The notes under the pieces were generated by a model. It was not told where the DNA came from. It saw only the letters and a list, made by a program, of their open reading frames with translations, and searched no databases. Positions 1 to 54,140 of a stretch of 54,140 bases of DNA are shown piece after piece. Numbering within the stretch: position 1 is the first letter of the stretch; every line of letters begins with the position of its first letter. Source of the DNA: a virus (taxonomy: Duplodnaviria > Caudoviricetes); the IMG/VR virus record IMGVR_UViG_3300033489_000011, positions 1 to 54,140 of that record. One strand, given 5' to 3'. Made by a program: the position numbers and the translations under genes.

Positions 1-162
1 ATGCGGCTCTCGATAAACTCAATATGGCGATCTCTCAAATGAAACCCGGAGGGAAACCCGACCCGGTAGTGGCAATTCCTCATTGGGCGAATGACGGCAA
101 TGGGACCGTGGCTGATTGCGAAGTTGCCACGGATACTCAGATCGGCAATTATGATCTGACCT
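1..162. repeat. Terminal direct repeat (left copy); circular-assembly overlap
   Basis: Identical to 53979..54140 except C127 vs A54105; the ORF at 53798 continues in frame into ORF 24..815. Confidence 0.95.
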
Positions 163-815
163 GCACCGCCTCGGTTGTGAGTCCTCCATCAGCGACCTTT
201 CAACTGCGTGACCCCTATTCTGTCTTGATCGCTACGGTCACGGCGGGAGTCCCGTATGGAGGCACGGAAATATCCTTCCGCATCAATATCGGAAGCATCC
301 CGTATTCAACCGGGGATTCATTTGACATAGAAATTACAGAGGCAAACATTGATCCTAATATCGATTTGACGGAAGCGCAAAAAGAGTGCGTCGATGCGAT
401 GCTTGGGAAAGACAAGGCGATGCGGGTTCTGAATAATTTATTGTCGAAATATGCCTCGCTCGAACGAGAAGAATATAGGTTGACACAGGCCATGTTGCCA
501 GATCAGCGGTCGGATGTATGGTGCGCGAACAAAACGACCACGCTCGCGGTAGGTCAAGAAGTCGGCACCATTGAAATCAACATGGAGCCATACGACATTC
601 TCATAATGCCGGATGGAGCAGTTAGCGGAGCGCTTGGCCTTTTGCAACACGTTGGAGTAAGCACACCATCAGCGGTCTTTTGGAATTGGGCGGTCATGCC
701 GGGAATACAGAGATGGAAACCGACCTACCGACTTGGAACCATTATCAGCATTGATTATGACAACAATACCTGCGACATTGCGTTGCATGGAGCATACAGC
801 ACGGTGGGCGTATGA
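1..815 (+). CDS. Distal tail protein, C-terminal part (gene starts at 53798 and spans the origin; ~331 aa total)
   Basis: ATG 53798 is 68 codons upstream of, and in frame with, the Met at 24 across the overlap; follows tail-tip genes; WKPTYRLGTI..IDYD..TCDI segment. Confidence 0.7.
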   Translation, partial: AALDKLNMAISQMKPGGKPDPVVAIPHWANDGNGTVADCEVATDTQIGNYDLTCTASVVSPPSATFQLRDPYSVLIATVTAGVPYGGTEISFRINIGSIPYSTGDSFDIEITEANIDPNIDLTEAQKECVDAMLGKDKAMRVLNNLLSKYASLEREEYRLTQAMLPDQRSDVWCANKTTTLAVGQEVGTIEINMEPYDILIMPDGAVSGALGLLQHVGVSTPSAVFWNWAVMPGIQRWKPTYRLGTIISIDYDNNTCDIALHGAYSTVGV

Positions 816-1240
816 GTGGATTACCGATCAACCAAGGGACAGAAGAATACCTGCTTGACAGCGGTTACACAGTTACCGGGTGGTCAGAGTTTGCCGCGCT
901 CAATCCAACCTTCGCGTTGGTGACGGAAACCGGCGATACAAAAATAACCATGACATCGGAATTGATGGATGATCTGAAAACCGTGAATGATGAAGTAAAT
1001 GACCGGAACACCTACAAGCGGGACATTGATACTTATGGAGAACTTGAACATTGGTCACTTATGTCGTCGGGAGCAAGTGGCGATTGTGAAGACTTCGCAT
1101 TGACGAAGGCCCAAAAGTTACTCGGCTTGGGATACCCGGCATCGGCAATAAAGATTGAGGTCGGTGATGTCCCGGATGGGCGTGGTCATTGCTGGCTTGT
1201 GGTGCAGACAGACAAAGGGGATATGGTTCTGGATATATGA
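812..1240 (+). CDS. Transglutaminase-like cysteine peptidase (BTLCP/LapG-like)
   Basis: GDCEDFALTK, GHCWLVV and VLD provide the Cys-His-Asp triad; VNDEVN and EHW motifs. Confidence 0.85.
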   Translation: MSGLPINQGTEEYLLDSGYTVTGWSEFAALNPTFALVTETGDTKITMTSELMDDLKTVNDEVNDRNTYKRDIDTYGELEHWSLMSSGASGDCEDFALTKAQKLLGLGYPASAIKIEVGDVPDGRGHCWLVVQTDKGDMVLDI

Positions 1241-2562
1241 AAGAGATTACTACCGCCGACAAGATTCCGTATCGCAACCGGGCGAGGTGGACGAAAGGTA
1301 AATGGCTTCAAAAGACCATTATCATTCGGAACGTCCCTATATCATACATGAAGGAAACGGATTGCGCTTTGTTCGTGCCGGCGTTACCCTCCTATTTGCC
1401 AACATACCCCGGTGATACGGCAGTCATTGAATTTCAGGATCAGGACTGGAGCAAGCCGAGGGTGATCGGAAAGGAGTATTTGCCAAGGGCGACCCAAGCG
1501 AACTTTTACATAGGCCCATCAACGTCGCCTTTCTCAGAATACACGCGGGATGAGGTCGCTATCCGAACTATGCGGTATTTTGGTGGTCTTGCTAATTCAC
1601 GGCTCGCTGACCTCTCAGGCGGGAATATAAAACTCTTGATACTTCCATGCCCGATCCGTGTTCTAAGCGATGCTGAGTTGACAGCAATTCAGTCATTTCG
1701 CGGAGGCGGTGGCAGGGTTGCCTTCTTTGCCGGACGCGATCTTGAGAAGGCAAATGATGTGCTTAACCAACTCGGTTCGCAGTTTGAAATCTTACCAACC
1801 TATGACGCGGTGGAAGAAGGTGTTTATATCATTTCCGGTATATGCAATATGGATGATGCCCCGACAATGTTTTGGATCGCGGCAAATCCTACCGGTTGGA
1901 TAAGTAAGCGTCAGTCTTTTTGGAGTGCCGCGCCATTTAAGGATATGTCTGGATTCGGGTTGGCTTATAACGACGTTACCGCGGTCATTTATGATACCTA
2001 CCTCATTCAACAATCATATCCGTATAGTTCCCTGTATATGACGGACATCATGCCGGATTTAATAGATAGTCCTCCAACGTGGGATGATGTTGAATGGGCG
2101 TTTATGAGTCTATACTTTCCTGCGGGTCACGTTGCAGAATATCCAGAAGGCAAAGCGGCCTTATATGATTGGCTTGCGGCAAATACCTCGTTCCTACCAT
2201 ATAGCCGAATGGCGCAGTCTGGATGGTCAATGCCGACGATTTGGACTCCGTATGGCAATGTATGGAACTTGGAGTCAGCCCGTGCCTATGTCGATTTTTT
2301 CGGGGCGCTTTGTGCTTATGCCTCAGATAACCTCATAGTGTGTTCATTCCGACTTGATATGCTCACAAATGCCGTAGGCGATCCTGATGCGTTTGATTAT
2401 TATTTTTGGCCTGTTCAGTTCTTTGATTGGCTGATCAATGGGAAACTGACTCAGCATGATTTTTTTCAAAGGGGTTGGAAATTTGTACCGTGGTCGCCAT
2501 ATCAAGCAAAATATATGTCCGGTGGAATAGGATTCTTACCGGGAACCATGACGGGCGGTTAG
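1237..2562 (+). CDS. Putative tail-associated protein
   Basis: ATGA overlap with the previous ORF; N-terminal NVPISYM..GDTAVIEFQDQDWSKPRVIG looks like a tail-protein segment; aromatic-rich C-terminus of unknown function. Confidence 0.55.
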   Translation: MKEITTADKIPYRNRARWTKGKWLQKTIIIRNVPISYMKETDCALFVPALPSYLPTYPGDTAVIEFQDQDWSKPRVIGKEYLPRATQANFYIGPSTSPFSEYTRDEVAIRTMRYFGGLANSRLADLSGGNIKLLILPCPIRVLSDAELTAIQSFRGGGGRVAFFAGRDLEKANDVLNQLGSQFEILPTYDAVEEGVYIISGICNMDDAPTMFWIAANPTGWISKRQSFWSAAPFKDMSGFGLAYNDVTAVIYDTYLIQQSYPYSSLYMTDIMPDLIDSPPTWDDVEWAFMSLYFPAGHVAEYPEGKAALYDWLAANTSFLPYSRMAQSGWSMPTIWTPYGNVWNLESARAYVDFFGALCAYASDNLIVCSFRLDMLTNAVGDPDAFDYYFWPVQFFDWLINGKLTQHDFFQRGWKFVPWSPYQAKYMSGGIGFLPGTMTGG

Positions 2563-2580
2563 CGGCATTTAGGAGAAAAA

Positions 2581-2710
2581 GCGTAGAGACTTGTAGAGAC
2601 CATGAAAAAAGGCCCCTCGCGGAGGCCCCGTAAATGGTGGGTCGTATGGGAATCGAACCCACGACCAACGGATTAAAAGCCTGGTGATCGGTGTAGACAA
2701 ATGTAGACAA
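2581..2710. repeat. Paired 10-bp-period direct repeats GTAGAGAC (2583, 2593) and TGTAGACAAA (2692, 2702); candidate integrase arm-type sites
   Basis: Tandem repeats flank the tRNA fragments next to the integrase; further GTAGACA copies near 2836 and 2866. Confidence 0.55.
2635..2679 (-). other. attP-like core 1: 3' half of tRNA-Lys(UUU)
   Basis: Minus strand reads CTTTTAATCCGTTGGTCGTGGGTTCGATTCCCATACGACCCACCA (anticodon loop, T arm, acceptor strand, CCA); no D arm or 5' half; followed by hairpin + T run. Confidence 0.85.
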
Positions 2711-2746
2711 ACTAAAAAAGGGCCACCTTGCGGAAGCCCGTGTTAT

Positions 2747-2794
2747 TGGTGCCCCTGGAGTGATTCGAACACTCGGCCTGCGGATTAGGAATCC
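2747..2794 (-). other. attP-like core 2: 3' half of tRNA-Arg(CCU)
   Basis: Minus strand reads GGATTCCTAATCCGCAGGCCGAGTGTTCGAATCACTCCAGGGGCACCA; no 5' half; directly downstream of the integrase. Confidence 0.85.
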
Positions 2795-2843
2795 TGAATG
2801 GTCTCAGTAAATACAGGGATTGCGGGCCGTAAGGCGTAGACAC

Positions 2844-4031
2844 TCAGCCTTTATCAGGAGTGTTCGTAGACAGCACACCCGAAAGCGTTGCATTTGCTGC
2901 CTTTCCCATGTGCCCCATGGCCACATGCGTGTACCATTCCGTCGATTCGATCTCCGAATGGCCGAGGTACGACTGGATCACCCGGAGATTCACATCGTTC
3001 CCCATCAGGTGCGTCGCGATCGAATGACGGAACAGATGATGGTTCACCTTTTTCTCGATGCCCGCTTCCCGGCAGGCCTTCAGCAGCGCCTTCCGGATGT
3101 CGTATATCGGTTTCGACTCGGTCTCTGTTGATCCGCGCCCGGTTTTGCGGCTGGCGAACACGTATTCTCCTCGTTTCTCTACCGCATCAAGAGCCGTTTT
3201 CAGCCATTCGTTCATCGGCAGGATCTTCTGTTCCCCGCCCTTCTGGACGACTCGGACGGCGCCGGTGCCGAGATCGATATCAGACCACCTGAGATTTCTG
3301 GCCTCGGAGAGCCGGAGCCCCAGGGTATACAGGCACAGGATGAACGCCCGGTGAAACGGCGTCACGGCGTTCAGGATCCGGACTATCTCGCTCGGGGAGA
3401 GGACAAACGGCTTCGGGCGGGCGTGGGGCAGGCGCTCGATATGGATCGGTTTGAGCTCCAGCTCCCTTTCACGCCGGCACCATTTGAGGAATCCCGAAAA
3501 ATAGGAGAGCTCCTTCATGATGGTCCGGTTGCCGATCATGCCCTTGTACACCGGGATCTTGTTCCCGTCCGGATCCTTTCTATATGTTTTGAGGGCCAGT
3601 TCCCCCTTCCTCATTTTTTTATAGATGTTGATATGGTGGACGTTCAGGTCCTCGATCCGTTCCTTTCCGAGGAGCCGCATGATGTGGCCGTAGTAGATGG
3701 TCGAAATATCCCGATAGGTGGTCTTTGCCCGATACTGCTTGTACCAGTCCAGGTAGGCGGAAAACAGGTCGTCGACTGTCTGGCCCTCAACGGGCTTTGT
3801 CCTGGGCGTTTTCTCGTCGTTCGCGGCGCGGCGGAGCTCGATCTCAATCGACTCGGCTTCATCGCGGGTCGTAATGGCCTCCGGCAGGGGATAGCGGATT
3901 CTTTTTCCAAACCTGCCGTCCGGCCAGTAATCCACAATGAAGCTGAATTCCGCGGACCCGCAGGCGGGGCAGATAATTTCAGCCGCCCGGATCCGGCGCC
4001 TGCAATATCGGCATTTAACGATCAGGGCCAT
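2844..4031 (-). CDS. int: Tyrosine integrase with N-terminal CxxC..CxxC zinc ribbon
   Basis: GLRLSEA, HLFRHS, LGHS..STEWY catalytic R-H-R-H-Y motifs; probable start MALIVKC at 4031 (ORF track extends to 4118). Confidence 0.95.
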   Translation of the reverse strand: MALIVKCRYCRRRIRAAEIICPACGSAEFSFIVDYWPDGRFGKRIRYPLPEAITTRDEAESIEIELRRAANDEKTPRTKPVEGQTVDDLFSAYLDWYKQYRAKTTYRDISTIYYGHIMRLLGKERIEDLNVHHINIYKKMRKGELALKTYRKDPDGNKIPVYKGMIGNRTIMKELSYFSGFLKWCRRERELELKPIHIERLPHARPKPFVLSPSEIVRILNAVTPFHRAFILCLYTLGLRLSEARNLRWSDIDLGTGAVRVVQKGGEQKILPMNEWLKTALDAVEKRGEYVFASRKTGRGSTETESKPIYDIRKALLKACREAGIEKKVNHHLFRHSIATHLMGNDVNLRVIQSYLGHSEIESTEWYTHVAMGHMGKAANATLSGVLSTNTPDKG

Positions 4032-4032
4032 A

Positions 4033-4197
4033 TCAATTCCCGCATTGGAAAACCATGGCCATGGACGCCGCCAGGCCGATGGCGATAAGCAGCGCCCAGG
4101 CATAACTTCCATAGTCATGCCGGGCGCCGCATTGCGGACAGCGCCCGGCGGATCTGCTGATCATGGCGCCGCACTCGCGGCAGGGGATCAGGGCCAT
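4033..4197 (-). CDS. Small zinc-ribbon membrane protein (54 aa)
   Basis: MALIPCRECGAMISRSAGRCPQCG plus a hydrophobic C-terminal helix; start overlaps the upstream stop codon. Confidence 0.65.
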   Translation of the reverse strand: MALIPCRECGAMISRSAGRCPQCGARHDYGSYAWALLIAIGLAASMAMVFQCGN

Positions 4198-4703
4198 TAT
4201 TTGTTTTCCAGTTCTCGAAGTTTCCGGCGTTTAGCCTCCACTTCCTTGTCTTGGTCCTTCTTCAGGTCGTCATACATATTAATCTCCCATTGAGATTTTG
4301 CATTTCTCCGCCTGTCGTCATATCGGTTCTGATATTTTTCTTCAAAATCTAAGGCTTCTTTTGCTCTCCTCAATTCAGATTCTCTCTGCTCTTTTTTATT
4401 TTCATCCCGCCATTTTTCGGCAGCCTCACGATATTGCTGTCGCTGCCTGCCGAGTTCGGCTTCGCGTTCATTCATCAATCTCAGGCGCTCTTGCTGAATC
4501 TGATATAGTCTGATCTCCTCGGGGGAGTCCTTCCTATATCGCTCCTGGCCGATCATTTTGACTGCTTTGTCCGGCGGCCGGTCCGTGATGTGACGGATGC
4601 CCTGTTCATCGACCCACATATAGACTTCGGCGGCGGGAATGTTGGCAGTAACAGCCACAAGAGCAAGAAACAAGGCGAAAAAATGAAAGATCCGGATATT
4701 CAT
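4197..4703 (-). CDS. Exported DUF4124-like protein with coiled coil
   Basis: Signal peptide then AEVYMWVDEQGIRHITDRPP motif; GGAGG RBS. Confidence 0.8.
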   Translation of the reverse strand: MNIRIFHFFALFLALVAVTANIPAAEVYMWVDEQGIRHITDRPPDKAVKMIGQERYRKDSPEEIRLYQIQQERLRLMNEREAELGRQRQQYREAAEKWRDENKKEQRESELRRAKEALDFEEKYQNRYDDRRRNAKSQWEINMYDDLKKDQDKEVEAKRRKLRELENK

Positions 4704-4733
4704 GGTTCACCTCCTATAGAAAGTTCAGGTAGA

Positions 4734-5288
4734 TCACACGGCCCTCCGTCTTTTGGCGGTAGACCTGGCCGGTGCTTGCGGAATACCGCCACCTGACCCG
4801 CTTGATAGACTTTGCTCAAGATTTTTCACTCGCCGATCGAGCTCCACAGATTTTTTGAATGCCTTGATGTTGGCTTTTAACGCTTCGGCGAATTCTCCGT
4901 TGTCGTCGATGATGTATTTCACGCGGCGGCAGAGCTCCCGGAGATCATCATCGCATTTGACGGGACATTCACCCGCTGATATTCCGTAGCTCCCTTGATC
5001 AGCCACCATTAGAGCGGGTCTGTCCTGCTCCGGCGCCGTTAAATACACAGGCTCGGGGTTTTCCCCAGCAAGAAGCCAGTCGACGGATACGCCAAATTTG
5101 TTGCGGATGATGAAAAATATCTGTCCATCTGGAAGATTTTCTCCGTTACACCAGCGGCGAACAGAATCATAAACAACTCCGAGCGCGTCTGCGAAGGCAT
5201 ACTTCCCCCCGTTATCATCAGCAATCTTGCTGATATTCTTGGCAAATAAAAAATAATCAGATTTATACGTTTTTTTTCTTGACATCAC
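4734..5288 (-). CDS. CI-like HTH (XRE) repressor
   Basis: FADALGVVYDSVRRWCNGENLP..FGVSVDWLLAG; divergent from the early operon. Confidence 0.8.
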   Translation of the reverse strand: MMSRKKTYKSDYFLFAKNISKIADDNGGKYAFADALGVVYDSVRRWCNGENLPDGQIFFIIRNKFGVSVDWLLAGENPEPVYLTAPEQDRPALMVADQGSYGISAGECPVKCDDDLRELCRRVKYIIDDNGEFAEALKANIKAFKKSVELDRRVKNLEQSLSSGSGGGIPQAPARSTAKRRRAV

Positions 5289-5307
5289 TTATTTATTCGT
5301 GTATTCA
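5279..5307 (+). promoter_or_regulatory. Putative sigma70 early rightward promoter
   Basis: TTGACA-17 bp-TATTCA overlapping the repressor start. Confidence 0.4.
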
Positions 5308-5358
5308 TTCACCCCAGGCGGTTAAGATTTTTCCCCCAAACCTTAACGAGGTGCCCCC

Positions 5359-5553
5359 ATGAAAACCATCCAGATTACCGCCGAGCCAATCAACAAGGAG
5401 TTTTGGGATCGCTTTGCCGCAGAACTTTTAGCAAGGATTCCGAAATTATTCCTTGAAGATCGATCCATCGACGCACAACGTCCGACAGGACCTGTATCTC
5501 AATCTCCTTCGTTATCTCCTCACCTGCCTGCTTCCGGAGAAGCAGGGCCGTGA
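5359..5553 (+). CDS. Hypothetical protein
   Basis: GAGG RBS; first ORF of the rightward operon. Confidence 0.45.
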   Translation: MKTIQITAEPINKEFWDRFAAELLARIPKLFLEDRSIDAQRPTGPVSQSPSLSPHLPASGEAGP

Positions 5554-5882
5554 AATATGCATTGATCAGGGATGCTGAAATGACAGGAGAAAACACAGAT
5601 ATGCTGTCGACGGACAATTTAACCTTGGATTCATTCATAATGACACCCCAAGAATTAGACGCCTTCCGCAAGGAGATCAAGAAACGGATGATCGATCTCG
5701 GGCTCGATCGTTGGCGATCCTACAAGGTCGTCCTGCCGCACATTTCCGCCCGACTTGGCCGGCCGGTCAATTACAACAGCCTGGTCATGACCATGACCGG
5801 GTACCGCAACGGAGAAAGTTCCGTTGAGATCCTCAAGACGCTCCAGGAGGTTCTCGCCGCTTGGCCGTCCGAAGCGGCATGA
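5550..5882 (+). CDS. Cro-like DNA-binding protein
   Basis: Position opposite the repressor; small basic helical protein. Confidence 0.5.
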   Translation: MKYALIRDAEMTGENTDMLSTDNLTLDSFIMTPQELDAFRKEIKKRMIDLGLDRWRSYKVVLPHISARLGRPVNYNSLVMTMTGYRNGESSVEILKTLQEVLAAWPSEAA

Positions 5883-5954
5883 AGAAACGCCCATTTGTGA
5901 ATTTATACACAGGAGGAAAACAAAAGGCAATTAAATTTTTAGGGAGGATTGTTC

Positions 5955-6413
5955 ATGGGCTCATTGAGAGAACACATTTACGACACCATCCATCGAAACG
6001 AAAAACCGCTCAAACTCATCGCTGAGGAGACCAGCATGAGTGAAAACTATCTAACGCGAACAGGGCTTCCCGATCACGATGAATCGGAAACCGGTTCCGG
6101 ATGCAACTTCCCCCTGAAAAAACTCATCCCCGTAATCAAATCAACGGACGATTATCAGATTGTCGATCATATTGAGGAATCCCTGGGGCGCGTTGCATAT
6201 AGGCTTCCCAGGGCGCTCGGGGCGCTGAATGACGTCGTTCGCCTGTCCATGGTTAGCATCAGGGAATTCGGCGAGCTCATGTCTTCCTTGGAGCAAGGTA
6301 TCGCGGATGGACGGTTGACCGACAAGGAACGATCAATGATCGCCAAGGAAGGTTACGAGGCCGTCCAGGCGATCGTTAGCCTGTTGAAGGGTATCGAGAA
6401 GCAATATGCATAA
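5955..6413 (+). CDS. Phage regulatory CII-like protein
   Basis: N-terminal HTH-like segment and C-terminal IREFGELM..IADGRLTDKE motif; GGAGG RBS. Confidence 0.7.
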   Translation: MGSLREHIYDTIHRNEKPLKLIAEETSMSENYLTRTGLPDHDESETGSGCNFPLKKLIPVIKSTDDYQIVDHIEESLGRVAYRLPRALGALNDVVRLSMVSIREFGELMSSLEQGIADGRLTDKERSMIAKEGYEAVQAIVSLLKGIEKQYA

Positions 6414-6981
6414 AACCGAAGAACAGCGGCTCCGCCACCTCGAGGAGATGATCGAGGAGATCCACGCCTGGATGATCCTCGGCGGGGAGAGGATCCCCGG
6501 CAAGGCGGAGTACGATCGCGCGATCCGGGAGCTGCTGAAGGGGAATTCGAAGCCGCTGGAGCTCTACAAGCAGCGCGGCGGCGTGATCCCGAAGGCGGAT
6601 CCGGATTGCCTGCAGAATCGCTTCAGACGCTGCGGCGGTCATGTCGAGAGGCCGGGCGTTTCCGGCAAACCCACTGAGGACCGCCCGGGCGGCGGCATTG
6701 TCCCAAAATTGGCAACCATCTATCCAACCGCGGCCGCGCAGGGAGGCGGAACGAGCAGAAGGATGCATACCCGGAATTCCAAAGCGCCGTCGCTGCAGGA
6801 TGGGGTCTGCGGCGGTCCTCTTGCCGGATCCGCAAACCTACCGCCGGCCGCCCAACCCGGCAGGGGGCGAGCAACCAATCGGGACTTGCGCCAGAGCTGC
6901 GCAGCCCGGTCGCGTGGATTAAGGTCCCTGTCCGGCCCGGTCATGCTCCCGGAAACCAAAGAGCAGCGGCGCGTGTTGTAG
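6406..6981 (+). CDS. Hypothetical protein
   Basis: Coupled to the CII-like gene; N-terminal ~65 aa protein-like, C-terminal part low complexity. Confidence 0.4.
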   Translation: MHKTEEQRLRHLEEMIEEIHAWMILGGERIPGKAEYDRAIRELLKGNSKPLELYKQRGGVIPKADPDCLQNRFRRCGGHVERPGVSGKPTEDRPGGGIVPKLATIYPTAAAQGGGTSRRMHTRNSKAPSLQDGVCGGPLAGSANLPPAAQPGRGRATNRDLRQSCAARSRGLRSLSGPVMLPETKEQRRVL

Positions 6982-7127
6982 TAGTAGCAGATGGGGCCGG
7001 TCCCCACGACGGCCCCGCAATCAAGAATGGAGATCGCCACGAAAATCGTCATTGCGATCTGGATTGTTGTCGGGTTGCTGATTCTGCTTCTCGGATATCT
7101 GATCCGGGAAAAAATCAAGTAAGGAGG

Positions 7128-7412
7128 TTGGCCATGAAAGGATGCTGTCCTCGTTGTCTCGGCACCGGCCGCGTCAATTATGGTTCCGACACGGAAACCG
7201 GCCGTTTGTCCGCTTCATGTTTCCATCCCCCTTTCCATTCCTCGCCTCTCATGGAAAGCGAGGAGGAGAAGATTTTCTTTCTCGACGGCCTGCAGGTCTA
7301 TTTCTCGATGATCCGAAATCACCCGCGCGAGGCGCTCACCGCAATCGGCGGCGCGGCCCTGATCCTGCTGATCCTGTTTGGCCTGATCTTCACGGCTGGG
7401 GCGATGCAATGA
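7128..7412 (+). CDS. Hypothetical membrane protein
   Basis: GGAGG RBS, CPRC motif, C-terminal TM helix. Confidence 0.55.
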   Translation: MAMKGCCPRCLGTGRVNYGSDTETGRLSASCFHPPFHSSPLMESEEEKIFFLDGLQVYFSMIRNHPREALTAIGGAALILLILFGLIFTAGAMQ

Positions 7413-7600
7413 TGCGCGATATGACGAAAAGGCAATATGAGGCGGCTCTCAAGCGGCATGGATTTCGGCAGGAGCCGTTCGGATATGTGATGGTCACGGA
7501 TAGACTCATTGTTCATCCGGCAAACGTCGGGAAAAACCGAAGGGCGAGGCTGGCATACCTGATCAGTCGCGCCGACGAATCGGTCGCAAAGGCGATATAG
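7409..7600 (+). CDS. Hypothetical protein
   Basis: ATGA-coupled; MMRDMTKRQYEAALKRHGF. Confidence 0.55.
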   Translation: MMRDMTKRQYEAALKRHGFRQEPFGYVMVTDRLIVHPANVGKNRRARLAYLISRADESVAKAI

Positions 7601-7602
7601 CC

Positions 7603-7863
7603 ATGATCGAGAGCAAATACCTCGAATTTTTCAAGGCTGGCTACACCGGGAAAACCGAAGTCTATGATGTCTTATCAAAGCATCAAGGTTCCATTTTGGG
7701 TCATATCAAATGGTATCCGGCTTGGCGACAATATTGTTTCTTCCCCTCGCCGAACTGCATTTTCAACGTCGGGTGCCTGGGGGACATCAGCGCGTTTATC
7801 GGGGAGTTAATGGCGGAGAGAAGGAGGGTAAAAACCCGATCCGCCAAAGGGGCGCCGCCATGA
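7603..7863 (+). CDS. Hypothetical phage protein
   Basis: LGHIKWYPAWRQYCFFP..FN..CL.DI, a common small phage protein pattern. Confidence 0.65.
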   Translation: MIESKYLEFFKAGYTGKTEVYDVLSKHQGSILGHIKWYPAWRQYCFFPSPNCIFNVGCLGDISAFIGELMAERRRVKTRSAKGAPP

Positions 7864-8120
7864 TCCCTCGGGCTGAAAAATATTTCCGCTGGGGAACGCA
7901 GGCGCGTCGCCTCTATGATCTCCTGGCCTGCGGCCCGGCGACGGGCGACCAGATCGTCCGGCAGACCCGGATCATCGGCTACCCGAAAAAGATCGGCGAG
8001 ATCCGCCGGAAAATAGCCGGGACGGGCGTCACCGTCAAGGCCCGCCCGATCAACGGACGGAGGAACCGTTGGGAGTACCGCCTGGCAGTGGAGGACGCAC
8101 GAAAACCAAACACGCACTGA
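7860..8120 (+). CDS. Winged-HTH-like protein
   Basis: TQARRLYDLL..GPATG..YPKKIGEIRR..WEYRL; ATGA-coupled. Confidence 0.55.
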   Translation: MIPRAEKYFRWGTQARRLYDLLACGPATGDQIVRQTRIIGYPKKIGEIRRKIAGTGVTVKARPINGRRNRWEYRLAVEDARKPNTH

Positions 8121-8191
8121 GCGGCGCCGGAGGGCGGCGACGACATTTGCCGCGCCGACAAGGCTCTTACGGAAAAGATCAGGGCGCAATC

Positions 8192-8410
8192 ATGATGAAT
8201 CGCCGCTGGAAATTTGCGATCGAAACCGACAGCGGAGACGGATATTTGCTCGTTTCGGGCGACCTGGTCCATGATCCGGACGCCGCCGAAGACTGGATCG
8301 GCACATCCCGCCAGGCGGATGCCGAAGCCCTGCGTCGCGTCGATCTCTATGAAGGCGCTCACGGCAGCGTCATTAACCGGATCGTCTATGAATCCCAGGG
8401 GAGGGCGTAA
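8192..8410 (+). CDS. Hypothetical protein
   Basis: Fits the operon; coupled to the next ORF. Confidence 0.5.
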   Translation: MMNRRWKFAIETDSGDGYLLVSGDLVHDPDAAEDWIGTSRQADAEALRRVDLYEGAHGSVINRIVYESQGRA

Positions 8411-8640
8411 TGAAAAAATTGCTCGCGATCACAATCGCCGCCGCGTTTCTGTTGGCCGCTTATTTCGGCCTTGCCTGGTGGCTGATGATGGCGCCGCCAC
8501 GGCCGCATAGCTTCCCGCCCTTGAGTCCCGCGGAAAAGAAGTGGTTCGAATCCCGCATGAAATATCATGGAATCAATAGCTGCATCCGGGATGAGACAGG
8601 GCATTATTTCATCCGAGACGGGAAGCGATGCAAATTATAG
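8410..8640 (+). CDS. Hypothetical protein with N-terminal TM/signal
   Basis: GGAGG RBS; hydrophobic N-terminus. Confidence 0.55.
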   Translation: MKKLLAITIAAAFLLAAYFGLAWWLMMAPPRPHSFPPLSPAEKKWFESRMKYHGINSCIRDETGHYFIRDGKRCKL

Positions 8641-8646
8641 GGGGAA

Positions 8647-8892
8647 TTGACAGGACATCGCCGGATACGCCCTGCTAATGAACGAAACGGGCTGAGCAAT
8701 CGTCTCATGGCGGCCATCCTGAATGATGCCAATGGCGTGAAACTCCCTTGGTGGCGACGTATTTGGAAGAAAGGCGCCGCCGCTCCTGAGATCGTGAACC
8801 GGAGCAAATATCCTCCACACCAGGGCGACCGGGAAAAGGCCAGGCGTCTCAGACAATTAGCAAAAAGGATGATCGGTGTTGACCATGTTTGA
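8647..8892 (+). CDS. Hypothetical basic protein
   Basis: RSKYPPHQGDREKARRLRQ motif; fits the operon. Confidence 0.5.
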   Translation: MTGHRRIRPANERNGLSNRLMAAILNDANGVKLPWWRRIWKKGAAAPEIVNRSKYPPHQGDREKARRLRQLAKRMIGVDHV

Positions 8893-9166
8893 AGCTGCCG
8901 GTGTCATAATGGAACGGACGCCAATGGAGCGCCCCGGCTGGTGGTTCGAAACGGATTGTCACATGGAATTTCAGCCAGAGAATCCTAACGCGTCCGAATG
9001 GCAAAATCGCCGCATGAGGGCTTTCGTTTCGCGGCAGCAGGGGAGATGGGTGGCTCATCGCGTTGACGGGCCGACCATCACGAGGCTCGGCGCTCGGGAC
9101 GAACGCGATGCGGCGATGGACCTATGCGAGCGCAAACTGCAGCAACAGGTATTTTGGATTGATTGA
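8885..9166 (+). CDS. Hypothetical protein
   Basis: Overlaps the previous stop; fits the operon. Confidence 0.5.
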   Translation: MFEAAGVIMERTPMERPGWWFETDCHMEFQPENPNASEWQNRRMRAFVSRQQGRWVAHRVDGPTITRLGARDERDAAMDLCERKLQQQVFWID

Positions 9167-9340
9167 ATGTTTGAAATCAACCGCCGGCCGATGATCACGG
9201 AGATCCGCTGTGGGCACTGCTACGCCGCGATGGAGATCAACACGGATCATAAGCGCCTGATTGAACGTTCCATCGCCGAATTCGAGCGCCGGCATATTTG
9301 CCGCAATACAGAAAATCATGCCGCCATAGAGGAGAATTGA
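9167..9340 (+). CDS. Small putative zinc-binding protein (57 aa)
   Basis: MFEINRRPMITEIRCGHC...RHIC; read manually, below the ORF track cutoff. Confidence 0.5.
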   Translation: MFEINRRPMITEIRCGHCYAAMEINTDHKRLIERSIAEFERRHICRNTENHAAIEEN

Positions 9341-9487
9341 CGTGGGCATCGCCGCCAAACACCTCGGAGAAGCGCGCCGCGCGGAGATCGCCAGGGGGCT
9401 TTATCGGGATGACGACGAAGATGCCTATGGGGCATTTTTTCGTTTATGCTGAACAAGGGGGATTTTGCCGAGCTACCATATTCATAT

Positions 9488-9578
9488 TGTGATCGTCAGG
9501 GTGGCGCACTCCGCGTCGACGGCTTTCATCCATCGCAGGGGATGCAGAATCGCGTCTCTGTCTATCTGGGCGTTCTCC
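9488..9578 (-). repeat. Inverted diverged copy of an internal segment of the phage dnaN (15830..15920)
   Basis: 91 nt with 8 mismatches to dnaN; lies in a 32-codon minus-strand ORF 9482..9580. Confidence 0.9.
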
Positions 9579-9733
9579 ATTTATTCCATAAGAAACGGAG
9601 AATAAGAAAATTAATGACATCTAAATATTATTCATCATCAATTCAAACAATTTCTAAGGGCCGCGCTTCTTCTGATGCCCCGCACCCTATATTAAATAAT
9701 CAAATCAAGTATCTATGGCCATCTCTACTCTGC

Positions 9734-9775
9734 GGGTCCTTCCTGGAGCCCAGCAATCATACGGCACACAGAACC
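9734..9775 (+). other. Candidate lambda-like cos (cosQ + cosN)
   Basis: GGGTCCT-19 nt-TACG then 12 nt GCACACAGAACC; same cosQ sequence and spacing as I recall for lambda; terminase is gpA-type. Confidence 0.55.
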
Positions 9776-9855
9776 CCAAAATTCGACTCCGGGTGAATTA
9801 TCATTTTGATGGGAAAACGGGAATTTGTGAACATCGAATGGCGGACAGGTGAATC

Positions 9856-10119
9856 ATGGAAGATGTGAGCTGCCCAGATTGCAAGGGGACCAGGTTGCAA
9901 AGGTACGGCAAGACCGCCGCCGGGCTGCCGAAATACCGATGTCTCGGTCCTGACTGTGGGCGTCAGTTCGTTGCCGGCTCTCATCACCTGATCGACCCGG
10001 AGAAAAAGAAGATCGTCATGGCGTTAATTGAGCAGGACACGCCGCCGAGGAAAATCGAGAAGGCCGTCCAAGGGATCTCCCTGCGATGGATCTATGAGCT
10101 CAGGAGGAGAGGGCGATGA
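9856..10119 (+). CDS. Zinc-ribbon + HTH protein (IS1 InsA-like fold)
   Basis: CPDC..RYGKTAAGLPKYRC..C plus C-terminal HTH. Confidence 0.7.
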   Translation: MEDVSCPDCKGTRLQRYGKTAAGLPKYRCLGPDCGRQFVAGSHHLIDPEKKKIVMALIEQDTPPRKIEKAVQGISLRWIYELRRRGR

Positions 10120-10265
10120 AAAAGCATAAACCTAACCACCGCGTTCGCCGGTGCCGTATATGCGGCTGTACCGACGATGATTGCAGTGTCTGTATCGAGA
10201 AGACCGGCGAGCCGTGCCATTGGGTTGAAGAAGACCTTTGCAGCGCATGTGCAGGCGCCGCTTAA
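10116..10265 (+). CDS. Small Cys-rich protein (49 aa)
   Basis: CRICGCTDDDC..C..GEPCHWVEEDLCSAC; ATGA-coupled, RBS present. Confidence 0.65.
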   Translation: MKKHKPNHRVRRCRICGCTDDDCSVCIEKTGEPCHWVEEDLCSACAGAA

Positions 10266-10285
10266 ATCGTGAAAGATCATACTGA

Positions 10286-11863
10286 ATGACTGACTCAATG
10301 GATGACATCCGCAAACAGGTGCAGGAGCGAGTCGCGGAGGAGGCGGCGCAGCTTCCACAACCCGAGGAGCGCCCGAAGATCACCAGCAAGCTGATCCATG
10401 AATGCCTCTTCGCCAACGAGCTGGGCGACGCGACTCTTTACGCGACGCTGTTCCGCGACCAGCTCCTCTACTGCAAAAACACCCAGGAATGGTTCGAGTG
10501 GTCCGGCCACTACTGGCAGCGCGATATCATGAACCGATCGCTCGCCGCCGTCGAGAAAATCGTCGAGAAGTATCTCGATGAGTATAAGTTGATCGGCGAG
10601 GAGATCATCACCGTGTCCACCGACTCCTCTGACGACGACCGCCCCGAGAAGCTCAAGAAGCTCAAGATCACCCAGGCCAATCTCCTCAAGCGCGTCTCCC
10701 AGCTCCGAGCCGACAAGCGCCGCACCGCCTGCCTGAAATTCGCCCACACGATCGAGGATCCGATCGCAATCAAGGGCGAGGAGTTCGATGACAAGCCGAT
10801 GCTCTTTCCCTGCGCGAACGGCGTCATCGATCTGGAGACCGGCCGCCTCAAGCCTGGCCGACCGTCCGACTTCCTCTCCCTGGCCAGCCCGGTCCCGTTC
10901 CTCGACATCAACACGCCGGCGCCGCTCTGGGAAAAGTCGCTCCAGGAGATCTTCAACAAGAACGAGGACGTGATCGGCTACCTCCGGCGCCTCTTCGGCT
11001 ATTCGATTACGGGTCTGGTCCGGGAGAAGGTTTTCCCGGTCCTCTATGGCCGCACCGGCTGGAATGGCCGCAGCCTGATCATCGAGACGATTTCCTACGT
11101 CATGGGCGAGCTGGCCGGCTCGATCCCTTCGGAGATGCTTCTTTCTCAAAAATTCTCAAGGAGCTCCTCCGGCCCGTCTCCGGACATCATGTCCCTGAAG
11201 GGCATCCGCATGGCTTTTGCCTCGGAGATCGACGAGGGCCAGCGCTTCAGCGCCTCTAAGATCAAATGGCTCACCGGCAAGGACGAGCTCGTCGGCCGCT
11301 CGCCGCACGATAAATATCCAACCCGCTTTGCGCCGACCCATAAGCTTTTCATCATGACGAACACCCAGCCGAAGGCGCCGCCGAACGACAAGGCGTTCTG
11401 GGAGCGCATGCACTTGATCCCTTTTACGGTTTCGTTCGTCAACCGCGATCCCCAGGAGTCGCACGAGCGCCGCGCCATCCTGGATCTGGACCAGCAGGTC
11501 CTCGCCGAGGCCTCCGGGATTCTCGCCTGGCTGGTTCGCGGCTGCCTGGAATACCAGCGGGACGGCATCAATCCGCCGAAGGACATTACGGAGGCGACGG
11601 AGATGTACCGCCGCGGAGAGGACCTCCTGGCCGACTTCATCGATGAGTGCTGCATACGGGAACCGAAGGCGAAGGAAAAGGCAGCGGTGCTCTTTAACCG
11701 ATTCAGGGAATGGTACGGCGAAAATATAGGCAAAACCGACAAACTCACAGGGACCTGGTTCGGAAAGCACCTCTCTGAGAAGTTCGATAAGGGTAAAAGC
11801 AACGGCGTCGTCGTCTATCACGGCATCGCCCTGGCCAGCAATCAGGAAGAGTTGGAGGGTTGA
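10286..11863 (+). CDS. P4/D5-family SF3 helicase (phage/plasmid primase P4 C-terminal type)
   Basis: D5_N motif FPCANGVIDLETG; degenerate Walker A GRTGWNGRS; ASE Walker B; IKWLTGKD; TN..P..DKAFWER. Confidence 0.9.
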   Translation: MTDSMDDIRKQVQERVAEEAAQLPQPEERPKITSKLIHECLFANELGDATLYATLFRDQLLYCKNTQEWFEWSGHYWQRDIMNRSLAAVEKIVEKYLDEYKLIGEEIITVSTDSSDDDRPEKLKKLKITQANLLKRVSQLRADKRRTACLKFAHTIEDPIAIKGEEFDDKPMLFPCANGVIDLETGRLKPGRPSDFLSLASPVPFLDINTPAPLWEKSLQEIFNKNEDVIGYLRRLFGYSITGLVREKVFPVLYGRTGWNGRSLIIETISYVMGELAGSIPSEMLLSQKFSRSSSGPSPDIMSLKGIRMAFASEIDEGQRFSASKIKWLTGKDELVGRSPHDKYPTRFAPTHKLFIMTNTQPKAPPNDKAFWERMHLIPFTVSFVNRDPQESHERRAILDLDQQVLAEASGILAWLVRGCLEYQRDGINPPKDITEATEMYRRGEDLLADFIDECCIREPKAKEKAAVLFNRFREWYGENIGKTDKLTGTWFGKHLSEKFDKGKSNGVVVYHGIALASNQEELEG

Positions 11864-12302
11864 AAGGATGAATATTTCATTTCTGAATAATTTGAATAAA
11901 CGCGGCCAAAGTCCGGCGCAACCCTCCACCCTCCCGGTCATAGGCCCGCCGGCAGCCCGGCGAGCCAATAATCAGGGAGACTTTATTTTTCTCCCCATAT
12001 TTTCCGCTCACGCCGCAACCATCCGCAATCAATCAGGGATTGCCGTAGATGGTTGGATAGTTGCTTCTTTTTTGGGGAGGGTGGCGGGTTTATCCAGGGT
12101 TTATTCGGCACACGCTTTTTGAAAATGCTTAGATCAATAAATAAGGGGGGGAACCCTCCAACCCTCCCTATAAGTCATTACAAGGAAGGGGATTATTATT
12201 TATTATTATTGTAAATAATGTAATAAAAATAGATAGATAAAAGAAGAAAGAGAAGGAAAAAAGGGCGGCGATAAAATCGCCGGCGAATTTTCAAACCCTC
12301 CC
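11851..12302. other. Putative replication origin region
   Basis: Repeated (A)CCCTCC(A/C) motifs in both orientations plus a very AT-rich tract at 12195..12262, between helicase and primase. Confidence 0.45.
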
Positions 12303-12318
12303 TGAATAGAAAAAAGGA

Positions 12319-12594
12319 GTGAATATGAAACGACCCCCAATCCATGTATCTGAATTGAATGGAGCGATTGTTGCCGTGCAACGTCACATGAAGAACGTAT
12401 TGAATCGTAAGGGTCCTGGCTCTTTTGTATCATCCCACGAGATATTAGGTGTTCTCACGGATGAGCGAAGCGAGCTTATTGTCGCGATTCAAAGCAAAGC
12501 CGGTCTTGAAAAAATACGTCATGAATTATTGGATGACGCGGTGGCGGCTCTTTTTGGCGTGGCTTGTATTGATTCCGGAACGGTGGAATGGTGA
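12319..12594 (+). CDS. MazG-like helical protein
   Basis: SSHEILGVLTDERSEL..IRHELLDDAVAA. Confidence 0.55.
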   Translation: MNMKRPPIHVSELNGAIVAVQRHMKNVLNRKGPGSFVSSHEILGVLTDERSELIVAIQSKAGLEKIRHELLDDAVAALFGVACIDSGTVEW

Positions 12595-13970
12595 TGAACA
12601 CCCTTGACCTGGCCACAAAGCGCGTGCAGCTCAAAAAGGTCTCCTCGACACACGGCGGAGAATACCAGGGGCCCTGCCCGGGCTGCGGCGGGACGGACCG
12701 CTTCCACGTCTGGCCGCAGCAGAACGAAGGCAAGGGCGGTTATTGGTGCCGGGGCTGCGGAAAGGCCGGCGACAATATCCAGTTCCTTCGGGATTTTGAG
12801 GGGCTCACGTTCCGAGAGGCATGCGCCCGGCTCGACATTTCTCTCCCGGAGCGTCCCCGATCGCGCGGGGACCGGCCGCCGCCGCAGACCGCTCCCGAAT
12901 TTCACCCGGACCGGCATGTCCCTCCTGCCGATCTCTGGCAGGAAAAGGCGGATAAGTTGATTGCCTGGGCGCAGACCAATCTCTCAAAGAACGCCGAGAC
13001 ACTCGCCTGGCTTGCCGGTTGCGGGATCAGCACAGAGACGGCGGCGAACTTCCGCCTCGGCTGGAACCCCGGTGAAGACGGGAAGGATCTCTATCGGCCG
13101 CGCAAGTCCTGGGGCCTGCCGGAGGTCCTGAAGGACGACGGCCGCCCGAAAGCGCTCTGGATCCCTCGAGGCCTCGTCATCCCCTACATCGTCGACGGGA
13201 TCGTCTATCGGATCAGGATCCGCCGGCCCGAGGGTGAGCCCCGATACTATGTCCTCCCGGGATCGTCCATGGCCACCATGATCATCGGCCGGGAGCGCCG
13301 CGCTTTTGTCATCGTCGAGTCGGAGCTCGACGCGATCGCCGTCGCGGCGAGTACACCGTATCTGTCCGGATCGGTCGCCCTGGGATCGGTCTCCGCCAAG
13401 CCGGATGCCAACACCTATGCCGTGCTGCAGGGCGCCCTCCAGATCCTGAACGCCCTGGACTATGACGCCGCCGGCGCGAAAGCAATTGAATGGTGGGATG
13501 AGCATTTCGACCGCTGCGACCGCTGGCCGGTCCCCCAGGGCAAAGATCCCGGCGATGCCGTTCGGATGGGGACAGACCTTGAACAGTGGATAAAAGCGGG
13601 GCTCCCGCCGGCGTTGACAATCGGTAATGCGCGAGATGCCTCCAAGGGTGCGTATATCCCTTCGGAAATTCTTCAGGACGCTCATCCTCTGGCCGTCGCT
13701 GTGGAGAAACCCGACAAGATCGAGCTGGTGACAAGCCTGGACTATCCGCCGCCGGTCCTTGAATTATGGGGCCTTCTCAAAAAGAACCCGAGCGTTAAGA
13801 TCATCAATACGCCGACGCGCTTCACCGTCCTTCGCGACGGGAAATACGTCGGCGGCCGGATCAACGAGCTGGTCTTCCGGACGCTGGAAGTGACCGATTA
13901 CCTGTCGAACCACCCCGCCGAAGAGATCGACGCGGCGAATCTGATTGTTGAAGGAAGAAAACGTGAATAA
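12594..13970 (+). CDS. DNA primase (zinc-binding domain + Toprim)
   Basis: GPCPGCGGTDRF..YWCRGC; IVESELDAIA; LDYDAAG; KDPGD. Confidence 0.9.
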   Translation: MNTLDLATKRVQLKKVSSTHGGEYQGPCPGCGGTDRFHVWPQQNEGKGGYWCRGCGKAGDNIQFLRDFEGLTFREACARLDISLPERPRSRGDRPPPQTAPEFHPDRHVPPADLWQEKADKLIAWAQTNLSKNAETLAWLAGCGISTETAANFRLGWNPGEDGKDLYRPRKSWGLPEVLKDDGRPKALWIPRGLVIPYIVDGIVYRIRIRRPEGEPRYYVLPGSSMATMIIGRERRAFVIVESELDAIAVAASTPYLSGSVALGSVSAKPDANTYAVLQGALQILNALDYDAAGAKAIEWWDEHFDRCDRWPVPQGKDPGDAVRMGTDLEQWIKAGLPPALTIGNARDASKGAYIPSEILQDAHPLAVAVEKPDKIELVTSLDYPPPVLELWGLLKKNPSVKIINTPTRFTVLRDGKYVGGRINELVFRTLEVTDYLSNHPAEEIDAANLIVEGRKRE

Positions 13971-14217
13971 AAACAGGCCGATCATTAATCATATCGCGGT
14001 TATCATCGACGGGAAATGGACGACGCGGACGTTCCTGCCACTCTTCGACGACCTACTGATCTGGGCGGAGGATGTCAAATGTCCTTCCGAATGTTCGCTG
14101 GCCTGTCATGTCCACCCGATGGTCATGGATGAAATTAAGCCGTACGTCTATCACAAGCTATGCACAATAACCGTGATCCGGGCAGGGCTGGTCACCAGAA
14201 AAGAAATCACGCGATGA
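13963..14217 (+). CDS. Hypothetical protein
   Basis: Overlaps the primase stop; fills the gap. Confidence 0.4.
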   Translation: MNKNRPIINHIAVIIDGKWTTRTFLPLFDDLLIWAEDVKCPSECSLACHVHPMVMDEIKPYVYHKLCTITVIRAGLVTRKEITR

Positions 14218-14223
14218 GTTGCC

Positions 14224-15027
14224 TTGGAAGAAATGATGGATAAGGAAACCCTCGAAAAACTGATTGCCGACCAGCCCAAGGAGATCCGGGCGAAGGGCGT
14301 CCTGTTATTCAACGGAGCGGCCCAGTGCGCGCAGAACTATCAGACTGCCTCCACCGCCGCGAATCTCCGCGATTGGGAGGCGGCCCAGGTTGCCCTGGCC
14401 AAGTTCGCCGAGCAGATTGGCGTCAATGAAGATTCCGAAAGACCGTTCCCTACGATCGCCGACATCCTGGATTATCTTAAAGAAGACGGCTGGCGCGTGA
14501 CAAAAACCAGCCTTTACCGTCACCAGAAGGAGGGGAAATTTCTCCCGCAGCGCGACGGAAGCTATGCGCGCAAGGATATCGACAAGTATGCCAAGTCCTG
14601 GCTCAAGCGGCAATCTACCGGGCAGCGCCTCAGAGAGAGGACGGACGATCTCCAGAGCCGAAAGCTGGACCAGGAACTAAGAATTGGCGCAATCGAGGAA
14701 AAGCGCAAGCAATTATCGCTCGACAAGGAGCAGGGAATGTACATCCCCAAGGAGTTGATGGAGGTTGAGCTGGCCGCCCGTGCGGGCGTCCTCAATGCGG
14801 GGCTGAAGCATTGGATCCAATCCCGCGCCGCCGATTGGATCCGGGCGGGGGGGGGAGATACGAAGCACGCGGGCGAACTGATCAGCCTTATGAGCAGAGA
14901 CCTGGACGAGCATATAAACAGTTATGCCAGCGCTCTGGAATACGAGGTCGTCATCGATGCGGAGGAGGAGGAGGATACCGACGCGCCGGCGGAAACCGGC
15001 GAAGAACTTACGACGGAGGCATGTTAG
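14224..15027 (+). CDS. Probable terminase small subunit
   Basis: Central HTH (VTKTSLYRH..GK), coiled coil, and EQGMYIPKE..E.ELAARA as in Nu1-type proteins; upstream of terL. Confidence 0.6.
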   Translation: MEEMMDKETLEKLIADQPKEIRAKGVLLFNGAAQCAQNYQTASTAANLRDWEAAQVALAKFAEQIGVNEDSERPFPTIADILDYLKEDGWRVTKTSLYRHQKEGKFLPQRDGSYARKDIDKYAKSWLKRQSTGQRLRERTDDLQSRKLDQELRIGAIEEKRKQLSLDKEQGMYIPKELMEVELAARAGVLNAGLKHWIQSRAADWIRAGGGDTKHAGELISLMSRDLDEHINSYASALEYEVVIDAEEEEDTDAPAETGEELTTEAC

Positions 15028-15029
15028 CT

Positions 15030-16163
15030 ATGGAATTTACGATTGATAAAAATGTGTTTCTGGCGGGAATCCAAAAGACCCTGGGCATTGTGGAGAAAAA
15101 AGCCACGCAGCCGATCCTGAGCAATCTGCTCATCAGGACGGATGGAGCCGGGATAAAGATCGTGGCCACGGACCAGGAGATCGGAATGGTTGCCGATTAT
15201 GAGGCGAGTCTGATCGCGATGGGGGAAATCACCCTATCGGCGCGAAAGCTCTTCGAGATGGTGCGCGAACTCCAGGGAGAGAGGATCCATATGATCACGG
15301 AAGCGGCCAACAATGGGGCGGTCCTTACCTGCAACAAGGCAGTCTATAAGCTGCCCGGAATGCCGGCGGATGATTACCCGGCGGTGATGGGCCATGAGGA
15401 CCTCCCGTTTTTCACGATCAAGGCGGGCGCCCTCAAAGAATTGATCCGCAAGGTTTCTTTCGCCATGTCCGCCGATGAAACGCGGCGGGCGCTGAACGGT
15501 GTATTTCTGGAAAAGGAGATCGAAGGCAATGTCGCCATGATTCGGATGGTGGCCACCGACGGCCACCGTCTCGCGGTGTCAAGGATGAAAACGGAAGAAA
15601 GCGACATATCCATCCCGGGAGGCCTGCGTCCGGAATCAACGCCCGGGATTATCATCCCCAGGAAAGGTCTGAACGAGATCCGCAAGCTGATCGATGAGGA
15701 TCCCGATCATGTATTTATCGGAGTCTGTCCGGGGGTCCTCATCGTCAAGGATGATCACACCTGGCTCCGGATCAGCCTGATCGATGGCGAGTACCCGGAT
15801 TATCGGCGCGTCATCCCGGCTGACAAAGGGGAGAACGCCCGGATAGACAGGGACGCGATTCTGCATTCCTTGCGCAGGATGAAAGTCGTCAACGCGGAGT
15901 GCGCCACCCTGACGATCACAGAGGGCGCGCTCGTCCTGAATTCCGTGCACCCTGATTCGGGCGAATGCAAAGACGAGATCGAGGCGATCTGGGACGGCGA
16001 AGAGAGAATCGTCAAGTTCAACGTCAAATTGCTTCTGGACGAGATCGAGGTGGTGGACGAGCCGACGATCGACTTCGAGATCGGCGAAGGATTGAAACCC
16101 AGCGTAATCAGGGGGACCGACAACGAAAATTACTTTTGCATCGTGATGCCTTTAAGTGCTTGA
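15030..16163 (+). CDS. dnaN: DNA polymerase III beta sliding clamp
   Basis: MEFTID..PILSNLL..ATD, MVATDGHRL, IIPRKG, LIDGEYPDYRRVIP, IVMP; full three-domain length. Confidence 0.95.
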   Translation: MEFTIDKNVFLAGIQKTLGIVEKKATQPILSNLLIRTDGAGIKIVATDQEIGMVADYEASLIAMGEITLSARKLFEMVRELQGERIHMITEAANNGAVLTCNKAVYKLPGMPADDYPAVMGHEDLPFFTIKAGALKELIRKVSFAMSADETRRALNGVFLEKEIEGNVAMIRMVATDGHRLAVSRMKTEESDISIPGGLRPESTPGIIIPRKGLNEIRKLIDEDPDHVFIGVCPGVLIVKDDHTWLRISLIDGEYPDYRRVIPADKGENARIDRDAILHSLRRMKVVNAECATLTITEGALVLNSVHPDSGECKDEIEAIWDGEERIVKFNVKLLLDEIEVVDEPTIDFEIGEGLKPSVIRGTDNENYFCIVMPLSA

Positions 16164-16174
16164 AAGAAGAAGTT

Positions 16175-18238
16175 ATGCTGGCCACCCTCCACATCCCCCG
16201 GTCCACGCCCTGGCTGCCGCCTTCGCTCCTGGCGATCGCCGGGGAGATCCGCCACACGTTTCGATTCTCCGAGCCGGAGCGGAAGATTTTCCGCCGTCAC
16301 AAGAAGATCCCCGTCTCCCGCTGGGCTGAAAGGTACCGTCATGTCACCATGTCGGTTCTCCCGGGGAAATGGAAAAATGAGGTCACCCCCTACCTGGCCG
16401 GCATCATGGACGCCTCGTTCTTTCCGTCTGTCCAGACGATCATCATCTGCGCGGGGCCGCAGAGCGGTAAGACGGAGTCGGTCCTGAACTGCATCGGCTA
16501 CGCCATCGACCGCGATCCGGGCCCGGTGCTCTTCATCTATCCGGACGAGATGACCGCCCGCGAGAATAACCAGGATCGCATCCAGCCCATGATCAAACAA
16601 AGCCCCCGCCTCCGCAGCTACATGACGGGCCTGGATGACGACAGCTCTATGTTTCGGATCAGCCTCCAGCATATGCTCATCTACATGGCTTGGGCGCGAT
16701 CCGCCGCGCGCCTTGCCAACAAGCCGATCCGCTATGCCGTCTTCGATGAAGTGGATAAATACCCCGACACCGCCGGCAAGCGTGAGGCCGACCCGATTTC
16801 CCTCGGCGAGTCCCGGACGATCACTTATCGTCACAGCCGCAAAACCTGGAAGATCAGCAGTCCGACCACCGAGACGGGGAATATTCATAAGGCCCTCACT
16901 AAGGAGGCGCAGGTCATCTTTGATTATTGGGCGACCTGTCCCGCCTGCGGTCATCACCACCTGATGACCTTCGCTCAGATCCGCTGGGCGCACGAGACGG
17001 AGCCCGGTCCGGATGGGAAATGCCATTCCGTGGACCCGGAAACCATCGAGGCGGAGAAGCTTGCCTGGTATGAGTGCCCTTCCTGCTTGGCCCAGTGGAA
17101 CGACTATGACCGCGACATGGCTGTCCGCCACGGACAATGGCGCGAGCGAAGCAAACATCCACAGTCTCCCGGTCCGGATGGCGATCCCCTTCCGCGGCAG
17201 GGCCTGGCGCTCGCGGATTACCTCAAACAGCGCCGCCCCGTGAAGATCGGCTTTCACGTGCCCTCCCGGATCTCGCCATTCGTTTCGCTTGCCGAGCCAG
17301 CCGCGGCCTTTCTGCGCGGCCTGACGGACGTCCAAAAGTTCAAAGACTGGAAAAACAAGCACGAGGCAGAGCCCTGGAAACTGACGATCGTTTCCAAAAA
17401 CATGGAGCAGATCCTCGCCGCCCGCGTCGATCTACCCGCGCAGACTGTCCCATCGGAGGCGATCGCGCTCACCTGCGGCGTGGACGTCCAGCAGTTCGGT
17501 TTTTGGTTCGCCGTCCGCGCCTGGGCGCCCTACGAGACGAACTGGCTCATCCATTACGGATTTCTTGCCACATGGGAGGACGTCGAACGGCTGATCTTTG
17601 AATCCCACTATCCGGTTGTCGGAGACTCCAGCCGTTCCTTGCAGATTTTCGCCGCCTGTGTGGACACGGGCGGTACAGAGAAAAACCAGTACATGACCAT
17701 GACAGAGGAGACTTACTTCTGGCTGATCAAGAACCGCGGCCGCGGCGGTGTCAACCTCTGGGGCACGAAGGGATCGAGCAGACTGCTTCCCGGCAAATTG
17801 AAGGTTGGCGCTGGGATCGTCTCCACAGAAAGTGGAAAGAAACTTCCCGAGGCCCTGCGGCTTATTGAGGTCGATACCGTAAAGGCCAAGGATCAATATC
17901 ACTATCGCCTACAGCATGCGGTCAAGGAGGAGACCCGCAGTCTCCCCGGCGCTGCGTTTCTCCATTCCGGCACCGGGGAGGACTATGCCGCTCAGATCAT
18001 GGCGGAGGAAAAGCAGATCGACGACAATGACCACGAAAAGTGGGTGAATGTCCATAATCGGCCGAACCATCTCCTCGATGCAGAGGTCCTGGCGGCCGTC
18101 TGTGCCGAGTTGGAGTTTCCAGGCGGAGGCATCCCCCGCCTGGCGGAATACTTGAAACGGGAAGCGGCGCGCCCGTCCGCTCCAAGCGGGCCGAAATTGT
18201 CGAAGGTTGCGAAGTCGAGCTGGATGTCGAGAAAATAG
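16175..18238 (+). CDS. terL: Terminase large subunit, lambda gpA family
   Basis: WAERYR, TPYL, GPQSGKTE Walker A, FDEVDKYP, ISSPT, CPAC..CPSC, LTCGVDVQ, NHLLDAEV. Confidence 0.95.
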   Translation: MLATLHIPRSTPWLPPSLLAIAGEIRHTFRFSEPERKIFRRHKKIPVSRWAERYRHVTMSVLPGKWKNEVTPYLAGIMDASFFPSVQTIIICAGPQSGKTESVLNCIGYAIDRDPGPVLFIYPDEMTARENNQDRIQPMIKQSPRLRSYMTGLDDDSSMFRISLQHMLIYMAWARSAARLANKPIRYAVFDEVDKYPDTAGKREADPISLGESRTITYRHSRKTWKISSPTTETGNIHKALTKEAQVIFDYWATCPACGHHHLMTFAQIRWAHETEPGPDGKCHSVDPETIEAEKLAWYECPSCLAQWNDYDRDMAVRHGQWRERSKHPQSPGPDGDPLPRQGLALADYLKQRRPVKIGFHVPSRISPFVSLAEPAAAFLRGLTDVQKFKDWKNKHEAEPWKLTIVSKNMEQILAARVDLPAQTVPSEAIALTCGVDVQQFGFWFAVRAWAPYETNWLIHYGFLATWEDVERLIFESHYPVVGDSSRSLQIFAACVDTGGTEKNQYMTMTEETYFWLIKNRGRGGVNLWGTKGSSRLLPGKLKVGAGIVSTESGKKLPEALRLIEVDTVKAKDQYHYRLQHAVKEETRSLPGAAFLHSGTGEDYAAQIMAEEKQIDDNDHEKWVNVHNRPNHLLDAEVLAAVCAELEFPGGGIPRLAEYLKREAARPSAPSGPKLSKVAKSSWMSRK

Positions 18239-18247
18239 CGAGGCGAA

Positions 18248-18520
18248 TTGAAAGACAAGACGGCAGACAAGTGGATCACGATCCAGAGCGTCGCCGAGAA
18301 CCTCGGCTGCACCGACAAGTACGTTTACGCCCTGATCCAGCAGGGAGCCCTGAAGGCGATGAAGCTCGGCGAGCGGGCGCTCCGGATATCGGAGCAGTCG
18401 CTCCAGGACTTCATTGCTGCCCGAGTCGTAAACCCTGAAGACTATTTCGCCCCCGAGGAGCCTCCGGATCCGGAACCCAAAAAACAAAAAATTGCCCGTT
18501 CGAGATGGATGAACCGATAA
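18248..18520 (+). CDS. Excisionase-like HTH protein (possible late regulator)
   Basis: ITIQSVAENLGCTDKYVYALIQQGALKAMKLG..LRISE. Confidence 0.75.
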   Translation: MKDKTADKWITIQSVAENLGCTDKYVYALIQQGALKAMKLGERALRISEQSLQDFIAARVVNPEDYFAPEEPPDPEPKKQKIARSRWMNR

Positions 18521-18760
18521 AAGACAAAAAAGGGGGATTATTATCAAAAAACACGTAACTACATAATATTATTCACTTAAAGAAGAAAGGAACCAAAATA
18601 CTAACTACTTAATATTATTAACTATATTTTGAAAAACACCCCTATATAAACATAAGGCCCCCTGCCTGATCGTTGCGTGGTGATCGATTTTGAGCGTCGG
18701 TAAATTCAATACTACTCTATGATAGCGGGGGAAGAGAAGGATAAAAAACCATGAATATGA

Positions 18761-19021
18761 GCAAACCCTTTACCACACAGGATCGGCGGATGGAGCCGCA
18801 AAACCCTTATCATCCTATGCTGGCGAAGCTCCGCAAACCCTTTACTATACAGGGCTGGCAGGGCTCATTTATGGACAAAAACCATGCCACAAAAAACATC
18901 GATTTAAGGCCCGATTTATCCACGATCTCGCAAACCCTTTACTATCCTACGTTTGCGAAGCCCCGCAAACCCTTTACCACACAGGATTCGAGCGTAAACT
19001 CACTATCATACAGGCTTTGCG
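18761..19021 (+). repeat. Six degenerate repeats, core GCAAACCCTTTAC(C/T)A
   Basis: Copies near 18761, 18798, 18833, 18930, 18965, 18993; some are imperfect dyads (CGCAAAC..GTTTGCG). Confidence 0.75.
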
Positions 19022-19133
19022 GAGGTTGTTATTTTTATTTGCGGCCTCCGCAGGCAAAAATAAAGGAAAAATAAATTATGGCCTATAATTCCCGGTGGAG
19101 CGAATAAAAATCAAACTTTAGGAGGTGTAAAAA

Positions 19134-20475
19134 ATGTTCATCGGTTCGATCAATTCGAAGATCAGGAACCTGATCTTCACTGAAAAGAAGCTTTTCAGTG
19201 AAGATCAGGAACCTGATCTTCACTGAAAAGAAGCTTTTCAGTGAAAGAAACATCTGTGTTGGCTGTTCTGGGAATTTTACTGTTGAGCAGATAATGCAGG
19301 GGCTCGACTGCAAAATCTGGTCAAACGACATTGCCCTCTATTCGTCGCTGATCGGAAACCACCTGGCCGGCAAACCGATGAGCATGGAGATCGCCGATTC
19401 CCGCTACGAATGGCTTGCGCCCTATGTCGAACCGGGCGGCGTCTCGCGCGTGGCGGCGGTCTCTCTCCTCTTCGAGATGCTCAAACAGGAGAAGGGAAAC
19501 AACCTCCAGCAGATCCGACTCTATCGCCACTATCGCGAGCGCTTCGACGAATTCCATCACTCGTCATGTATCCGGATTTCCAAAACCCTCGGGGCGATCC
19601 GGATCGACGACTATACGGCGATCGACGTGCACGATCTCTACCGGGATCTTCCGGAAGAGTGGATCCGGGTGGCTTTCCTGCCGACCTACGTCGGCGGCTA
19701 CGAAAAGCTCTATGAGCGGCTGGACCGGATCTTTTCCTGGGACGCACCGACCTATGAGCTCCTCACGAAGGAGCGATATGAAGAGACAGTATCGTTTATG
19801 CGCCGCGGCCAATATCTCTACCTGTCCGACTACGACCGTAACGAAGAGGGCCTTTTCGCCGTCGTCAAGACCGGTCGCCTCAGAAGCGTCTATCTCTACA
19901 GCAATCTGCCGTTTTCAAAATCCTGGGTCATCCCCTATGCCAAAAGCGAAAAGACCGAACTCGCCCTCCTCCCGGACGACCATCCGATTACGCCGGAGAG
20001 CCGCCTTACATTCCAGCCGACGGACAACCATCGAATGAACTACTATAAGAATCTATTTTTGAAAAAGGGCATTGACCATACGACGGGCCTGTCGCCGCTG
20101 TTCGTGTTCCTGGACGGATACCTGTTCGGCTTTTTATTGTTCGACGTCATCCGCTATGGCATGGACCAGGACAGGGCGACCCGCGGGATCTACATGCTGA
20201 GTGATTTCGTAATCGCCAGCCCCATCAATCGCCTTTCGAAGCTGCTGCTCATGGCGACCAGAACAAAAGAGCTCCAAGGGCTCCTCAAGGAGAAGTTCAT
20301 CCAGGCGGTCGATTTCATTCTGACGACCGCATTCACCGACAAGCCGGTCTCGATGAAATACCGGGGTGTCTATGATTTGATGAAAAGAGGAGAAGGTTTT
20401 CTCCAATATATGACCCCCGCGGGGGAGATCACATCCGAGGAGGCGGTAAGGACATGGATCAAGAAATACAAGTAG
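19134..20475 (+). pseudogene. Putative DNA-modification (antirestriction) protein, methyltransferase-like N-terminus + GNAT-like C-terminus; frameshifted in this assembly
   Basis: AGGAGG + ATG 19134 gives MFIGSINSKIRNLIF..; the 43-bp duplication causes a stop at codon 31; downstream frame has VGCSGNFTVE, SNDIALYS, FLPTYVGGYE, RLSKLLL, TTAFTDKPVSMKYRG; possible GTG restart at 19198. Confidence 0.6.
19157..19242. repeat. Perfect 43-bp tandem duplication made of two adjacent hairpins
   Basis: Unit GAAGATCAGGAACCTGATCTTCACTGAAAAGAAGCTTTTCAGT at 19157 and 19200. Confidence 0.95.
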
Positions 20476-21368
20476 CCCTCGACCAGCTCAACGAGAAACT
20501 ATCCGATCGATTTCCGTATAAGCTCTACATGGCCAAAGCATCGGAGATCGAATTTCTGGAGAAGAACGCGCGATTTATGACCAAGGAGCAGTTTGCCGCG
20601 CTAACGCACAACGTCAAGGCGGATGGCGCCCTGACCTCGCTCCCTCTATGTTATCGCCAGGAAAACGGGAGGCTGCTCGTTCTCTCCGGCAACCACCGCA
20701 TCAAGGCGGCAATCGAGGCGGGCATAGCTGAGTTTCTTGTTTTCCTGATCGACAAGCCCCTCTCGGAAGCTCAGCGGATTGCGATTCAGCTCTCACATAA
20801 CGCAATCTCCGGCCAGGACGACGAGCAGATCCTCAAAGAACTCTGGAGCAAGATTGACGACCTGGAAGCTTCGATCTACTCCGGCCTTTCCGCCGAAACA
20901 ATAGAAAAGTTTGAAAGCACGGATTATGCGACTATTTCCGAGCAGCGCATCCTTTTCAAGGAGATATCGCTTCTGTTTCTTCCCGAGGAGATCGAATCGA
21001 TGACCTCGATCTGTGAAGGTATCGTGGAGGCGTCCGCGAGCAAAACGATCTTCGCCGGCCGGATCAGCGAATACAGCGATATCTTGGAGGGGATCATCGC
21101 CGCCAAACAGGACCAGAAGATCATAAACTCCGCCCTGGCCTTCTTTGCAATGGCCAAGGTGATCCGGGAGTATCTTGAAGGCAAGGTTCCATCCCTCCAG
21201 GAAGCGATGGAAGACGGCGCCGAGGAGACGGTTGTCTTCGCCCTGGGCGGTTCCCGGAAACGAATCAGCAAGGAGACGGCCAAGGCCCTCCGTAAAACGA
21301 TCAAGGAAAAGACCGATCAGGGACTGGATCTGGACGCTGTGCTCTTGTCTATGGCAGAAAGCAAATAA
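20454..21368 (+). CDS. ParB/Srx N-terminal domain protein partnered with the modification gene
   Basis: KNARFM..L..NVK.DG..LP..VLSGNHRIKAA..IQLSHNAISGQDD; overlaps the upstream gene. Confidence 0.8.
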   Translation: MDQEIQVALDQLNEKLSDRFPYKLYMAKASEIEFLEKNARFMTKEQFAALTHNVKADGALTSLPLCYRQENGRLLVLSGNHRIKAAIEAGIAEFLVFLIDKPLSEAQRIAIQLSHNAISGQDDEQILKELWSKIDDLEASIYSGLSAETIEKFESTDYATISEQRILFKEISLLFLPEEIESMTSICEGIVEASASKTIFAGRISEYSDILEGIIAAKQDQKIINSALAFFAMAKVIREYLEGKVPSLQEAMEDGAEETVVFALGGSRKRISKETAKALRKTIKEKTDQGLDLDAVLLSMAESK

Positions 21369-21391
21369 GCCGTCAAGCATTTGGACGAACA

Positions 21392-21418
21392 AAGCCGGGC
21401 GATCCCCGGCTTATTATT
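21392..21418 (+). terminator. Putative intrinsic terminator
   Basis: AAGCCGGG-CGATC-CCCGGCTT followed by ATTATT. Confidence 0.5.
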
Positions 21419-21472
21419 GCATAAAATATAGGCTAAGTGTCGAATATAATTGAAAATAAATGAAAATAATGC

Positions 21473-21532
21473 TTGACAAGGTGTGTAATAAATTATAGAA
21501 TAAAATCAAGAAGTTGAGAAATTCTTTGAAAA
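21473..21532 (+). promoter_or_regulatory. Near-consensus sigma70 promoter with downstream boxA-like site
   Basis: AT-rich UP tract, TTGACA-17 bp-TAGAAT, TTCTTTGAAAA at 21522. Confidence 0.75.
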
Positions 21533-21774
21533 CCGGGGAAGGGGCCAAGTGAAGGCAGAGATTTCCCCGAACGTTAGAGACAAACCCCGGATGAGGGAAA
21601 TATTGGAAGCGGCAAATACCGAGCGCCTACCGAACCCGCTCAAATCAAAGACCCTCCGATAAATCCTCTGAAAAGCCGCCCTGACAATGGGCCTGGGAGT
21701 AAACCTTAGCGGGTTTATTTGGTTGCCTGAATGGTTCAGACGATCAACGAATTCGCTAACAGGAGGATAAAGCC

Positions 21775-21954
21775 ATGAAAAAATATGACCTTGTAACAGT
21801 GTATGAAGATCCTATTACCTGTCAAAAACCCGAAGCAACAGCGCTGCTTATCCGGCGACATGACTGGCATCTGGAGGGATGTGAACGGTGGGATGTCCGT
21901 TTTAAGGGAGAACAGACGACATACACGCGAGAGATTAACATCAATAACCATTAA
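21775..21954 (+). CDS. Hypothetical protein (59 aa)
   Basis: AGGAGG RBS; MKKYDLVTVYEDPITCQKPE; read manually. Confidence 0.7.
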   Translation: MKKYDLVTVYEDPITCQKPEATALLIRRHDWHLEGCERWDVRFKGEQTTYTREININNH

Positions 21955-21997
21955 CCTAATTTAACACCCCGGCGAAACGGGGAGAAGGAGAAAAACC

Positions 21998-22180
21998 ATG
22001 AAGACACGAATCAAATTTGACACCATAGAACAAGCAAGCGACCAGAAATCGAAGTACGGCGGATGGATCGCCTGGGAGAATGGCTTCCAGGGGAGCATGG
22101 ACCGGGTTTACTGGTACGATTATCAGCACACGCAATCGGAAATCATGGATGATTTGAAAGGTAGTTACGCGATTCAATAA
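21998..22180 (+). CDS. Hypothetical protein
   Basis: AAGGAG RBS. Confidence 0.65.
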   Translation: MKTRIKFDTIEQASDQKSKYGGWIAWENGFQGSMDRVYWYDYQHTQSEIMDDLKGSYAIQ

Positions 22181-22203
22181 CCATCTAACGAAAGGAGAGC
22201 GAG

Positions 22204-22476
22204 ATGAAATATCAAATTTATGCCTATGACGAGAGCAGCAAGTTGAACCATGCCGGAGTACATAACATCCGCGGTTCGGTCACACCAAAAATAATCCAGC
22301 GAATTGAGAAGTTATGGCGTAAATGGCGGGAAAAGTATCTTGCGGAGAATCCCGGAAATTATCCCTTACGGGAACACCATAACAAAACGGCGATGGTTTA
22401 TTATCATCCGGCCGGTTTTCCTGAAAAAACGATGGGTCTTTACATCGGGGAAGGAGGAACAAAACCATGTGGATGA
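22204..22476 (+). CDS. Hypothetical protein
   Basis: AAGGAG RBS. Confidence 0.65.
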   Translation: MKYQIYAYDESSKLNHAGVHNIRGSVTPKIIQRIEKLWRKWREKYLAENPGNYPLREHHNKTAMVYYHPAGFPEKTMGLYIGEGGTKPCG

Positions 22477-22715
22477 TTACATACGATAAACTGGATGGCA
22501 AGGATGTGGAGATTAAATCTTCAGACTGGAGACCAGGGCAGCTATTGAATCAACATTTCCGACTTCTGGATGATGACGGGGAGGTTTATTATCTGGGAGT
22601 GTCGAACGATTCTGAATCTGAAAACGCATTTGCGCCTCTCGACGATTACGGAATGCCTAACGCTGGATGCACCGAGATTCAATACCTCAGAAACGGGAAA
22701 TGGGAAACACTTTAA
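22467..22715 (+). CDS. Hypothetical phage protein
   Basis: AGGAGG RBS; FRLLDDDGEVYYLG..FAPLDDYG..AGCTEIQY. Confidence 0.7.
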   Translation: MWMITYDKLDGKDVEIKSSDWRPGQLLNQHFRLLDDDGEVYYLGVSNDSESENAFAPLDDYGMPNAGCTEIQYLRNGKWETL

Positions 22716-22728
22716 GGAGGCGGGGACC

Positions 22729-23220
22729 ATGAACCAATATTTCGACGGATGCAGAGACGAGAAGGAGATCAAAACCCGCTACCGGGATCTGGCGAAGAAA
22801 AATCACCCGGACCTGGGCGGCGACGCGGAGATCATGAAGGCCGTCAACAATGCCTACGAACAGGCGCTCAAAGGTGCCTATCGCAAGTCCGGCATGGACG
22901 AGACGAAGGTCAATGAGCGCTGGAGCATGGATGAGGAGATCGCGTCCATGGCGATGAAGATCCTCCGTATGAAAAAAGACCTGCAGGTTGAGTTGTGCGG
23001 GGTCTGGCTCTGGATCACCGGCAACACCTATGCGGCAAAAGAGGATCTCAAGGTTTTCGGGTGTCGCTTTTCCGGTCAGAAAAAAGCCTGGTACTGGAGA
23101 AGGGAAGTTGACGGACAAGATAAATGGCACAAGAGAGCAATCCCGCTTGAAGAGATAAGAGCAAAATATGGAAGCGTTGTCTTAGCATACGATGACGATG
23201 CTCCGTGTCTGGCAAGATAG
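22729..23220 (+). CDS. J-domain (DnaJ-like) protein
   Basis: EIKTRYRDLAKKNHPDLGGD..MKAVNNAY; C-terminal ELCGVWLWITGNT..KKAWYW. Confidence 0.85.
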   Translation: MNQYFDGCRDEKEIKTRYRDLAKKNHPDLGGDAEIMKAVNNAYEQALKGAYRKSGMDETKVNERWSMDEEIASMAMKILRMKKDLQVELCGVWLWITGNTYAAKEDLKVFGCRFSGQKKAWYWRREVDGQDKWHKRAIPLEEIRAKYGSVVLAYDDDAPCLAR

Positions 23221-23295
23221 CGGAAAACACCCTCCAGGGGCGCCAACCCCTGGAGGGGAAAACCAAAACCCTTCACGAAGAAAGGAGTCAAGACC

Positions 23296-23745
23296 ATGAT
23301 AGCAAATCAAGCGTTGAATCTCAATCAATTTATCGGGTGCGATCAGTTGTCGGTTATGAGGTCGGCGTGCAGAGGCGAAGAAGGGCAATATTTCCGGGAT
23401 ATGATCGCGAAGTTAAAAGTCGCCATTGCCACCATTCCGAAAACATATGAGACCGAGGGCCAGGGGGACGAAGCAATCGCAACGCTCCATTATTTTCTGG
23501 GAGGTTCAGACTGGTACATCATCGAGCGTGACGCCGGGTCTCACGATGACGAAGTGCAGGGCATTCAAGCTCAGGCTTTCGGCTTTACCTGCTTAAACGG
23601 CTACACAGAAGACGCGGAACTCGGATATATCAGCATCCAGGAACTTATCGAAAACGGCGTCGAGCTGGATCTATATTACGAACCGGAAAAAATCGGGAAT
23701 ATCAAAGCGCGGTTTGAGAAGCGAGCCGCAAGAGGAAGGAGGTAG
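23296..23745 (+). CDS. DUF2958-like protein
   Basis: LHYF.GGSDWYIIE..AFG..AELGYISIQEL..VELDLYY. Confidence 0.65.
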   Translation: MIANQALNLNQFIGCDQLSVMRSACRGEEGQYFRDMIAKLKVAIATIPKTYETEGQGDEAIATLHYFLGGSDWYIIERDAGSHDDEVQGIQAQAFGFTCLNGYTEDAELGYISIQELIENGVELDLYYEPEKIGNIKARFEKRAARGRR

Positions 23746-23747
23746 CT

Positions 23748-24608
23748 ATGAAAACCATCAAACATGACCGGATCTACCCGAACCCGAACCAGCCGCGAAA
23801 GCATTTTCACCCCGGTAAGCTGGAGGAACTGGCGCAGTCGATCAGGTCCTGCGGCCTCATGGAGCCGATCGTGGTAGTCAAGAAAGGCGATCTATTTATG
23901 ATCATCGCCGGCGAACGTCGCTGGCGGGCCTGTTCCCTGGCCGACGTTTCGGATATTCCTGTTCGGGTCATGGAGGCCGACGACAAGACCGTCGCAGAGC
24001 TCTCCCTTCTGGAGAATCTCCAGCGTGAGGACCTGAATGTCATCGAAGAGGCAATGGCCTACCAGGGGCTGATTGGCATGGGCCTCAGCCAGGAAGAGAT
24101 CGCCCGCAAGATGGGAATCAGTCAGACTTGGCGGATCCAAGAGCGTTTGAACCTGCTGAAGCTGGAGCGCGTGTTCCAGGAATATACGGTCAAGGGAATC
24201 CTGAGTCCATCGCAGGCCCAGGAACTGAGTCGCCTTCCTAAAGACAAACAGGGGATACTGTTTGACAGGATATCGGCCGGTAAGGCGGGCACATACAACA
24301 AGCTGCGCTCTTTGGTCAACGCGATGCTCTTTGTGCAGGAGCAGGAGAGCTTCCTTCCCGAGCCGACACCACAGGAAAGGGAAGTCAACACAAAATATGA
24401 TCGCATGATCGAGCAGATCATCAATTTCATCAATAGATGTTTTAACCGTGACGACATGTCGGTCCTCTCTGCGGTCCTGACGCCGGCGGCGAAGATGAAT
24501 ATCGAGCGGATAGACATGATCATCCAGCATCTGAACAAGATCAAGCGGGCACTTCTCCAATCCGACAGCACCAGGGAGGTCCTGGAGCAGACCACCATGA
24601 CAACATAG
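23748..24608 (+). CDS. ParB/RepB/Spo0J-family protein
   Basis: PNPNQPRKHF..LAQSI..GLMEPIVV..IIAGERRWRA..ENLQREDL plus HTH. Confidence 0.9.
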   Translation: MKTIKHDRIYPNPNQPRKHFHPGKLEELAQSIRSCGLMEPIVVVKKGDLFMIIAGERRWRACSLADVSDIPVRVMEADDKTVAELSLLENLQREDLNVIEEAMAYQGLIGMGLSQEEIARKMGISQTWRIQERLNLLKLERVFQEYTVKGILSPSQAQELSRLPKDKQGILFDRISAGKAGTYNKLRSLVNAMLFVQEQESFLPEPTPQEREVNTKYDRMIEQIINFINRCFNRDDMSVLSAVLTPAAKMNIERIDMIIQHLNKIKRALLQSDSTREVLEQTTMTT

Positions 24609-24667
24609 TAAAAGCCGCCGCGGGGGATCCCTGCGGCGGCAACATAAAAACAAAAAGGAGATTAGCC

Positions 24668-26428
24668 ATGAAGACGAAAAAGACAAAAAATGAAAGCACG
24701 AGCGTAAAAGCGGACAAGTCGGCGCCAACCCAAGCCAAACCGCGCACCTTCCAGGAGGTACGGTTGACTGAAATCAGAATCAATCCCCTGAATCCGCGAA
24801 AGAATTTCTCCGGTCCCAAATATGACGAGCTCCTCGCCTCAGTCCGATCGAAAGGGGTTATCGTCCCCTTACTGCTACGCCCGCTTTCAGATAATGCAAT
24901 CGGGAAAGTATACGAGATCATCGCCGGCGAACGCCGCTTCCGGGCGGCATGTGAGGCCGCCAAGGAAAGCGGCAGCATCGAGAATGCCAGGATCCCCGCG
25001 ATCGTCCAGGAAATGACGGATGATGACGCCTACGACTGCATGACGGTCGAGAATCTCCAGAGGGAGGATCTCACACCCCTGGAGGAGGCCCGGGCCTTCA
25101 AACTCTATCTGGACCGGAAAGGTCCGGACGCTCTGCAGGAATTGGCGGAGCGGACCGGCATCAATCCCTGTTACATCCGCCGGCGCACGGCGATCCTTAC
25201 TCTCCCCGAGAAGATCCTTAAATCCTGGGAGGACGGCGATATCGCCCATGGACATCTCGAGCAGCTCGTCCGGGTGAGCGATCGCAAGGAACAAACGGAA
25301 TTCTACGATATGGCAATTCGCCAGGACTGGTCAGTAAAGATCCTCAAAGAAAGGATCGAATCGCGCACCCCGAAACTCGCATGCGCGCTCTTTCTCAAGG
25401 ATGTCGCGGGTTGCCCTACCTGTCCGAAAAACACCGACGTTCAGCGTAACCTCTTCGGCGAGGATGTCGCGACGAAGGCCCTCTGTCTCGATCCGGACTG
25501 CTACCGGCAGCACCAAGAGTGTTGGATCGATGCCAACTGGCCGAAGTTCAAGTCGTCGCGAAAGCTCGAAACAAACGGCGCGCGATTCCGGGAAGCCACC
25601 CGATGGGATGAACACCACAACATCTACCGGGACGTCCAGGAGAAATGCAGGACCTGCGAGCATTTTTTGAGCATCATCACCTTGGACGGGAAGGTTGACG
25701 ATAAGATTTCTTGTCTCGGGCCGAAGAAATGCCACGAGACGATCTACAATCCCAAAAGCTCCGCGGCCAGGAAAGCGGCCGATCCGAACGCCCCGCATGT
25801 TCCATGGCATGGGAGGTTCTTCCGCGAAAAACACTACGAGGCGCTGATCCCGGCTCTCGAGACGCATCTGCCCGATGATGACCCCCGAATCCTGCGGGTT
25901 ATTCTCCTCACCATGCTCGAAGGCGCAGACAGTGAAATCCTCAAAACCTTTGCGCGGAAGTACGACGAACCGAAGAACATACCGAAAGAGACATGGCATC
26001 AATACGAAACGGCCTCGGCCTGGCGGGTCATTGAACAATTCGACGCCGCCAAACTTATGCGCGTCCTGCGGGAGACGGCGGTTCATGTCCTCCTTGACGG
26101 CCTCAATATAACGTCGCAAGAGTACCACCGCGGGGCGACGAGCCCGCTGATGCGCCACCTGGTCGCCTGCCACCTGGGCGCCGATTTACAGAAGGACTGG
26201 CGGATGAACGAGGATTACCTGGACAAGAAGACGACCAAGGAGATCCACGCGATAGCGGCGCAGTTCGACTTTTTCAAGGACGACAAAGCCAAGGCCTATC
26301 TCTACGAGAAGCTCGGCAAGAAGCGCGATCGGTTCGATCTCTGCAAGAAGGCCGAACTGGTCAAAGTGATCCTGGAATCCGGCATTGATTTGGCCGGCAA
26401 GGTTCCCGCGGAGATCTTGCATCAGTAA
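24668..26428 (+). CDS. Long ParB-family protein with Cys-rich (zinc) region
   Basis: NPRK..IIAGERRFRA..ENLQREDLTPLEEA; CPTC..CLDPDC..CRTC. Confidence 0.9.
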   Translation: MKTKKTKNESTSVKADKSAPTQAKPRTFQEVRLTEIRINPLNPRKNFSGPKYDELLASVRSKGVIVPLLLRPLSDNAIGKVYEIIAGERRFRAACEAAKESGSIENARIPAIVQEMTDDDAYDCMTVENLQREDLTPLEEARAFKLYLDRKGPDALQELAERTGINPCYIRRRTAILTLPEKILKSWEDGDIAHGHLEQLVRVSDRKEQTEFYDMAIRQDWSVKILKERIESRTPKLACALFLKDVAGCPTCPKNTDVQRNLFGEDVATKALCLDPDCYRQHQECWIDANWPKFKSSRKLETNGARFREATRWDEHHNIYRDVQEKCRTCEHFLSIITLDGKVDDKISCLGPKKCHETIYNPKSSAARKAADPNAPHVPWHGRFFREKHYEALIPALETHLPDDDPRILRVILLTMLEGADSEILKTFARKYDEPKNIPKETWHQYETASAWRVIEQFDAAKLMRVLRETAVHVLLDGLNITSQEYHRGATSPLMRHLVACHLGADLQKDWRMNEDYLDKKTTKEIHAIAAQFDFFKDDKAKAYLYEKLGKKRDRFDLCKKAELVKVILESGIDLAGKVPAEILHQ

Positions 26429-26440
26429 AGAATAAAAATG

Positions 26441-26469
26441 TTGACAAAAGCAAGAAGGTGAACTAAGTT
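26441..26469 (+). promoter_or_regulatory. Putative sigma70 promoter
   Basis: TTGACA-17 bp-TAAGTT upstream of the DUF488-like gene. Confidence 0.45.
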
Positions 26470-26506
26470 AAAACTATGAAATAACAAATGAAAAAGGTGA
26501 ATCGAA

Positions 26507-26848
26507 ATGATGACATCCTATTTCGGAAACAGAACAGCCGCGGCGGATCCCCGGGCGGTCAGCATAGCTCGCTGGCCTCCCCGCTGGTGGGGATCACGGC
26601 GCCGCTATATGGCCCTGGCCCCCTCCGCGGATCTCCTCAAGCGCTCGAAGGCTGGCCTTTCCTGGCCGGAGTACTGCGCAGAATACATGCGCGACATCCT
26701 GTCTAAACTGGATCCCGTCAAGGTCTTTGCGGACCTCGGCCCTGATGCGATCCTCCTGTGCTGGGAACCATCCGGCGCGGATTGTCACCGCCGCCTGGTC
26801 GCCGAATGGCTGGAAAAATCCCCGGATATAAAAATCCCCGAATTATAA
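26507..26848 (+). CDS. DUF488-like protein
   Basis: TSYF..VSIARWPP..LAPS..LLCWE..CHRRLVAEWL. Confidence 0.75.
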   Translation: MMTSYFGNRTAAADPRAVSIARWPPRWWGSRRRYMALAPSADLLKRSKAGLSWPEYCAEYMRDILSKLDPVKVFADLGPDAILLCWEPSGADCHRRLVAEWLEKSPDIKIPEL

Positions 26849-26858
26849 CCCACCAACG

Positions 26859-26893
26859 GGCCGGTGAATATCCATTCGCCGGCCTCTTTTTTT
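26859..26893 (+). terminator. Intrinsic terminator ending the accessory island
   Basis: GGCCGGTGAAT..ATTCGCCGGCC followed by T7. Confidence 0.75.
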
Positions 26894-27173
26894 ATCCCGC
26901 CTATGATCAATTCACGCAAAACCCACATCATAATATCCCATCATCTGTTCAATGAATAAAAATCATCCAAATCTTAAAAATTTTGTCAATGGAATGGAAC
27001 GGAGTGGAATGGACGGGCTGGAACTCCCCCTTTTCCCTGTGCGATTCTGTAACCGCATGATGAACCCTTTTGATGGGTGCGCCGCCTTTTTTCACCTCCG
27101 GGGCGGCGCACCCGACGATATCCAAATCTGGGGACAGATTTGAAATCTGTCCCCAGATCCCCAGGGAGGCTTA

Positions 27174-27395
27174 ATGGCCTACACCGAAACCGATCTGACG
27201 AACGTCGAGGCCGCGATCCGCGCGCTGATGTCCGGCACGCGCAAGGTCAGCTTTTCAATGGGCGATAAATCCGTCACATACGCCCAGACGGATCTCGATG
27301 AGCTGCGCGAGCTCAAGCACGATATCCTGGGCGAAGTCCAGACCGTCGCTGCCCGCCCCCGCTTTTTCTTAGCCTCGACCGGGAAAGGATTGTGA
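27174..27395 (+). CDS. Head-tail joining protein, gpW-like
   Basis: MAYTETDL..VEAAI..L.SG..V..GDKSVTY..L.EL; directly upstream of the portal. Confidence 0.85.
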   Translation: MAYTETDLTNVEAAIRALMSGTRKVSFSMGDKSVTYAQTDLDELRELKHDILGEVQTVAARPRFFLASTGKGL

Positions 27396-28951
27396 CGATG
27401 ACACCTTCCTCATCCCAGACTGCTGTCCTGCCGTCCGCGCCCCCCGCGCCCGGCTACCTGCGCACCGTGGACGCCTATGGCAGGCCGATCCCGCGGGCCG
27501 CCGTTACCGGTCCCTTCGAAGGCGCCTCTGCCGGCCGCCGGATGAGCACCTGGGGCACCTCGACCGCGGGGCCAAGCGCCGCCCTTTTCTCATCGCTCAG
27601 GGACCTCCGCTCCCGCTCGCGGGAATTGATCCGCAACAACCCGCTGGTGGACGGTGGCGTCGACAGTTACGTCGCGAACATCATCGGCTCCGGGATCAAT
27701 CCCCGCTGGCAGGTGGACGATCCGGATATGAAAGAGGAGATCCAGAAGCTCTGGGAGGACTGGGTCTCCGAGGCCGATTTTTACGGCATGCTCAATTTCT
27801 ACGGCCTCCAGACCCTGGTCTGCCGCGGCCTGATCGATGCAGGCGAGATCCTCTTTCGCCTCGTTCCGCGCCGCCTCGAAGACGGCCTCTCCGTCCCGCT
27901 GCAACTCCAACTGCTGGAAGCCGACCACCTCGACGAGACATACAACACGATCGCCGCCGAAACCGGCAACGAGGTCCGCATGGGGATCGAGGTGGACGCC
28001 GACGGCCGGCGCGTCGCCTACCATCTCTGGGCGGAGCACCCGGGCGAAACCTTCATCCTGCAAAGGCCGATCCTCGAACGCCTCCGGATACCCGCCGCGC
28101 AGATCGGCCACGTCTATCGCCCGATCCGGGCCGGTCAGATGCGGGGCCGCCCATGGCTCGCCTCGATCATCGTCCGCCTCCATGAGCTCGATCAGTACGA
28201 CGACGCGGAACTGGTCCGGAAGAAGTGTGCCGCGATGTATGGCGGCTTCATTACCGAGGCGATCGGCTCCAACGTCGATCCCACGGCCTGGTTCGGCAAG
28301 AAAGCGGACGATGACAGCGAAGGCCGCGACGTGGTTGCACTCGAGCCGGGGACGTTCCCGATCCTCCCCCGCGGGATGGACGTGACGTTTTCCCAGCCGG
28401 TGGACGTCGGTTCGACCTATGAAGTCTGGATTAAGCAGCAGTTCCGGCAGATCGCCAAGGGGATGGGCGTCACCTACGAGCAACTCACCGGTGATCTTGC
28501 CGGCGTGAACTACTCCTCGATCCGGGCGGGCCTCCTCGAATTCCGAAGGCGAGTCGAGCAGCTCCAGCGCGAGATCCTGATCTTCCAGTTCTGCCGCCCG
28601 ATCGCGCACGCCTGGCTGGATGCCGCCGTCGGGTCCGGCGCGCTTTCGATCCCCGGATACTTCCCGAACCGCCGGATCTACCGCCGGATTAAATGGCGGC
28701 CCGACGGCTGGGCCTGGGTCGATCCGCTGAAGGATCAGGAAGCTGAACAGATGGCGGTCCGGAACGGCTTCAAGTCGCGCGCGAAGGTGATCGCGGAGCG
28801 CGGAGACGACATCGAAACGGTTGACAAGGAGATCGCCGAAGACAATGCCCGCGCGGATGAACTCGGCAACATTTACGATACCGACCCGCGCAAGACCGGG
28901 AAGGCCGGTAAGGGCGCCACCGCTGCCCCACCAGCCGATGGAGGAGAATGA
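27392..28951 (+). CDS. Portal protein, lambda family
   Basis: LRSRSRELIRNNP, LQLLEADHL, GQMRGRPW, LTGDL..VNYSSIRAG, WVDPLKD. Confidence 0.95.
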   Translation: MTMTPSSSQTAVLPSAPPAPGYLRTVDAYGRPIPRAAVTGPFEGASAGRRMSTWGTSTAGPSAALFSSLRDLRSRSRELIRNNPLVDGGVDSYVANIIGSGINPRWQVDDPDMKEEIQKLWEDWVSEADFYGMLNFYGLQTLVCRGLIDAGEILFRLVPRRLEDGLSVPLQLQLLEADHLDETYNTIAAETGNEVRMGIEVDADGRRVAYHLWAEHPGETFILQRPILERLRIPAAQIGHVYRPIRAGQMRGRPWLASIIVRLHELDQYDDAELVRKKCAAMYGGFITEAIGSNVDPTAWFGKKADDDSEGRDVVALEPGTFPILPRGMDVTFSQPVDVGSTYEVWIKQQFRQIAKGMGVTYEQLTGDLAGVNYSSIRAGLLEFRRRVEQLQREILIFQFCRPIAHAWLDAAVGSGALSIPGYFPNRRIYRRIKWRPDGWAWVDPLKDQEAEQMAVRNGFKSRAKVIAERGDDIETVDKEIAEDNARADELGNIYDTDPRKTGKAGKGATAAPPADGGE

Positions 28952-29025
28952 GGAATTGGGGGACAGATTTTAAATCTGTCCCCCAATTCCTCTGCGGCCC
29001 CGCCTGCCGATGGAGGAAACGATTG

Positions 29026-30354
29026 ATGGATAACAAAACCCTATATGCAGCCCATGCGGCCAGGATCTGCAACCGGCCGCTCCTGATCAATCCGGCCTAC
29101 CTGCCCGTGCTGTCGAGGTCGCTGGAGTTGCTGGCAATGGGGACAGATTTGAAATCTGTCCCCAAACTCGTGATCTTCCCGGATGCCTTCGGCGCCGTCA
29201 AGACGGAGGCGAAGTTCGATCTCCAGGACGGCGCCGCGATCATCCGCGTCTATGGCTTCCTCTCCTACCGGACGGAAGAATCGTGGTTTTTCGATGACGG
29301 CGGCACCTCCTACGAGGATATCCGCGAGCAGTTCCAGGCGGCGCTCGTCGATCCCGCCGTCAAATCCATTGTCCTGGATATCAACAGCCCGGGCGGCGAG
29401 GCGGCCGGCGTTTTCGACCTGGTGGATGAGATCTACCACGCCCGCGGCCAGAAGCCGATTCATGCCGTCTTCAACGAGGACGGTTTCTCGGCGGCCTTTG
29501 CCATCGCCTCGGCCGCCGACAAGCGTTACATCTCCCGGACAGGCGCGGCCGGTTCCGTGGGCGTGGTGGCCATGCACCTGGATCAAAGCGGCTGGGACGC
29601 CAACGCCGGCCTGGTCTTTACGCCCATCTATGCGGGAGCTCACAAGGTGGATTATTCCTCCCATGCGCCGCTTTCGCCGGAAGCGAAGTCCGCGCTGCAG
29701 GGAGACATCGACGCCGTGTATGCCATTTTCGTCAGTACGGTGGCCCGCAATCTCGGCCTGACGGAGGCGGCGATCAAGGCCACGGAGGCGGGCATTTTTC
29801 AGGGCAAGAAGGCCGTGGAACTGGGTTTTGCGGATGCCGTCATGCCGTGGAACAAGGTCATGACGAAACTAACCAATAGAAAGAACGGAGGAGTTATGAA
29901 AGCGGAACTTGAAAAGTTGTTCGGCGAGATGCGCGACAAGTTTCTCGCCCTGATCGGCAGCGATCCGGCGGAGGCGGTCAAGCAGGAAGTTGTGACCAAG
30001 GCGGACGCGGAACTCCTGGTCGTCGCCGCGGAAGAGGCGGCCAAAAAAGACGGCCACGCCGCCGGCCTCGTGGAAGGCGCGGAGGCGGGCAGGGCGGAGG
30101 CCCAGGCGCGGGCAATCGAGATCATGGAGATCTGCGCCCTGGCCGGCATGGAAAAGGACGCGCTCGGCTATATCAAGGATACGGCGCTGTCGGCTGAAAA
30201 TGTGCGTCTGAAGGTTGTTGAAGCCCAGGCCGCGGAAGCCGAGCAGACGCGGATCCGGAGTACCGTCTCGGCGACGACCACGGGCGAGCCGAACCCGTTG
30301 ATGGATGACGCGAAAAAGCGGGCGGCGGCCGGCATTTCGCTCGTCAAGAAATAA
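29026..30354 (+). CDS. Prohead protease S49 (gpC-like) with C-terminal scaffold region
   Basis: LDINSPGG, SAAFAIASAA, GSVGV, AVELGFAD; internal GGAGG+ATG near 29896 may give a Nu3-like scaffold; contains a palindrome-encoded MGTDLKSVP. Confidence 0.9.
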   Translation: MDNKTLYAAHAARICNRPLLINPAYLPVLSRSLELLAMGTDLKSVPKLVIFPDAFGAVKTEAKFDLQDGAAIIRVYGFLSYRTEESWFFDDGGTSYEDIREQFQAALVDPAVKSIVLDINSPGGEAAGVFDLVDEIYHARGQKPIHAVFNEDGFSAAFAIASAADKRYISRTGAAGSVGVVAMHLDQSGWDANAGLVFTPIYAGAHKVDYSSHAPLSPEAKSALQGDIDAVYAIFVSTVARNLGLTEAAIKATEAGIFQGKKAVELGFADAVMPWNKVMTKLTNRKNGGVMKAELEKLFGEMRDKFLALIGSDPAEAVKQEVVTKADAELLVVAAEEAAKKDGHAAGLVEGAEAGRAEAQARAIEIMEICALAGMEKDALGYIKDTALSAENVRLKVVEAQAAEAEQTRIRSTVSATTTGEPNPLMDDAKKRAAAGISLVKK

Positions 30355-30410
30355 CACATGGGGACAGATTTCAAATCTGTCCCCCATAAACAGAAAAAGG
30401 AGGATTAAAA

Positions 30411-31085
30411 ATGAGCCATCTGCATGAAGACAACAATTTGAGGGACATCCTGCGGTATGAGGATGACAGTGCGGGGCAGCTTTCCCGTGAGGTCGTGACC
30501 GTCGCGACCGGAGAGACGCTTTATCAGGGCGAGGTCATCGGCAAGAAAACCAAGGCGATTGCCACCACCGGCACGGCGGACGGCGGAAACTCTGGCGGCG
30601 GGACGGTAACCACGGTTACGCAGGGCTTGAAGTCCAAGCTCGGGACGTACACCATCGAGGCCATGACCATTGTTGTTTCCCCGCTGGAACAGGTGTTTCA
30701 GGTTCGGGACCCGGACGGGAATCTCCTGCCGGATGCGCTTGCCGTCGGCGCGTATACAAGCGACCAGATCAACTTCACGATCGTCGAGGGAAGCCCGGTG
30801 ATCGCGGAAGGCGACAAGTGGACTATCGCGATATCGGCAGGCAACGGCCAGGTGACGGCCATTTCCTTGTCGGCGGTGGATGGCACCTCTGAAGCATACG
30901 GCATCCTTACGGAAGATTGCACCGCAACGGCGGCGACCGAGGCCGTGGCTATCGTGAAAGATGCAGTAATCGTGGCAGCGAATGTCGTGTGGCCGGTAAC
31001 TTCGCCGGCTTGGTCAGCGGACGAGAAGGCGGCTGCCCTGGCGCAGTTGGCCGCAAAGGGTATCGTTGCGAGGGCGGAAGCCTAA
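30411..31085 (+). CDS. Head decoration protein (gpD-like, with inserted domain)
   Basis: LSREVVTV..G.VIG..DGTSEAYGIL..AALAQLAAKGIVAR; between protease and capsid. Confidence 0.85.
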   Translation: MSHLHEDNNLRDILRYEDDSAGQLSREVVTVATGETLYQGEVIGKKTKAIATTGTADGGNSGGGTVTTVTQGLKSKLGTYTIEAMTIVVSPLEQVFQVRDPDGNLLPDALAVGAYTSDQINFTIVEGSPVIAEGDKWTIAISAGNGQVTAISLSAVDGTSEAYGILTEDCTATAATEAVAIVKDAVIVAANVVWPVTSPAWSADEKAAALAQLAAKGIVARAEA

Positions 31086-31135
31086 GCGACCATGCGGGGA
31101 CAGATTTCAAATCTGTCCCCTGTGTGGCATAAATA

Positions 31136-31242
31136 ATTCGGGTTTCCCGGCGGGCTGATCCCCCAAAGGGAACGCAAGAAAGAATCAAGGCGGGCTGTAT
31201 GGAGCCATACCTCCATCGGCCCGCCTTTTTCTTTGCCCGGCA
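31136..31242 (+). ncRNA. Structured RNA element, copy 1 (upstream of major capsid gene)
   Basis: 100/107 identical to 41293..41399 with structure-compatible changes; includes a terminator-like stem + U tract. Confidence 0.65.
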
Positions 31243-31299
31243 ATCAATGGGGACAGATTTAAAATCTGTCCCCTGTAAACCAGAAGGAGGAAACGTAAA

Positions 31300-32316
31300 A
31301 TGATTCTCAATCCATTCGATCAAGATGCTTTCAACATGGTGTCTCTGACGCAGGCCATCAACATCCTGCCGAACCGATACGGCAGGGTCGGCCAGTTGGG
31401 GCTGTTCACCGACAAGGGCGTGCGTACGCGCACCGTCATCGTGGAGGAGCAGAACGGCGTTCTGAACCTGCTGCCCACCCTCCCGGTCGGCGCCCCGGGC
31501 ACGCAGAACAAACTCGGGAAGCGTATCGTCCGCACCTTCTCGGTCCCGCACATCCCGCTGGACGATGCGATCCTCCCCTCAGAGTACGAGGGGATCAGGG
31601 AGTTCGGGTCGGAAGCCAACATGAAGGCGCTGGCCGGGGTGATGAACGATCACCTCCAGGTGGCCCGAAGCAAGTTCGACATCACCCTCGAATTCCTTCG
31701 CATGGGCGCCCTGAAGGGGATCATCCTCGATTCCGACGGCTCCACCCTCTACAACCTCTACACGGAGTTCGAGATCAGCCCGGAAACGATAGACTTCGAC
31801 CTCGATACTGCGAGTCCCTTGGTCGATGTTCCGTCCAAGTGCCGCGAGGTCATCCGGTACATCGAGGACCATCTGATGGGCGAGGTGATGACCGGCGTCC
31901 GGTGTCTCTGCGACGCGACGTTCTTCGAGGCCCTCATCAACCACGCGAGCGTGAAGGCTATTTACTCGGGTTGGGCCGGCGCCGCTTCGCTTGCGGGAGT
32001 TGACCCCCGCAGAGGGTTTGCGCTTTCAGGCATCACGTTCGAAGAGTATCGCGGCGTGGCCACCGACAAGGACGGCACCCCGCGGCTTTTCATCGCGTCC
32101 GGCGAGGGTCACTGCTTCCCGGAGGGGACGCAGCAGAGCTTCAATACCATCTACGCCCCCGGCGATTTTATCGAAACGGTGAACACCGTCGGCATCCCGC
32201 TCTATTCCAAGCAGGAGGCGCGGAAGTTCAACCGCGGGATCGATCTCCATATCCAGAGCAACCCGTTGCCGATCTGCTATCGGCCGGCGATCCTGGTGAA
32301 GGTGACAAAGACGTAG
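31300..32316 (+). CDS. Major capsid protein (lambda gpE-like)
   Basis: SLTQAINILP, PHIPLDD.I, TLEFLRMGALKG, QSNPLPIC.RP; AGGAGG RBS. Confidence 0.95.
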   Translation: MILNPFDQDAFNMVSLTQAINILPNRYGRVGQLGLFTDKGVRTRTVIVEEQNGVLNLLPTLPVGAPGTQNKLGKRIVRTFSVPHIPLDDAILPSEYEGIREFGSEANMKALAGVMNDHLQVARSKFDITLEFLRMGALKGIILDSDGSTLYNLYTEFEISPETIDFDLDTASPLVDVPSKCREVIRYIEDHLMGEVMTGVRCLCDATFFEALINHASVKAIYSGWAGAASLAGVDPRRGFALSGITFEEYRGVATDKDGTPRLFIASGEGHCFPEGTQQSFNTIYAPGDFIETVNTVGIPLYSKQEARKFNRGIDLHIQSNPLPICYRPAILVKVTKT

Positions 32317-32388
32317 CAGGCGGGAACGGGGAACCTGGGGACAGATTTGAAATCTGTCCCCAGGTGATACGCGATGGGGGTAAGGCGC

Positions 32389-32697
32389 ATGTCGCTTCGG
32401 GAAGACATACAATCCGCGCTCCCGGATATCTTCGCGGAAGGCGAGGAAGCCGTTTTCACGCCGGCCCAGGGAGAGCAAATACCCTGCATGGTCTTCATTG
32501 ATTTCAACGTGCAGCTCCAGCCGGCGGGCGTCGAGGCGGAGGTCTGGGAACGGGGAACCGTGATCGAGGCGCTCCTCTCGGAACTGGCCCGGGCGCCGGT
32601 CCGGGGCGAAACCTTCACCCTGGCCGGCGGGATCGTATACACCGTCCAGGCGATCCTGGAGAACGACGGCCTGACCGTCAAGGCGGTGGTGACATGA
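32389..32697 (+). CDS. Head-tail connector (FII-like)
   Basis: Position and size; GEEAVFTP..P.RGETF..Y.V..I.ENDG. Confidence 0.7.
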   Translation: MSLREDIQSALPDIFAEGEEAVFTPAQGEQIPCMVFIDFNVQLQPAGVEAEVWERGTVIEALLSELARAPVRGETFTLAGGIVYTVQAILENDGLTVKAVVT

Positions 32698-33302
32698 TCT
32701 CGGTAAAACTCAATCCGATAGACGTCGCCGATGTGAAAGCCATGCTCTCGCGGCTCTCCGCCGATGAGACGAACAAGGCGATGGCGCGCGGGATCAATAC
32801 GACCATGACCGGCGTCCGGACAGATGGCGTGAAGATCTTGTCTGAGCATTATGCCCTCACCGCCACGGCGATCCGCGAATCATGGAAGATCCGGAAAGCC
32901 CTGTTCCGGGATCCCTCCGGCGTCGTTTCGAGCAAGGGGACGTTCATCCGTCTGATCAAGTTCGGCGCGCGGCAGAACAAGTCCGGCGTCTCCGTCAAGG
33001 TCCTCCGGAGCAAACCCCGCGCGACGGTCGAGCACGCATTCATCGCGAAAATCAGAGGGGATCAGAAAGAGGAGCAGGTCTACTGGCGCAAGTATAAAGG
33101 CCCCCATAAAAAGCCGGTCGCCGGCCGGGCCTATGCGCGGATGCCGCGTGAATACAAATTCCCGGTCCAGGCGCTCTATGGCCCACGCATCCAGGACCAT
33201 CTCGGCGATCCGGGGATCATGGGCACCTTGACCAAAATGGCCGGGGAGAGGCTGAGCAAGAACATGGAGCGTGAAGTGGATTCGATCTTGAGGGGGTACT
33301 GA
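32694..33302 (+). CDS. Minor tail/neck protein (gpZ-like)
   Basis: Basic; AMARGINTT..FGARQ..GVSVKV..HAFIA..LYGPRI. Confidence 0.8.
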   Translation: MISVKLNPIDVADVKAMLSRLSADETNKAMARGINTTMTGVRTDGVKILSEHYALTATAIRESWKIRKALFRDPSGVVSSKGTFIRLIKFGARQNKSGVSVKVLRSKPRATVEHAFIAKIRGDQKEEQVYWRKYKGPHKKPVAGRAYARMPREYKFPVQALYGPRIQDHLGDPGIMGTLTKMAGERLSKNMEREVDSILRGY

Positions 33303-33769
33303 TGACCGACACCATCCGGGAGCTTGTCATCCAGAGCATCGTCGCACGGGCCGCCGTCATCCTGCATGTCGCCTCGCCGCCCAGCGGCTACGAGACCGAC
33401 TGCGGGGAAACGGTTCTCCGCGCGCGCCCGAAGGTGGGGCCGGATGACCTTCCCTGCATCGTCGTCTGGCCTCAGATCGAGGAGGCGGAAAACACCCATG
33501 GCCAGTCCCGCCACCGGATGCCGGTCCAGGTCGACGGCCTGGTGAAATTCGGCGCGGTCGATCCGTCGATCATGGCGGAGCGCATCCTGGGCGACCTGAT
33601 CAAGTGCTTCACCTCGCCCCTGTGGAGCCGCTCCCCGGACTACATCGAATCGATCGTCTATCAGGGCGGCGGCGGCCAGGCCCCGGAAGAAGGTTCCGTA
33701 TCCGTCGGCGCGCAGGCGAAATTTCTGGTCACCTATTGGACGAACACGGGGGATCCGTACACGCGATGA
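33302..33769 (+). CDS. Tail terminator (gpU-like)
   Basis: TIRELVIQ..DLPCIVVW..ILGDLIK..Y.T..GDPY. Confidence 0.75.
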   Translation: MTDTIRELVIQSIVARAAVILHVASPPSGYETDCGETVLRARPKVGPDDLPCIVVWPQIEEAENTHGQSRHRMPVQVDGLVKFGAVDPSIMAERILGDLIKCFTSPLWSRSPDYIESIVYQGGGGQAPEEGSVSVGAQAKFLVTYWTNTGDPYTR

Positions 33770-34287
33770 ACGAGCCGAAACCCATATTGATCATCACCGG
33801 ATCGGCGCCCTGCGTGATGGAAGACATTGATGCCCTCGGCCATGGGGACAGATTTGAAATCTGTCCCCATGGCCATGGCGACTGGATGGCCGTCGGTCTG
33901 GATGCCGTGGACAAGTATGCCTGGCCGATCAAATATGTCGTCACCTATCACCCCGTCGAGATCCCGCAATTTAAACCGAAGCGAGCGAAGATCGGAGGGA
34001 ATACGGACTTTCTCGTGATCGCCCATAAGCCGGAGCCGGGCGTTGATATCGTGGAGCCATACGAGTCGCCTACCGGGTCATCCGCCCTTTGCGGGGCGAT
34101 GGCGGCGATCAGAATGGGATATGAAAGGATCATCCTATGCGGCTGCCCCTTACTCGATAAGAATTACATCACCTTTCAAAAGGGATGGGAGAAAAAGAAG
34201 GAAATCGTAAAAGACAAGGTCCGGTCGATGTCGGGATGGACGAAAGATTTTCTTGGCGCACCGACGAAGGAGTGGCTTGATGCTTAG
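33766..34287 (+). CDS. Rossmann-like transferase (Maf/DUF115/GT29-like), with in-frame palindrome insertion
   Basis: LIITGSAPC, GSSALCG..A..MGYERIILCGCPL, VRSMSGWT. Confidence 0.55.
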   Translation: MNEPKPILIITGSAPCVMEDIDALGHGDRFEICPHGHGDWMAVGLDAVDKYAWPIKYVVTYHPVEIPQFKPKRAKIGGNTDFLVIAHKPEPGVDIVEPYESPTGSSALCGAMAAIRMGYERIILCGCPLLDKNYITFQKGWEKKKEIVKDKVRSMSGWTKDFLGAPTKEWLDA

Positions 34288-34308
34288 TTACAGCGGAGGC
34301 TTTAGAAC

Positions 34309-35991
34309 GTGGCGCTAACAATAGCTATAGAAGGTAAGGGCATTATTGCTAACGCAGATGCGACTCCGGATTCCGCAATGGCTGGTAGTCTATGGGACGA
34401 GCTCGGCGCGGGGACAGACGCCTTCACCACTTATGTCCGTTTGTATGGAACAACCAGTTTCGGCGGCGCTTATTCTGCGAAGGCTGGCTGGCAGTATTAT
34501 GACATCGGCGCGGCAAACGTCCTCGACTTCACTCAGAGTCCCGCCGGAGCGCAGAAGGATCAGTATATTTGGCTGTGGGTATCGGTCACGACCATTGGAT
34601 TGATTCAGACCAAGGCCAACAAGGGATTAACTATACGCATTGGTTCAAGCCTTACGGACTACCGCGAATATGTCATCGCTGGAAGTGACGATGCGAATGA
34701 GTGGAAGGGCGAATGGAAATGCTTCGTGATGGACCCCACGCTGCCAAGTACCTCCGGAATGGGCGCTGGAACACTTAACCTTGCGGCAGTCCGCTACATG
34801 GGATTCTACATTGACAATACGGCCTTGTTTGCCAGTCCTTGCATCTTTATGTCGCAGATCGCAGTCGGTAAAGGGCTTCGGATAACTGGTGATAGCACAA
34901 CGGCCTGGGAGGATGTTCTTGCTTGGTGTACCGATTATCCGAACCGTGCATGGGGTATGTTCACAGAAAAAGAAGGCATCGCTTTTGTACTGGGCAAGGT
35001 ATTTATAGGCGACACGGCGCAGGGGGCGGCCACCTCGTTTAGGGGCTACGGTAGCATCCTTAAGTGGGCGAAGTCTGAATTTTGGGATGGTAGCGCATGG
35101 GTTCCTTCATACCCCGTAACCGCCTGCGGAATTGAAGTGCAGGATAATGACAGCTTTCCAACGACTTTCGAGGATGGAATTATAGTCGGGACAGATAGTG
35201 GTCGCGGAGGAAGCCAGTTCATTGGTGATGGTACCACAACAGTTTCGTTTGATTTATATGCAGGAGGCCATGCTGATTCAATGACGGCCTGTTACGGAAC
35301 TGCTTTCAAGAAAATGAAAGGGACGTTCAATTTTGGGAATGACAGCGATCATAAGGTGTATGCCTGTAGCTTTGTGGCATGTAGTCAAGTCGATCCTGTT
35401 GGCGGCCCTGAGATAAGGAACTGCATTTTTGCGGAAACGGCAGACGCGGAAGGCGCGCTGTTATGGAACGCCAGTATCAACATAGCGGATTGTAAGTTCA
35501 TCGCTAACACAATCGGCGCGGCGATCCGGCACCTTGTTGGCGGTCCCGCATCGCCTCCCGCGCATTACGACTATGATGCGTTGACGTTCTCTGGCAATAC
35601 CTACGATATAGAAAATGCTGCCACAACGCCGAACTTCTACATTGATATTGACAGGATCAACGGCTCGAATCCAGATAGCGGGAAGATAAACAATTCAGCG
35701 GGCGGCACCACTGTTCTTCTTGAGATCGGCGTGACGCTGCAATTGACAGGCCTCGTTAGCGGTTCTGACATAACGATCCTCGATGCAGGGACTGAAGACG
35801 AGCGCGTGAATGTGCAGGAAAACTCGGGCACGACTTACAATTACGGCTACGATTACGCCGCGAGCGACTACGTGGATATCGGCGTATTCAAGGCGGGATA
35901 CGTTCCTTATTATGTGAGGAATTACTTGTTGGCAGCGACGAATGGAAGCCTGCCTATCGCGCAGGAAATAGACAGATACTATCTTGAATAA
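34309..35991 (+). CDS. Putative virion protein (beta-rich)
   Basis: 560 aa, G/T/D/S-rich, in the morphogenesis operon. Confidence 0.6.
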   Translation: MALTIAIEGKGIIANADATPDSAMAGSLWDELGAGTDAFTTYVRLYGTTSFGGAYSAKAGWQYYDIGAANVLDFTQSPAGAQKDQYIWLWVSVTTIGLIQTKANKGLTIRIGSSLTDYREYVIAGSDDANEWKGEWKCFVMDPTLPSTSGMGAGTLNLAAVRYMGFYIDNTALFASPCIFMSQIAVGKGLRITGDSTTAWEDVLAWCTDYPNRAWGMFTEKEGIAFVLGKVFIGDTAQGAATSFRGYGSILKWAKSEFWDGSAWVPSYPVTACGIEVQDNDSFPTTFEDGIIVGTDSGRGGSQFIGDGTTTVSFDLYAGGHADSMTACYGTAFKKMKGTFNFGNDSDHKVYACSFVACSQVDPVGGPEIRNCIFAETADAEGALLWNASINIADCKFIANTIGAAIRHLVGGPASPPAHYDYDALTFSGNTYDIENAATTPNFYIDIDRINGSNPDSGKINNSAGGTTVLLEIGVTLQLTGLVSGSDITILDAGTEDERVNVQENSGTTYNYGYDYAASDYVDIGVFKAGYVPYYVRNYLLAATNGSLPIAQEIDRYYLE

Positions 35992-36003
35992 AGGAGAACG
36001 AAG

Positions 36004-37674
36004 ATGGCAAAGATAATTGATCCCGATGATTTGGTACCAAGCTCGACTGAGGGAAACCTCGGCGTTGACGGGAACATCTGGCTTGACACGACGCTCAAGA
36101 CCTTTGAGCTCGCACCGTATGGGGAACTCGCTGCAAAGACCGGTGTGACAGGGAATGCGATATGGGCAAAGTTCATCGACCTGTGGGCTACCGCATCGTA
36201 TCAACCATTCCCGTTCCCCATGAACATCCTCGATGCCCGGTCCGGTCAGTATATCTTCGGGCAGGACCCGGGAGGTTCCTACAATGGATGGAAACCGGAA
36301 GGGGATGTAACCCGGCAGATGATCCGCGATGCAGGATGGTCAGAGTATAACGCTTCGGGCGATCATCAACGGCAGTATGTCGGCATTGTGGCTCTCGCAT
36401 CCGGCTTTCCGGGAGGAGCGCAGCTTTATTATCAGAAGGCAACAGCGGAAGCCGCGGCTGACTTCACCTTCGATGATGCGCCGAATGAGGCGATCCAAGT
36501 ATTCGGGGATGTCTATAATGGCGACTTCGATGATCGAACGTTCTTTAAGTTGTTCTGCCGTGAGGAAGCGTATCTGTATGATGACGCTGTTTTGGGCGAC
36601 GTCGGTGAAACGGCTACCGGTGCCTACAAGATTCAGTTGCCGATTGCGGTCGGCTCTGATCTCAATATCACCGACACGGATACGAATGTTGGAGCAAACT
36701 CTCCCTACACGCAGATCGTCATAAAGTATTTCGACACGGCCTATCAGAAGGACGTTGACCTCGACGCAACGCCCCGGAGCTTCGGCATCGTTGTCGATGT
36801 AGGCACACATTCGGGAGTGGACGGCGTAGTGGTGGCTTCCCCGGCGAATATCTTGACAACGGCGGAAGGCGGGATCACGCCTGATCTGTATAACGGCGGG
36901 ACCCTGACCATCCACACCGGGACGGACGCAGGAAGAATTGTCAGCATCACCGATTGCGATGCGACCACTATCACAGTCGATGCTTCACCCGCCCTTTCGG
37001 CAGACACCGGCCTTTGCTTCACGGCGCAAAGAGCGACCCCCATTGTGGCGACGCTGAAGGAGATTTACACGAAGGTTCAGTATCAGTTGCGGCAGGATTC
37101 CAATATCAATGACATTGGAGGAACGATTAACGGTAAGACCGCCGACCTGCTCCTGAATTTCGTCGGGCCTACACTGATCTGCGGCTTTTATGAACCGGCG
37201 AACTCCGAGGGCGGCGGCAGCGGTGTTATGGTCGAGGGGATCAAGGCGGCTGATATCAATAGCATCATCTTCCATGACAACGGTGATGTTGAGCGTGAAT
37301 ACCCGTATGCCTCTGCCGGAACGCTTTACTTCAATGCGGCCTTGACGCAGGGCGGCACAGGCTATTACCGGATGTATTTCACGACCACGGTTGGTGGTGA
37401 CGACTATGGGGAGGCAACCGCCATCACGGTCAACGATGCTGACGGGAACCCAATCGCCGGGACCATTACAGGAGCAAGCAAGGCGTTCACCTTTGACTAC
37501 ACCGGGAACACGCAGGGAGGCCGGGTGTTGTCGCCGTTGCTTGATGCGGACGTAACGGTTGTCGCGGGAAATGCCGGGAGCGCAAAGCCGGTTGTGGCAA
37601 CGGGAACCATTGACCAAAGTAAGACCATTTCGATCACGTTGACGGCTGAAACCGATAGAGCGTATCTGCCGTAA
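36004..37674 (+). CDS. Putative virion protein
   Basis: MAKIIDPDDL.., acidic T/G-rich; AAGGAG RBS. Confidence 0.6.
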   Translation: MAKIIDPDDLVPSSTEGNLGVDGNIWLDTTLKTFELAPYGELAAKTGVTGNAIWAKFIDLWATASYQPFPFPMNILDARSGQYIFGQDPGGSYNGWKPEGDVTRQMIRDAGWSEYNASGDHQRQYVGIVALASGFPGGAQLYYQKATAEAAADFTFDDAPNEAIQVFGDVYNGDFDDRTFFKLFCREEAYLYDDAVLGDVGETATGAYKIQLPIAVGSDLNITDTDTNVGANSPYTQIVIKYFDTAYQKDVDLDATPRSFGIVVDVGTHSGVDGVVVASPANILTTAEGGITPDLYNGGTLTIHTGTDAGRIVSITDCDATTITVDASPALSADTGLCFTAQRATPIVATLKEIYTKVQYQLRQDSNINDIGGTINGKTADLLLNFVGPTLICGFYEPANSEGGGSGVMVEGIKAADINSIIFHDNGDVEREYPYASAGTLYFNAALTQGGTGYYRMYFTTTVGGDDYGEATAITVNDADGNPIAGTITGASKAFTFDYTGNTQGGRVLSPLLDADVTVVAGNAGSAKPVVATGTIDQSKTISITLTAETDRAYLP

Positions 37675-37684
37675 GGAGTAGCGG

Positions 37685-38305
37685 ATGGGGATGACGTTTG
37701 ATGGGCCAACGAAGGTAATCACGCTGACGACCGGAACAGTGGCCGTCAGCGTGAGGGACCTGTGGAGCAGGTGGGTGGACTGGTTTCTGACCGGTGATAA
37801 TTCCAAGTATCTGCCTGCGTTTGCCCAAGTCGGAGGCGATCCCATTGACGAGGCGGAAGGTCTTTACATTCCGGTCTATGCCTTCCTGATGAACGGGTGG
37901 AAGGTGAAGCCGCAGGAGGCGAACCATACGCTCACGGTCAGCGACGGCATCCTCCTGGTGAACGGCGGCGGCGATCCGTTCAACGACACGGACGGGAGTT
38001 ATGTCGTCAGAATCAATTATCAGCAACCTGTTCAAGCGATAAGTTTCAGCACGGAAGGCGGCGGTGGACCGACCTCGGCGGCTATTGCGGATGCTGTTCT
38101 GACAGAGCTTATCGCGGATCATAAGGCTGCGGCGGGGAGCCTGGCGGCTGCTATAAACGAAATCTGGCAGCGGCAGGCGGGAGTTAAGCTCGTCGCCGAT
38201 AGGGATTTGAATACGATCAAGGTCTATGACTCAGATGGCTTGACCTTGCTCTTTACGCTTACAAGGACAACGGTGGGAAATGTTGACACTTACACAAGGA
38301 GCTGA
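37685..38305 (+). CDS. Putative virion protein
   Basis: TFDGPTKVI..DLWSRWVDW..GGDPID..FLMNGW. Confidence 0.6.
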   Translation: MGMTFDGPTKVITLTTGTVAVSVRDLWSRWVDWFLTGDNSKYLPAFAQVGGDPIDEAEGLYIPVYAFLMNGWKVKPQEANHTLTVSDGILLVNGGGDPFNDTDGSYVVRINYQQPVQAISFSTEGGGGPTSAAIADAVLTELIADHKAAAGSLAAAINEIWQRQAGVKLVADRDLNTIKVYDSDGLTLLFTLTRTTVGNVDTYTRS

Positions 38306-38625
38306 TGATGCCCGATCAGGTGGTATACGCAACGGGCGGCTTGCTGACGGACAACGGCCAGGCGGATCTCACGGCGTTCGCGTCGGCGGGGCTGTTCTCC
38401 AGGATCGTCGTCATCGTGGTGTTGCCGGAGAGGGAGCTTTATGCCCTCCACCGGCAGTTGAAATTACTGTCGGAAACCCGATTATTCGAGCTGACGGGGC
38501 TCAGGGTTGTCGTGCTGTATGCGAGGGAAGCGGAGCCTGAGATGGAAGCGGCGGACAGGAACGTGACGCTGATGGCGGGCGATCGGAATTTCGAGCTGAT
38601 AACCGATGAGGAATTAACATGGTAA
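38305..38625 (+). CDS. Hypothetical protein
   Basis: Translationally coupled. Confidence 0.5.
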   Translation: MMPDQVVYATGGLLTDNGQADLTAFASAGLFSRIVVIVVLPERELYALHRQLKLLSETRLFELTGLRVVVLYAREAEPEMEAADRNVTLMAGDRNFELITDEELTW

Positions 38626-38930
38626 GGTCATTCCCCGACAAGCAGCCCTACGAAGAGTTTTTTGTCGTGTTCAATTTCTATCGGTTGCTCTCGCGGACAA
38701 ATGACTCCATCGCAACGGTGGCGGAGCTTAAAGCATTTGACGCCGACGGCGTTGACCAGACAACCTCTTTCATTGACGCCGGCGAGCAGGTGATAGCGAC
38801 ACCGCGCGTGTTCGCTTGGGTGAAGGGAGGAACGCCGCAGAGATACCGTCTCGTCTGCAAGATCACGACGACAGGCGGCAAGAAATGGCAGATGGTCGGA
38901 TATCTGACCGTAGTCGAGGGGATAACATGA
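38619..38930 (+). CDS. Small virion adaptor-like protein
   Basis: KQPYE..FNF..WVKGGT..YRLVCKITTTGG. Confidence 0.55.
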   Translation: MVRSFPDKQPYEEFFVVFNFYRLLSRTNDSIATVAELKAFDADGVDQTTSFIDAGEQVIATPRVFAWVKGGTPQRYRLVCKITTTGGKKWQMVGYLTVVEGIT

Positions 38931-39520
38931 ACCAGCATGCCGAATGGAAGCAGCGCTTCGAGCGCGTATGGGACCCCAAAGGACAGGGGAAATACCGTAT
39001 GGGATCGCCCGGGCAGCGGCTTGTCCCGCGCTTTATCGAATGGGTGCCGAAGGGGTCGGTCGTCAACGAATACGGCTCGGGAACGGGCCGGGCCGTGGTG
39101 GAGTTGTGCAACGCCAGGCCGGACGTCCGGGTGAACATGGTGGACATTGCCGAGAACGCGCTTGAGGCCCCGGCGAAGGCGCTCGTCGGGGGCCGGGCGA
39201 CGTTCACCCTGTCGGCGCTGTGGGGCCTGCCGGAGAAATTCCCCGTGGCGGACTGGGGGTACTGCATCGATGTCCTGATGTGCGTCCCTCCGGACCGGCT
39301 CGACGACATCCTCAGGGAGATCCGTCGGACGTGCAGGAATCTGTTTGCCCAGGTGTACGACTGGGCGGACATCCGGCTCGACATCGACTACACGACGATC
39401 AAGGAAGGCCCGGAATGGTGGTACAGCAAGTTTTCTTGGTATTGGCCCACCGTGTCGAAAGTGAAGAGCAACGAGCACGCGCGGCGGTATATCTACCTGT
39501 GCCGGGGGGAGGAGCAATGA
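38927..39520 (+). CDS. Class I SAM-dependent methyltransferase
   Basis: VNEYGSGTGR, MVDIA, ADWGYCIDVL. Confidence 0.85.
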   Translation: MNQHAEWKQRFERVWDPKGQGKYRMGSPGQRLVPRFIEWVPKGSVVNEYGSGTGRAVVELCNARPDVRVNMVDIAENALEAPAKALVGGRATFTLSALWGLPEKFPVADWGYCIDVLMCVPPDRLDDILREIRRTCRNLFAQVYDWADIRLDIDYTTIKEGPEWWYSKFSWYWPTVSKVKSNEHARRYIYLCRGEEQ

Positions 39521-40026
39521 CGGGTTTGCCGGAATTCACTGTGCCGTTGAGCGAGGCCATGATAAAGACGGTGGCGCTGGGGAACGTCTACCTGAGCACC
39601 GAGCCGGACGTCTGCGTCGTTGGCAGCCCGCTGGCGCGCGGGTATTCGCTCTTCATTGCGGGCAAGGAAAAAGAGGGCCGGGCCGTCATCGAGGATTTTC
39701 TTGTGCGGGTGTTTCCTTCGCGCCGTGGAGAGATGTCCACACGGCAATTCGTCAATCAGATCTGTGCCGAAAAGGGATTGCCCCGGCCGATCGCGAACGA
39801 AAGGGTCGCTCCGGAGATTTTGAGGGAGGCGGCCGGCAGGCGGTTCGACAGGTTGCACCTGCCCCTGCTGCGGAGCATCCTGGCCAGGGGATATCGGCCG
39901 GAGCTCTCCCATCCCGTCACCATGCGGCAATCCGGCAACCGCTTCCTGGTGGTGGACGGGAAGAACCGCTGCTCGATCCTCGCGGCCCTGGGCGAGGAAG
40001 TCGTGTCAAACGTGAGGTTGTTATGA
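39517..40026 (+). CDS. ParB/Srx-like domain protein
   Basis: LLRSILARGY..PVT..LVVDGKNRCSILAALG. Confidence 0.6.
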   Translation: MTGLPEFTVPLSEAMIKTVALGNVYLSTEPDVCVVGSPLARGYSLFIAGKEKEGRAVIEDFLVRVFPSRRGEMSTRQFVNQICAEKGLPRPIANERVAPEILREAAGRRFDRLHLPLLRSILARGYRPELSHPVTMRQSGNRFLVVDGKNRCSILAALGEEVVSNVRLL

Positions 40027-40577
40027 TTCGATACCTGGACCGCGCCGGCTACGAGGCGAATGCCGTGAAGGACGATAAATGGCGCAGTCATAAGGCCCGG
40101 TGGCCCTATCATGTCGCGGCGATCGCCACCGTCGAATCCCTCGGGATCAAAGACGCGGGCGAGGTCCTGGAGATCGGCGCCTTCGGTGCGCAAATCGTCA
40201 TCGGAAGCGACACGATGGACCTGCCGCAGGGGGACTGGGAAATACCGGGGGCGCGATCGACGTATGCTCATGATGCGCGCGAGCTTCCCTGGCCGATAAA
40301 AACGGGAAGATATTCGCTGGTTGTCGCCCTGCGGGTATGGCATCACCTGTTTCCCCGGCAAAAGGAGTGCTTCCTCGAGGCGAAGCGGGTTGCGAAGCAC
40401 GTCCTGATTGTCTGCCCGGAAAAGGAAATCGTCGGCGTTGGGATCCGGCGCCGCCAATGGGATGACTGGAACGGAAGCCCGCCGATTCGCCAGGCGGAAT
40501 TGGAAGGGTGGGGCCGATTATATCTATTCAAGGGAGGACTCAATGGTAACGGTATGCTGCATCAAGCAGGGGAGTAA
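40023..40577 (+). CDS. Methyltransferase-like protein
   Basis: VLEIGAFG, HDARELPWP..YSLVVALRVWHH..F.EAKRVAK. Confidence 0.75.
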   Translation: MIRYLDRAGYEANAVKDDKWRSHKARWPYHVAAIATVESLGIKDAGEVLEIGAFGAQIVIGSDTMDLPQGDWEIPGARSTYAHDARELPWPIKTGRYSLVVALRVWHHLFPRQKECFLEAKRVAKHVLIVCPEKEIVGVGIRRRQWDDWNGSPPIRQAELEGWGRLYLFKGGLNGNGMLHQAGE

Positions 40578-41277
40578 GTACGGCCCGGAATACGTCAATA
40601 TCCTGCACGCGATGGTGGTGCGGAACACCTTCATTTTTGATTGGGATTTCGTCTGCTTCACGGATGACGCCGCCGGCATCGATCCGAAGATCCGGATCGA
40701 ACCTTTGCCGCATCCGGCGGTCGGATGGTGGGTGAAGATGGGGCTCTATCAGAAGGAAGTGCCGGGGATCGCCTCCGAGAAGCTGCTGTTCCTCGATCTG
40801 GATGTGGTCATTCCCGGATTCCTGGATCCCGTTCTGATATTCGAGTCCGACCATGCCTTGATTAAAGACTATCCCGCCGCCTATCTTCCCCCGGGCAATC
40901 ACCACCAAAAGGACGGCAACACCTCCGCGATTCTGCTCACAGTCGGATCGCGGGTGCATATCTGGGAGGCCTTTCTACGGGAAAAGAACCCGGCCGGGCG
41001 GTATTGGAGCGAGCAGGACTGGCTAAACAAGAAGCATCCCGGCTCATTCGACCTGCTGCCGGAGTCTATGGCGCAGAGCTACAAGCTGCACAAGCTGCAG
41101 GACAGGCGCCCGGAGTGCAGCATTGTCATGTTTCACGGGAAGCCCAAGCCGGCAGATTGTGGTGGTTGGGTTGCGGAGGAGTGGAGAACAAGCCGCCGGA
41201 AACGGCATAGGAAGAGCAATAGGGGACAGATTTCAAATCTGTCCCCGGAGGAGGATAAGAACAGGGGACAGATTTGA
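40543..41277 (+). CDS. GT-A fold glycosyltransferase (GT8-like)
   Basis: CIKQGSKYGPEYV, CFTDD, GWWVK, LFLDLDVVI (DxD), SEQDW, FHGKPKP; C-terminus reads into the palindromes. Confidence 0.85.
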   Translation: MVTVCCIKQGSKYGPEYVNILHAMVVRNTFIFDWDFVCFTDDAAGIDPKIRIEPLPHPAVGWWVKMGLYQKEVPGIASEKLLFLDLDVVIPGFLDPVLIFESDHALIKDYPAAYLPPGNHHQKDGNTSAILLTVGSRVHIWEAFLREKNPAGRYWSEQDWLNKKHPGSFDLLPESMAQSYKLHKLQDRRPECSIVMFHGKPKPADCGGWVAEEWRTSRRKRHRKSNRGQISNLSPEEDKNRGQI

Positions 41278-41292
41278 AATCTGTCCCCGGAG

Positions 41293-41399
41293 ATTCGGGT
41301 TTCCCGGCGGACTGATCATCCAAAGGGGACGCAAGAAAGAATTAAGGCGGGCTGTATGGAGCCATACCTCCAACAGCCCGCCTTTTTCTTTGCCCGGCA
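41293..41399 (+). ncRNA. Structured RNA element, copy 2 (upstream of tail tube gene)
   Basis: Paralogue of 31136..31242; bracketed by palindromes. Confidence 0.65.
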
Positions 41400-41488
41400 G
41401 CAGCCCCAGGGGACAGATTTCAAATCTGTCCCCTGGAGGAGATCAAAAATAACGCCGGAAGCGGCAAAACATGAAGGAGGAAATAGCG

Positions 41489-42514
41489 ATGTCAACAGCA
41501 GAGAACGCGAGAATTGATTATGAGTGCGGTCAGGATTCGGTAGCCATGACGGCGCTCACCGATCAGGGAGATCACAAGGATTTCCGGGGCCCCGATCCTT
41601 TGTGGTCTGGAAAGGCGGGCTTTTCGCCTAACGTAAAACCGGACGGCCTTGCCACCGGCGGGGCGGTTACTCCCGGAACGGCGGACGACACGGTCGACGT
41701 CGCGGCGCTGACCTGTTACCTGAGCGGCGTGCTGACTTCGGTCAACGCCGATCCCGCAAACGCAGTTGTCCGGCCGGCGGCATCTCCGGCAGGCCTGAAG
41801 GTTAAGCACTCCATCACGGTTACGTCGGCGGGTGCAATCGCTGTCGTGGCGGGTGTGGACGGCGCGACCTTTTCGGCCACCCGTGGCGCGGCAGGCGGCC
41901 CTCCCTACATCCTGCCGGATTCCATCGAGATCGCGCAGGTCTGGCTTACGGATGATGCGGCAGCGCCTGTGACCGCCGACGAGATCAAGCAGGTGGTCGG
42001 TTCGTCCTGCGAGCGCTATGACTATCCGACCTGGGAGGAAGCGAAGTTCAACGTGGATGCCGGGATCATCGGCAACGCGGGGATCGTGTTCGCCTCGGCC
42101 CTGCCGATGAGTCATTCGATCGCATCCCCGGAGACCCCCGAAACGAAGCAGGTCTTCGCGGAGTATTACGAGCCGGTGTTCACCGACGTGCCGAAGTCCT
42201 CGGATTTTGTGCCTCCGGAGACGAGCTACACCACGAGCTCCAAGAAGATTTACGGCGCGACGCTCGGGGCGACGTCGTCTTCGCTGAACCAGGGATCGTT
42301 CACCGCATACCTGCAGGATGGAATTTCGGACGGGATTCTCGGCCTCAAGGGCGACGTCCTGTTCTTCAAGTTCTATCAGAGCAAGTTCAATTCGCTGCCG
42401 TATCTGCTCTCACAGGGGATTCTCGGGGTGTCGCGCCAGTTCCCGGCAGGGGATCAGATCGTCGCGGCCTGCACGATTTCGCCTGAAACGGCGGCGGTGG
42501 AAGTGACCGGATAA
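41489..42514 (+). CDS. Major tail (tube) protein
   Basis: AGGAGG RBS; directly upstream of the frameshifting chaperone; A/T/S-rich. Confidence 0.7.
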   Translation: MSTAENARIDYECGQDSVAMTALTDQGDHKDFRGPDPLWSGKAGFSPNVKPDGLATGGAVTPGTADDTVDVAALTCYLSGVLTSVNADPANAVVRPAASPAGLKVKHSITVTSAGAIAVVAGVDGATFSATRGAAGGPPYILPDSIEIAQVWLTDDAAAPVTADEIKQVVGSSCERYDYPTWEEAKFNVDAGIIGNAGIVFASALPMSHSIASPETPETKQVFAEYYEPVFTDVPKSSDFVPPETSYTTSSKKIYGATLGATSSSLNQGSFTAYLQDGISDGILGLKGDVLFFKFYQSKFNSLPYLLSQGILGVSRQFPAGDQIVAACTISPETAAVEVTG

Positions 42515-42603
42515 AAGCACGGCATGGGGACAGATTTCAAATCTGTTCCCGGCTAAGCACATCGGGGGACAGATTTCAAATCTGTCCCCAAAAGGAGAAA
42601 AAA

Positions 42604-43116
42604 ATGAGTTTTGACTCGAAAAAGTTTCTCAAAACGAAGTTCGTCCCCCGCACCGAGGACATGCCCGTTCCGGATCTCCAGGCGTTTTTTCCGGAAGGCG
42701 CGAAGGCCGTCTGGAAGGTCCGGGGGCTCACCGGGCAGGAGCTTGGCAGGGCGGCCGACGCTGCGGATCGAAACAAGAACATCATCGCCATCCTGGAGGG
42801 GCTGACGTCGGAGGCGGCCAAAGACAAGGCCGAAGCCGTCAAGGAGCTGCTCGGCATAGGCGGCAGTACTCCGGCGGACATCGCCAAGCGCCTGGAACAC
42901 CTGACGCTCGGCAGCGTCGATCCGGCCTGTACGCTCGACCTGGCCGTGCGGCTCTGCGAGGTGTTCCCGGTCGAGTTCTATCAGCTCACGAACAAGATCG
43001 TCGAGTTGACCGGGCGGGGCCAGATGCCGGGAAAACAGCCGCCCTCTGGCGAGACGGGGAAGTCCGGGCCTCCCTCGCCCTCTGTTACGCCAGGGGGCGA
43101 TTCCTCTACGAAGTGA
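42604..43116 (+). CDS. Tail assembly chaperone (gpG-like)
   Basis: VRGLTGQEL; slippery GGGAAAA at 43029..43035. Confidence 0.8.
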   Translation: MSFDSKKFLKTKFVPRTEDMPVPDLQAFFPEGAKAVWKVRGLTGQELGRAADAADRNKNIIAILEGLTSEAAKDKAEAVKELLGIGGSTPADIAKRLEHLTLGSVDPACTLDLAVRLCEVFPVEFYQLTNKIVELTGRGQMPGKQPPSGETGKSGPPSPSVTPGGDSSTK

Positions 43117-43208
43117 GGCCGGACCTGTTTCCTCAGGGCTATCTCACGCGGGCGGAGATCGAATTGTGGGAGCGATACTATAAATCGCTCAAGGGGAAAG
43201 GAAAATGA
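42604..43208 (+). CDS. Tail assembly chaperone gpGT via -1 ribosomal frameshift
   Basis: The -1 frame after GGGAAAA is open: TAALWRDGEVRASLALC..DLFPQGYLTRAEIELWERYY. Confidence 0.75.
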
Positions 43209-43429
43209 AAACACTGATTATTGTGCTGGCCATGGGTTTGATTTTAGGCTGCGCGGCCAGAGTCGCCATTCCGCCCGAACCAAGATTCAAGCAGATTGTG
43301 ATCTACAATCTGGAGGGCGGGGCGATCTGCATTGACGGGGAGAACGCAAATAACCTGCGGGAGAATGTCAAGGCGATGCGGGACTACCAGGCGGAGCTGC
43401 TGCGGCTGCTGAAAGAGGTCAATAAATAG
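43205..43429 (+). CDS. Small lipoprotein (o-spanin-like)
   Basis: Signal + lipobox ILGC; Pro-rich then short coiled coil. Confidence 0.6.
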   Translation: MKTLIIVLAMGLILGCAARVAIPPEPRFKQIVIYNLEGGAICIDGENANNLRENVKAMRDYQAELLRLLKEVNK

Positions 43430-43441
43430 GGGGAAAGGCAA

Positions 43442-43762
43442 ATGAAAACCATCTCGAAGATACTCTTGGCCATGATCCTCCTGTTGTGGGGCGCCGTAGT
43501 ATGCGGGGCGGCCGCTGCGCTGCCGGCTGCGCCGAGCTGGTATGAGCACGCCGATGTCATGGAGTGGGTGATCGGCGGTCTCTTTTCCCTGGTCCTGTTT
43601 CTCATGCTTCGCACGCTATCCAAGGTGGATCGCAACCAGAACCGGCTGTTTGAAAGGCTCGATGCGCTCACCAAGGAGTTTTACATGCTCCAGGGCGAGC
43701 ACAATGCCATGAAGAACAGGTGCATGGGGAGAGCGTCCGCGGCCGGCAACCGGCCGGACTGA
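43442..43762 (+). CDS. Membrane protein, holin-like
   Basis: Two hydrophobic segments + coiled coil; upstream of the endolysin. Confidence 0.5.
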   Translation: MKTISKILLAMILLLWGAVVCGAAAALPAAPSWYEHADVMEWVIGGLFSLVLFLMLRTLSKVDRNQNRLFERLDALTKEFYMLQGEHNAMKNRCMGRASAAGNRPD

Positions 43763-43770
43763 GGAGGGCG

Positions 43771-43863
43771 ATGAAAACAGGCGCCGTGGCGATCCGGGCG
43801 GAGGCCCGGAAGATCAAGAAAATGAAGGCCCGAAAACGGGCGAAGAGACGGCAACGGAAATGA
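43771..43863 (+). CDS. 30-aa highly basic peptide
   Basis: GAGGAGG RBS; MKTGAVAIRAEARKIKKMKARKRAKRRQRK. Confidence 0.5.
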   Translation: MKTGAVAIRAEARKIKKMKARKRAKRRQRK

Positions 43864-43869
43864 TGAAGG

Positions 43870-44283
43870 GTGATCGTTGTGGCTGAATTTAGTAAGGCGA
43901 GTAAGGAACGGCTGGCGACTTGCGATCCGCGCTTGCAACAGGTTTTCAATGAAGTCATCAAATTCTTCGATTGCAAGATTCTCGAAGGCCATCGCGGGAA
44001 GGCGGCTCAGCACAAGGCTTACATGGACGGCGACAGTAAGGTTGACTGGCCGGACGGCAAGCATAACTCGATCCCATCGAAGGCCGTTGACGCCATGCCG
44101 TACCCGATCGACTGGAACGACTGGAAGCGGATCTGTTACTTCGCCGGGTTTGTTGTCGGAATCGCAGCGCATCTGGGGATAATGATTAGATGGGGCCGGG
44201 ACTGGGATAGGGATACCGACCTGAACGATCAAACCTTTAATGATGGGCCGCATTACGAATTGGTGGAAGGAGGTATAAAATGA
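43870..44283 (+). CDS. Endolysin, M15-family L-Ala-D-Glu peptidase-like
   Basis: FSKASKERL..D.KILEGHR..Q..KHN..PSKAVD..IRWG.DW..DGPHYEL. Confidence 0.9.
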   Translation: MIVVAEFSKASKERLATCDPRLQQVFNEVIKFFDCKILEGHRGKAAQHKAYMDGDSKVDWPDGKHNSIPSKAVDAMPYPIDWNDWKRICYFAGFVVGIAAHLGIMIRWGRDWDRDTDLNDQTFNDGPHYELVEGGIK

Positions 44284-44843
44284 AACGATTGATATGGTTA
44301 GTGTTACTGTGTTTTCCCCTTTTGACATCCTGCATGACGGCCAATCAATTGGCCGCCGAAAAATCGTTTTACGAGGCGAAGGTAGCGATGTCCAGGCAGG
44401 TCGCGGCGCAACCCATCTTTGAGATGCTTGCGGCAGACTTGAAACAGCCGATAGTCCTTCAGAACGTGGCGGCGATCCGGGTATTCCAGACGCCTACCGG
44501 GTCTAATGACACTTTGAATCAGTATGTCCAGCGGGACTATGCGGCTCCCTGGCTCAACATTCTCGGCGCGGGCTTACCCTGGTTAGGCGCATGGGGCATA
44601 GTCAAAGCCGTGGGCGACATCGCCGGCGGCAACTACACAACGTATAACCAGTCCATCAGCGGCCAGAGCACAGGACAATTCCGGGTCATGGGCGATTTGA
44701 ATCCGGGCGTCATTACGGGCAGCGGGAACATGGTAGGCGGGATGATAGACCAGACATCCGTGCCGACTGTGGTGGAGCAACCGGCCCCGATAATAATTGA
44801 ACAACCGCCGCCGGTAATAGTGCCGCCAAGTTATGCGCCTTAA
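44280..44843 (+). CDS. Lipoprotein of unknown function
   Basis: Lipobox LTSC; Pro-rich C-terminus. Confidence 0.7.
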   Translation: MKRLIWLVLLCFPLLTSCMTANQLAAEKSFYEAKVAMSRQVAAQPIFEMLAADLKQPIVLQNVAAIRVFQTPTGSNDTLNQYVQRDYAAPWLNILGAGLPWLGAWGIVKAVGDIAGGNYTTYNQSISGQSTGQFRVMGDLNPGVITGSGNMVGGMIDQTSVPTVVEQPAPIIIEQPPPVIVPPSYAP

Positions 44844-44942
44844 CAGACGAACATATTGGGATGAGGTCGTGTGGAAGTGGATATTCGTGGCGTTGTTAGT
44901 TCCCTTGTACGTAAATATGTGTACCAAATAGGAGGTAAGACT

Positions 44943-45113
44943 ATGATTCAGTTTATTTTGAACAGGTTGAAGGAAGCGTCGACGTGGAGAGGACTTATCC
45001 TGATGATTACGGCGGCAGGTGTGGCTGTTTCGGATACGCAGCAAGTAGCCATCATCGCAGCGGGTATTGCACTTGCCGGTGTAGTAGGCGCGTTCCTGCC
45101 GGACAAGAAGTGA
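44943..45113 (+). CDS. Small two-TM holin-like protein
   Basis: GGAGG RBS; RLKEASTWRGL..G..LPDKK. Confidence 0.7.
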   Translation: MIQFILNRLKEASTWRGLILMITAAGVAVSDTQQVAIIAAGIALAGVVGAFLPDKK

Positions 45114-45343
45114 TTATCATTGACGACATCATCTCCCTGCTGGCGTCTCTGGCGTCAGTGGGGGAGATGAGCCTCAAGGAAGCGATTAAATCGGGGGCGC
45201 TGGATTATGCTAAAGTGCAAGTTATCCGCCGGGCTGTTCTTGCTGACGACACTGATGCTCTCAGCACCATTGTTGACCGGCTGCGCATCAAAGCCGCTGG
45301 TCATTCAGGAGAGCAGTCTGGTGGTGAGGATTCACAAGGGTGA
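45110..45343 (+). CDS. Hypothetical protein (possible i-spanin-like)
   Basis: GTGA-coupled; overlaps an embedded lipoprotein ORF. Confidence 0.4.
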   Translation: MIIIDDIISLLASLASVGEMSLKEAIKSGALDYAKVQVIRRAVLADDTDALSTIVDRLRIKAAGHSGEQSGGEDSQG

Positions 45344-45425
45344 GCCGGCCCCGACTGACGGCTACCTGCTTTCGGAACGGGCTTTGTCTGACCTGATGGA
45401 GTGTTGTGAACTACGGAAGGAGTAG
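45207..45425 (+). CDS. Lipoprotein (o-spanin-like)
   Basis: Lipobox LTGC; KGEPAPTDGYLLS. Confidence 0.6.
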   Translation: MLKCKLSAGLFLLTTLMLSAPLLTGCASKPLVIQESSLVVRIHKGEPAPTDGYLLSERALSDLMECCELRKE

Positions 45426-45427
45426 TA

Positions 45428-48097
45428 ATGGCCGACGTAAGCAAAACCGTCGAGATCATCTTTGGCGCGAAAAACGACGTCTCCAGGACCATCGATGAAA
45501 TAAGCCGGAAGTTCGGCGACTTCGACAATATGGCCGGCAAGATCGTCAATCCCTTGGCCGGCGTCGCCGATTCCGTGGTGAAAGTCGATGCTGTCCTGGC
45601 GGCCCTCGCCATCGGCGGCCTCGCTTTGGCAATAAAAGCGTCGGGGGATTTCAGCGGCAAGTTCGGCGAGATCACGACGCTCATCAGCGATACGGGCGAG
45701 CCGATCGACAGGCTGCGCCAGGACATCCTCGAGTACGCAGTTGATTCCACAAAGGGCATCGGGGAAATCAACCAGGCCATTTATGCCAGCATTTCCGCCG
45801 GCGTGAAATACGGGGATGCGATTCAGTTTGTTAACCAGGCGGAAAAACTCGCCACTGCCGGTCGCGCCGATCTGGGCGCCACGACGACGGCCCTCATTTC
45901 CACCCTGAATGCCTACGGCGCCAGCACGGACCAGGCCACGAAATACTCGGATGTCATGTTCCAGACGGTCCGTCTCGGCCAGACGACGATGGAGGCTCTC
46001 GGTCCACAGCTCGCCAAGGTCACCGGGTTGGCGGCAAATGCGGGCGTTCCGTTTGAAACTCTTTCAGCGGCCGTGGCCGCGCTCACCGTTGCCGGACTCC
46101 CGACCGAGCAGGCATTGACCGGGATTAAGGCGATCCTGCAGAACATCATCAAGCCGACTTCCGAGGCCGAGAAGATGGCGGCTTCGCTTGGGATACAGTT
46201 CAATGCGACCGCCCTGCAGACCAAGGGCTTCGAGGGCGTCCTCTGGGACGCCTACCGGGCGACCGGCGGAAGCACGGAGAAGATGGCGCAACTGTTCGGG
46301 TCGGTGGAAGGCCTGAACGCCGTCCTGGTCCTGGCCTCGGACAAGACGGGGAACTTCAAGAATGCCCTGGGTGAGATGCAAAACGCGGCGGGCGCGACGG
46401 AGACGGCTTACGACAAGGTCGCCGGCGCGTTCGAGAACGTCAACCAGCGCGTGGTGAACTCCTTCCAGGTCATGCTCATCGACATCGGGGATCGGCTCAT
46501 GCCGCGATACGGCGAGATGGCCGGGGCGATGGGCGATATTCTGAAAGGGATCAAGGTCGGCGTCGACTCCGGTGCGTTCGATCCGCTGTTCGCCTACCTG
46601 GACGAAGTTGGGGCGAGCATCGCTTTATGGATGAAGGGCGTTGCCGAAGCCATGCCGGAGGCCCTGCAGATGCTGGATTACTCTGCCCTGATCCAGGCGT
46701 TCAGGGACCTGGGGGCCGCCTTCGGAGAGTATTTCGGCGAGCTGGATTTGACCAAGGCGGAAGACCTTGCCGCCGCCATGCAGCTCCTGATCGACATCGG
46801 GACCGGCCTTGTCCGGGTGACCACCGGCATGGTGGAGGCGTTCCGTCCCTTCGCGAGCGTGATCGCCGATTTCTTCATCCAGGTAGGGCGCGGCGACAAG
46901 GAAACCCAGGAAACCCTCGGGAAGGTCATTCTGTTCGCTGCAGCGATACGGGACGCCGGATGGGCGGTCGTTGCCACGATCCTGGCGATCGACGAATTCG
47001 CCATCAGCATGAGGGGGCTTTTCAACGTCATCGGCGGCGGCGTTCAGCTTCTTTGGAACGGCTTCACGATTCTTCTGGAGGGGATCAAGGGCGGCCTCGT
47101 CATCATCGCCGGCGGTTTCGTCGAGCTTCTGGATTACATGACGTTCGGGATGTTCCCCGGCCTTGATGCCATGCGGGAAAAACTGACCGCATGGGGCAAG
47201 ACGATCAGCTTTGAGCAGGACGCCGAGGACGCGCGCCGCGGCCTGTTCAGGATGATGGAGGGGTTCGTCGAGCTGGGGACCGGCGCCGGAACGGCGACGA
47301 CCAAGACCGAGCAGCTCAAGGCGGCGCTCCGCGACACGCCGCCCGTCGTCAAGACCGAGTTCAAAGCCGAGAACCTGGATGTCTCCGCCAGGGCGGTCGA
47401 TGAGTTCAAGGGTAAAATCGCGACCATCCCCGAAAAAACGACGACGACCGTCGAGGTCCTCGCGGACGGGACGAAGATCGAGACGACGAAGGACATGATT
47501 TACAAGACCTTCCCTGACGGGCAGCTCCTCATCACGAACATCGGCACCCAGGCGGACGCGGCGAAGCTCGCGGAGACGAAGAAGAAGATCGACGATGCGG
47601 TGCCCGCCTCGAAGGTCATGGAGATTCAGGCGAAAATCGATGAGGCCCGCCTGAAGGAATCCTCCGCGATCGTCCAGAAATCCATCGAATGGAAGGCAAA
47701 GATCGACATCGCCCAGATCGAGGCCTCGGCGAAGGTCATCACCGCGACGTTCGCCTCCATCGACAATACCGTGACCTCGACAGGCAACACAATCTCTTCG
47801 ATGCTTGGTTCGTATGAACAGGCCCTTGGGAGGGGCGGAACGACATTCATCGAAAGCCAGATCGTGGAGGAAGGCCGGCGCAGGGATGCGGCGCTCCTGC
47901 TGCAAAAGGATATGACCGAAGCCCAGGTCGCCCTCATCAAGCAGCAGACGGAATCGCTCAAGGCCGGAAATGCGATGATCCAGATCGACGGGAAGGGCCT
48001 GCAACCGCACCTCGAAGCGTTCATGTTCGAAATCCTCGCGGCGATCCAGGTGAAGGCCAATGCAGAAGGCATGAAGTTCTTAGTAGGAGCGACTTAA
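45428..48097 (+). CDS. Tape measure protein (TP901-type core)
   Basis: 889 aa, Ala-rich helical; TVRLGQTT..L..L..V..AA..GV..E.L.AA.A.LT. Confidence 0.9.
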   Translation: MADVSKTVEIIFGAKNDVSRTIDEISRKFGDFDNMAGKIVNPLAGVADSVVKVDAVLAALAIGGLALAIKASGDFSGKFGEITTLISDTGEPIDRLRQDILEYAVDSTKGIGEINQAIYASISAGVKYGDAIQFVNQAEKLATAGRADLGATTTALISTLNAYGASTDQATKYSDVMFQTVRLGQTTMEALGPQLAKVTGLAANAGVPFETLSAAVAALTVAGLPTEQALTGIKAILQNIIKPTSEAEKMAASLGIQFNATALQTKGFEGVLWDAYRATGGSTEKMAQLFGSVEGLNAVLVLASDKTGNFKNALGEMQNAAGATETAYDKVAGAFENVNQRVVNSFQVMLIDIGDRLMPRYGEMAGAMGDILKGIKVGVDSGAFDPLFAYLDEVGASIALWMKGVAEAMPEALQMLDYSALIQAFRDLGAAFGEYFGELDLTKAEDLAAAMQLLIDIGTGLVRVTTGMVEAFRPFASVIADFFIQVGRGDKETQETLGKVILFAAAIRDAGWAVVATILAIDEFAISMRGLFNVIGGGVQLLWNGFTILLEGIKGGLVIIAGGFVELLDYMTFGMFPGLDAMREKLTAWGKTISFEQDAEDARRGLFRMMEGFVELGTGAGTATTKTEQLKAALRDTPPVVKTEFKAENLDVSARAVDEFKGKIATIPEKTTTTVEVLADGTKIETTKDMIYKTFPDGQLLITNIGTQADAAKLAETKKKIDDAVPASKVMEIQAKIDEARLKESSAIVQKSIEWKAKIDIAQIEASAKVITATFASIDNTVTSTGNTISSMLGSYEQALGRGGTTFIESQIVEEGRRRDAALLLQKDMTEAQVALIKQQTESLKAGNAMIQIDGKGLQPHLEAFMFEILAAIQVKANAEGMKFLVGAT

Positions 48098-48098
48098 A

Positions 48099-48458
48099 AT
48101 GATAGGCGTGGCCTCAATCATATTTGACGTTTCGGGCGCCAGGATGTTTCGGGCGAAGGACCCGATAAAAGAGTTTGATAACCGGAGGGGCTCCCGCCGG
48201 GTAACCAGAACGGCCACCCTCGATGGCGGCGTCGCTGTTTCCGATCTCGGTTATTCCGATGGCGATCGGGACATCAACATCAAAGAACCGGAAGCCTCGC
48301 TCGACTCCGTCGATTTCGCCCGGTACATCGTGGAAACGTACAACCGGGTCACGATCACGACGCCGGACGGGGCCTACGAAGCCGCGCCGGATGGATACGA
48401 TGTCACGGACGGCGCTTTGACGCTGAGATTGCTCATAACGGAAAAGATATCAGATTAA
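48099..48458 (+). CDS. Distal tail protein-like
   Basis: Follows TMP; RRVTRTATLDGG. Confidence 0.65.
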   Translation: MIGVASIIFDVSGARMFRAKDPIKEFDNRRGSRRVTRTATLDGGVAVSDLGYSDGDRDINIKEPEASLDSVDFARYIVETYNRVTITTPDGAYEAAPDGYDVTDGALTLRLLITEKISD

Positions 48459-48468
48459 GGAGGATCAA

Positions 48469-48930
48469 ATGGCTGCATCATTTACGCTTTACAGTTCCTT
48501 TCGCAAGTATGTAATGAATGGGACGATAAACCTCGAATCGGACACTCTCAAGCTTGCGCTGGTTGATTCGGATTATTCTCCAAGCATTGCTCACGATGTC
48601 CTTGCGGATGTCATTTTCTCACCGAGCAATGAAGTTCCACAAGTCGATAGCCCTGACAACGGTTATACGACAGGCGGGGCAGAGGTTACGGGCAAGACGG
48701 TGACGAACACCGATTCACCATCGCAAGGTATTTTCGACGGAACAGATACCGAATGGGCCGCGCTCACGGCGACGTTCCGGTACGGAATCCTCTATGCCGT
48801 GAAAACTGTCAGCCCCATTGTGAACCCGCTGATCGGTTATATCCTTTTTGATACGACTCCGGATGATATTGTCCTTGACGGCTCAAAGTTCACGGTGCAA
48901 TGGAACACAGGCGGCATCATTACTTCCTAA
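48469..48930 (+). CDS. Virion protein
   Basis: GTINLESDTLKLALV..NGYTTGG..LIGYILF..G..FTVQWN..GI. Confidence 0.65.
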   Translation: MAASFTLYSSFRKYVMNGTINLESDTLKLALVDSDYSPSIAHDVLADVIFSPSNEVPQVDSPDNGYTTGGAEVTGKTVTNTDSPSQGIFDGTDTEWAALTATFRYGILYAVKTVSPIVNPLIGYILFDTTPDDIVLDGSKFTVQWNTGGIITS

Positions 48931-48948
48931 AGGGGCGAAGGATGAACG

Positions 48949-49410
48949 ATGGCGCGAATATGGATAAGTCGCAAAGACAAGATATTTCACCTTTCTGGCG
49001 AAGTCGCCTCATGGGATGGCGATTATAACACCCCTGCAACCGCGATCCTTGTTGAAAGCGTGACAAGGAAAAGCGGTGTCCTGCTTGAAATCAAGACCGA
49101 CAACGATATTCTGACGCTCGATGTCACCCCGAAAGGCAGAACGGGGGGGTGCATCCAATGCGGTCAATGCTGTTCGCACCGGCGAGAGGATTGCCCGCAT
49201 AAGGCGCACTGCGATTATAAGCAAATCGGCAAATACCATGTCTGTGAATATCTGATCGAGTATCCCCGGAACGGAGGAATAGGGAAACCCGGAGGCGCGG
49301 CTTGCGCCATTCGGGACCGGATTTTAATTGAAGGCCGCAGAGATTGCCTTTATAACCCATCTGATAATAAATGGCTTGAACCGGCTTGCGGAATGAGGTT
49401 TGAAGAGTGA
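48949..49410 (+). CDS. Cys-cluster protein (YkgJ-like, possible Fe-S or Zn)
   Basis: CIQCGQCC..C..C..C..CAI..C..P..CG. Confidence 0.65.
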   Translation: MARIWISRKDKIFHLSGEVASWDGDYNTPATAILVESVTRKSGVLLEIKTDNDILTLDVTPKGRTGGCIQCGQCCSHRREDCPHKAHCDYKQIGKYHVCEYLIEYPRNGGIGKPGGAACAIRDRILIEGRRDCLYNPSDNKWLEPACGMRFEE

Positions 49411-52400
49411 CTACACGGCTGAGGGACATTGCGGGAACACCCCCTGTCACGCCAGCGGGTTACGATTCCAACTGGGAATATGCTGCATCTTTTACTCAAT
49501 TTTATAGAAATCTGACGCTTACCGCAGATGTCGGGCTCAATCAAGTTCAGCAATACCATTATGCGTCATATTCCGCTGAAACAGACGTGGTTTATAATGT
49601 GAGGATCTCAGACCCCATAGCGACACAAACCATATCGGGAACCGTTAAATTTATGCTGAGGGGATATGAAAGTGCCGACACAGAGGACGCATACTTCGCT
49701 GTCAAAATTTATGTGATGAAACCTGACGGAACCTCTCGCGGGGTTCTACTTGCCTTCACGGTTGATGATGTTGAAGTGGCTACATCGTATTGCCGTCGAG
49801 TTGTTTTGGCGTCAGTATCATTATCATCAGTCAACGCAGTTTCCGGGGATCGTATAGTTATTGAAAGCGGGCTTCGTCATCTCTATTCCAAAAAAGCGAG
49901 GGTTTGCGCGACGACGACGACGACCGCTAATAATTCTGCTGGCGCAGATCTCCCTGAGTCAGACGGTGCAGACTCGGATTCCGTTGCCCGTTCCTGGGTT
50001 GAGTTTTCTCAGGACATAAATTGGTATGAGCCGCCGTCAGATGTCCTTATCGAAGTCCCATCTGCGAGCGTTACCATGACAACCCACGCGCCGATAATGC
50101 CGGTGAATATTTCGGTTCCTGCCGCAACGGTGACGATGATCGGCCTCACGCCCACTTATCAAACGGCGCAACAATATACAGCCGTAATCCCTATCGCGAT
50201 AATGACGCTCACCCCTCAGGGGCCGACAATTATTACTGGCAAAGACAAGTGGCGGAAGGAAATCAACATCCTCTGCCATGTCCTATCCGCGACCAGCGGG
50301 AACAGCGCAACCTCAAACGAGATTATAGAACTCGATCCTTTTTGGTATTATGAGGGGAAATTTTATTTCGAGATCGTCGGCTACACTTCGACGAGCCTTG
50401 CCGTTGACATCACGCTTCGCCGCAAAGGAACCAGTACCGATGACGCAACCTGCTCGATCCCGGCGGGGACGACGGCGCCGAGGGTGTTTCGATCAACCGC
50501 CTTCACGCCGCCCGAGGCTTCGACGGAATACGTTGTTTATATTCCTAACACAACTGGGGCGACGAAGTACGCCGTATCGGCGCGGATCGTCATTGTGCAA
50601 GAGGCTACTACGATTGAACGGACTGAGAATCAGATCGAAATAGGAAACTATGAAACGGGGAAAAATAACATCACAACGCCTGCACCGCTTAACTATCCGA
50701 AATATATGGAGGTCGATTTTACTAAACACCCATCAGCAGGGCGCTTCCTTATGGAAGTCGTCTATAAGGTGGAATCAGGGGCGACGGTGACGATTGATCT
50801 CCAAAAGGATGATGGGGCTTTCGGCAGCTGGCAGATCGCGTGTAATCTCCTGACTGGCGGAAATGCCACTACGCCAACGCGGGTGCGGCCGCCGAACCCG
50901 TCGATGGGCGGGGTTTTGCTCGCGCCCAGGCCCGGCAAGCATTACCGGATCGCGGCTTACATTTCTGACTCAGGCAAGACCTACGATATTTACTGCGCGA
51001 AAATCATCTGGCGGCAAGGGGATTTCGGACAGCGCGCCATTTTGACCAACGATTATTATTACAGTACTTTTGGCTCCCGGATGTCACTTGACGGTGCGGT
51101 TATCTATTGCAGTTGCTCATACGGAACCCTGTCCGCGGGTTTTGTCTCAACTGACTACGGGAATACCTGGGTACAACAGATGGTGAATGAATATCTCTAC
51201 GCCGTCGCTGCCTTGTGCGGGAGCGACAACGGGCGATACAGGTATGCAAGATTCTACTCGGGTTCCGTGCCCGGTTTTTATCGCTCAGATGATTACGGCG
51301 AAACTTGGACGCTGACAGCCGGCCCGACAAACATAACTCGAATGTGGTGTAGCCGCGACGGGCAATACCTTATTGCTTCGAATTATTATAACTACAACTA
51401 CGCTATTCACAGATCTGTCGATTACGGGGCTACATGGGATTCGCCGATCGTCGCTGCCGGTGGCTACTTTAGTTCGCTCTATGTAGGCCATGAATGCCAA
51501 CATATCTTGTATTCGCGGGGAACGGCGTTCAAGCGCTCGGACGATTACGGGGATACTTGGTCAGATGTGACAGGGCCGCCGGATGAACCTACCCCTTTCT
51601 TTATTTACGCAATGTCACAGAGGAACCCCGCTTTGATGTATGGGCGAACGGGAGATTATACGGCGCAGTATGAACAATGGTTTTCTGACGACTACGGCGA
51701 TTCATGGACTCAATGGGAATTGCCGGGAACATGGACGTCATGGAGGGACATCGGATTTTGCGGACCAAACGATGAACTATGGGCTTCATGGCTGGACAGC
51801 GCCGCAAGCCCCTGGGCGTACGGCATGGAGAAGTCAACAGATGGAGGGCAAACCTGGAATGATGCGCTTGATCCTCATTATGGCGATATAATCAGCGAGG
51901 AAGGAGAGTATGCCATCCCTCAAATAAGTGATGATGAAAATACATATTTCTTCGGCTTAGAGGGTGACGCAGACCGGTTTGTCATGCTCCGCAAGAAGAT
52001 ATTCAAAACGGAAAGCGAATATCTTTTAGAGAATACCTATAATAACAGCGCTGGGCTGGCAAACCATGACGCGAAATGGGAGCCTGACGACTGGGTGCTT
52101 GCCTGTGTGTCGCTGAGTCATGTTATTGATGCGTCCGCTGACACAGGCGACAGCGCAAAACTGCAAACCGATCCCAACGGAACCCCGGCAGACATCACGG
52201 GGTCAACGGCAACGGGGGCTGACAGGACTGAGAGTGGTTCTTTTACGGCTCCAGAAACGGCGCAAACCATTGATACCTACGTTCTCGACGCACCCATATA
52301 TGCAAGCCGCCTGCTCGCCTTTTATGAGAGGCGGGTGCCGTATGCGGTAGAAGTGGCAGACATGACACTGACGGCACTTGTCCCGATCATTTACCCCTTG

Positions 52401-53096
52401 AAGATGCCAGTTCCTTCAGCAGCCCTCAACCTTGCAACGAAAGTGCCGGGGTATTATATACCGCCGCCGGTAGTAATTACACTCCCCGCTGCCGTAATGC
52501 CGCTTGTAACGAAACTCATCCATTACTCGTGGGATTTGGCAGCGAAGGACGCGATGACGGCGAGCAAGATTTACAAGTGTATTCTGACCGGGGAGGCCGA
52601 TGAACTTGATGACTTAATTCTGCCGATCTCATATCTAAGCGCAAGTCTGACAGAGGCCAGCAATTCGTATGTTATGGTAATCGTTCCTGCTGTCATAGAA
52701 TATGAAGATGCGATTCTGGCAAGGCCGAATGGGAATATTGAGATATATGTAGGCTATCGCAGGGATGACGGCTCAGAAGTAATCGATAAGATTATTGACC
52801 TTCCTCTGGATTCTGTTTCGCGTCAGCGCGGAGGTAGGCGCGAGTCGATAACTCTGAGGGGACATGGAACGATTGCCGCCACCACCATGAAGGAAAGAAC
52901 CGCTGTCAATGTGACTTCTGTCATCAAGCAGCACAACGGCAAGCGGGTCGTGACCGCCGACATCGACTTCTTTCTGCGATATAGGGACACCTTTATTTAT
53001 GGCGAAGGCGGGGATGACTATGTAATCGCGGGTGCGATTGGGTATGAGGCAGGGACAACCCCGGTCATATCGAAGATGACCGTAACGGAATTATGA
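49407..53096 (+). CDS. Large tail fibre/receptor-binding protein with BNR/Asp-box beta-propeller
   Basis: About six S-x-D-x-G-x-(T/S)-W repeats; C-terminal domain resembles the next ORF. Confidence 0.75.
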   Translation: MTTRLRDIAGTPPVTPAGYDSNWEYAASFTQFYRNLTLTADVGLNQVQQYHYASYSAETDVVYNVRISDPIATQTISGTVKFMLRGYESADTEDAYFAVKIYVMKPDGTSRGVLLAFTVDDVEVATSYCRRVVLASVSLSSVNAVSGDRIVIESGLRHLYSKKARVCATTTTTANNSAGADLPESDGADSDSVARSWVEFSQDINWYEPPSDVLIEVPSASVTMTTHAPIMPVNISVPAATVTMIGLTPTYQTAQQYTAVIPIAIMTLTPQGPTIITGKDKWRKEINILCHVLSATSGNSATSNEIIELDPFWYYEGKFYFEIVGYTSTSLAVDITLRRKGTSTDDATCSIPAGTTAPRVFRSTAFTPPEASTEYVVYIPNTTGATKYAVSARIVIVQEATTIERTENQIEIGNYETGKNNITTPAPLNYPKYMEVDFTKHPSAGRFLMEVVYKVESGATVTIDLQKDDGAFGSWQIACNLLTGGNATTPTRVRPPNPSMGGVLLAPRPGKHYRIAAYISDSGKTYDIYCAKIIWRQGDFGQRAILTNDYYYSTFGSRMSLDGAVIYCSCSYGTLSAGFVSTDYGNTWVQQMVNEYLYAVAALCGSDNGRYRYARFYSGSVPGFYRSDDYGETWTLTAGPTNITRMWCSRDGQYLIASNYYNYNYAIHRSVDYGATWDSPIVAAGGYFSSLYVGHECQHILYSRGTAFKRSDDYGDTWSDVTGPPDEPTPFFIYAMSQRNPALMYGRTGDYTAQYEQWFSDDYGDSWTQWELPGTWTSWRDIGFCGPNDELWASWLDSAASPWAYGMEKSTDGGQTWNDALDPHYGDIISEEGEYAIPQISDDENTYFFGLEGDADRFVMLRKKIFKTESEYLLENTYNNSAGLANHDAKWEPDDWVLACVSLSHVIDASADTGDSAKLQTDPNGTPADITGSTATGADRTESGSFTAPETAQTIDTYVLDAPIYASRLLAFYERRVPYAVEVADMTLTALVPIIYPLKMPVPSAALNLATKVPGYYIPPPVVITLPAAVMPLVTKLIHYSWDLAAKDAMTASKIYKCILTGEADELDDLILPISYLSASLTEASNSYVMVIVPAVIEYEDAILARPNGNIEIYVGYRRDDGSEVIDKIIDLPLDSVSRQRGGRRESITLRGHGTIAATTMKERTAVNVTSVIKQHNGKRVVTADIDFFLRYRDTFIYGEGGDDYVIAGAIGYEAGTTPVISKMTVTEL

Positions 53097-53105
53097 GGTA
53101 GGCAG

Positions 53106-53798
53106 ATGGCTGACCAGATGATTTACATACCAAGTGCCTCAGTGGGGATGACGGCGTTGACTCCGCAAGGTTTTCATTTCATCCCGGTATGCGACATGAC
53201 GCTTTTGCCGTTGAACCCTACCGGGGTAGTAGGCTTCTCAGCGGAAGAACTTGCCACGGCAAAGACAATCTTTCGGTGTTATGTCACGGGATCAGAGGAT
53301 GCCCTTGATGACCTTGAAATCCCGATTTCCATGTTCACGGCGCGAGTGCGCGAAGGCGATCCGTCATACCTTTCCTGTAAGGTTCCGTGCGGATCGACAT
53401 ATACCGAAGGGATAGAGTTGCGTCCTAATGGAGATATAATTATCAAGAGTGGATTGAGGTTTGCTGATGGGTCTGAATATCTTGAAGAAATAGTTCGTGT
53501 TAATTACGAAACGATGGCGACGGAGCGAACCGGGACATTGGACAATCTTGTTATCACAGGCCACAAGACACAGACGCTTGGGCAATCGAAGGAATGGCCT
53601 CTTGCGGGGATGAGTTATTATTCGGCAGATCAAACCGGCAGGCGAAGGCTTCGCGGGACCATTGATTTCCGGCTGCGGTGTGGCGATATTTGCATTTATG
53701 GGGATGAGACCGGGGAGAACATGATCGCAGGCGCGATAACTTATACCGTGACTGCAAAACCACCTGTTACGGTGATGGAGATTGAGGAAGCAGAATAA
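53106..53798 (+). CDS. Tail tip protein
   Basis: Similar to the C-terminal ~200 aa of the preceding fibre protein. Confidence 0.6.
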   Translation: MADQMIYIPSASVGMTALTPQGFHFIPVCDMTLLPLNPTGVVGFSAEELATAKTIFRCYVTGSEDALDDLEIPISMFTARVREGDPSYLSCKVPCGSTYTEGIELRPNGDIIIKSGLRFADGSEYLEEIVRVNYETMATERTGTLDNLVITGHKTQTLGQSKEWPLAGMSYYSADQTGRRRLRGTIDFRLRCGDICIYGDETGENMIAGAITYTVTAKPPVTVMEIEEAE

Positions 53799-54140
53799 TG
53801 GGAAGGGCGAAGATCATCGCCGGTGGTGACGCTACCATTGGGAAATACAATATTGAGATAATCAAGGAACCCGGCAAATCCGTGGCTCGCTTGAAGGAGA
53901 TAGCCAAGTTAATAGCGACCCTGACCTCTCAAATAACGGCGGCTGAAGATGCCGTCACGTCAGCGGCACAAGCCCTCAATGCGGCTCTCGATAAACTCAA
54001 TATGGCGATCTCTCAAATGAAACCCGGAGGGAAACCCGACCCGGTAGTGGCAATTCCTCATTGGGCGAATGACGGCAATGGGACCGTGGCTGATTGCGAA
54101 GTTGACACGGATACTCAGATCGGCAATTATGATCTGACCT
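53798..54140 (+). CDS. Distal tail protein, N-terminal part (continues at position 1)
   Basis: MGRAKIIAGG..GKYNIEI plus coiled coil; TAATG coupling. Confidence 0.75.
   Translation, partial: MGRAKIIAGGDATIGKYNIEIIKEPGKSVARLKEIAKLIATLTSQITAAEDAVTSAAQALNAALDKLNMAISQMKPGGKPDPVVAIPHWANDGNGTVADCEVDTDTQIGNYDLT
53979..54140. repeat. Terminal direct repeat (right copy)
   Basis: Matches 1..162 with one mismatch. Confidence 0.95.

Follow-up and report, generated by a model that had tools for sequence, protein, structure and literature searches.

A 25-bp palindrome in the virion operon of a temperate phage is probably a REP-like mobile element of bacterial origin

Introduction

Short repeats at gene junctions are found in several groups of phages. 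The Cluster A stoperators, Cluster K start-associated sequences and Cluster O 17-bp palindromes of mycobacteriophages and the PeSL cassettes, which are junction repeats of T4-type phages, are lineage-specific, common to related phages and tied to phage regulators. Among bacterial repeats, Rickettsia palindromic elements (RPEs) measure 100–150 bp, and REPs and REPINs, known from the work of Bertels and Rainey, Nunvar, and Ton-Hoang, occur in tens to hundreds of copies that are mostly extragenic and depend on a transposase.

TIRtrons, as outlined by Di Nocera et al. 2013 (PMC3733652), consist of a RAYT-like Y1-HUH gene for a TIR-associated tyrosine transposase (TIRYT), flanked by terminal inverted repeats (TIRs) that share the motif GGGGWSAS. 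That paper also presents RPEs as a CGTC-tagged class that lacks a dedicated transposase and is inserted in frame into coding genes, which stay functional, and gives the usual length of MITEs as 70–300 bp (PMC3733652). According to bioRxiv 10.1101/2021.07.10.451892, REP-type repeats and their transposases reside on chromosomes, pass on by vertical inheritance and do not occur on horizontally mobile elements. In P. fluorescens Pf-5, a lack of REPs goes along with prophage regions (PMC7416659), and this absence has been used to flag prophages.

The window analyzed here is the whole 54,140-bp record, an entire IMG/VR virus genome with a CheckV completeness of 100%, in which a short palindrome punctuates the virion genes. 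We conclude, at a probability of roughly 80%, that the palindrome is a REP-like miniature mobile element formed from the ends of a transposase cassette, derived from the host and seeded into the phage in trans.

Palindrome copies in the phage genome

The palindrome, hereafter P, is 25 bp long and consists of two 12-nt arms around one free base, GGGGACAGATTT-N-AAATCTGTCCCC. A pattern scan that tolerated up to three mismatches located 13 copies, all within 27130–42589, and the remainder of the record contained none. The initial annotation had described 13 copies with near-invariant arms and a free central base, and each was recovered exactly where it had been placed. The arms were perfect in 12 of the 13, with a single mismatch in the copy at 42526, and all four bases occurred at the center (on the plus strand C six times, G five times, T and A once each). 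No match appeared in 100 dinucleotide-preserving shuffles of the sequence, so none is expected by chance. The copies and a 107-nt leader that accompanies some of them are arranged as follows.

27130–27154, P copy 1, center G, 19 nt 5' of the gpW/Ad1 start
28959–28983, P copy 2, center T, in the portal-protease spacer, 7 nt from the portal stop and 42 nt from the ATG of the protease at 29026
29139–29163, P copy 3, center G, within the protease gene, translated in frame as GTDLKSVP
30360–30384, P copy 4, center C, between the protease gene, whose stop is 5 nt away, and the decoration gene, 26 nt away
31096–31120, P copy 5, center C, 10 nt past the decoration stop, left of leader copy 1
31136–31242, plus strand, structured leader copy 1, 107 nt, with a terminator-like hairpin, between P copies 5 and 6
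31249–31273, P copy 6, center A, right of leader copy 1; the major capsid gene follows after 26 nt
32337–32361, P copy 7, center G, between the capsid gene, whose stop is 20 nt away, and the FII-like attachment gene, 12 nt away
33844–33868, P copy 8, center G, within the conserved gene 33766–34287, in frame as GDRFEICP
41222–41246, P copy 9, center C, at the 3' end of the glycosyltransferase ORF, translated as GQISNLSP
41264–41288, P copy 10, center G, 42 nt start to start from copy 9, left of leader copy 2
41293–41399, plus strand, leader copy 2, 107 nt, 93% identical to leader copy 1, between P copies 10 and 11
41409–41433, P copy 11, center C, right of leader copy 2 and 55 nt before the 341-aa gene (ATG at 41489)
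42526–42550, P copy 12, center C, the sole mismatched copy, 11 nt past the 341-aa gene stop
42565–42589, P copy 13, center C, 39 nt start to start from copy 12; the 170-aa gene follows after 14 nt

Nine of the 13 copies are intergenic. The placement at gene junctions described initially holds for these, but two copies lie in frame within genes and two overlap ORF ends. The central TGA of copy 1 is the stop codon of a 63-aa ORF (26952–27143), and that of copy 10 ends the glycosyltransferase ORF. Copy 3 occupies an N-terminal protease stretch whose length varies among relatives, and copy 8 falls in a variable loop of its gene product. Flanking inverted repeats extend copies 2, 7 and 8 by 9, 4 (ACCT/AGGT) and 6 bp, respectively; copy 2 is also flanked on both sides by an imperfect duplication, ~20 nt and direct, of the RBS region, and many relatives have a hairpin of their own at the site of copy 7.

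The copies form nine separate loci that span 15.46 kb. The chance that nine random points share such an arc on a 53.98-kb circle is ~4e-4, a value to be read with the arc having been picked post hoc. The confinement to one module is real, but it does not argue against insertion, as had been proposed, since target preference or selection would also produce it.

Gene assignments in the module agreed with the initial annotation for gpW/Ad1, the protease, the decoration protein, the major capsid protein and the head-tail connector (the FII-like attachment protein), and the portal could be assigned as well. The label of tail tube for 41489–42514 found no backing in family assignments, with a match to phrog_30644 (function unknown) and none in Pfam; the 341-aa product is a probable major tail protein. 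The chaperone of the initial annotation is likewise a putative assignment. A tyrosine integrase is encoded at 2844–4118 on the minus strand, and two proteins with ParB_N and HTH_ParB domains (23748–24608 and 24668–26428) lie just upstream of the module. The reported lack of a transposase was borne out, with no Y1_Tnp match at E ≤ 1 in six frames of the window. An Rfam scan of the window gave no match at the gathering score, and a tRNA scan was likewise empty.

The leader and P are separate elements. Leader copy 1 is missing from the decoration-capsid junction in the closest relatives, where the spacer is about 35 nt and free of P, and homologous leaders precede structural genes in five other viral contigs with no P at that place. 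The arrangement P-leader-P was considered as a composite transposon and ruled out, as the linkers from P to leader differ between the two units.

Related phages and other viral contigs

P was found in one of 49 related phage loci; the 48 without it include the closest relative. Twelve other viral contigs carry P (13 with the window), and in six of these the copies adjoin or fall inside structural genes. One contig, L181, has P at two junctions in common with the window, although closer relatives lack it; at the junction of the 341-aa and 170-aa genes, it also has a pair of copies, with another spacer.

Gene order is collinear with relatives across every P junction. In two DNA sequencing runs, contigs assembled with short k broke at P, and other contigs of the sample joined there. 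The synteny with relatives at every junction makes it unlikely that the contig is a chimera joined at P copies. A megablast of 27000–43000 against cultured-phage records returned no match, and a literature text search with the P arm sequences retrieved unrelated primers only.

Occurrence in bacterial genomes

Exact copies of P were found at no fewer than 120 bacterial loci in many phyla, with identical sequences in Desulfobacterota, Gammaproteobacteria, Nitrospirota and others. Counting the motif in the host genome and related phages had been suggested at the outset. Five distant bacteria contained 69, 59, 74, 71 and 131 copies per genome (up to two mismatches; none with a reversed-pattern control), a range of 59–131 that stands beside the absence from 48 of 49 related phage loci. 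In a sample of the genus Marinobacter, 7 of 81 genomes carried P (75, 71, 22, 25, 5, 3 and 1 copies), and the four high-copy genomes formed one clade. P-rich bacteria contain 0.02–0.04 copies per kb; the phage has 0.24 per kb overall, about 7–10 times more, and 0.84 per kb in the module, about 30 times more.

The sequence of the variants points to a structure that is maintained. Either strand of P folds as ssDNA into the same 11-bp hairpin. Symmetric compensatory pairs made up 10 of the 14 two-mismatch variants, and in orthologous Marinobacter copies ACAG/CTGT was replaced by ACGG/CCGT, both arms changing together. To judge from these substitutions, P is under a hairpin (pairing) constraint.

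No gene recurred as a neighbor within 2.5 kb of P at 132 loci, where the biggest protein cluster touched seven, and no target-site duplication or consistent target surrounded 134 bacterial and 29 viral copies. Flanking inverted repeats of at least 3 extra bp accompanied 24 of the 134 bacterial copies (about 18%, against about 1.6% expected), a surplus that may come from insertion within the loops of hairpins or from subsequent lengthening of the stem. Four related Marinobacter genomes yielded no clean near-identical pair of empty and filled sites, and no target rule emerged. The Marinobacter sites examined were mostly shared and changed through tandem gain and loss; tandem pairs and arrays were seen among bacterial copies.

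Such tandem duplication and deletion of units in Marinobacter arrays, the two tandem pairs in the window, the duplicated leader within the module and the two junctions that L181 shares with the window while closer relatives have none would all suit an arrival of P by recombination with host DNA or P-bearing phages, followed by local slippage or unequal recombination. We regard this route as unlikely: the nine loci have unrelated flanks within a gene order that matches relatives at every junction, P-leader-P was not copied as a block because the sequences from P to leader differ, and the in-frame copies inside two conserved genes are left unexplained.

Association with a transposase

The link of P to a transposase came to light only with a specific RAYT-like protein, from L264, as the query. 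The two 12-nt arms of P match exactly the TIRs at the ends of a ~760-bp cassette encoding a RAYT-like Y1-HUH tyrosine transposase. One Marinobacter genome (G011) has an intact 219-aa gene with HUH and Tyr motifs between three and five copies of P, its stop codon lying within a P, and at least five homologues of the transposase. Three metagenome contigs (L301–L303) encode homologues of at least 89% identity flanked by arrays of 5 + 3, 8 + 1 and 1 + 2 copies. Y1 transposase genes next to the motif, which the initial annotation had recommended looking for, were thus present in this genome and the three contigs.

Cassette-bearing loci also occur in the bacterial order of G003, where the transposase ORF is ~231 aa long with HUH and Tyr motifs. 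At identities of at least 45% to the Marinobacter transposase, all 10 loci of this order had one or more flanking P arms (≤2 mismatches), and six had both arms, GGGGACAGATTTATTT...AAATAAATCTGTCCCC, exact or within one mismatch; at identities of 43% or less, none of 20 loci had P arms in the flank position. Genome G004 has a cassette whose ends are the same and whose interior carries a deletion, and Marinobacter homologues at 71–78% identity have the related ends GGGACAGAT(T/C)TATTTT. The HUH and Tyr motifs are invariant in the transposase alignment. The G003 homologue scored 74.5 bits on the NCBIfam model REP_Tyr_transpos, under the 80-bit cut-off.

Cassette and P show no simple co-occurrence. 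Five cassette-bearing genomes of the G003 order (draft assemblies) contained 0, 1, 0, 4 and 0 exact copies of P, and no cassette with P-type ends was detected in the P-rich draft genomes G003 (74 copies), G107 (14) and G060 (25). Matches to the Pfam profile Y1_Tnp did not track P over 81 Marinobacter genomes, and 12 of 12 sampled Y1 loci had no P nearby. A search of IMG/VR for this transposase family gave one weak, partial match of 53 aa only.

These results bear on the proposal that P is an operator array for a dimeric DNA-binding phage protein that silences, loops or organizes the late genes, in which case the two ParB-like proteins encoded at 23748–24608 and 24668–26428 would be candidate binders. 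Perfect dyad symmetry around a free central base, tandem pairs spaced 39–42 bp start to start and the two genes with ParB_N and HTH_ParB domains next to the module all suit such a role. An identical P is nevertheless present 59–131 times in chromosomes of different phyla, where it flanks transposase genes, and it is missing from 48 of 49 related phage loci. Its variants alter both arms jointly, which keeps the pairing but would weaken both protein half-sites, and some copies lie inside genes. We therefore consider an operator array, one of the options raised initially, very improbable.

Comparison with described repeat families

P agrees with TIRtrons in all three TIRtron/TIRYT traits: a flanked RAYT-like gene, the GGGGWSAS motif and a repeated family. 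The arm start GGGGACAG fits the motif as given in PMC3733652, and the common variant GGGGACGG is one position off. TIRtron repeats are described there as moderately abundant families of singles, dimers and clusters, some of them self-complementary, much as P is repeated, and the gene 3' end is reported to overlap the repeat, as does the transposase stop codon inside P in G011. Unlike the TIRs set out in that text, P has its 12-nt ends fused into a perfect 25-bp palindrome, and unlike the TIRtrons set out in it, P is identical across phyla, dense in a phage genome and present inside phage genes.

As in REP/REPIN-RAYT systems, P is a short hairpin repeat of high copy number, often clustered, that flanks a Y1-HUH gene. 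Unlike classical REPs, it has no unpaired GTAG tag, with TGTC/CGTC only inside the paired arm; it is not confined to a lineage, as it occurs in several phyla and in viral contigs, and its transposase is not single-copy in G011. P and RPEs both occur in frame in genes, but P is 25 bp long and has an associated transposase family. With MITEs, P has in common the TIRs and the lack of coding capacity, although 25 bp is far shorter and no consistent flanking duplication accompanies it. Like stoperators and PeSLs, P is short and repeated at gene junctions; unlike them, it is missing from closely related phages and common on bacterial chromosomes. Sharing by relatives, which characterizes phage operators and stoperators, is not seen for P, with 48 of 49 related loci free of it.

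Transcript hairpins

As RNA, P is predicted to fold into an 11-bp hairpin of −17.2 kcal/mol, and five copies start 5–20 nt past the stops of the portal, protease, decoration, capsid and 341-aa genes. It is possible, though we doubt it, that P is retained mainly as RNA hairpins in the long late transcript that adjust how much capsid, decoration and tail protein is made. Such hairpins might shield the RNA upstream of them from 3' exonucleases, reduce read-through or mark positions for processing.

Relatives provide part of the support for a hairpin role. At the post-capsid site, 9 of 19 relatives had an unrelated local hairpin that ranked among the most stable 5% of windows in the respective locus, where ~1 would be expected, with some loci being near-duplicates. 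This count came from 80-nt windows with local folds; 60-nt windows, which were too short, gave 4 of 19. After the tail gene, the relatives L192, L182 and L172 have hairpins of their own; here the phage under study has a P pair, and so has L181, a more distant relative in which the spacer differs. The roughly 30-fold excess in density over P-rich bacteria within the module also fits, as do the copies beside or within structural genes in six other viral contigs, although this association may reflect sampling bias because the way in which short viral contigs are recognized favors those with structural genes.

Other observations weigh against RNA function as the main reason for the repeat. The transposase accounts for the invariance of the arms, and RNA function is not needed for it; the two copies in genes and the two that run into ORF ends look like tolerated insertions; and 48 of 49 related phage loci have no P. 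A role in RNA would not conflict with descent from a host mobile element, as a case of exaptation, and a hairpin after highly expressed genes is a plausible secondary role of P.

Discussion

Among the options raised by the initial annotation, a host REP-like element moved in trans is the one that gained support, from the high copy number of the repeat in bacteria, the identity of its arms with the cassette TIRs, the arrays that flank the cassette and the P-free relatives. Abundance in the host and positions that are not conserved among relatives had been named beforehand as evidence against the proposed functions, and these findings largely speak against operators and RNA hairpins as the primary purpose of P.

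In the mechanism that we propose, two 12-nt TIRs (GGGGACAGATTT and AAATCTGTCCCC) would have been joined through a single free base to form P, whose ssDNA hairpin would be the type of substrate that Y1-HUH enzymes recognize, by analogy with IS200/IS605 and RAYT. The window has no Y1-HUH enzyme of its own; therefore, a host enzyme acting in trans most likely inserted P, during either replication or prophage residence of the temperate phage. The host would be a bacterium in which P is active, probably one from the same order as G003, a Syntrophales MAG by its title. Prophages with a capsid protein 67–75% identical were found in 5 of 201 genomes of this order, which is the likely host order on this similarity. 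Copies would persist where they are harmless, either in intergenic spacers or, when in frame, in protein loops that vary in length, and they may have been favored directly behind the stop codons of those virion genes with the highest expression, where a transcript hairpin would be useful.

Transposition itself is something we infer, because no target-site duplication, consistent target or clean near-identical pair of empty and filled sites was found. We likewise infer who the host is, that an enzyme acted in trans and any effect on late mRNA. Neutral insertion alone does not explain the density in the phage together with the placement in a single module.

Host repeats of this type are normally unexpected in phages, and here 13 are present in a complete temperate genome, with a density in the virion operon that exceeds that of every host chromosome examined. 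An array of palindromes in a phage, however striking and invariant, is not necessarily a regulatory code of the phage. The P system raises the questions of whether Y1-HUH enzymes can seed phage DNA in trans, whether phages transfer repeats between hosts and whether hairpins control the stoichiometry of late proteins. Still more tentatively than a main role in RNA, we suggest that temperate phages may be carriers, and perhaps amplifiers, of a REP-like family whose hairpins have been co-opted as intercistronic transcript elements. If true, phage carriage would explain the presence of an identical 25-mer across Desulfobacterota, Gammaproteobacteria, Nitrospirota and other phyla, and would contradict the strictly vertical, chromosomal view of REP-type repeats.

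Palindrome P in the phage genome

A search of the whole window for the 25-bp palindrome P (GGGGACAGATTT-N-AAATCTGTCCCC, at most three mismatches) returned 13 sites, at exactly the positions listed in the initial annotation, and the pattern had no match in 100 dinucleotide-preserving shuffles of the window. Twelve copies were perfect and the copy at 42526 carried one mismatch; the central base on the + strand was G (five copies), C (six), T or A (one each), in line with the earlier description of one mismatch in 13 copies and a free centre. In this whole IMG/VR virus record, which has 54,140 bp, a 162-bp terminal direct repeat and a completeness rating of 100%, the copies fall into nine loci spanning 15.46 kb. 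Nine random points on a circle would fit such an arc, which was picked after the data were seen, with a probability of ~4e-4. The array is non-random, with a density of 0.84 copies per kb in the virion module and 0.24 per kb genome-wide, versus 0.02–0.04 per kb in P-rich bacteria.

Module genes were assigned by PHROGs and Pfam, which recovered gpW, protease, decoration, capsid and head-tail connector as first labelled; the "tail tube" was a 341-aa protein without a named family.

Selected genes of the phage
14811–16163, three-domain DNA polymerase III beta clamp, complete
15965–18238, gpA-type large terminase
27174–27395, gpW/Ad1 (PHROGs/Pfam)
27392–28951, portal (PHROGs/Pfam)
ORF from 28948, S49-type prohead protease, likely start ATG 29026 with a GGAGGA ribosome-binding site (PHROGs/Pfam)
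30411–31085, decoration protein (PHROGs/Pfam)
31300–32316, major capsid protein (PHROGs/Pfam)
32374–32697, FII-like head-tail attachment protein (PHROGs/Pfam)
32694–33302, Neck1 (PHROGs/Pfam)
33766–34287, conserved gene, function unknown
40408–41277, glycosyltransferase (PHROGs/Pfam)
41489–42514, 341-aa protein, no named family (phrog_30644, function unknown)
45428–48097, tape measure protein (PHROGs/Pfam)

Other genes encoded a tyrosine integrase, an HTH protein, a D5-type primase-helicase, a DnaG-like primase, a DAM-like/GNAT protein and two ParB-like proteins; from this gene set, including the integrase, the phage is therefore temperate. That no transposase is evident was borne out by a six-frame search of the window, which gave no match to the Y1 transposase family at E ≤ 1. 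The large terminase lies ~9 kb upstream of gpW/portal (15965–18238 vs. 27392), with DAM-like/GNAT, DnaJ-domain, two ParB-like and DUF488 proteins in between; a lambda-like head module is not usually divided in this way. Within 18751–18987 and 19157–19242, the non-coding stretch after the terminase repeats a ~23-nt sequence, GCAAACCCTTTACCACACAGGAT, three or four times, and two small hairpins lie in a perfect 43-bp tandem duplication where the DAM-like gene begins.

Nine of the 13 copies were intergenic and four were not. Five intergenic copies began 5–20 nt past the stops of the portal, protease, decoration, capsid and 341-aa genes, and several lay 12–26 nt ahead of the next start codon. Two copies were translated in frame, at 29139 within the protease (..LLAM-GTDLKSVP-KLV..) and at 33844 within the conserved gene 33766–34287 (..ALGH-GDRFEICP-HGHG..), both in stretches of variable length among homologues. 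The glycosyltransferase ORF read through P 41222 as GQISNLSP and stopped at a TGA formed by the centre of P 41264; a 63-aa ORF was likewise terminated by the central TGA of P 27130. An unrelated viral contig (L016) carried P in frame inside its portal gene (..PRP-GTDFKSVP-SLG..). Around the second copy (window 28930–29028), a stretch containing a ribosome-binding site, ..GCCGATGGAGGA, was present twice (17/20 nt identical), once closing the portal gene and once preceding the protease start, both signals thus being restored after insertion; long staggered repair and selection are candidate origins of the duplication.

A separate 107-nt element occurred twice (31136–31242 and 41293–41399). The two copies share 93% identity and immediately precede the capsid gene and the 341-aa tail gene, respectively. 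In the 3' half of the element a U-run follows a 17-bp hairpin, as in a terminator, and seven predicted pairs showed changes on both sides. An exact search with a 29-nt core located it ahead of structural genes in five more viral contigs (L195–L199), and Rfam gave no match to it. Possibly the element is a leader or antitermination cassette of late genes that moves between junctions.

P as a dispersed bacterial repeat

Scanning one genome per species, P was found in at least 120 bacterial loci. Among the matches listed, records were titled Syntrophales/Syntrophaceae, Desulfobacterales, Nitrospirota, Coprothermobacterota, Chloroflexota, a Clostridium MAG and others, and several were Gammaproteobacteria, including Marinobacter and Halorhodospira isolates. 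The motif count proposed earlier for the host was made in five such genomes and gave 69, 59, 74, 71 and 131 copies (≤2 mismatches); a reversed control pattern had no match in the same five. Within one genus, 7 of the 81 genomes sampled carried P (75, 71, 22, 25, 5, 3 and 1 copies, ≤1 mismatch), and the four high-copy genomes are 90–94% identical at a test locus and therefore form one clade.

Bacterial copies were often in tandem, 37–55 bp apart, alongside half-sites and variants of other centre length. Among two-mismatch variants in the fetched loci, 10/14 altered both arms symmetrically, with pairing kept. Orthologous copies in related Marinobacter genomes switched between ACAG/CTGT and ACGG/CCGT in both arms together, while the centre varied freely. 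Because arm changes are paired, the constrained form of P would appear to be a hairpin rather than a protein operator. A phage operator array, one of the options initially proposed, is therefore unlikely, P being also dispersed in bacterial chromosomes. In the papers searched, the arm sequences turned up in unrelated primers only.

In the source soil sample, short-k contigs from runs X1 and X2 broke at P copies across window 26500–43500, depth rose in the bins holding P and many foreign contig ends joined there, which means that other genomes in that sample are also rich in P. P also adjoined highly expressed host genes: at bacterial locus L130 (100–330), copies bracketed a putative 5S rRNA gene and terminator, recognised by eye.

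A transposase cassette with P arms as its ends

In 132 loci, the 2.5 kb on either side of P contained no recurrent gene, and the Pfam Y1_Tnp family as a whole did not track P in Marinobacter. The MAG titled Syntrophales (G003) contained one RAYT-like gene flanked by inverted repeats ending GGGGACGG...CCGTCCCC, with a 46-bp gene-less copy beside it, and its protein was used as the query for homologue searches. This gene, at locus L264 (1161–1923), forms a sister element: it encodes 230 aa between AAAT-GGGGACGGTTCTA.. and ..TTAGAACCGTCCCC-ATTT, and the gene-less hairpin copy (2607–2652) lies 700 bp away. By sequence, several transposase/repeat pairs in this one genome share a GGGGACRG core.

The Marinobacter genome G011 encoded an intact 219-aa homologue (HUH motif NHVHLIV, Tyr motif RYVELNP), with three P copies at one flank, five at the opposite flank and the stop codon within a P. 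Three homologues on metagenome contigs, at least 89% identical, had flanking P arrays of 5+3, 8+1 and 1+2. At these loci, P does adjoin Y1 transposase genes of the kind sought by the initial annotation. Homologues at 71–76% identity had single inverted copies of a related end, GGGACAGAT(T/C)TATTTT, ~135 nt upstream and ~50 nt downstream, and more distant metagenome homologues had neither P arrays nor this end at their flanks.

The 201 sampled genomes of the order of G003 included ten loci with a protein sharing 45% identity or more with the Marinobacter enzyme. Each of the ten carried at least one P arm in flank position (exact or ≤2 mismatches), and six had both arms, exact or within one mismatch; no arm was so placed in 20 loci at ≤43% identity. 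The cassette, ~760 bp long, begins with GGGGACAGATTTATTT.. ahead of the gene and ends with ..AAATAAATCTGTCCCC over the stop codon; in G004 (titled Syntrophobacterales), these ends bounded a cassette with an internal deletion. Since cassette ends match the arms across loci, P corresponds to the two 12-nt ends of the cassette fused through one base. The match of arms to cassette ends and the arrays flanking transposase genes support the proposal of a host REP-like element moved in trans. At L275 1499–1523 (Marinobacter, 219-aa ORF) and L389 1443–1455 (order of G003, 231-aa ORF), the transposase ORF ended inside its own terminal repeat, which supplied the stop, paralleling the P-supplied stops of two phage ORFs.

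Viral relatives and host

Exact P occurred in 12 other IMG/VR contigs, only one of which (L022, the same contig as L181) had further nucleotide similarity to the window. The earlier suggestion to count P in related phages yielded a single carrier, L181, among 49 related loci (25 of the capsid protein, 24 of the 341-aa protein). The closest relative (L146/L192, capsid protein 88% identical) had no P, including at its portal–protease junction and protease N-terminus, and its decoration–capsid spacer was about 35 nt long, versus about 215 nt in the window, where the spacer contains P, the 107-nt element and another P. Downstream of the 341-aa gene, the window and L181 both had a P pair with differing spacers, and closer relatives had unrelated hairpins of their own or nothing. 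P is not specific to this phage lineage.

Prophages with a capsid protein 67–75% identical were present in 5/201 genomes of the order of G003, one of which had 14 exact P copies, none on the prophage contig. On this basis, the phage host is probably a member of that order with an active P system. The transposase family gave one weak 53-aa partial match among 2.9 million viral contigs, and this near-absence is consistent both with action in trans and with bioRxiv 10.1101/2021.07.10.451892, whose text describes RAYTs as absent from horizontally mobile agents.

Proposed insertion of P and its placement bias

Cassette and P counts did not match in the genomes compared, all of them drafts: five cassette-bearing genomes of the order of G003 had 0, 1, 0, 4 and 0 exact copies, and no cassette with P-type ends was detected in P-rich G003, G107 and G060; short-read contigs break at P. 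Neither a target-site duplication nor a fixed target emerged around 134 distinct bacterial and 29 viral copies. At least 3 extra bp of flanking inverted repeat occurred in 24/134 bacterial and 10/29 viral copies, versus ~1.6% expected; such an excess may reflect insertion into hairpin loops, or stems that lengthened later. Among the Marinobacter genomes compared, sites were shared and altered by tandem gain or loss, with no clean insertions. For these reasons, we infer transposition of P by the cassette enzyme from architecture only.

Y1-HUH enzymes act on single-stranded hairpins, as established for IS200/IS605 and RAYT enzymes, and both strands of P are predicted to fold into the same hairpin (−10.7 kcal/mol as DNA, −17.2 kcal/mol as RNA). 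A host enzyme would meet temperate phage DNA as prophage and during replication; gene-breaking insertions would be lost, and intergenic insertions, or in-frame ones in tolerant loops, would persist. Insertion and loss of harmful copies alone leave the confinement to the virion module and the high density unexplained. Possibly P prefers pre-existing intercistronic hairpins as targets, or there may be selection for hairpins after highly expressed genes. Nine of 19 relatives had an unrelated local hairpin within 80 nt past the capsid gene (counted if it ranked among the most stable 5% of its own locus's windows); near-duplicates occur among those loci, and 60-nt windows, tried first, gave 4/19. 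At this post-capsid site, the window has P with a 4-bp stem extension. Relatives also carry hairpins of their own past the 341-aa gene, and both observations on relatives favor a "hairpin niche". P may also serve, secondarily, as late-mRNA hairpins, a role raised initially.

Relation to known repeats

Di Nocera et al. 2013 (PMC3733652) described RAYT-like genes, "TIRYT", in "TIRtrons" flanked by inverted repeats sharing GGGGWSAS; the repeats can form moderately abundant, sometimes self-complementary families, REPs were noted in frame within genes, and the text reports no obvious correlation of transposase genes with repeat families. The P arm GGGGACAG fits GGGGWSAS, and P belongs to exactly this already known class, as the text of that paper describes it. 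Judged from sequence, the array is best read as a host REP-like, TIRYT-associated repeat in origin and not a phage regulatory code. The fused 25-bp form appears new, although figures or supplements of PMC3733652 may list the repeat, as does its identity across phyla. Prophage regions are usually without REPs according to the text of PMC7416659; in contrast, P is dense in a complete phage genome, translated copies included, which is likewise new.

Follow-up and report, generated by a model that had tools for sequence, protein, structure and literature searches.

Within the window, i.e., the whole 54,140-bp stretch of phage DNA that was analyzed, a head decoration gene (30411-31085, plus strand, phrog_49) is followed by one copy of a structured repeat and then by a plus-strand gene for a major capsid protein of the lambda E type (31300-32316), which has the Shine-Dalgarno (SD) sequence AGGAGG and whose product matched Pfam Phage_cap_E (E = 8.2e-105) and phrog_29. 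The second copy of the repeat precedes another plus-strand gene, for which the ORF list gives a start at 41471; an SD sequence, AAGGAGG, precedes the ATG at 41489, which matches the N-termini of the homologues, and the gene probably runs from 41489 to 42514. Its product matched no Pfam family, the sole match being to phrog_30644, a PHROG of unknown function, and only the gene order makes it a putative major tail protein. The initial annotation had placed the two copies before the capsid and tail tube genes; the first of these assignments was well supported, while the second is drawn from gene order. No antiterminator gene was recognized in the window.

The description of the repeat itself as a duplicated 107-nt structured RNA was borne out. 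A repeat search of the record found two copies, at 31136-31242 (copy A) and 41293-41399 (copy B), with 93% identity, and pairwise alignment showed that they differ at 7 positions. When all 54,140 bp of the record were searched, these two (E = 2.3e-52 and 9.9e-43) were the only full-length matches; one further match was partial, on the reverse strand, and to the hairpin part. Covariance-model matches, both on the plus strand, delimit the element at 31134-31242 (117.2 bits) and 41291-41399 (113.0 bits). All 7 differences between the copies are compatible with the fold: a compensatory pair in P2b (GGG/CCC versus GGA/UCC), a U-A to U-G change in P2a, a U-G to U-A change and a bulge shift in P3, one loop base and one internal-loop base. 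The folding energies of copies A and B were -53.8 kcal/mol (z = -4.56) and -50.7 kcal/mol (z = -5.24), and for neither copy was any of 200 shuffles as stable as the native sequence.

The fold is a three-way junction that unites a closing helix (P1), a small hairpin (P2) and a long GC-rich hairpin (P3), with the U run after P3 pairing with an A tract upstream. In copy A, the 5' strand of P1, UCGGGU (31138-31143), pairs with GCCCGG at 31235-31240, on the 3' side of the U tract; P2 (31144-31172) is formed by UUCCC/GGGAA and GGG/CCC beneath a CUGAUCC loop; the junction ACGCAAG occupies 31172-31184 together with the A tract, the pairing partner of the U tract; P3 (31187-31227) carries a CCAUAC loop that is complementary to the 5' strand of its apical stem; and the terminator-like U tract, UUUUUCUUU, lies directly 3' of P3 (31226-31234), all on the plus strand. 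The stem of P3, about 17 bp plus the A:U extension, is unusually long for an intrinsic terminator. The sub-parts of copy B are found at the positions of copy A plus 10157, and a palindrome abuts copy B, which for this reason has no A-rich box on the 5' side of P1.

Palindromes of the type GGGGACAGATTTNAAATCTGTCCCC do indeed occur on both sides of each copy, accounting for five of the 13 in the window (0 expected, 100 shuffles). Listed without strand, they comprise one upstream of copy A (31096-31120), a member of a separate repeat family, one between copy A and the ribosome site of the capsid gene (31249-31273), two upstream of copy B (41222-41246 and 41264-41288) and one between copy B and the gene downstream (41409-41433), and they bracket the decoration, capsid and 41489 genes. 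The proposal that element and palindrome array work as one system did not survive comparison with relatives: no flanking palindromes were present in the eight element-bearing relatives read (L004-L008, L027, L039 and L043), nor in later listings, and the closest relative, L044, has the same spacer without the element and without palindromes, i.e., an empty site. Judged by this distribution, the palindromes are an unrelated hairpin repeat of this phage, bracketing its high-copy genes.

Pattern scans and a covariance model recovered approximately 110 distinct relatives of the element in viral contigs and prophages, and covariation in these larger alignments was strong. A first set of 98 covariance-model matches (81 distinct) had 93.5% of its cells paired, compared with 73.8% when shuffled and 47-57% with slid partners; both sides change at 28 of the 36 pairs, and none of 500 shuffles attained the observed values. 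A second, independent set, chosen without any constraint on P3, the A tract or the U tract, contained 40 matches (29 distinct), of which 94.1% of cells were paired, with double changes at 30/36 pairs. Across the family there is covariation in the closing CGGG/CCCG, in the small hairpin and between the U tract and an upstream purine tract, all elements of the fold as first predicted. Since P1 covaries (at one pair, AU 27, CG 26 and GC 13), the functional RNA reaches past the U run. Every one of the 26 new true members read, which were recovered with this part unconstrained, has a GC hairpin that leads directly into a U run and then GCCC, and the GCCC is intact in 25 of the 26, being degenerate in L293; both window copies likewise have the hairpin and U run. 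The A:U helix has a fixed orientation: at six pairs it is A-U in 25, 22, 16, 24, 23 and 27 cases and U-A in 0, 1, 0, 0, 0 and 0, with only the interrupting pair varying freely (CG 7, AU 6, GU 5, UA 5), a polarity of A on the 5' and U on the 3' side that a purely structural helix would not be expected to need. Going by these alignments, the repeat belongs to a family of phage leader RNAs of about 108 nt that is widespread and as yet has no name.

Several unpaired positions are also conserved, i.e., the junction ACGCAAG, which contains a GCAA turn, the P2 loop GRYC and the apex GGNGCC, with part of the conservation of the junction and U run having been imposed by the search patterns themselves. 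The self-complementary loop noted in the small hairpin is a family trait, as a self-complementary tetranucleotide occurs in the loops of 72 of 78 distinct P2 sequences, versus 45% in shuffled loops. The reverse strand folds well too (-53.2 kcal/mol, z = -3.74), and it is the excess of G-U over A-C cells in the family alignment (355 versus 79) that identifies the RNA as the sense strand. This bias and the constant orientation of the element show that selection acts at the RNA level. A search for a conserved antiterminator pairing that would exclude P3 found none. The sole alternative was apical: in 67 of 71 distinct P3 sequences the loop could pair with the 5' strand of the stem. The lower stem would not be disturbed by this pairing, for which an energy test gave no signal (4/81).

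A stop codon on one side and a strong ribosome site on the other nearly always enclose the element. In 80 of 81 members an SD site and ORF lie downstream on the same strand, a median of 31 nt after P1 (range 15-153), which leaves no room for a promoter, and the upstream stop codon is mostly 5-28 nt before P1. Within 70 nt upstream there is no conserved -35/-10; the only conserved sequence there is nine bases, TTAAAAATY, adjoining P1. Among members examined, the element was never at the end of an operon, and its orientation and position relative to the downstream gene did not vary. The genes that follow encode a major capsid, major tail or scaffold protein in most cases: the 75 scanned included 13 of a major-tail-like cluster, eight of phrog_30644, eight of Pfam Phage_capsid, four phrog_1005 capsid genes, four scaffold genes and approximately six proteases. 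In both two-copy genomes whose downstream genes were read (that of the window and G020), one copy precedes a capsid gene and the other a phrog_30644 gene. This leader position throughout the family fits the cis-regulator originally envisaged, and the element probably controls the output of the most abundant virion proteins.

Carriers have one or two copies per genome (the element is carried by 9/9 records that are at least 90% complete), and its distribution is patchy. Among loci with a homologue of the tail-like gene it was present in 3/23, and among capsid loci in 0/25; given these counts and the empty site in L044, the element is, on comparative grounds, an accessory cassette absent from close relatives. 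An identical 27-mer of P3 is common to phages whose neighboring proteins are only 53-66% identical. The sporadic distribution and empty site would be compatible with mobility, as of a MITE- or REP-like palindromic element, and no target-site duplication or direct repeats were seen at the element ends on reading the flanks. No protein cluster was common to all 10 complete carriers (maximum 6/10), which fits a dependence on host machinery or on an antitermination system of each phage's own. Element-bearing contigs were binned to several phyla, so any binding partner would need to be universal, with the proviso that host binning of phage contigs is unreliable: L095 and L164, for example, are the same 57,741-bp contig.

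As the first reading of the locus had anticipated, Rfam 15 gave no matches in the whole window; the best sub-threshold match on 31080-31300 reached 17.7 bits, where the gathering score is 84, and in 20 other element-bearing loci its four matches (two tRNA, two group I intron) did not fall on the element. Neither BLAST of the element against 50,697 GenBank phage records nor a query of RNA runs for its sequence produced a match. The element was found in uncultivated phages and prophages only, which would explain why it has no name. A survey of IMG/VR (PMC10690425), the same collection from which our element came, lists 8,495 unnamed candidate structured RNAs, 1,241 of them with a predicted Rho-independent terminator; five are reported to lie typically in front of a gene for a major capsid protein, a description that the element would fit. 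The abstract and relevant passages of that survey give no mechanism or anatomy for such an element.

Resemblances to better-known systems are each partial. The element shares with intrinsic (Rho-independent) terminators, bidirectional ones included, a GC-rich hairpin followed by a U run with which a 5' A tract can pair, but it adds a second conserved hairpin and a closing helix that covaries and has its 3' strand past the U run, and, rather than marking the end of a transcription unit, it is always internal to an operon, with a gene in the same orientation following after 15-153 nt. Like attenuators and riboswitch platforms, it is a conserved, structured 5' leader ending in a terminator stem; unlike them, it has no competing antiterminator helix that we could find, its aptamer-like closing helix forms only once the terminator has been transcribed, and the genes that follow are structural virion genes, not metabolic ones. 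We know of no ordinary attenuator with conservation 3' of the U run. The RNase III sites of T7 and the ompA and SP82 leaders are mRNA processing hairpins or 5' stabilizers that are alike in being intergenic hairpins of phage mRNA that set the yields of neighboring genes with the 5' end in a helix, but they are plain hairpins that lack the conserved U run and the three-way junction. The HK022 put RNA and lambda nut sites sit just downstream of early promoters. These cis-acting phage RNAs, which are linked to terminator read-through, resemble the element in length (about 70-110 nt), in having two stem-loops and in occurring as two copies per genome; the element differs in lying mid-operon before late genes, in having no conserved upstream promoter signal and in itself containing a terminator.

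Our preferred reading, to which we assign a probability of about 0.4, is that the element is a leader built on a terminator, by which transcription entering the high-copy virion genes is gated or attenuated. It would be transcribed in the sense direction within a late polycistronic mRNA, and RNA polymerase lacking a termination-resistant late state would be stopped by the P3/U-run core immediately ahead of the genes whose products the phage requires in the greatest numbers. A polymerase that reads through would make the 3' strand of P1, and P1 and the A:U helix would then lock the terminator into a closed rod. The CA-rich linker would remain free, as would the strong ribosome site that lies 15-40 nt downstream, and a processed mRNA may also have its 5' end shielded by the rod. 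In the phage of the window, such an element would have been gained or kept twice. Several points weigh against this. A stop ahead of the genes in greatest demand makes little intuitive sense in a phage that does not antiterminate, P1 comes too late to sway termination, its 3' strand being made only after that decision, and the P2 loop, ACGCAAG junction and GGNGCC apex are not explained by termination alone. In addition, close relatives express these genes with no such element, and the native element is predicted to improve ribosome-site accessibility only slightly over a shuffled one (0.61 versus 0.53; 0.60 with P1 and P2 removed).

The doubtful but strongest competitor is a processing site and 5' stabilizer, in which an endonuclease would cut in the A-rich box 5' of P1 and the junction would cap the new 5' end, guarding the capsid/tail mRNA from 5'-end-dependent decay and raising its yield relative to that of the upstream genes. 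P1 does pair the extreme 5' end, as a protective cap requires, the single-stranded A/U-rich box directly 5' of it is the sole conserved upstream sequence, the element is tied to a downstream high-copy virion gene and never ends an operon, carriers share no phage-encoded factor, and the hairpin palindromes around the decoration, capsid and 41489 genes would fit differential mRNA stability. Any stable helix would suffice for this, however, yet the GC-stem/U-run composition and the A-5'/U-3' polarity are kept in every member; moreover, the box is missing from copy B, and conserved P2 loop and junction bases would be superfluous. The conserved junction, the palindromic P2 loop and a two-state apex would be the acting parts of a self-contained RNA device of an undescribed kind, which we consider unlikely: an intrinsic terminator clamped in a three-way junction that would act on host machinery common to many phyla, with which diverse phages would turn on or boost their capsid/tail genes without a phage protein. 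It might, for example, confer resistance to termination on the polymerase, in the manner of put RNA, or serve as a cap against exonucleases.

Conserved unpaired positions, leader position and a terminator stem could also belong to a riboswitch or protein-binding leader whose junction and loops bind a host protein or small molecule, altering P3 termination or translation and so tying virion gene output to the state of the cell. We find this quite improbable, since the conservation of the junction and U run is partly a product of the search patterns, no mutually exclusive structure was found, P1 comes after the terminator, unlike in known expression platforms, and metabolite control of a capsid gene has no obvious reason; the universal partner that the spread over phyla would demand is inferred from the same unreliable binning. 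Equally improbable is a stable ncRNA that is cut out of the late transcript, or has its end at the U run, and acts in trans, for example as a decoy for a host RNA-binding protein. Paired ends are typical of stable processed RNAs, and the RNA is compact, strongly folded and has conserved loops, but action in trans would not need a non-random site immediately ahead of capsid, tail and scaffold genes, with the start codons 15-40 nt away, and there is no conserved single-stranded seed, nor is the element present in close relatives. The least probable explanation is an ordinary bidirectional terminator on a selfish or drifting cassette, which only ends transcripts and whose extra helices are incidental. 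The GC hairpin between A and U tracts, the well-folded reverse strand, the sporadic occurrence, the empty site and the shared P3 27-mer all suit it, and because the core has every sequence feature of an intrinsic terminator, this objection, raised at the outset, holds in half. In a plain terminator, however, nothing else would be conserved and the strands would be equivalent, whereas P1 and P2 covary strongly in two independent sets, the G-U excess sets the strands apart, the element stands in constant orientation before a gene and never at an operon end, and its flanks show no target-site duplication.

Tailed phages make hundreds of copies of their capsid and tail-tube proteins, and few of the neighboring products, from one late operon, a difference mostly ascribed to ribosome-site strength, and to our knowledge conserved RNA devices that set the ratios of virion proteins are hardly known. 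The element is short, portable and strongly conserved among its relatives, and is positioned at the points where the operon must step up. Its anatomy is unusual, in that the helix around the terminator cannot form until polymerase has read through, and this makes a clear, testable prediction. Were it to prove only a terminator with decoration, the family would be a modest addition to the RNA family catalogues; if the element raises or gates expression alone, it would be a compact part for engineering expression within operons.

The two copies of the leader RNA, at 31136-31242 (copy A) and 41293-41399 (copy B), are each 107 nt long, share 93% identity and are the only full-length copies found by a search of the whole window, which is a complete viral record (54,140 bp). 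The initial annotation had noted a compensatory pair and wobble-compatible changes among the seven differences between them, and in the pairwise alignment with folding all seven fit one fold: one compensatory pair, two exchanges between wobble and Watson-Crick pairing, a shifted bulge, two unpaired bases and one loop base. The fold was also more stable than expected from composition, with z scores of -4.56 for copy A and -5.24 for copy B, and none of 200 shuffles of either copy was equally stable.

The genes 3' of the two copies had been taken for those of the capsid and the tail tube. The first assignment held, since a lambda-E-type major capsid gene follows copy A, and the second turned out to be a guess from gene order. 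The gene after copy B (41489-42514) belongs to PHROG family 30644, a family without an assigned function. It is located after connector-like genes, and in two other viral records (G001 and G010) a 170-residue protein and the tape measure come immediately after its homologue, so that a major tail protein is a fair guess from gene order. Its protein had no Pfam match, and a sequence search against solved structures found no relative (best E 0.11). The AlphaFold model had a mean pLDDT of 56; Foldseek returned nothing at E <= 0.001 for it, and the top VIA-align hits (Z 7.9), to shoulder domains of tail-fibre and receptor-binding proteins, were within background. The tail module also includes an endolysin-like gene (phrog_465, 43870-44283), which comes after the putative tail protein and before the tape measure (45428-48097). 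Elsewhere in the window, a DNA-modification-like block (18751-26848) separates the head genes from the large terminase (15965-18238); it encodes a Dam-like and GNAT-like protein (19198-20475), three ParB-N-like proteins (20454-21368, 23748-24608 and 24668-26428) and a DUF488 protein (26507-26848), and a terminator-like site (26858-26885) comes just after it.

A 27-nt stretch of the long hairpin, P3, was present in five other viral contigs, each of which had the whole element just 5' of a gene preceded by a strong ribosome site, along with compensatory changes in the small hairpin, P2. An initial covariance model built from these seven sequences (the window's copies and the five contigs) produced three further members, each preceding a homologue of the tail-like gene and differing in the long hairpin. 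Pattern scans widened the family: the first, built around the junction plus the U run, gave 98 matches after the model filter, 81 of them distinct, and the second and third, anchored on the closing helix P1 with the A tract, and solely on P1, the CUGAUCA loop and the junction, together gave 40 matches, 29 of them distinct. The second of these patterns, GGGTT..ACGCAAGAAAGAA, which does not depend on the U run, yielded mostly chance matches in coding regions, with real members at only 4 of 57 new loci. In genomes there were 15 full-length matches, in 14 of the 27 candidate loci. Syntrophorhabdus aromaticivorans UI has two copies, 47 kb apart, each 5' of an HK97-type capsid gene, and the remaining matches were in contigs of metagenome-assembled genomes from several phyla, for which host assignment is unsafe because one of these contigs, L095 (57,741 bp), also appears as viral contig L164. 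Among whole viral records the model matched 34 of 35, including all nine that were at least 90% complete; most had one copy, and three (G003, G018 and G020) had two at full length. In one viral contig (L272) two copies (5005-5112 and 6177-6285) are only 1.1 kb apart. The element represents a real, widespread and oddly built RNA family.

That its structure is conserved was borne out by covariation in the larger alignment. In two alignments that were both fitted to the model, and are therefore biased in favour of structure, 93.5% of 2,875 cells were paired in the first set and 94.1% in the second, with double-sided changes at 28 and 30 of the 36 pairs, respectively. In the first set, shuffling left 73.8% paired, sliding the partners by 1-3 columns left 47-57%, and none of 500 shuffles reached any observed measure. 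The second set had no sequence in common with the seed and was picked without reference to P3 or the tracts; together, the slid controls and this independent set speak for a genuine signal. The excess of G-U pairs (355) over A-C cells (79) identifies the sense strand as the RNA.

P1 has six pairs, of which GGG/CCC is invariant and two covary, one of them as AU in 27, CG in 26 and GC in 13 members, and its 3' strand abuts the U run without a gap. P2 has five plus three pairs and a loop of 6-8 nt that contains GGCC (45), GAUC (20) or CCGG (17); a palindromic 4-mer occurred in 72 of 78 distinct P2 sequences, versus 45% of shuffled loops. Pairing of this loop with a downstream site was considered and set aside: the 60 nt past the element contained GAUCA in 10 of 23 members with GAUC loops, 4 of 45 with GGCC loops and 6 of 13 others, several cases were close relatives, and GGCC loops showed no matching pattern. 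The three-way junction reads ACGCAAG, and an upstream A tract pairs with the U run to form the A:U helix. P3 has about 17 pairs and a GC-rich base, and at its apex (31197-31218 and 41354-41375 in the window; family consensus GGNGCC) 67 of 71 distinct P3 sequences have a loop perfectly complementary to the apical stem's 5' strand, from which it is separated by 2 nt. The apex thus has two alternative pairings, both covarying, although folding of truncated RNA gave no energy signal for such a switch (4 of 81) despite the clear sequence pattern.

A Shine-Dalgarno site and an open reading frame followed on the same strand in 80 of 81 members, with the start codon a median of 31 nt past P1, and the stop codon of the preceding gene was usually 5-28 nt 5' of P1. 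Upstream conservation was confined to nine bases, TTAAAAATY, abutting P1. A reading of this A-rich box as a -10 element was ruled out by the covarying P1 bases 1-2 nt after it, and a promoter in the upstream flank by the lack of anything conserved beyond the box. With neither room nor signal for a promoter on either side, expression of the downstream gene requires transcription through the element. Seventy-five of the 80 downstream proteins were scanned, five near-duplicates (L008, L090, L165, L082 and L169) being omitted. They comprised 13 major-tail-like proteins of about 140 residues, eight members of phrog_30644, eight HK97-type capsids (Pfam Phage_capsid), four phrog_1005 capsids, two single capsid proteins (the window's own and that of locus L089), four scaffold proteins, about six prohead proteases and one collagen-like fibre protein, the remainder being of unknown function. 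Such a bias is not expected from random intergenic placement in a late operon, and favours an effect in cis on the gene that follows. Group I introns were matched by Rfam in two of the loci read, at L122:121-1048 (minus strand, 64.0 bits), just 3' of the element's downstream gene (339 residues), and at L153:1216-2125 (minus strand, 59.2 bits).

The element is dispensable. It was present at 3 of 23 loci found via the tail-like protein and at none of 25 found via the capsid protein, and in the closest relative (L044), whose capsid is 88% identical, the window's element and two palindromes have as their counterpart a plain spacer of 50 nt. In five loci that lack the element (L025, L033, L035, L040 and L042) a small GCC-GCAA-GGC hairpin with a GNRA loop (GCC-ACAA-GGC in L035 and L042, GCC-GAAA-GGC in L040) stands just 5' of the ribosome site, some 20-30 nt ahead of where the tail-like gene homologue starts.

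Both copies in the window are flanked by a perfect 25-nt palindrome, GGGGACAGATTTNAAATCTGTCCCC, of which there are 13 copies, all within the head-tail module at 27130-42589, where none is expected by chance. The proposal that element and palindromes form one system did not survive comparison, as relatives carry the element without palindromes; the palindromes, which 12 further viral contigs also contain, are separate from the element. Copies at 30360 and 31096 enclose the decoration gene, those at 31249 and 32337 the capsid gene, and those at 41409 and then 42526 and 42565 the gene at 41489, and three of the 13 lie inside long open reading frames (28959 and 29139 in 28948-30354; 33844 in 33604-34287). 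As RNA hairpins they may stabilise the mRNA segments they bracket. At the portal/protease junction (28950-28992) flanking complementarity, GAGGAATTG...CAATTCCTC, lengthens one palindrome to a hairpin of about 20 bp, a weak covariance-model match (25.9 bits).

The most constant trait of the element is its set of intrinsic-terminator features. Every true member from the third scan, which left these features unconstrained, had a GC hairpin with a U run after it. At six pairs of the A:U helix the polarity was A-U in 25, 22, 16, 24, 23 and 27 members versus U-A in 0, 1, 0, 0, 0 and 0, and the single interrupting pair covaries freely. Fixed polarity is unneeded for pairing but is needed for a U run after the hairpin, and the core was hence taken to be a working terminator. 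The element would then work like an intrinsic terminator placed in a leader, and our preferred candidate function, at a probability of roughly 0.4, is a gate, or attenuator, before high-copy virion genes. The gate would admit only polymerase that has entered a termination-resistant late state; after read-through, and not before, P1 and the A:U helix would form, locking the terminator away, keeping its pyrimidine-rich 3' half off the nearby ribosome site and perhaps shielding the 5' end of a processed transcript. Against this reading, the window contained no recognisable antiterminator gene, and no alternative helix competing with the lower stem of P3 was found. Accessibility of the ribosome site was predicted at 0.61 for native, 0.53 for shuffled and 0.60 for sequences without P1 and P2, so any insulation by the element is predicted to be small.

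A plain mobile terminator is the least probable of the alternatives: it would account for the core, but the element is more than that, with P1 and P2 covarying and the sense strand favoured. A processing site and 5' stabiliser accounts for P1 and the A-rich box better than a gate does and leaves the polarity of the U run unaccounted for; we consider it doubtful, while regarding it as the strongest competitor. The gate likewise leaves the conserved loops and junction unexplained. A leader acting as a sensor through binding of a host factor or ligand is improbable in our estimation, and we give no better odds to an excised RNA acting in trans, against which the bias in downstream genes speaks. 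In an all-against-all BLAST of the open reading frames of ten complete carrier genomes, which could miss remote homologues, no cluster occurred in more than six, a number reached by those of an integrase and a connector/adaptor domain. With no protein family common to all ten, the factor acting on the element is probably host machinery or one particular to each phage.

In keeping with the suggestion that the element was undescribed, no Rfam 15 family matched it in the window or in 20 other carrier loci. ARAGORN found no tRNA or tmRNA in the window, and a tRNA-like reading was set aside. Two family members were run by BLAST against 50,697 deposited phage records without a match, and the capsid region had no near match among cultured phages. 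The sequence was contained in two DNA sequencing runs from one study and in no RNA run. A full-text literature search returned no description of such an element and one paper bearing on it, a 2023 IMG/VR survey that reports 8,495 unnamed candidate RNAs, 1,241 of them with predicted terminators and five upstream of a capsid gene family (PMC10690425); the element may be among these. What emerges is an RNA family that is both real and widespread, with a function that we infer from its sequence and its context.
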